From sequence record SRR31156797_2307: a stretch of DNA of 20,000 nucleotides; one strand, given 5' to 3'. The position numbers and the translations under genes are program-made. This document shows, piece after piece, positions 1-20,000 of the stretch; the first letter of the stretch is position 1, and each line of letters opens with the position of its first letter. Below the pieces are notes generated by a model. That model saw only the letters and a program-made list of their open reading frames with translations. It did not search any database and was not told the origin of the DNA.

Positions 1-1
1 A

Positions 2-190
2 AGTACAGGAGGTCAATGGATTTTTGTAATAGATAAAACAGAAGAATATGCCTATAAAAAAGAGATAAAATTAGGCAGGCAAAACCCATCTTGCTATGAA
101 GTCATAGAAGGATTAGAATCAGGAGATAAAGTTATCGTGTCCGGTTATGAGAATTATGGTGATGTTGAAAAACTAGTGTTAAAGAAATGA
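2..190 (+). CDS. 3' end of an efflux periplasmic adaptor (HlyD/MacA-type membrane fusion protein), partial
   Basis: Manual frame +2 translation STGGQWIFVIDKTEEYAYKKEIKLGRQNPSCYEVIEGLESGDKVIVSGYENYGDVEKLVLKK* matches the typical C-terminus of Bacteroidota adaptor subunits (LGRQNP..YEV.EGL..GD.VI). Its stop overlaps the next start (ATGA, 187-190). Confidence 0.85.
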   Translation, partial: STGGQWIFVIDKTEEYAYKKEIKLGRQNPSCYEVIEGLESGDKVIVSGYENYGDVEKLVLKK

Positions 191-1671
191 TAAATATGAA
201 GGTAGTAGTAGGTTTATTGTTTCTAATATATTGCTCAATAAATAGCTCTTTTTCTCAAGAAGTTAGGACGATTACTCTTGAAGAGGCGATTAATCTAGCA
301 CAGGACAAATCGTTAGATGCATTTATCTCGAAGCATATGTATTTGAAAAGTTATTGTGAGTTTAAAGCATATCAAGCCTCCAGAAAGCCTTGGTTAAGTC
401 TATATGCAGATCCTGTTATTTATAATAATTCGATTTCAAAAGTTACAGAAACTAGCGGAACTTCTCTTGTAAGATCTGAAAGTTTTGAAACTAATGGTAA
501 TATATCATTATCACAAACAATTGCCCCAACAGGTGGAAATGTTTTCATTAATTCAAGCTTTGATAGATTACTAGATTATGAATATGATAATACGTATTAT
601 AGTTCAGTTCCTGTTTCTATTGGTTTTTCCCAACCTCTATTTCAGTTTAACAAATACAAGTGGGAAAGAAAGTTGGAACCATTAAAATTTGAGAAAGCTA
701 AGTTGGAATATATTTCATCATCCGAGGAGTTAGCCATAAAAACAATTGGGTATTACTTTAATCTAATTGATGCAAAACTATCATACAATATTGCGTTAGG
801 TAATAGTGGTGCTGCTGATTCCTTATATTACAAGAGTAAAGGAAGATTTGAAAGAGGAGCAATATCTTTTAATGATCTTCAGCGTTTGGAATTAAATAAA
901 ATAAATGCAAAAATTGTTTGTGACAAGTCTAAATTATACTTACAACAAGTAGATTTCCAATTCAAAACTTTTTTGCGACTTCCGACAGATATCAATTTAG
1001 AATTGATATTACCATTAGATATTCCAAAGATTAAAATTAATCCCCAAGAAGCACTGGAAAAGTCTTTGATAAATAACCCTATTGTAATTGGATTTAAACA
1101 ATCTATGATTCAAGCTGATCGAGAAATAGCAAAAGTTAAAGGAGATTATGGTATAACATCAACAATAACAAGTAAATTCGGATTTAGTCAATCTGGAAAT
1201 TCAGTACATGAAGCATATAATGATTTGGACAAAGACAGAAGGGTGTCATTAGGATTGTATATCCCAATAATAAATTGGGGGATGAGAGATAAGCAGTTAG
1301 AATTGCGGAAATCAAATAAAGAAATAGTTACTGCGCAAATAGAAATGGACAGGATTAGTTTTGAACAAAATGTGATAATGAGTACACTAGAGTTTAATAT
1401 GAAGGAATCTATTTTGGAAAGTGCTCAGAAAGCAAATATTATTTCCGAAAAGACATATACAACAACCGAAGAAAGTTTTTTATTAGGTAAATCAAATCTC
1501 GAGACACTCTATGCTGCAAGGAATGAGAGGGATAATGCTTTAAGAGCATATTATAATTCAATCAGAGAATCTTGGAATAGTTATTATTTAATAAGGTATA
1601 TTACTTTATATGATTTTTGGGGGATGAAAAGTCTTTCAAAAGAATTTGATGACAAATTAGATATTAAATAA
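187..1671 (+). CDS. TolC-family outer membrane efflux channel
   Basis: Signal peptide, ITLEEAINLA start motif, FSQPLFQFN and LYIPIINWG strand ends, long helical segments, two-repeat architecture; coupled to the adaptor gene. Confidence 0.9.
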   Translation: MINMKVVVGLLFLIYCSINSSFSQEVRTITLEEAINLAQDKSLDAFISKHMYLKSYCEFKAYQASRKPWLSLYADPVIYNNSISKVTETSGTSLVRSESFETNGNISLSQTIAPTGGNVFINSSFDRLLDYEYDNTYYSSVPVSIGFSQPLFQFNKYKWERKLEPLKFEKAKLEYISSSEELAIKTIGYYFNLIDAKLSYNIALGNSGAADSLYYKSKGRFERGAISFNDLQRLELNKINAKIVCDKSKLYLQQVDFQFKTFLRLPTDINLELILPLDIPKIKINPQEALEKSLINNPIVIGFKQSMIQADREIAKVKGDYGITSTITSKFGFSQSGNSVHEAYNDLDKDRRVSLGLYIPIINWGMRDKQLELRKSNKEIVTAQIEMDRISFEQNVIMSTLEFNMKESILESAQKANIISEKTYTTTEESFLLGKSNLETLYAARNERDNALRAYYNSIRESWNSYYLIRYITLYDFWGMKSLSKEFDDKLDIK

Positions 1672-1819
1672 ATTATTAGAGATCCCATATCTCATGACCT
1701 GTGTATCTATAATCCATAGATATGTAATAATCTGATCGAAACTAATAATTTCATCTTTAATTAAATACAATACAGTTGAAATAATATTTATTTCAAAATG
1801 TAAATAATAAAATATCAGA

Positions 1820-2443
1820 ATGATAAAGACAATTAGTAAAGCAATTGAGATAATATTGATTGCAGTTTTATTAATACCTCTATTTAATTGCGACCAGCTT
1901 GATCTACAAAAATGCATTTTCTTATCGATTATAGGTTTTTTTTGTGCTGTAATACTTGTTACCAAAAGCTATTCTGTTAGTAGGTCACAATGGATGAATA
2001 TTGTTATTAGTATTTTTTTTATTTTTTCTTTCGAATTGACAGAAAAGAGTAACTATATAATTGTTTGTGGATATAGCGGAGATATAAAGAGTAGTTTGCC
2101 ACTTTCAACTATTTTATTGTTGTTTGCTCTATTACTTTTTATCATGAAGGTATGGTTACGTAAGGAAATGAAATACATAAAACATATCATTTCAGACACC
2201 TATTTAATAGTTGGTTTGTTATTGATCTCTCTACAACTATTAATTTTATTCATTCTGAACTTTTATTATCCAATTGGTTATAATAAGCTAATTTTATTAT
2301 TAAGTCGTTTGGTTATATACGCAATAATATTCTTGCTGATTTCTGATTTATTGAAAGATGATATCAAAATTAAAAGATTTAATATTTTGCTTTTACTAAG
2401 CTCGTTGTTAACAATTATAATTTTTATATCACAAAGTTTTTAG
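1820..2443 (+). CDS. Hypothetical polytopic membrane protein (about 6-7 TM segments)
   Basis: 207-aa ORF, almost wholly hydrophobic; ends 1 nt before the ligase-like gene. No family recognised. Confidence 0.65.
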   Translation: MIKTISKAIEIILIAVLLIPLFNCDQLDLQKCIFLSIIGFFCAVILVTKSYSVSRSQWMNIVISIFFIFSFELTEKSNYIIVCGYSGDIKSSLPLSTILLLFALLLFIMKVWLRKEMKYIKHIISDTYLIVGLLLISLQLLILFILNFYYPIGYNKLILLLSRLVIYAIIFLLISDLLKDDIKIKRFNILLLLSSLLTIIIFISQSF

Positions 2444-2444
2444 C

Positions 2445-3839
2445 ATGAAGCGTTTAATCCAAGGAATAGTCGATTATGGTTTAATCATTTCTTTAATAAT
2501 TTTTCCAGTTTCAATAAATATTGCTTTGGTCTCTCCTAGGGATCCTATTCATCCATTACTGGCTTTAAACTTGTCAATAGCTGATTTATTAATAGGATTG
2601 CTTTTATTTTTGTGGGGATTAAAAATTGTAATATTTAAGGAATTGCGTGAAATAATTTTTCCTCCTAAACCTGTTTTAGTGTTGGTTCTTATAGTAATTC
2701 TATCATTTGTAAATGCCAGTTCATTGGTTAATTGGGGCAAAGACACGATACAATTTATAGAATATCTCATATTTTATTATATCCTATTGCTTAATAATTT
2801 AAATACTCTTAATACAAAAGCATATTTAATCTTAATATATGCTCTGAGTTCTGTAGTTTTGATTATAGGATTTATACAATGGTTGGATTTTTCAGTAGAT
2901 CCATATTTAATAAGAGGTGTATTTGAGAACCGGAATATTTTAGGAATGTATTTATGCATGATTACACCTATCTTATTTACGGGTTTTTTATCTCAAAAAA
3001 AATTAGTCAGTAAATTGGCAATTGTAATTCTACTTATCCTAATAACAATAGTAATTACTTCGGGAAGTGCAATATTCTCAATTCTAATAAGTCTTATAAT
3101 TATTTCAAAAATTTATAGTAATAAATTATTATTAAGATTATCAGGGATTTTTTTAGTAATTACTATTTGCTATCCAATTGTAATGCCACGTAATAATGTA
3201 GAATCAATAGAAGATTTTCTAACAATATTTGAGAAAGGTAGTGTAAGTGATAATTATTATAGGAGGCTTTCTTTATTAAATGGTAAAGTTAGTAATGTTC
3301 TTTTACAAAAGAAGGTAGGAGAAAATAATTTACGAGTGTCTATTACTGATATGTTTAGCACTAAATCAAGTGAAATTCCAAAAGGAAATGCATATGAAGA
3401 ATTTGAAAATACTTTACAAGTAAAGAATCGGTATTTAGAAATGCAAGCTGCACTAAATGTTATTTCTGATAATACTCTTTTAGGTTATGGAATGGGGAAT
3501 TATAATACCCACTTAGGAGATGGGTTTAGAATATTTCCTAAAATAAACACAGGAGAACCTAATCAACATAATACATATCTTTTAGTAACCTTATCAACAG
3601 GTATTCTTGGATTAACTGTTCTAGTTTGGTTATTAGTATTTTATATTAGAAGAACATACTATTTATATAAAGCCAATCAAAACGATAAGAGATTGTTTTA
3701 CTTAGGGCTTATGGCCAGTATTATCGCCTGCTCAATTGAGGCTTTTTTTTCAAATTTATTTGTTGCAGGGCTTTTTGTGCCATTGATTTTTATTCTGTTT
3801 TTGTCGTCAAAAGATCAAATTAAATATGAGAATAACTAG
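2445..3839 (+). CDS. O-antigen ligase / O-oligosaccharyltransferase-like protein (Wzy_C family)
   Basis: Many TM segments, RGVFENRN motif, large periplasmic loop, R...QAALNVISDNTLLGYGMGNY and HNTYL...GILGL motifs. Confidence 0.85.
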   Translation: MKRLIQGIVDYGLIISLIIFPVSINIALVSPRDPIHPLLALNLSIADLLIGLLLFLWGLKIVIFKELREIIFPPKPVLVLVLIVILSFVNASSLVNWGKDTIQFIEYLIFYYILLLNNLNTLNTKAYLILIYALSSVVLIIGFIQWLDFSVDPYLIRGVFENRNILGMYLCMITPILFTGFLSQKKLVSKLAIVILLILITIVITSGSAIFSILISLIIISKIYSNKLLLRLSGIFLVITICYPIVMPRNNVESIEDFLTIFEKGSVSDNYYRRLSLLNGKVSNVLLQKKVGENNLRVSITDMFSTKSSEIPKGNAYEEFENTLQVKNRYLEMQAALNVISDNTLLGYGMGNYNTHLGDGFRIFPKINTGEPNQHNTYLLVTLSTGILGLTVLVWLLVFYIRRTYYLYKANQNDKRLFYLGLMASIIACSIEAFFSNLFVAGLFVPLIFILFLSSKDQIKYENN

Positions 3840-5994
3840 TTTACAATCAAAATTATTACTTGTATTAACTACGATTCTAGCTTCAGCTATAATTATTTCA
3901 ACTTCTATTATAACAATGGGATTGAAAGAATATATTTGGATGGAGGCAGAAGATGCAGTAGAAATAGATCCAAAACTTGAGATAAAAAGAAGCGTTGACG
4001 CTTCTGGTGAAAAATTTATTGAGAGTCAAATTCCAAGTCACTATATTGAAGCCTTTGCATCATATAAATTTAATACATTACACTCTGGAAATTATAAGAC
4101 CTGGATAAGAGCATATTGGCCTGGAGGGTGTAGTAATGCTTATCAAATAAAATGTGATGATTCTGGAAGACAAATTATTGGTAATGATAATATGATATTT
4201 TTGTGGCATTGGGTACCAGGTCCAACATACTCTTTTAATTCTGGAGATCATGAATTAGTAATATGGAATGATGAATATAATGCTAAAATTGATAAAATTT
4301 TAGTTACATCGGATTTATATTATACTCCAACAGGACTAGGTGATATTTATGATAATTTTAATATTGATTTTGAAAATGGTATTCCAAATATTATTCAAAC
4401 TCTAACTCCTTCAATATGGCATTTGGATTCAATAAATCGAAATAAGACCCTATATCTTCAAAGAATAGAGGGTGGAAATACAGAAGTATCAATTTTTGAT
4501 TTATGTGCTGTAAAAAAAGGGGCTTTTTCATTTATAGTGGAAAAGGATTCTATTGATATCAATACAGAAGTATCTTTGTTTTATAATTATATAAATAAAG
4601 AAAACTATAATCGGTTAAGCATAGGAGATAGTGATATAAGATTTATAGAAAATGTAAATAATAAAGAAAGAGTATTACAAATTGTACACTGTGAAGACAA
4701 TTTGTCAAAAAGCAATATGAATAAATATATGACAGTATTTGAAGATTCAGTTATATATCTAAAGAAAAATGGAAGGAACATTGCTAAGAGAGATTTTATT
4801 CCTTTAAATAATGGAAAGTTAGGATTAGGATCTACAACAGGAGGAATACATGTAGACGCTTTGTTATTTGAAAATGATTTGTCGGCTCAATTAAGGGAGA
4901 ATTTCTTTTGGGTTTGGACAAACGATTTGATGCAAGGTAGAAATACTTTATTTAAATGGTATGTCGAAAAAGGGCATTGGGAGTCACATATTGGCTCAAA
5001 GATTAAGTCTTTAGAAGGAAATACAACTAAAGGCAAAGAAGCGTTAATTACGACAGGAAAGGAATACTGGAAGAATTACAATTTTACATCTGCAGTAAAT
5101 ACATCAGGAGAGGCAGGAATCTGTTTTAATTTACAAGATAAGAATAACTATTACTTGTGTAAATTAGTAACTAATAAAAACAATAATGGAGAATTACAAT
5201 TATTAAAAGTTATAGACAACATTTCAACTGTTTTAGGATGTGAGGCTGTAAATATATGCAAGGATGAATGGAATAAGCTTACTGTTCAAACAAATAAAAA
5301 TGAAATTGAAGCTATCCTAAATGATAGGTCAATTCTTACTTGTAAGGATGAAAAGTTTCAAGATGGTAGAATCGGTTTTTGGTGTTTAGGCAATGATACC
5401 ATTAGCTTATTTGATGATATTAAAATAAGCCCAATCCAGAAGAGTTTTAATGAAAAAAGTGATTATAAGTTTGATCGAACCTATGAATTTGAGGAGAGAA
5501 CAAAAATAGCCATAGATTTTTGCGATTGGAAAAATTCAAGCAAGATCTTTATTAAAAAAGAATCACCTAAAATATATAAACACCTATTAAAAGATGTTCA
5601 ACTTATAAATAGGAAAACTTTTAATGGGGATTTTATTCTTTCATATAAACAGGTAAATCAATTGCCTGATGATATTGATTCTAATATATTACTAGAGATA
5701 GATAAAGGAGAGAAAGTGGACATATATAAAGTCGTTATAAGTAATGAGAAAATACTATTAATACGAAATACTGAAATAATAGAATCCGTTGAAATAAACT
5801 TAAAACGTAAAAGTTATAAAGTCCAATGTATTGAGGGTAAATTAAATTTATTCATTGATAATATATGCTATCTGAATTTTCCATTGGAATTGGGAGAGTA
5901 CTTTTATAAACTAGGATTTGGATTTGAAGGAATTGGGAAAGGGTATTTTGCGCCATATGAAGTAAAAGTAAAAGCAAAGAATTACAAAAATTAG
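3826..5994 (+). CDS. Membrane-anchored multidomain beta-sandwich protein (CBM6/35-like domain plus LamG/DUF1080-like domains)
   Basis: N-terminal TM helix; WMEAEDA...KIDKILVT jelly-roll; later WKNYNF...AGICF...NYY...WNKLTV...GRIGFW...FDDIKI pattern of concanavalin-like domains. Overlaps the previous gene by 14 nt. Confidence 0.6.
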   Translation: MRITSLQSKLLLVLTTILASAIIISTSIITMGLKEYIWMEAEDAVEIDPKLEIKRSVDASGEKFIESQIPSHYIEAFASYKFNTLHSGNYKTWIRAYWPGGCSNAYQIKCDDSGRQIIGNDNMIFLWHWVPGPTYSFNSGDHELVIWNDEYNAKIDKILVTSDLYYTPTGLGDIYDNFNIDFENGIPNIIQTLTPSIWHLDSINRNKTLYLQRIEGGNTEVSIFDLCAVKKGAFSFIVEKDSIDINTEVSLFYNYINKENYNRLSIGDSDIRFIENVNNKERVLQIVHCEDNLSKSNMNKYMTVFEDSVIYLKKNGRNIAKRDFIPLNNGKLGLGSTTGGIHVDALLFENDLSAQLRENFFWVWTNDLMQGRNTLFKWYVEKGHWESHIGSKIKSLEGNTTKGKEALITTGKEYWKNYNFTSAVNTSGEAGICFNLQDKNNYYLCKLVTNKNNNGELQLLKVIDNISTVLGCEAVNICKDEWNKLTVQTNKNEIEAILNDRSILTCKDEKFQDGRIGFWCLGNDTISLFDDIKISPIQKSFNEKSDYKFDRTYEFEERTKIAIDFCDWKNSSKIFIKKESPKIYKHLLKDVQLINRKTFNGDFILSYKQVNQLPDDIDSNILLEIDKGEKVDIYKVVISNEKILLIRNTEIIESVEINLKRKSYKVQCIEGKLNLFIDNICYLNFPLELGEYFYKLGFGFEGIGKGYFAPYEVKVKAKNYKN

Positions 5995-6038
5995 TTAAAC
6001 CTTGATTTTTAATTAGAAATATAGATTAAGATAATAAT

Positions 6039-7970
6039 ATGCTATTAAGGAAATTATATATATTTTTTTTTGTTGCTTTTTCATTATGGTCTTGTGTTGA
6101 GAAAAGAAAAGCAAATGATAAAGAATTTATTAAAATTGGTAATTATACAGTAACTAAAAGTCAATTTCTTCAAAAATGGAATGAATCTGACCGAATTAAC
6201 AGCAAGCAGATTCTTTTTGATAATTATATTAGTACTGGTATCTTAATAAATAATTTGTATCGAATATATGAAAATGAAGATGAATTTAATATGATTATCA
6301 ATCATAGCGAATTAGAAAGTCAGATTAAGGTTATAAAGAAACGATTATTAGATGACGAGAACCTAAAAATTAATGATATAAAAACTACCTACTCTACATC
6401 AAAAAATAAGATACTTCGTATCGATTATATCATGATTCCATCAGATAAACAAGATTTATACAATGATATACTAAATCTTAGTAATGCAGGGAGTACAATT
6501 TGGCAAATTGTAAATATGTCATCAGCTGACAAGTGGAAGAATGAAGGTGCAGTTTTCGTAACTCCAGCGATTGTTTATCCAGGATATTTTTTACCAAATA
6601 TCGCGGAAAAAGTATACAATATGAAAAGAGGAGACAAACTAGTTCTTGAAACAAAATCACATAATTATATAATAGAAAATCTTCAGATTTACAAGTCGAA
6701 TAACTTACACGAATTATTTATTGAAAAGAAAGTACGAAATAATTTAAATATAGCTAATGCCATTAAAACAGGTAAACTACTTTACCCAGATAGTTATATT
6801 TTAAAAAATATTAAGATTGACGACAGAATATTATCATCTTTGGATTTTTCTTTAAGTCCTCTTAAAGAAAGTTCTTCAAATCAAGATCTCATTGCAATTG
6901 TAGGTAGGGATTCAATATCTAAAGAGGACTTTTTAGATAAGGTTTTATCATTGCCATTTGATATTCAATTACTATTTAGCAATAAAACAAGCTGTAAAAA
7001 AGCTTCAATTGCTCTTTTAAAGAATATGTTTGAAAATAGGGTTGCTCAAGTCTCAACAAATGTTAGTTTAAAAGATGAAGTCTTGGAGCAAGTAAAGCTT
7101 AAACTCAACAAATCAGAGAATAAAGATACAATTGCCATAATAGATGAGTGGGTAAATAGTCATTGGTTAAAGCCTCCTCCAGAATATGAAACAAAAAATG
7201 TTGTTATAAACTTTAATAAGATAGATACATTACTAATTCCCATAAGTAAAAATTATTTAAAACAAACACTAGCAAGAAGTAAGAATTGGGAATTAACAAT
7301 GGCTCAATTTCAAAAGATTTTTGATGGTTTATCAGAAATATCTAAACAAGAAGTTCTGTTAAATAATAATTCTCAAAAATTGATTAATTATCTAATTCCA
7401 TCAGACATTGATCGTCGAGATATTGTTTTTAACAATAAACTATTGAAACAATTCGTTAAAATTAATTCAGATATCTTAGGTTCAAGAAATGGTTTTTTTA
7501 GTGAATCAGACACGATTGCAGAGTTTGGTGGTGTAATTTTCACGGTAGGTGATTTAAGGTGGAAAATTTACAATTTGCCTGAAGATTTAAGGACTGATTT
7601 TTATGATGAAAAGAAAAAAAGTAGTGCTTTAAGAAAATTGGTATTAAATGAATACTGGTTAAATATAGGAAAATCACAAGGTTTTTATGATAATCCAGAA
7701 TTTCTTACTCAGGTTAACTGTGAAATGAAAAATATTTTAGTAAAGGTATTGTATGAACATTTTATAAGGCTTGATCAAATTAATGTAAGTGATGAAGCTA
7801 TCAATTTATATTTACGGAGATCTATTGACGTAACAAATCAGCAACATTTAAAAGATTTTTTACTTAATGATACTTCTTCAATAAGTATAGATAAGGAGGT
7901 TGTGGATAATCTGGGAATTAATTATGCTAAGTCAGTATTTCTAAATAAGATTAAACTATATGAAAATTAA
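6039..7970 (+). CDS. Lipoprotein, SurA/PrsA-like foldase with degenerate parvulin domain
   Basis: Lipobox (FSLWS-C19); repeated SurA/PrsA N-domain-like starts (IKIGNYTVTKSQF, IAIVGRDSISKEDF, IAEFGGVIFTVGDL); GFYDNPEF motif; parvulin-like segment FLPNIAEKVYNMKRGD..LETKSHNYII. Confidence 0.6.
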   Translation: MLLRKLYIFFFVAFSLWSCVEKRKANDKEFIKIGNYTVTKSQFLQKWNESDRINSKQILFDNYISTGILINNLYRIYENEDEFNMIINHSELESQIKVIKKRLLDDENLKINDIKTTYSTSKNKILRIDYIMIPSDKQDLYNDILNLSNAGSTIWQIVNMSSADKWKNEGAVFVTPAIVYPGYFLPNIAEKVYNMKRGDKLVLETKSHNYIIENLQIYKSNNLHELFIEKKVRNNLNIANAIKTGKLLYPDSYILKNIKIDDRILSSLDFSLSPLKESSSNQDLIAIVGRDSISKEDFLDKVLSLPFDIQLLFSNKTSCKKASIALLKNMFENRVAQVSTNVSLKDEVLEQVKLKLNKSENKDTIAIIDEWVNSHWLKPPPEYETKNVVINFNKIDTLLIPISKNYLKQTLARSKNWELTMAQFQKIFDGLSEISKQEVLLNNNSQKLINYLIPSDIDRRDIVFNNKLLKQFVKINSDILGSRNGFFSESDTIAEFGGVIFTVGDLRWKIYNLPEDLRTDFYDEKKKSSALRKLVLNEYWLNIGKSQGFYDNPEFLTQVNCEMKNILVKVLYEHFIRLDQINVSDEAINLYLRRSIDVTNQQHLKDFLLNDTSSISIDKEVVDNLGINYAKSVFLNKIKLYEN

Positions 7971-8787
7971 GAATATGAAGATAGGAATTTTCTGCTTATT
8001 TTATTTATTAGCTTTCAATTATACATATGGCCAGTTTCATGCAGTACATATACCTGATGATCTTTTATCTTCAGTGATTATTGATGGAGATACTACGGAT
8101 TGGAATTGGGTTCCAGAGAAGTATTTTATTTATGGAGAAGATTTAATTAATGTTGCTCCAGAATCTCAGAATCCAAATATTATGAATTGTAAGGTTATTA
8201 TCGGATGGAATGACGTTTCTAATAAGTTATATATATTGGCTCATATATTTGATGATATAAATATCACCAAATCGCCCGTTTTTTGGCAAAACGATATTAT
8301 ACAATTTGCATTATGTCCATTAAATATGGAAGGATATTATGGAAATGGTTCGAATACATTTAATAATGTAATATCTGGGCGTTTTGTAGATATCGTTTCA
8401 GAGAATAGAAAAGGTCTTCAAATTGGTCATGGTCCCAAATGGTTAATAAATGAAAATGGTCATATAAATTGGCGTTATAAAAAAATAGTACATCAGGAGA
8501 GTCCATATTTTGAATATATATATGAGATATCTATGTCACTTTGGGATAAGTGGGATGAATTTTCTGCACAAGAAAGTAATAGATGCAATTTAGTTCCCAA
8601 TAAGGCCTTTTGGCTTAACTTAATAATTAATGATGCAGATACTATCAATATGAGAAAAGCGGAGTGGACTTTCTCAGATGATTTTAATTGGTGGAATAGA
8701 GTAATTGATTACCCAAGGTGTATATTGGATCCGGCTATTTGTAATAGTATATCATGGGATGGTGTTGAGTATATTATAGAGGATTAG
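7960..8787 (+). CDS. Secreted CBM9/DOMON-like sugar-binding protein
   Basis: Signal peptide, IIDGDTTDW motif, GWNDVSNKLYILAHIFDD, YIYEISM, LNLIINDAD, typical of CBM9-like domains. Confidence 0.7.
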   Translation: MKIKNMKIGIFCLFYLLAFNYTYGQFHAVHIPDDLLSSVIIDGDTTDWNWVPEKYFIYGEDLINVAPESQNPNIMNCKVIIGWNDVSNKLYILAHIFDDINITKSPVFWQNDIIQFALCPLNMEGYYGNGSNTFNNVISGRFVDIVSENRKGLQIGHGPKWLINENGHINWRYKKIVHQESPYFEYIYEISMSLWDKWDEFSAQESNRCNLVPNKAFWLNLIINDADTINMRKAEWTFSDDFNWWNRVIDYPRCILDPAICNSISWDGVEYIIED

Positions 8788-8839
8788 TAAATCTTATCAA
8801 TTTAAAAGCTGTTTTACCTAACAAATTGATAAGTAAACC

Positions 8840-9964
8840 TTGAGAAAGAATATCTTAATTATTTCAAATTCTATTAGGTATAGTGGGGCAGAAAAGAGTT
8901 TATTGGATTTATTGTTAAGTACACATATGTGTCAGTATAACTTCTTTGTTATAATCCCGAATAAGGCAACCTATATAAGCTTATTTCCAAGTTCATGCAT
9001 TATTCTCAAACTTCCATTATTATTTTTTCAAAGATCATATAATCCGGTTCTTTGGTTTATTTATTTGATAAATATACCTTATGTAATCATACGAATGCTA
9101 TTTATTATAAAACGCTATAAAATTGATATTATATATTCAAATACAATAAAGGCGGCTATTTATGGTACATTATCTGCTTTATTCTCAAAAAGAAAGAGTA
9201 TATGGCATGTTAGGGATAATAATAATAGTATAGTAGAACAGGCTTTAGCTTCTTTGAATCATAAATTGATTTGTATCTCTCATTATATTTATAGACAGCT
9301 ACGTGTAGAGAAGGCAAAAAAAACATTAATTTATGGCGGGATTGATACAGAGACCTGGAATTGTAATCTATTTAAGGATCATTTGACTAGCGGTACTGAA
9401 AACAGTAAGGTAAATGGAAAATTAGTTGTAAATATCAGTCAAATTACTCCATGGAAAAATCAGATAGATTTTATTCGAGCTGCAAGGAAAATAAAAGATG
9501 AATACTCAGATGTGCATTTTCTAATTATAGGGGACGTATTAAATAGTAAAGATTTGGATTATAAAATCCAAATTCAAAAGGAGATATTGAAATTTGATTT
9601 GCAAAATGATGTTAAAATGATTGGTTTTAGAGCGGATATCATGGCAATCGTTTCTAAAGCGGATATAGTTATCCATCCTGCATTAGGAGAGCCTTTAGGT
9701 AGAGTTGTATTAGAGGCTATGTCAATGAAAAAGCCTGTGGTAGCATACGATTGTGGAGGGCCAAAAGAAATAATTATTAATGGAAAGACAGGTTATCTTG
9801 TTGAAGAAAGAAATTCTAATCAATTAGCACAAATGGCTATTAAACTTTTAAACGATTCCAACTTAGCAGATGAGATGGGGAAGTGGGGAAGACAAAGAAT
9901 TGTAGAACTATTTGATATAAAAAACAATATTAATTCCATAATGACAACTCTGGATAACTTGTAG
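8840..9964 (+). CDS. Glycosyltransferase family 4
   Basis: SGAEKSL N-terminal motif, WHVRD, ITPWKNQ, EPLGRVVLEAM (EX7E); TTG start. Confidence 0.92.
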   Translation: MRKNILIISNSIRYSGAEKSLLDLLLSTHMCQYNFFVIIPNKATYISLFPSSCIILKLPLLFFQRSYNPVLWFIYLINIPYVIIRMLFIIKRYKIDIIYSNTIKAAIYGTLSALFSKRKSIWHVRDNNNSIVEQALASLNHKLICISHYIYRQLRVEKAKKTLIYGGIDTETWNCNLFKDHLTSGTENSKVNGKLVVNISQITPWKNQIDFIRAARKIKDEYSDVHFLIIGDVLNSKDLDYKIQIQKEILKFDLQNDVKMIGFRADIMAIVSKADIVIHPALGEPLGRVVLEAMSMKKPVVAYDCGGPKEIIINGKTGYLVEERNSNQLAQMAIKLLNDSNLADEMGKWGRQRIVELFDIKNNINSIMTTLDNL

Positions 9965-10000
9965 TATCAATCTTAAAGTAATTATTTTTCTTATTTGTAA

Positions 10001-11089
10001 ATGAAAGTATTGTTAAATGGATCTCAATTATGCGACACTAATTCAGGTGTACAATATTACTGTAAGCATCTTTTTAATTCATTCCAAAATTTAAATGAAC
10101 AAGGTATAACGATTAATTTGTATAGGAGAACCTTAATTGAAAAACATAAGTATTTGTTTCGATTAATTAATAATAGTCGGATATTAAGAATAGTTAAAGA
10201 AAATTTGTCATTACCTATTTTTTTGAAAAGAAATCGTTTTGATTTATATCATTCACCTAATTATGTTCTTCCGTTGTATTGTAGAATAAATTCTGTTGTT
10301 ACTGTCCACGATCTAATTACATTTGATTTTCCTAGATATTGCAAAATAGAATCTGTAATTTATTTTAGATTATTTCTTCCAATTAGTTTAAAGAAGGCCA
10401 ATACAGTAATAGTTGTGTCTAATAAAACAAAGCAAGACATTTTAAAAAGGTTTAAAATATCAGGAGAGAAAATTGAAGTTGTCCACCTAGGTATTTCCTC
10501 AATTTATAGGAAAGTAATAAAGCCAAGTATATTAACAAAATATGATATTCCTTCAAAGTATATTCTCTTTGTTGGAAATATAGAGCCTAAAAAGAATTTA
10601 GTAAGATTGATTAATGCATATTACAAAATTTACTTAAAAAGAGAAATTACTCACAAACTTGTAATTGTAGGAAAAAGAGGTTGGAAATGTAACGATGTAT
10701 TTAAAACTGTTAAAGATCTTAAGCTTGAAAATTATGTGATTTTTACAGGGTATATTCCAGAAAGAGATATGCCTGTATTATATTCTATGGCTGATTTATT
10801 TGCTTTCCCTTCTTTATATGAAGGTTTTGGTATTCCTCCGTTAGAAGCAATGGCATGCGAAACTCCGGTCCTTACATCAAATGCCGGTGCATTACCTGAA
10901 ACTACAGGAGGAAATTGTTTAATGGTTGATCCATATAATATAGATCAAATTGCAGATGGCATATACGCTTTATTAACAAATAATAAAATACGAATGGAAT
11001 ATATTGAAAAGGGAAAGATGTGGTCATTGAAATTTGATTGGAAGAAAACGGCAAAAAATACATTGGATATCTATAAAAAAGTTAAATAA
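10001..11089 (+). CDS. Glycosyltransferase family 4 (MtfB/WbaZ mannosyltransferase-like)
   Basis: SGVQYY, VTVHDL, VGNIEPKKNL, FPSLYEGFGIPPLEAMAC. Confidence 0.93.
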   Translation: MKVLLNGSQLCDTNSGVQYYCKHLFNSFQNLNEQGITINLYRRTLIEKHKYLFRLINNSRILRIVKENLSLPIFLKRNRFDLYHSPNYVLPLYCRINSVVTVHDLITFDFPRYCKIESVIYFRLFLPISLKKANTVIVVSNKTKQDILKRFKISGEKIEVVHLGISSIYRKVIKPSILTKYDIPSKYILFVGNIEPKKNLVRLINAYYKIYLKREITHKLVIVGKRGWKCNDVFKTVKDLKLENYVIFTGYIPERDMPVLYSMADLFAFPSLYEGFGIPPLEAMACETPVLTSNAGALPETTGGNCLMVDPYNIDQIADGIYALLTNNKIRMEYIEKGKMWSLKFDWKKTAKNTLDIYKKVK

Positions 11090-11155
11090 TTAGTTCATAT
11101 ACAGTATGGACTAGTTGTAAATTCGTGTATTTAGATAGTAAACTAACATTATAAA

Positions 11156-12703
11156 ATGAAGCAATATCTATTGAAAATTAAATTTTTATGTACCAACACA
11201 ATTCTTAAATCATCAGCAGGAGTTTTGCTAATTACACTTTTTGTGAAATTGTTTGGTTATGCAGAAAAATTGATTTTGGCTAAATACTTTGGTACTAGTG
11301 ATCAGGTTGATGTTTACTTATTAGTTTTGACTATAGTATTAAGTATATTTTACTTTTTTAGGGAGGTGATTGAACCAGGGGTTTTAAATGTTTTTCTTAA
11401 ATGTATTGGAAACAATAAAGAAACGGAAGCATGGGTTATTTTTAATAAAGTTTTTCAATTGATCTTAGGATTAACAATTGCTTTGAGTTTTATAGCTATA
11501 TTATTTCCACAATTATTTACTAGTGTCTTTGCACCTGGATTTGAAGGTGAAAAATTATTACTTGTTAACCAATTAGTCCCAATAGTTATTCCTGCTGGAA
11601 TATTTCTTTCCTTATCGACCTTAACTAGTATAACCCTTAATGGACTTAAGTTATTTGTATTGCCAGCTTCAGGAGAACTTGCTTTTAAAGGAGCAATTGT
11701 TATTTGTATGATTTTATTTTATAAGGAATACGGAATTGTAGGAGCGAGTATAGGTATTGTCTTAGGCTCAATTGGAAAATTAGTTGTTCACATAACTAAA
11801 TTATATAAAAAAGTTACATTTCGTAGAGTTAAAATCAACGCCAAGTATAAAAAACAGATCTGGCAACTAACATGGCCTCTTCTAGTTGGAGTGAGTTTTT
11901 CGCAATTAAGCGGATTAGTTGATAATATTTTTGCATCTTATCTTCAAGAAGGAGCCATTGCAGCATTGAGTTATGCAAAAAAAGTTGTTGAATTACCTGT
12001 TATATTATTTCCCTACGTTATAAGCATAGTTATTTTTCCATTTTTTACTCAGTTATCTGTGGAAAAACAAACCTTTAAATTAAATAAACTTTTGTTAGAC
12101 TCATTAAAGTGGATTGTTATAGCTTTTATTCCTATTTCGATATTTTTTGTTATTTATTCAAGGCCAATCATTGAGATTGTTTTTCAGCGAGGTGCATTTG
12201 ATGTAAATTCCACATTGTTAACTGCAGATCCGTTTCTTATATATTCTACAGGACTAGTTTTTTTTGCAATAGAAACGATTCTTGTAGTTTTCTATTATTC
12301 GAAAGCAGATACTATTACTCCTGTCTTTGTAGGAATAGTTTGTGTGATTATAAATATATTGTTAACATGGATATTTATTCAATATATGGAGTACTTAGGA
12401 ATTGCAATAGCCTTTGTTGTTCAAAAGTGTATTAAAAATATAGTGTTATTATTTCTTTTAAAACGTAAAATTACTATTGCAAATCAAGGTCTTTGGAGAA
12501 AGTTATTTAAAATTATTATTGGATCAACCATATTCGCATTTTTTGTTGTTATAAGCAAATTGTTGTATATGAATCTGGAAATTAGTCTCTTGTTAAAGTT
12601 AAGTACAATGGGATTATTTTTCATAATATCTGGATTAATTTATATTGTCGTTTTGGTTTATCTTAATGTAATAGATTTTCGTATAGTAGGCCAAAACGAG
12701 TAA
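11156..12703 (+). CDS. murJ: MurJ/MviN-family (MOP superfamily) flippase paralogue
   Basis: About 14 TM segments; FAPGF, VDNIFASYL..GAIAALSYA...ELP, FQRGAFD, DTITPV motifs. It sits among GT4 genes, so it is probably not the housekeeping copy. Confidence 0.85.
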   Translation: MKQYLLKIKFLCTNTILKSSAGVLLITLFVKLFGYAEKLILAKYFGTSDQVDVYLLVLTIVLSIFYFFREVIEPGVLNVFLKCIGNNKETEAWVIFNKVFQLILGLTIALSFIAILFPQLFTSVFAPGFEGEKLLLVNQLVPIVIPAGIFLSLSTLTSITLNGLKLFVLPASGELAFKGAIVICMILFYKEYGIVGASIGIVLGSIGKLVVHITKLYKKVTFRRVKINAKYKKQIWQLTWPLLVGVSFSQLSGLVDNIFASYLQEGAIAALSYAKKVVELPVILFPYVISIVIFPFFTQLSVEKQTFKLNKLLLDSLKWIVIAFIPISIFFVIYSRPIIEIVFQRGAFDVNSTLLTADPFLIYSTGLVFFAIETILVVFYYSKADTITPVFVGIVCVIINILLTWIFIQYMEYLGIAIAFVVQKCIKNIVLLFLLKRKITIANQGLWRKLFKIIIGSTIFAFFVVISKLLYMNLEISLLLKLSTMGLFFIISGLIYIVVLVYLNVIDFRIVGQNE

Positions 12704-12806
12704 GATTATTTTTCGTAATAGGGTTGTGTTGAAAATATTATGTTTGTATCATTTTATAGGAACTAATGCTCAAATCATAGAACCAATTAAAGATTTATTC
12801 AAATAA

Positions 12807-13997
12807 ATGAAAATTGTATTCATAATTGAAAGGTTTCCGTCTCCTACAGAATATTTTATACTAAATGAAATATTACTATTAGAAAAATATAATTATGATA
12901 TTCAAATAGTAGCATTAAGAAAACAGAAAAAATTTCCGAATATACCAGATTTAAAGAAACTTAAAGCTGAAATTCATTATATACCTTTATTTCATTTTTA
13001 CTTCCCAATTGTATCAATTCTGCGTTCTCTTAAATGCTTAATAGCTTTCTTATTTTCGATAGATAACTCTATTGTACGTTATAATTTTAAATTTTTAAAA
13101 TCAATACGATATTTTGGAATTAGTCAATATTTGGCTAAAAGAGTATTGTCTTGTGATCATATACACGCACATTTTGCTTTTATTCCTATTGATATAGCTT
13201 ATTATCTTTCAAAAGAACTTAAAGTAGACTATAGTGTAACTGTTCACTCTCAAGATATTTATACAAATGCAGATAAAATTAAGGAACATCTTCCTAGATT
13301 AAAATTTCTTATTACGTGTACTGAATACAATAGAAGCTTTTTAAATTTCATTACATCTAATAGTTATAGGAGTAAAATACATAGAGTATATCACGGTATC
13401 AATCTTGAAAAATGGTTATTACCAAATTCAAATTTCAAGCGTACTGGTAAAATACAATTATTAACTATTGCTCGACTTGTTGAGAAGAAAGGCCTGGTTT
13501 ACTTAATTCATGCTATAGAAGGCCTTGTAAAGTGTGGGATCAGTGTAAATTGTTTGATAATTGGAGAAGGTCAACTACAAAGTAAATTAGAGGATATAAT
13601 TGCAATAAAGAAATTGAATAAATTTATTAATATAGTTCCTTTTGTTTCTCAGAATGAATTGAAATCGTATTATAGGAAAGCAGACTTCTTTATACTTCCA
13701 TCTATTATTAGTTCAAATGGAGATAGGGATGGACTCCCAAATGTAATAGTAGAGGCAATGATATGTGGTGTTCCTGTTATTTCAACGCCTGTTTCTGCTA
13801 TTCCAGAGGTAATAAAGCATAAAGAAACAGGAATTCTTGTCAAATCTATGAGTTCGCAGTCTATAATCGAAGGTATTAAATGGTTAATAGAAAACCCAGA
13901 GTTAAGCCAACAAATAGCAGAAAATGCAAAAAAGTTAATAAAGAAAAAGTTGGATATAAATACCTGCATTATGGATTTTGTAGAAATCTTAAAATAA
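12807..13997 (+). CDS. Glycosyltransferase family 4 (WcaL/AmsK-like)
   Basis: FPSPTEYFILNEI, HIHAHFA, ARLVEKKG, GDRDGLPNVIVEAM. Confidence 0.92.
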   Translation: MKIVFIIERFPSPTEYFILNEILLLEKYNYDIQIVALRKQKKFPNIPDLKKLKAEIHYIPLFHFYFPIVSILRSLKCLIAFLFSIDNSIVRYNFKFLKSIRYFGISQYLAKRVLSCDHIHAHFAFIPIDIAYYLSKELKVDYSVTVHSQDIYTNADKIKEHLPRLKFLITCTEYNRSFLNFITSNSYRSKIHRVYHGINLEKWLLPNSNFKRTGKIQLLTIARLVEKKGLVYLIHAIEGLVKCGISVNCLIIGEGQLQSKLEDIIAIKKLNKFINIVPFVSQNELKSYYRKADFFILPSIISSNGDRDGLPNVIVEAMICGVPVISTPVSAIPEVIKHKETGILVKSMSSQSIIEGIKWLIENPELSQQIAENAKKLIKKKLDINTCIMDFVEILK

Positions 13998-14068
13998 GCA
14001 ATTTCTTTATATAGTTAAACGTGTTAGTATCTTTTCTGTAAAGAGATTTTCAATTCTAATAAATTAAG

Positions 14069-15220
14069 GTGAAAAGGGTAAAGATTTTATATGGGTTAGA
14101 GGCAGTTGGAGGCGGTGCTCTAAAGCATCTCGTTTATCTTGTAACCAATTTAGATAGAGCATGTTTTGATATAACTATTATATTGACAAACAAAAGGAAT
14201 GAAGATGCTAATGAATATATAGAGATACTAAGAAAATCAGAAGTAAAGCTTTTGTTTTATCCGATTTCAAAGAACATTAATATTATAAGTGACGCTATAA
14301 TAGTAAGTAGACTGGTTCTCTTTATCAAAAAAGAAAGATTCGACATTGTTCATGCTCACAGTTCTAAGGCTGGAGGTGTGTTTAGAATAGCATCATTTAT
14401 ATCTGGTGTTAAAAACATCTTATATACCCCGCATTGTTTTTATTACCTTGGGTTATCCGGTATAAAGAGGAAACTGTTTGTTCATATAGAAAAGTTTCTT
14501 GGTAATTTGACAACTTATGTAATTATTTCAGAGGGAGAGTTCAAAGAGACTGCTCGAAACCAAATTGTAGCAGAAAACTCTATATTAACAATTAATAATG
14601 CTATTAATTTTAATCTAAACAAACAAAACTCTCTAATAAATGATACTATGAATAAATATAACTTGGTAGGAAGTAAATTTATAGTAGGAGCAATTGGAAG
14701 GTTAACATATCAGAAGGACTGGAAAACTTATATTTTTGCTGCGAACGAAGTTCTTAAAACTCATAAAGATATTATCTTTTTAATAGTAGGAGACGGAGAA
14801 TTAAAGAATGATATCCAGAACTTAATTTTAAAGTTAAAATTGGAAGAAAGTATTATTTTAACTGGGTATGTGGAAAAAATACATGAAATATATGGAATGA
14901 TTGATGTATTAGTAAATACATCAATTTGGGAAGGGCTTCCTTATGTTATTTTAGAAGCAATGAATTACAAACGTCCAGTAGTTGCAACGGATGTGAAAAA
15001 TAAATCCGTTGTTAGAAATGGTAAAAGCGGGTTTACTGTTCCGATTAAAGATTATAAAACAACTGCAAGTAGAATATGTGAATTAATTGATGATAGAGAT
15101 AGAGTTATCAAAATGGGAAATGAAGGCTATAATATACTTATAAAGAAATATTCTTTTGAAAAATTTGTCCAAAAGCATTCAGATCTTTATAAAAGTTTAG
15201 GAAAAAAGATCATTTATTGA
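14069..15220 (+). CDS. Glycosyltransferase family 4
   Basis: VGGGALKH, VHAHSSKAG, YTPH, IGRLTYQK, WEGLPYVILEAM; GTG start. Confidence 0.92.
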   Translation: MKRVKILYGLEAVGGGALKHLVYLVTNLDRACFDITIILTNKRNEDANEYIEILRKSEVKLLFYPISKNINIISDAIIVSRLVLFIKKERFDIVHAHSSKAGGVFRIASFISGVKNILYTPHCFYYLGLSGIKRKLFVHIEKFLGNLTTYVIISEGEFKETARNQIVAENSILTINNAINFNLNKQNSLINDTMNKYNLVGSKFIVGAIGRLTYQKDWKTYIFAANEVLKTHKDIIFLIVGDGELKNDIQNLILKLKLEESIILTGYVEKIHEIYGMIDVLVNTSIWEGLPYVILEAMNYKRPVVATDVKNKSVVRNGKSGFTVPIKDYKTTASRICELIDDRDRVIKMGNEGYNILIKKYSFEKFVQKHSDLYKSLGKKIIY

Positions 15221-15934
15221 TTAGAAATAAGTAAAAATGAAGTCATAAAACTGGGTTATGATAGATATTTACCCTTTCCTGCAAATACAGTCTAACCTCT
15301 TATCAAACACCTGTAAAATAGACATTTTTATTTGATTATGATTAGGTAGTTTTCCTTTTATTATTTCATTTTTAATTATGCCAGGCTTTTCGGTCGGTGT
15401 ATACCAATGTATTACGGTTTAACCTTAATAAGGTATATAAATATTGAAAAGGAGAGCCAAAGTTTTCAACTTTTGCATATATGCCACCATATTAGTACTT
15501 TCTTTTGGTTCAAGAAGTTATCTTCAACATGTTTTGTTAGGGTGAATTAATGCAAAACAATAGACTTTTAGTGTTGCCAAAGTTATATTGTTATGTGAAT
15601 GTAGGGCAAAAATCAGGAACAGGCTCATGATATTGTGCAGCACCATGATAAACCAGAAGGGCGCTACTGTAGGCCTAATATATTTTTAGGCAAAAGTTCT
15701 CAATCCCAAAATATTGTTTTAGTTCTTTGGTTCTGTTTTCGCAATCGGATCTTGGTTCGTGTGTTGTAAAGATTCTAAATTGCATCTAGAGTAAGGTTTA
15801 AGTTGGTGACTTAACAATCGTATCTGCAATCAGGTAGATCATCAGAAAGTTATTCTCATGAGAACAGTAGAATATTATTTTCTTTAATTATTATTTTTAT
15901 AAGGTGTCGTAATACTAATAACAAAAGGGAAATT

Positions 15935-16391
15935 ATGGATATATTTGACACTCCTTATGAAATAGAGCAGTCAATGATTACTATTCATACATTATTGGAT
16001 TCAATTGCCAAGAAAGGTGATGTGATTGGTTATTTCTTTGACTCAAAGAATTCTCTCTTTATTAATGGAAAAAAACAATTTGATTTAACTGATAGTTTTA
16101 AAGTAAAGAACCATTATACTTCAGATAATGGTTATTGCAAAGTTCAATGTTGGGATACTAAATAAAGCAATATTATTACAGAGGAACTTAATTTATGGTG
16201 GCTATTATGATAAAATCTTTGAAATATTCTTGTACAATTATAAACCTGCAGAGGAAAATAGATATGAAAACCTATTGTATTTAACGGTTAATCATAAGCA
16301 GGACACAATTGTATCTAATAATGCAACAGAAAAATTAGTTCAAATTGATAGGATTAAGAATATTTCCCTAGTAAAACCTATAAGTTATTGA
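15935..16391 (+). pseudogene. Probable frameshifted hypothetical gene (ORFs 15935-16165 and 16128-16391)
   Basis: Two short overlapping ORFs in adjacent frames with protein-like composition. The second frame is open only after a stop at 16104-16106, which places any shift at 16107-16165. Confidence 0.4.
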
Positions 16392-16564
16392 TTGTGTATT
16401 TGTCAATAAAATAAATAGAATTAAATAATTCCAGCAGCAATGCTGTGATTTTCTTTTATCTTTTCTTCCACATATCAGGATCCATCCTAGTGTACGAAAC
16501 TGCCGAGATACCAGTAAGTGCTATATTGGTTTCTGTGTAATGTATAATCTGTAAATAAAATAAG

Positions 16565-16601
16565 AAGAGCTGCATCTATAAAAAAGTTGCAGCTCTTTTT
16601 T
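16565..16601 (+). terminator. Intrinsic terminator, possibly bidirectional
   Basis: 10-bp stem AAGAGCTGCA (16565-16574) / TGCAGCTCTT (16588-16597) followed by a T run, with A-rich sequence upstream. Confidence 0.7.
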
Positions 16602-16683
16602 GATATCTAGGGAGCAAAGTATTTTGAGCCACAAACTTATCAAATGTAGTAATAGATATGGTATGTTTGTTCCACTCTTTATA

Positions 16684-16803
16684 TGTTCTATTAAACCCGG
16701 GTTTTATGATACATTCCTCAAAAATGCTATAACAATTTATGCTCAAGTCTCAATAATTAGTAACTTTAATGTGTTTCACGGTTTTACTTTATTTTAAACA
16801 CAT
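16684..16803. promoter_or_regulatory. Putative res site / resolvase binding subsites
   Basis: Imperfect 30-bp inverted repeat TGTTCTATTAAACCCGGGTTTTATGATACA (16684-16713) and ATGTGTTT-N19-AAACACAT (16769-16803) abutting the resolvase ATG. Confidence 0.55.
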
Positions 16804-17385
16804 ATGAAAGTAGGATATGCAAGAGTGTCTACAAAAGATCAAAAATTAGAAATGCAGACCGAAGCTTTGGAAAAAGCCGGTTGTGAGAAAATATTTAAGG
16901 AAACTAAAAGTGCTGTTAAGGAACGACCTGAATTAAAAAATATGTTGGATCATCTTCGCGAAGGTGATGTTGTTATTGTTTGGAAATTGGATAGATTAGG
17001 AAGATCTCTTAAACATTTAATTGATTTGGTTTCTGGATTTCGGGAAAATGGGATTGAGTTTATTAGTTTGAATGATAGTATTGATACTACCACTGCGCAA
17101 GGACGATTGACCTTTAATATCTTCGCCAGCTTCGCAGAATTTGAACGTGAGATTATTCGGGAAAGAACTTTGGCCGGACTCCAAGCAGCCAGAGAACGTG
17201 GTCGCATTGGTGGTAGAAAGAAAGGCTTGTCTCAAGATGCAAAGAAAACAGCTTTTGCTTGCTATCAATTATGGATGGATCACTCCCGGTCTGTTTCTGA
17301 AATACTCAAAATTGTTAATGTTAGCAAGGCTACTTTTTATAGGTACATTGATTGGGTGAAGAAGGAGAATGAGAAGAATAACTGA
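16804..17385 (+). CDS. Serine recombinase, resolvase/invertase family
   Basis: GYARVST (catalytic Ser), VWKLDRLGRSL, IDTTTAQGRL, FAEFEREII.ERT.AGL.AAR.RGR.GGR, C-terminal HTH VSKATFYRY. Confidence 0.97.
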   Translation: MKVGYARVSTKDQKLEMQTEALEKAGCEKIFKETKSAVKERPELKNMLDHLREGDVVIVWKLDRLGRSLKHLIDLVSGFRENGIEFISLNDSIDTTTAQGRLTFNIFASFAEFEREIIRERTLAGLQAARERGRIGGRKKGLSQDAKKTAFACYQLWMDHSRSVSEILKIVNVSKATFYRYIDWVKKENEKNN

Positions 17386-17451
17386 GTTAAAATATGTTAA
17401 TCAACATTACATTGTTTAGAATAAAAATATACACCAGATTTTAACTAGCGT

Positions 17452-17790
17452 ATGAAAACAAACAACCAAAGAGGCCGAATCGAAATAATAGACTATGAGC
17501 TATCTCGTAAAAGTTATATAAGCACTAAAGATTTAATAAAATCCATAGAAGAAAAACTTGACGTTACTTTTAATGCAAGAACAATTCAGAAGGATATAGA
17601 ATTAATGAAAAGAGATGCACCAATCGGCTATAATGCACCAATAAAATTCAATCCAAGTAAAAAGGCATGGTATTATGAGAACCCAGGGCAACTAAGACTT
17701 GAATTATATTCAGCTACTTCCTTAATAAAAAACATCATGTTTGCTATTTGCAAACTATTATTTAGTATGTTTGTTATATGCAAACTTTAA
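17452..17790 (+). CDS. Winged-HTH protein resembling the N-terminus of WYL-domain regulators; truncated or stand-alone
   Basis: RIEIID..L......DL...IEEKL....RTIQKDIELMK...GYNAPI......YYENP matches Bacteroidota WYL regulator N-termini. No WYL domain follows. Confidence 0.65.
   Translation: MKTNNQRGRIEIIDYELSRKSYISTKDLIKSIEEKLDVTFNARTIQKDIELMKRDAPIGYNAPIKFNPSKKAWYYENPGQLRLELYSATSLIKNIMFAICKLLFSMFVICKL
17737..17786. promoter_or_regulatory. Tandem palindromic operator pair overlapping a probable promoter
   Basis: ATGTTTGCTATTTGCAAACT (17737-17756) and ATGTTTGTTATATGCAAACT (17767-17786): 18/20 identical, 30-bp period, GTTTG(C/T)-N5-GCAAAC. TATGTTTG at 17766-17773 fits the Bacteroidota -7 box. 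Confidence 0.7.
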
Positions 17791-17793
17791 TAA

Positions 17794-18072
17794 ATGAATA
17801 AATTTAAAGCAAAAATACAGGAGTTAAAAAAAGAAGCTCAAAAAAAAAGTGAACTGGAGAATATAAATTCTGATTGGATAAAGAATAAAATGGAGTTTTT
17901 GGGTTTATCTCAACAAACACTCCAGGATGATTTGCAAATTGATAAATCAAGTATCTCTCTTCTCTTATCTGGTAAACAGAATTTGAGTAAGAGAACAAAA
18001 GCCGCTTTTTTCTATTACCTAGCTTATAAAGAACAGTGTAAAATCAATACAGGATTGTTAATCGAAAAGTAA
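17794..18072 (+). CDS. XRE/Cro-C1-type HTH protein
   Basis: WIKNKMEFLGLSQQTLQDDLQIDKSSISLLLSGKQNLS; stop overlaps the Fic start (TAATG). Confidence 0.75.
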   Translation: MNKFKAKIQELKKEAQKKSELENINSDWIKNKMEFLGLSQQTLQDDLQIDKSSISLLLSGKQNLSKRTKAAFFYYLAYKEQCKINTGLLIEK

Positions 18073-19097
18073 TGGATACAAACGAGAATATACAACAATT
18101 ATTAAGTAGAACTGATCAGTTAAGAAAACAATCAGATGCTCTTGGCTTATCCCAATACCTTAATTGGGAAAAATATAATAATTACTCAATTGTTCATCAT
18201 TCAACCTCTATTGAAGGTTCAACTCTTACAGAGGTTGAAACGGAACTTTTATTGGATGAAAATATGACAGCCAAGGGAAAGAGTATGGGAGAACATCACA
18301 TGGTACAAGATCATTATAAAGCTCTTTTATATGTTCTTGAACAAGCCAAAAAAAATAGAGAGGTTACTCCAGATTATTTGAAAGAAGTTGCAGCCTTAGT
18401 GATGAAAAATACTGGTTCTGTAATAAATCGCATAACAGGAACTTTTGATTCATCAAAAGGAGATTATCGCTTGGCCGGAGCTTTTGCCGGAAGTAGTACT
18501 TTCCCTGATTATCGAAAAATACCCGATATGATGAAAAATATGTGTGAGGATATTAAGAATGATTTAAGTAGTGATTCTTCTAAAAATAGCCTTATTTCTT
18601 CATTCGATGCACATTTTAAGCTTGTTTCCATTCACCCTTTTGCTGATGGCAATGGAAGAACATCAAGGCTGTTAATGAACCACATTCAACATCAGTCTGG
18701 ACAGCCATTGACCATTGTTTTTAAAGAGGATAAAGCCGATTATTATAATGCTCTAATTGAAAGCAGAAAAAAAGAAGATATAAACATATTCCGAAAGTTT
18801 ATGCTTGGACAACATATCAAACACCTGGAAGGTCAGATAAAAGCTGTTAAACAAGGTGAGCAATCAACGGAAAAAATGCTTTCCGATAAGCCTGAAGAGA
18901 ATCTTTCAAAGGCTATTTACGATGGTAATAAAAAAAAAGTTGATGAATTGATTGTACAAGGGGTAAAACCGAATAAAAAACATATGCAATTAATGAAGGA
19001 AATGGAACAAGAAAATATGAAGATTAATCCAGATATTAAGAAAATAATAACTGAAAACTTTCCTTCACAAGAAAAGAATAAAGGAATGAAGATTTAG
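18072..19097 (+). CDS. Fic-domain protein (AMPylase motif) with C-terminal extension
   Basis: Canonical HPFADGNGRTSR (18633-18668); N-terminal inhibitory motif STSIEG (18201-18218), as in class II Fic proteins. Confidence 0.95.
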   Translation: MDTNENIQQLLSRTDQLRKQSDALGLSQYLNWEKYNNYSIVHHSTSIEGSTLTEVETELLLDENMTAKGKSMGEHHMVQDHYKALLYVLEQAKKNREVTPDYLKEVAALVMKNTGSVINRITGTFDSSKGDYRLAGAFAGSSTFPDYRKIPDMMKNMCEDIKNDLSSDSSKNSLISSFDAHFKLVSIHPFADGNGRTSRLLMNHIQHQSGQPLTIVFKEDKADYYNALIESRKKEDINIFRKFMLGQHIKHLEGQIKAVKQGEQSTEKMLSDKPEENLSKAIYDGNKKKVDELIVQGVKPNKKHMQLMKEMEQENMKINPDIKKIITENFPSQEKNKGMKI

Positions 19098-19125
19098 TCT
19101 CACTAAATGCATAAAAACCAACAAT

Positions 19126-19383
19126 ATGAAAAGCAAATATGAATTAGTAAAGAAAGAATTATATGATATATTTCCTTCAGATAAATATCAAATTAGTATA
19201 GGTGATAGTGCGGAACAAATATCATTAATTAAGGTCGCAAACAATGAAAAAAGCGAAAAACTAATGGAATTGGAGATTTATCTAGGAAGTACTCCAAAAC
19301 TTACAGATTATAAAGGCATAATAGAACTAAATGAGTTGATAGAAATACTATCCAAGATTAACAACATTTTGGATAAAAGATAG
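19126..19383 (+). CDS. Hypothetical protein, 85 aa
   Basis: ATG after an A-rich leader, plausible composition, co-oriented with neighbours. Confidence 0.55.
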   Translation: MKSKYELVKKELYDIFPSDKYQISIGDSAEQISLIKVANNEKSEKLMELEIYLGSTPKLTDYKGIIELNELIEILSKINNILDKR

Positions 19384-19471
19384 TGCCAGCAAACGCATAA
19401 ATAAAAAATCGTTTGACGGTAGTTGTCGCAACCTAAAACTATATTGCACAAAATTTAATAAGATTGAAGAT

Positions 19472-19726
19472 ATGAGTTATACTATTTTAGAAACACATTG
19501 TGTATTTGATAAAGAACAGATAAAAGAAGTTGCTGTCCTTTGGGATGATGATGGATATGTAAGAGGTACGTACTGCGATACAAAACCAAAGGGGGGTTAT
19601 GAGTACTTAAAAGGGAATGAATCTGTAACACCAGAACTTTTTCAAAGGGTAGCGGGAGCAGGAACCTACCTTACCAATGAACAGAAAGAAAGGTTCTTTC
19701 CTGGAGACAAAAAGTGGTCACGATAA
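19472..19726 (+). CDS. Hypothetical protein, 84 aa
   Basis: ATG after an A-rich leader, globular-protein composition; no family recognised. Confidence 0.65.
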   Translation: MSYTILETHCVFDKEQIKEVAVLWDDDGYVRGTYCDTKPKGGYEYLKGNESVTPELFQRVAGAGTYLTNEQKERFFPGDKKWSR

Positions 19727-19826
19727 ATCAATTCCTAAACGAACACTCTCAGCAAACGCACGGAAACAAAGAGGGGGAGAGACTTAGTTACTAAATAAGT
19801 CAGTGTAGAGTTAGTTGTATTATAAA

Positions 19827-19853
19827 AATTAACGATTTCGTTAATTAACGAAA
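19827..19853. repeat. Nested palindromes
   Basis: AATTAACGA-TT-TCGTTAATT (19827-19846) overlaps the perfect 18-bp palindrome TTTCGTTAATTAACGAAA (19836-19853). Confidence 0.8.
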
Positions 19854-19864
19854 ATTAGCTCCGA

Positions 19865-19927
19865 ATGAGAAAACAGACAAACATTGGTATTTTAGTCATA
19901 TTGTCTGTTTGTATCCTTGGATTATAA
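19865..19927 (+). CDS. Putative 20-aa membrane peptide MRKQTNIGILVILSVCILGL
   Basis: Manual translation, below the ORF-track cutoff. Basic N-terminus plus hydrophobic helix; stop lies 6 nt before a terminator. Confidence 0.4.
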   Translation: MRKQTNIGILVILSVCILGL

Positions 19928-19933
19928 AAGAAG

Positions 19934-19973
19934 AAAGGCACTATCAAATGTTCTGATAGTGCCTTTTATTTTT
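19934..19973. terminator. Strong intrinsic terminator, probably bidirectional
   Basis: 13-bp perfect stem AAAGGCACTATCA (19934-19946) / TGATAGTGCCTTT (19954-19966), 7-nt loop, T-rich 3' side and A-rich 5' side. Confidence 0.85.
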
Positions 19974-20000
19974 AACCAAACCTAACCCTAAACTATGAGT

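Follow-up and report, generated by a model that had tools for sequence, protein, structure and literature searches.

PslK and PslJ, two proteins of the Psl pathway, are MurJ/MviN-like and Wzy_C-like, respectively. PMC13434223 describes PslK as the Wzx protein, PslJ as the Wzy protein and a pentasaccharide as the unit. The gene cluster analyzed here, which occupies most of a 20,000-nucleotide stretch of DNA (the window), resembles the Psl-type scheme in its MurJ-like flippase, putative Wzy_C polymerase, and GT4 glycosyltransferases, but departs from it in its accessory and export parts. A first-pass annotation had not recognized this combination as a described system.

Gene content and conserved order

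The ORF list places 12 co-directional genes, all on the + strand, in the window. Their junctions include a 4-nt overlap (187-190), an abutment (2443/2445), and overlaps of 14 nt (3826-3839) and 11 nt (7960-7970), in agreement with the co-directional, tightly packed cluster described at first pass. The functions given below are assigned from protein families and genomic context.

2..190, + strand: C-terminal 62 aa of an adaptor (open frame entering from the left edge)
187..1671, + strand: outer-membrane efflux protein (OEP; TolC family), 494 aa (PF02321)
1820..2443, + strand: TM207, small polytopic membrane protein of no known family, directly before Wzy_C
2445..3839, + strand: Wzy_C-family (WaaL/Wzy/PglL superfamily) membrane enzyme, 464 aa (PF04932)
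3826..5994, + strand: LamG722, membrane helix plus four β-sandwich domains (AF2 model, Foldseek)
6039..7970, + strand: lipo643, probable lipoprotein, remote SurA_N/parvulin relative (family profile search)
7960..8787, + strand: p275, predicted secreted CBM9-like carbohydrate-binding protein (family CBM9_1 matches, 1i82)
8840..9964, + strand: GT4a glycosyltransferase (Glycos_transf_1)
10001..11089, + strand: GT4b glycosyltransferase (Glycos_transf_1)
11156..12703, + strand: MurJ-family flippase of a cluster-specific subfamily, putative Wzx role (PF03023, TIGR01695)
12807..13997, + strand: GT4c glycosyltransferase (Glycos_transf_1)
14069..15220, + strand: GT4d glycosyltransferase, the final cluster gene in the window (Glyco_trans_1_4)
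15221..16803, no strand: about 1.6 kb with a single 87-aa ORF (16128-16391; ORF list)

The complete order TM207, Wzy_C, LamG722, lipo643, p275, GT4a, GT4b, MurJ, GT4c, GT4d recurs in loci L001+L047 and L003+L048, and part of it in L004, L006, L050, L054, L055, L057, L059, L061, and L063. Carriers are rare Bacteroidales genomes and metagenome contigs, with L057 being the closest relative of the window by MurJ (69-70% identity). A smaller core recurs in Lentisphaerota, and the Wzy_C-partner pair occurs in other PVC bacteria, Armatimonadota, and Sumerlaeia, accompanied in some loci by GT4s and the flippase. The shared core comprises three or four GT4s, the MurJ paralogue, Wzy_C, and a membrane-anchored β-sandwich partner, arranged as GT4a, GT4b, GT4c, MurJ, GT4d, Wzy_C, partner in L007 and as GT4b, GT4c, MurJ, GT4d, partner, Wzy_C in L009, L010, and L025; each GT region of this cross-phylum core is matched best by a different window GT. 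Conserved synteny in other genomes thus indicates that the cluster is not a chance neighborhood, and the proposal that these genes form one co-occurring system was borne out.

All four GT4 genes match Glycos_transf_1 (106-134 bits; Pfam). GT4a (132 bits) has orthologues at the same position with 37-41% identity in L001, L003, L006, L057, and L059 and 29% in L007. GT4b (128 bits) shares 47-56% identity with its counterparts in Bacteroidales-type loci and 38-40% with those of Lentisphaerota loci and L007; for GT4c (134 bits) the values are 42-43% in genomes G001 and G002 and 27-29% in L007 and the Lentisphaerota loci. GT4d (Glyco_trans_1_4, 109 bits; top NCBIfam match stp2, TIGR03088, 116 bits, under cut-off) is 49-51% identical in G001 and G002 and 26-32% in PVC loci and L007. 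The MurJ-like protein scored 221.7 bits with PF03023 and 247.1 bits with TIGR01695 (cut-off, 235.55). A close homologue was present in 1 of 101 Bacteroidales genomes, and PF03023 did not exceed 46 bits in the other genomes (40 of 41). Cluster-type MurJ is the second or third paralogue in PVC genomes, and the cluster copies fall into one clade of the MurJ tree (support, 90/75). Paralogue counts and this clade show a dedicated, cluster-specific subfamily distinct from the usual Bacteroidales MurJ, consistent with the flippase paralogue named earlier.

Pfam and NCBIfam searches of the window returned no Poly_export, Wzz, sugar-nucleotide enzyme, or Bac_transf match, and tblastn with three Bac_transf proteins (phosphoglycosyl transferases) from homologous clusters gave a best E value of 0.55, confirming that Wza/Wzc/Wzz, nucleotide-sugar enzymes, and an initiating transferase are missing from the window. 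The first-pass annotation had listed the initiating enzyme among the genes to look for upstream, and homologous clusters do contain it: a Bac_transf gene directly follows Wzy_C in L010, L013, and L020 and directly follows GT4d in G001, where it overlaps the GT4d end (L047:2520-3092). At the matching site of the window (15221..16803) no remnant of this gene was found, and G002 likewise has no initiating transferase after GT4d.

Linkage to a tripartite exporter

The adaptor end matches RND_mfp (E 3.6e-7) and a DarC-type ABC adaptor (E 5.8e-6), both under the curated NCBIfam cut-offs because just 62 aa are present. It shares 65.6% identity over 61 aa with the HlyD-family gene of L002, whose cluster is preceded by an ABC ATPase (ABC_tran), an ABC-2 permease (ABC2_membrane), the HlyD adaptor, and an OEP. 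The window adaptor is predicted to be the periplasmic membrane-fusion protein of an ABC-type tripartite pump. The neighboring OEP has two PF02321 repeats (99 bits), a signal-peptide-like N terminus, and a TIGR01844 score of 49 bits, under the cut-off of 225. With the cluster-linked OEPs of L004 and L001 it shares 22.6% identity (E 7e-13 and 9e-10), compared with E values of 0.04 against the L002 OEP and 0.13 against an RND-operon OEP. The best-matching generic OEPs of G109 and G110 reach the same level (21-23%), so that orthology to the cluster-linked OEPs is not demonstrable.

Eight of 11 Bacteroidales-type loci (window, L001, L002, L003/G002, L004, L050, L051, and L054) have an OEP close to the cluster, accompanied by one of two different ABC-plus-adaptor sets. 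None was found in L005 or L006 (5.6 and 4.3 kb upstream, respectively), and the 10 kb upstream of the L057 cluster hold unrelated genes, with neither OEP nor adaptor. G001, G002, and G108 have orthologous OEPs (51-55% identity), each beside its own cluster, in genomes with about 10-29 OEP genes each (taking two domain hits as one gene). In G002, L004, L050, and L054 the OEP occurs with an MsbA-like ABC protein and two α/β-hydrolases, together with a σ54 two-component pair, and an NPCBM_assoc protein adjoins it in G002, L050, and L054. No Poly_export or Wzz family, i.e., no PCP/OPX, was found by Pfam among 104 neighbor ORFs. In place of PCP/OPX genes, which they lack, the Bacteroidales clusters usually have an ABC exporter, an adaptor-like protein, and an OEP as neighbors. 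TolC-family channels are not known as polysaccharide exporters, and a literature search found no such TolC-family system.

The window adaptor and TolC could alternatively be the end of an unrelated upstream efflux operon, with the glycan cluster beginning at TM207, and we rate this as a serious possibility at slightly under even chances. The 148-bp gap between OEP and TM207 (1671 to 1820) fits it, as do the start of the L057 cluster at TM207 behind unrelated genes, the lack of demonstrable orthology between the window OEP and the cluster-linked ones, the abundance of OEP genes in these genomes, and the generic efflux adaptors that top the family matches of the window adaptor. However, the same adaptor type precedes the cluster in the distantly related L002 (Wzy_C identity, only 44%), six other loci have a different OEP/ABC set in tight linkage with it, and chance poorly explains two non-orthologous tripartite exporters beside the same cluster. 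The ABC exporter suspected near the cluster has its counterpart in the homologous loci, where the proposed TolC export link recurs; coupling of the window pair itself is not proven, because L057 has neither gene within 10 kb upstream.

The Wzy_C enzyme, its partners, and its possible acceptor

The window Wzy_C enzyme (about 12 helices, periplasmic insert at about 249-361) matches PF04932 with 40.3 bits (Pfam cut-off, 31.7), its sole Pfam match, with no PglL_A, Wzy_C_2, or NCBIfam model at E<0.01. Of 30 homologues, 28 are full length and 39-46% identical. The family profile matches WaaL 7tpg (E 1.2e-4), and Foldseek with the AF2 model (pLDDT 80.8, pTM 0.84) returned WaaL 7tpg_B on top (E 3.9e-5), followed by weak SEDS matches. 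Residues Y272, E332, K366, N368, T369, and E371 are invariant in the family; H375, which aligns with the His proposed to be catalytic in WaaL, is present in 20 of 29 members, including the window enzyme, which also retains the R273/R274 pair. TM207 (about 6 hydrophobic segments by hydropathy, no Pfam or NCBIfam match) lies directly upstream of the Wzy_C gene in every Bacteroidales-type locus. An HMM of 7 copies matched solely before Wzy_C genes (E 1e-72 to 1e-90), plus one marginal match at the same position in L008 (E 0.02). Atlas gave PglL_A, WcaD, and DUF5935 clusters for TM207, as leads only, at scores of just 0.90-0.92.

LamG722 has a weak 3keto-disac_hyd/LamG-like match (Pfam/NCBIfam). 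Its AF2 model (pLDDT 80.1) shows an N-terminal membrane helix (2-31) and β-sandwich (ConA/LamG/CBM-like) domains at 35-165, 178-350, 378-536, and 548-718, which match laminin-G/neurexin proteins in Foldseek; CBM66 4azz is the best single-domain match (TMt 0.85). Domain 1 (about 35-165) adjoins the Wzy_C gene, in either gene order, in the window and in 39 loci, a count that includes duplicates between collections (e.g., L009 and L069), and is fused to Wzy_C in L005, L006, L052, and L023. Conserved adjacency and the four fusions show it to be a partner of the enzyme. Lipo643 carries a lipobox-like ...SLWSC motif, spotted by eye, and on its own has no Pfam match below E 0.01. Among family members, SurA_N_3 was found in 2 of 6 and Rotamase_2 in 1 of 6. 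A profile search yielded 381 matches at E<=1e-3 (48 at E<=1e-30), and all 20 of the weaker matches sampled have PpiC rotamase domains, 18 with SurA_N as well. Three members end in PA14, DUF1349, or Laminin_G_3 domains, and a homologue occurs in all 10 related loci extending that far. Lipo643 is thus predicted to be a remote relative of SurA_N and parvulin chaperones (PrsA/PpiD/SurA type), in line with its earlier description as a SurA-like lipoprotein foldase. CBM9_1 was matched by 4 of 6 members of the p275 family (best E 2.7e-6; window protein, E 0.51), whose profile matches CBM9 structure 1i82 (E 1.4e-6); an Atlas lead agrees with this identity. The two lectins listed at first pass are therefore real, as a four-β-sandwich model (CBM66-like) and a CBM9-like protein.

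Sequence does not discriminate here between polymerase and ligase roles for Wzy_C, although polymerization is favored. As a WaaL-like ligase, it would add a single flipped unit to a lipid as acceptor (lipid A-core or other), yielding a surface glycolipid; an MsbA-like ABC protein would flip the acceptor, and a tripartite pump or Lpt would take the glycolipid to the surface. In favor of this route, WaaL 7tpg is the top match in structure and sequence and the sole significant one, H375 and the Arg pair are retained, PCP/OPX is lacking, and an MsbA-like ABC gene (TIGR02203, 458 bits, under cut-off) and two α/β-hydrolases or a thioesterase recur beside the cluster. DevBCA-HgdD of cyanobacteria provides a precedent for TolC-dependent glycolipid export. 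Yet the His is not conserved across the family, the MsbA-like gene is missing from the window, L001, L002, and L057, and carrier genomes have 4-10 further Wzy_C genes each, any of which could be WaaL. Nor is WaaL known to require a lectin-type partner, CBM9 protein, or SurA-like lipoprotein, and we regard the glycolipid route as unlikely.

The first-pass annotation favored a PglL-type O-oligosaccharyltransferase transferring a short glycan to a periplasmic protein or peptide, chaperoned by the SurA-like protein and exported via adaptor and TolC. An initiating transferase, GTs, a flippase, and one Wzy_C without PCP/OPX are the set that such a system needs; the SurA/PrsA-like protein belongs by family to the protein chaperones, the cluster has a linked tripartite exporter, and the GT set, conserved one-to-one across phyla unlike hypervariable O-antigens, suits a conserved glycan. 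PglL homologues, according to PMC3643930, frequently adjoin their own target genes, as the small partner protein does Wzy_C. This partner is nonetheless better explained as a subunit than as a substrate, given its fusions, and the many lectin-type domains, some of them fused to lipo643 relatives, suggest a glycan client. Beyond the lack of a PglL-specific match, the WaaL-aligned His is missing from 9 of the 29 members, whereas PglS is described in PMC12800693 as inactive when the equivalent His is changed to Ala. With no low-complexity Ser/Thr-rich candidate or precursor gene seen in the translations or alignment, nothing pointed to a protein or peptide acceptor, and we consider protein O-glycosylation quite improbable.

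A probable Psl-like assembly pathway

On balance, we lean toward the cluster being a conserved polyprenyl-phosphate-dependent, Wzx/Wzy-type (Psl-like) glycan assembly system without PCP/OPX, probably coupled to a tripartite exporter. By family knowledge, the initiating phosphoglycosyl transferase, encoded in homologous clusters, and the four GT4s would build an oligosaccharide on the cytoplasmic face, and the MurJ-family protein would move the lipid-linked unit to the periplasmic face. There, Wzy_C, working with TM207 and the membrane-anchored LamG722 domain 1, would polymerize or transfer the flipped unit, the former being favored. Handling of the product in the periplasm may fall to the additional lectin-like domains, together with the CBM9-like protein and the SurA/PrsA-like lipoprotein. 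Because exporter linkage recurs in two non-orthologous forms, an ABC exporter, adaptor-like protein, and OEP, of which the window holds the adaptor end and the TolC-family gene, probably carry the product through the outer membrane. A polysaccharide product would agree better with the lectin-rich periplasmic proteins and the BcsB-like fused partner.

Gene content and conservation of the cluster

The ORF list places twelve plus-strand genes between positions 2 and 15220 and reproduces the co-directional arrangement and the overlapping or nearly abutting junctions described in the first-pass annotation. The lack of Wza/Wzc/Wzz, sugar-nucleotide, and initiating-transferase genes that this annotation had reported for the window was borne out by Pfam and NCBIfam scans. 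The genes recognized by these scans are listed below.

Genes of the cluster with their positions, strand, and identifying matches
2-190, +, efflux adaptor, last 62 residues (Pfam/NCBIfam)
187-1671, +, TolC-family outer-membrane efflux protein, OEP (PF02321, 99 bits in two stretches corresponding to two repeats, above the Pfam cut-off)
2445-3839, +, Wzy_C protein (PF04932, 40.3 bits; gathering cut-off, 31.7)
3826-5994, +, 722-aa protein (weak LamG-like match)
8840-9964, 10001-11089, 12807-13997, and 14069-15220, all +, four GT4 glycosyltransferases, GT4a to GT4d (Pfam/NCBIfam)
11156-12703, +, MurJ-family protein (TIGR01695, 247.1 bits; cut-off, 235.55)

The OEP scored 49 bits against the NCBIfam model TIGR01844, whose cut-off is 225. 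No Pfam family was matched at an E value below 0.01 by the ORFs at 1820-2443 (membrane protein TM207), 6039-7970 (643-aa lipoprotein), and 7960-8787 (275-aa protein). On profile matching, the Wzy_C protein, its partner (the first domain of the 722-aa protein), TM207, and the lipoprotein are covered by no Pfam or NCBIfam system model. The G+C content of the window is about 29%, and Rfam, tRNA, and repeat scans across it revealed nothing relevant. Promoter and terminator predictions were about as numerous as in shuffled sequence and uninformative on the gap at 1671-1820. An exact match to 52 bases at the window start was absent from the metagenome and viral contig collections, and megablast against plasmids returned none.

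Alignment of the Wzy_C homologues (28 of them full length, at 39 to 46% identity; PF04932 present in 29 of 30) led to 39 genome loci and 78 metagenome loci, to which the window proteins were compared by tblastn. The order TM207, Wzy_C, 722-aa, 643-aa, 275-aa, GT4a, GT4b, MurJ, GT4c, GT4d recurs on a Prolixibacteraceae chromosome (G001; loci L001 and L047), in a Bacteroidales metagenome-assembled genome (MAG; G002, loci L003 and L048), and partly in L057, with shorter runs in L004 (Tannerella sp.), L006, L050, L054, L055, L059, L061, and L063. The 643-aa gene follows the 722-aa gene in all 10 loci that reach that far. Co-occurrence across genomes, the check that the first-pass annotation had put forward for its gene set, came out in its favor for the glycan genes and the 643-aa gene, which keep their order in Bacteroidales loci. 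The cluster is rare, with a close flippase homologue in only 1 of 101 sampled Bacteroidales genomes, namely, G001; a search for related loci with the single MurJ protein found none.

Some relatives carry additional copies or neighbors. In G002, a second tandem set of 722-aa-like, 643-aa-like, and 275-aa-like paralogues lies directly upstream of TM207 (L003, 3934-9021), and three tandem GT28/EryCIII-like (UDPGT) glycosyltransferase genes with an MsbA-like ABC gene adjoin the cluster in convergent orientation (L048, 6965-10819). Between the 275-aa gene and GT4a, L006 (11041-12522) and L059 (1584-2897) carry another TM207 gene and, behind it, a Wzy_C copy that is both frameshifted and truncated.

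Beyond Bacteroidales, Wzy_C genes at 21 to 32% identity occur in Lentisphaerota, Victivallales, Kiritimatiellia, Akkermansia, and "PVC group" MAGs, in two Armatimonadota MAGs, in one MAG each of Sumerlaeia, the "FCB group," and Ca. Zipacnadia, and in an unclassified bacterium (L007). Three of these distant loci (L009, L010, and L025) share the order GT4b, GT4c, MurJ, GT4d, small protein, Wzy_C, which L019 follows from MurJ on, and L007 reads GT4a, GT4b, GT4c, MurJ, GT4d, ..., Wzy_C, small protein. Linkage of MurJ and Wzy_C was seen in four Bacteroidales-type loci, L007, and four Lentisphaerota loci. Each glycosyltransferase region of the distant loci has a different best match among the window proteins (tblastn), which argues for a conserved rather than a hypervariable glycan. 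In L009, a DUF4172-Fic gene is inserted between GT4c and MurJ. In three loci outside PVC and Bacteroidales (L007, at 8331-19362, L008, and L017), an LplA/B-type lipoate-ligase-like gene precedes the pair of Wzy_C and its partner, which is followed by a protein of ∼690 to 750 aa with no or a weak Pfam match and then by a TPR protein (longer than 1400 aa in L007 and in L008; in L017, the contig stops within it); a PMT_2 (GT-C) glycosyltransferase comes next in L007 and L008.

The initiating transferase left no trace in the window by either Pfam or tblastn. A Bac_transf gene directly follows Wzy_C in L010, L013, and L020 and overlaps the end of GT4d in G001; none follows GT4d in G002. In the window, GT4d is followed by about 1.6 kb with one 87-aa ORF and then by resolvase, HTH, and Fic genes. 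This plus-strand segment at 16804-19097, comprising a serine resolvase (PF00239, E = 2.7e-48), a 112-aa ORF, a small HTH protein, and a Fic/DOC protein (PF02661, E = 1.5e-15), resembles a small module of the mobile or addiction type at the site where the initiating transferase would be expected.

The Wzy_C enzyme, its partner, and the flippase

The AlphaFold2 (AF2) model of the Wzy_C protein (pTM 0.84) is polytopic, with about 12 helices and, ahead of the last of them, a periplasmic insert at residues 249 to 361. Its best Foldseek match is the ligase WaaL of C. metallidurans (7tpg_B; E = 3.9e-5, TMt 0.58), with SEDS polymerases weakly behind, and WaaL 7tpg is also the sole match of the family profile in the PDB (E = 1.2e-4). 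Residues Y272, E332, K366, N368, T369, and E371 are invariant in the family, whereas R273 and R274 are kept in 28 and 27 of 29 members, respectively. H375 of the window protein aligns with a histidine of the 7tpg chain (HMMER), in a column that holds H in 20, N in 6, and other residues in 3 of the 29 members. According to one study, the equivalent histidine has been proposed as catalytic in WaaL, and its replacement by alanine inactivates PglS (PMC12800693). Its absence from 9 of 29 members weakens a strict WaaL- or PglL-type reading and does not settle the choice between polymerase and ligase.

A ligase that attaches the glycan to a lipid, yielding a glycolipid, would fit the Pfam family and overall fold shared with WaaL and the alignment of the region around the proposed catalytic histidine. 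Identity to 7tpg is, however, only ∼13%, and waaL loci come without an obligatory partner, an in-cluster flippase, or glycosyltransferases; we consider this outcome unlikely. Protein glycosylation of the PglL type is more doubtful still: the O-oligosaccharyltransferase with a protein or peptide substrate that the first-pass annotation had envisaged retains its membership in the Wzy_C superfamily (PF04932), and the PglL/PglS enzymes likewise use a lipid-linked donor and manage with a minimal set of genes devoid of PCP/OPX, but PF04932 was the only match at E < 0.01 in the PglL-specific domain test, with PglL_A, Wzy_C_2, and the NCBIfam models all unmatched, and the histidine is conserved in only 20 of 29 family members here.

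A polysaccharide product is more likely than a protein substrate, because the Wzy_C enzyme has a fused, membrane-anchored lectin-type partner reminiscent of BcsB and is accompanied by other carbohydrate-binding proteins. In the distant loci, the small protein corresponds by homology to residues ∼35 to 170 of the 722-aa protein (alignment A3), and invariant residues of this partner domain include E40, A41, E42, Y90, W93, W98, C102, W127-H128-W129, and D156. The domain adjoins Wzy_C, in either gene order, in the window and in 39 loci, a count that includes the same contigs from two collections (e.g., L009 and L069). Partner and Wzy_C share one reading frame in L005, L006, L052, and the Sumerlaeia locus L023; no partner was seen in the Wzy_C relative L022, whose flanks are long. 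For the 722-aa protein, the AF2 model (pLDDT 80.1) shows a membrane helix at the N terminus plus four β-sandwich domains, for which Foldseek retrieved laminin-G/neurexin-type proteins and, as the best single-domain match, CBM66 (TMt 0.85). In cellulose synthesis, BcsB is a single-pass periplasmic partner with several carbohydrate-binding domains (CBDs), encoded next to or fused to BcsA. The analogy with this pair is functional only and lies in the combination of a polytopic glycan-forming enzyme with an adjacent or fused, single-pass, multi-CBD periplasmic partner: the substrate of BcsA, a processive synthase of family GT2, is UDP-glucose instead of a lipid-linked unit, and the families are unrelated.

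The first-pass annotation had also proposed a dedicated flippase paralogue, and the survey of genomes, the paralogues, and the tree all point to a cluster-specific protein. No other strong PF03023 match than the cluster copy occurs in G001 and G002, as might be expected of a housekeeping MurJ. No match exceeds 46 bits, however, in the remaining 40 of the 41 Bacteroidales genomes sampled, so the lipid II flippase usual in this order must be divergent. A stronger MurJ is encoded elsewhere in five PVC or other genomes, the cluster copy being the weaker paralogue. The maximum-likelihood tree groups the cluster copies of Bacteroidales, L007, and Lentisphaerota with a second copy from Akkermansia in a single clade (support 90/75), apart from both the housekeeping copies of PVC genomes and the usual Bacteroidales sequences. 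We therefore rejected a housekeeping role for the cluster copy; the window protein is very probably not a lipid II flippase, despite passing the MurJ equivalog cut-off, and the automatic name "MurJ" would be misleading. The Akkermansia paralogue belongs to this clade, yet its contig carries no GT4 or Wzy_C gene, the components being dispersed. In three Lentisphaerota genomes (contigs G003:C53, G004:C3, and G005:C26), a further MurJ paralogue lies within about 5 to 17 kb of another Wzy_C gene, and such pairing may be common in this phylum.

Exporter genes and periplasmic accessory proteins

Of the coupling between exporter and glycan genes suggested by the first-pass annotation, the physical linkage was recovered in part of the relatives. 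An OEP gene lies near the cluster in 8 of the 11 Bacteroidales-type loci with usable upstream sequence (the window, L001, L002, L003/G002, L004, L050, L051, and L054), whereas none was found in L005, L006, and L057. Orthologous OEPs (51 to 55% identity) lie beside the respective clusters of G001, G002, and G108, genomes that contain roughly 10 to 29 OEP genes each. Next to the OEP, L001, G002, L050, L051, and L054 encode an NPCBM_assoc protein, whose G001 copy looks like a coiled coil in its N-terminal part and carries a membrane anchor at the C terminus. An MsbA-like ABC gene and two α/β-hydrolase genes occur in L004, L050, L054, and G002, and a σ54 regulator with a kinase in L001, L003, L004, L050, L051, and L054. 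The set in L002 comprises an ABC ATPase, an ABC-2 permease, an HlyD adaptor, and an OEP, and the window and L002 share a set different from that of the L001 type: the HlyD end of L002 is 65.6% identical to the adaptor fragment of the window, whereas the Wzy_C proteins of the two loci share only 44%. In L002, an insert of ∼560 bp that by eye shows broken frames and GCTGAT-type repeats separates HlyD from the OEP (3697-4257).

That two nonorthologous ABC/adaptor/OEP sets adjoin the same cluster argues for a functional link. Against it, L057, the closest relative of the window, has unrelated genes upstream, the window OEP is 22.6% identical to the linked OEPs, the same level as for generic OEPs, and a 148-bp gap precedes TM207. 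On balance, the odds lean slightly toward coupling of the window's own adaptor and TolC-type protein to the glycan cluster.

TM207, a membrane protein with six segments, was encountered solely upstream of these Wzy_C genes. The 275-aa protein is, by profile, CBM9-like: CBM9_1 matches four of six family members (best E = 2.7e-6; window copy, E = 0.51), and the family profile matches the solved CBM9 structure 1i82 (E = 1.4e-6). The 643-aa protein has a lipobox-like N terminus and belongs to a fast-evolving family, with 19 to 23% identity among six copies. Its description as SurA-like in the first-pass annotation is fair at the level of remote homology. The window copy itself matches SurA_N_3 alone, at E = 0.035; among the family members, SurA_N_3 is matched by two of six and Rotamase_2 by one of six. 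A word-based homologue search gave none for this protein, whereas an exhaustive profile search gave 381 matches at E ≤ 1e-3, 48 of them at E ≤ 1e-30. All 20 sampled weaker matches (E = 1e-8 to 1e-11) contain a PpiC rotamase domain, with SurA_N in 18 of them as well, and 3 of 11 sampled stronger matches are fused to PA14, DUF1349, or Laminin_G_3.

The predicted pathway among known systems

The likeliest reading is a Wzx/Wzy-type pathway. By sequence, its parts are present, namely, the GT4s, a MOP flippase, and a Wzy_C enzyme, together with an initiating transferase in relatives. In a bolder reading, one and the same glycan, common to Bacteroidales, Lentisphaerota, and possibly other phyla carrying the pair, would be the product of the core of orthologous GT4s with the MurJ paralogue, Wzy_C, and its partner. 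At the inner membrane, the Wzy_C enzyme with its built-in lectin-type partner would form a polymer, the lectin-like and SurA-like proteins of the periplasm would stand in for PCP/OPX, and a tripartite ABC-adaptor-TolC-type machine would eject the product, giving polyprenyl-assembled glycans a further way out of Gram-negative cells. A conserved glycan of such unusual export, with the expelling machine existing in two interchangeable forms, is a tentative proposal of low probability; the chance that the cluster stands for a new way of exporting lipid-linked glycans across the outer membrane is modest. The first-pass annotation did not recognize the gene combination as a described system, and our full-text literature searches, together with a search on Bacteroidetes O-glycosylation, likewise found no published description, which is not proof of absence.

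The pairing of flippase and Wzy_C families is shared with Psl of Pseudomonas aeruginosa, in which PslK is MurJ/MviN-like and PslJ is Wzy_C-like. As outlined in one article, an initiating transferase and several GT4s build the lipid-linked oligosaccharide of Psl, PslK serving as Wzx and PslJ as Wzy (PMC13434223). Psl requires the co-polymerase PslE and the OPX protein PslD, whereas no PCP/OPX gene appeared in the examined loci (Pfam scan of the window and 104 neighbor ORFs), which instead feature the fused or adjacent β-sandwich partner, TM207, the SurA-like lipoprotein, the CBM9-like protein, and an OEP-based exporter.

Exopolysaccharide loci of the XrtA/PEP-CTERM type also contain an EpsD-type parvulin and an O-antigen-ligase-like gene. 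The best subthreshold NCBIfam match of GT4d is stp2, the two hydrolases match hydr1/hydr2_PEP, and the σ54 regulator scores 418 bits against PEP_resp_reg (cut-off, 502.6), all of these matches being below the curated cut-offs. A link to exosortase was discarded: PF09721 occurs in two of five carrier genomes, 3.3 Mb from the cluster in G002 and on another contig in G109.

An adaptor and a TolC-family OEP are shared with the tripartite ABC exporters (MacAB-TolC, type I secretion, and DevBCA-HgdD), and ABC components are found in L002, L004, L050, L054, and G002, although no ABC gene lies in the window. To our knowledge, a tripartite exporter linked to a Wzy_C/MurJ glycan cluster has not been described, and our literature search on such a linkage found none. 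According to two articles, the outer-membrane exits of Wzx/Wzy pathways are Wza-type OPX proteins, composite OPX/β-barrel translocons, and, recently, secretins (PMC9601211, PMC12475490). A conserved cluster devoid of these parts, in which a TolC-family channel combines instead with an ABC exporter, a lipoprotein resembling chaperones, and a lectin partner fused to the Wzy_C enzyme, would extend this list. The natural fusion of Wzy_C and partner would also lend itself well to structural studies of Wzy_C enzymes. Finally, the occurrence of the same glycosyltransferase set from Bacteroidales to Lentisphaerota and in L007 suggests one defined glycan in anaerobic, sediment, and gut communities.
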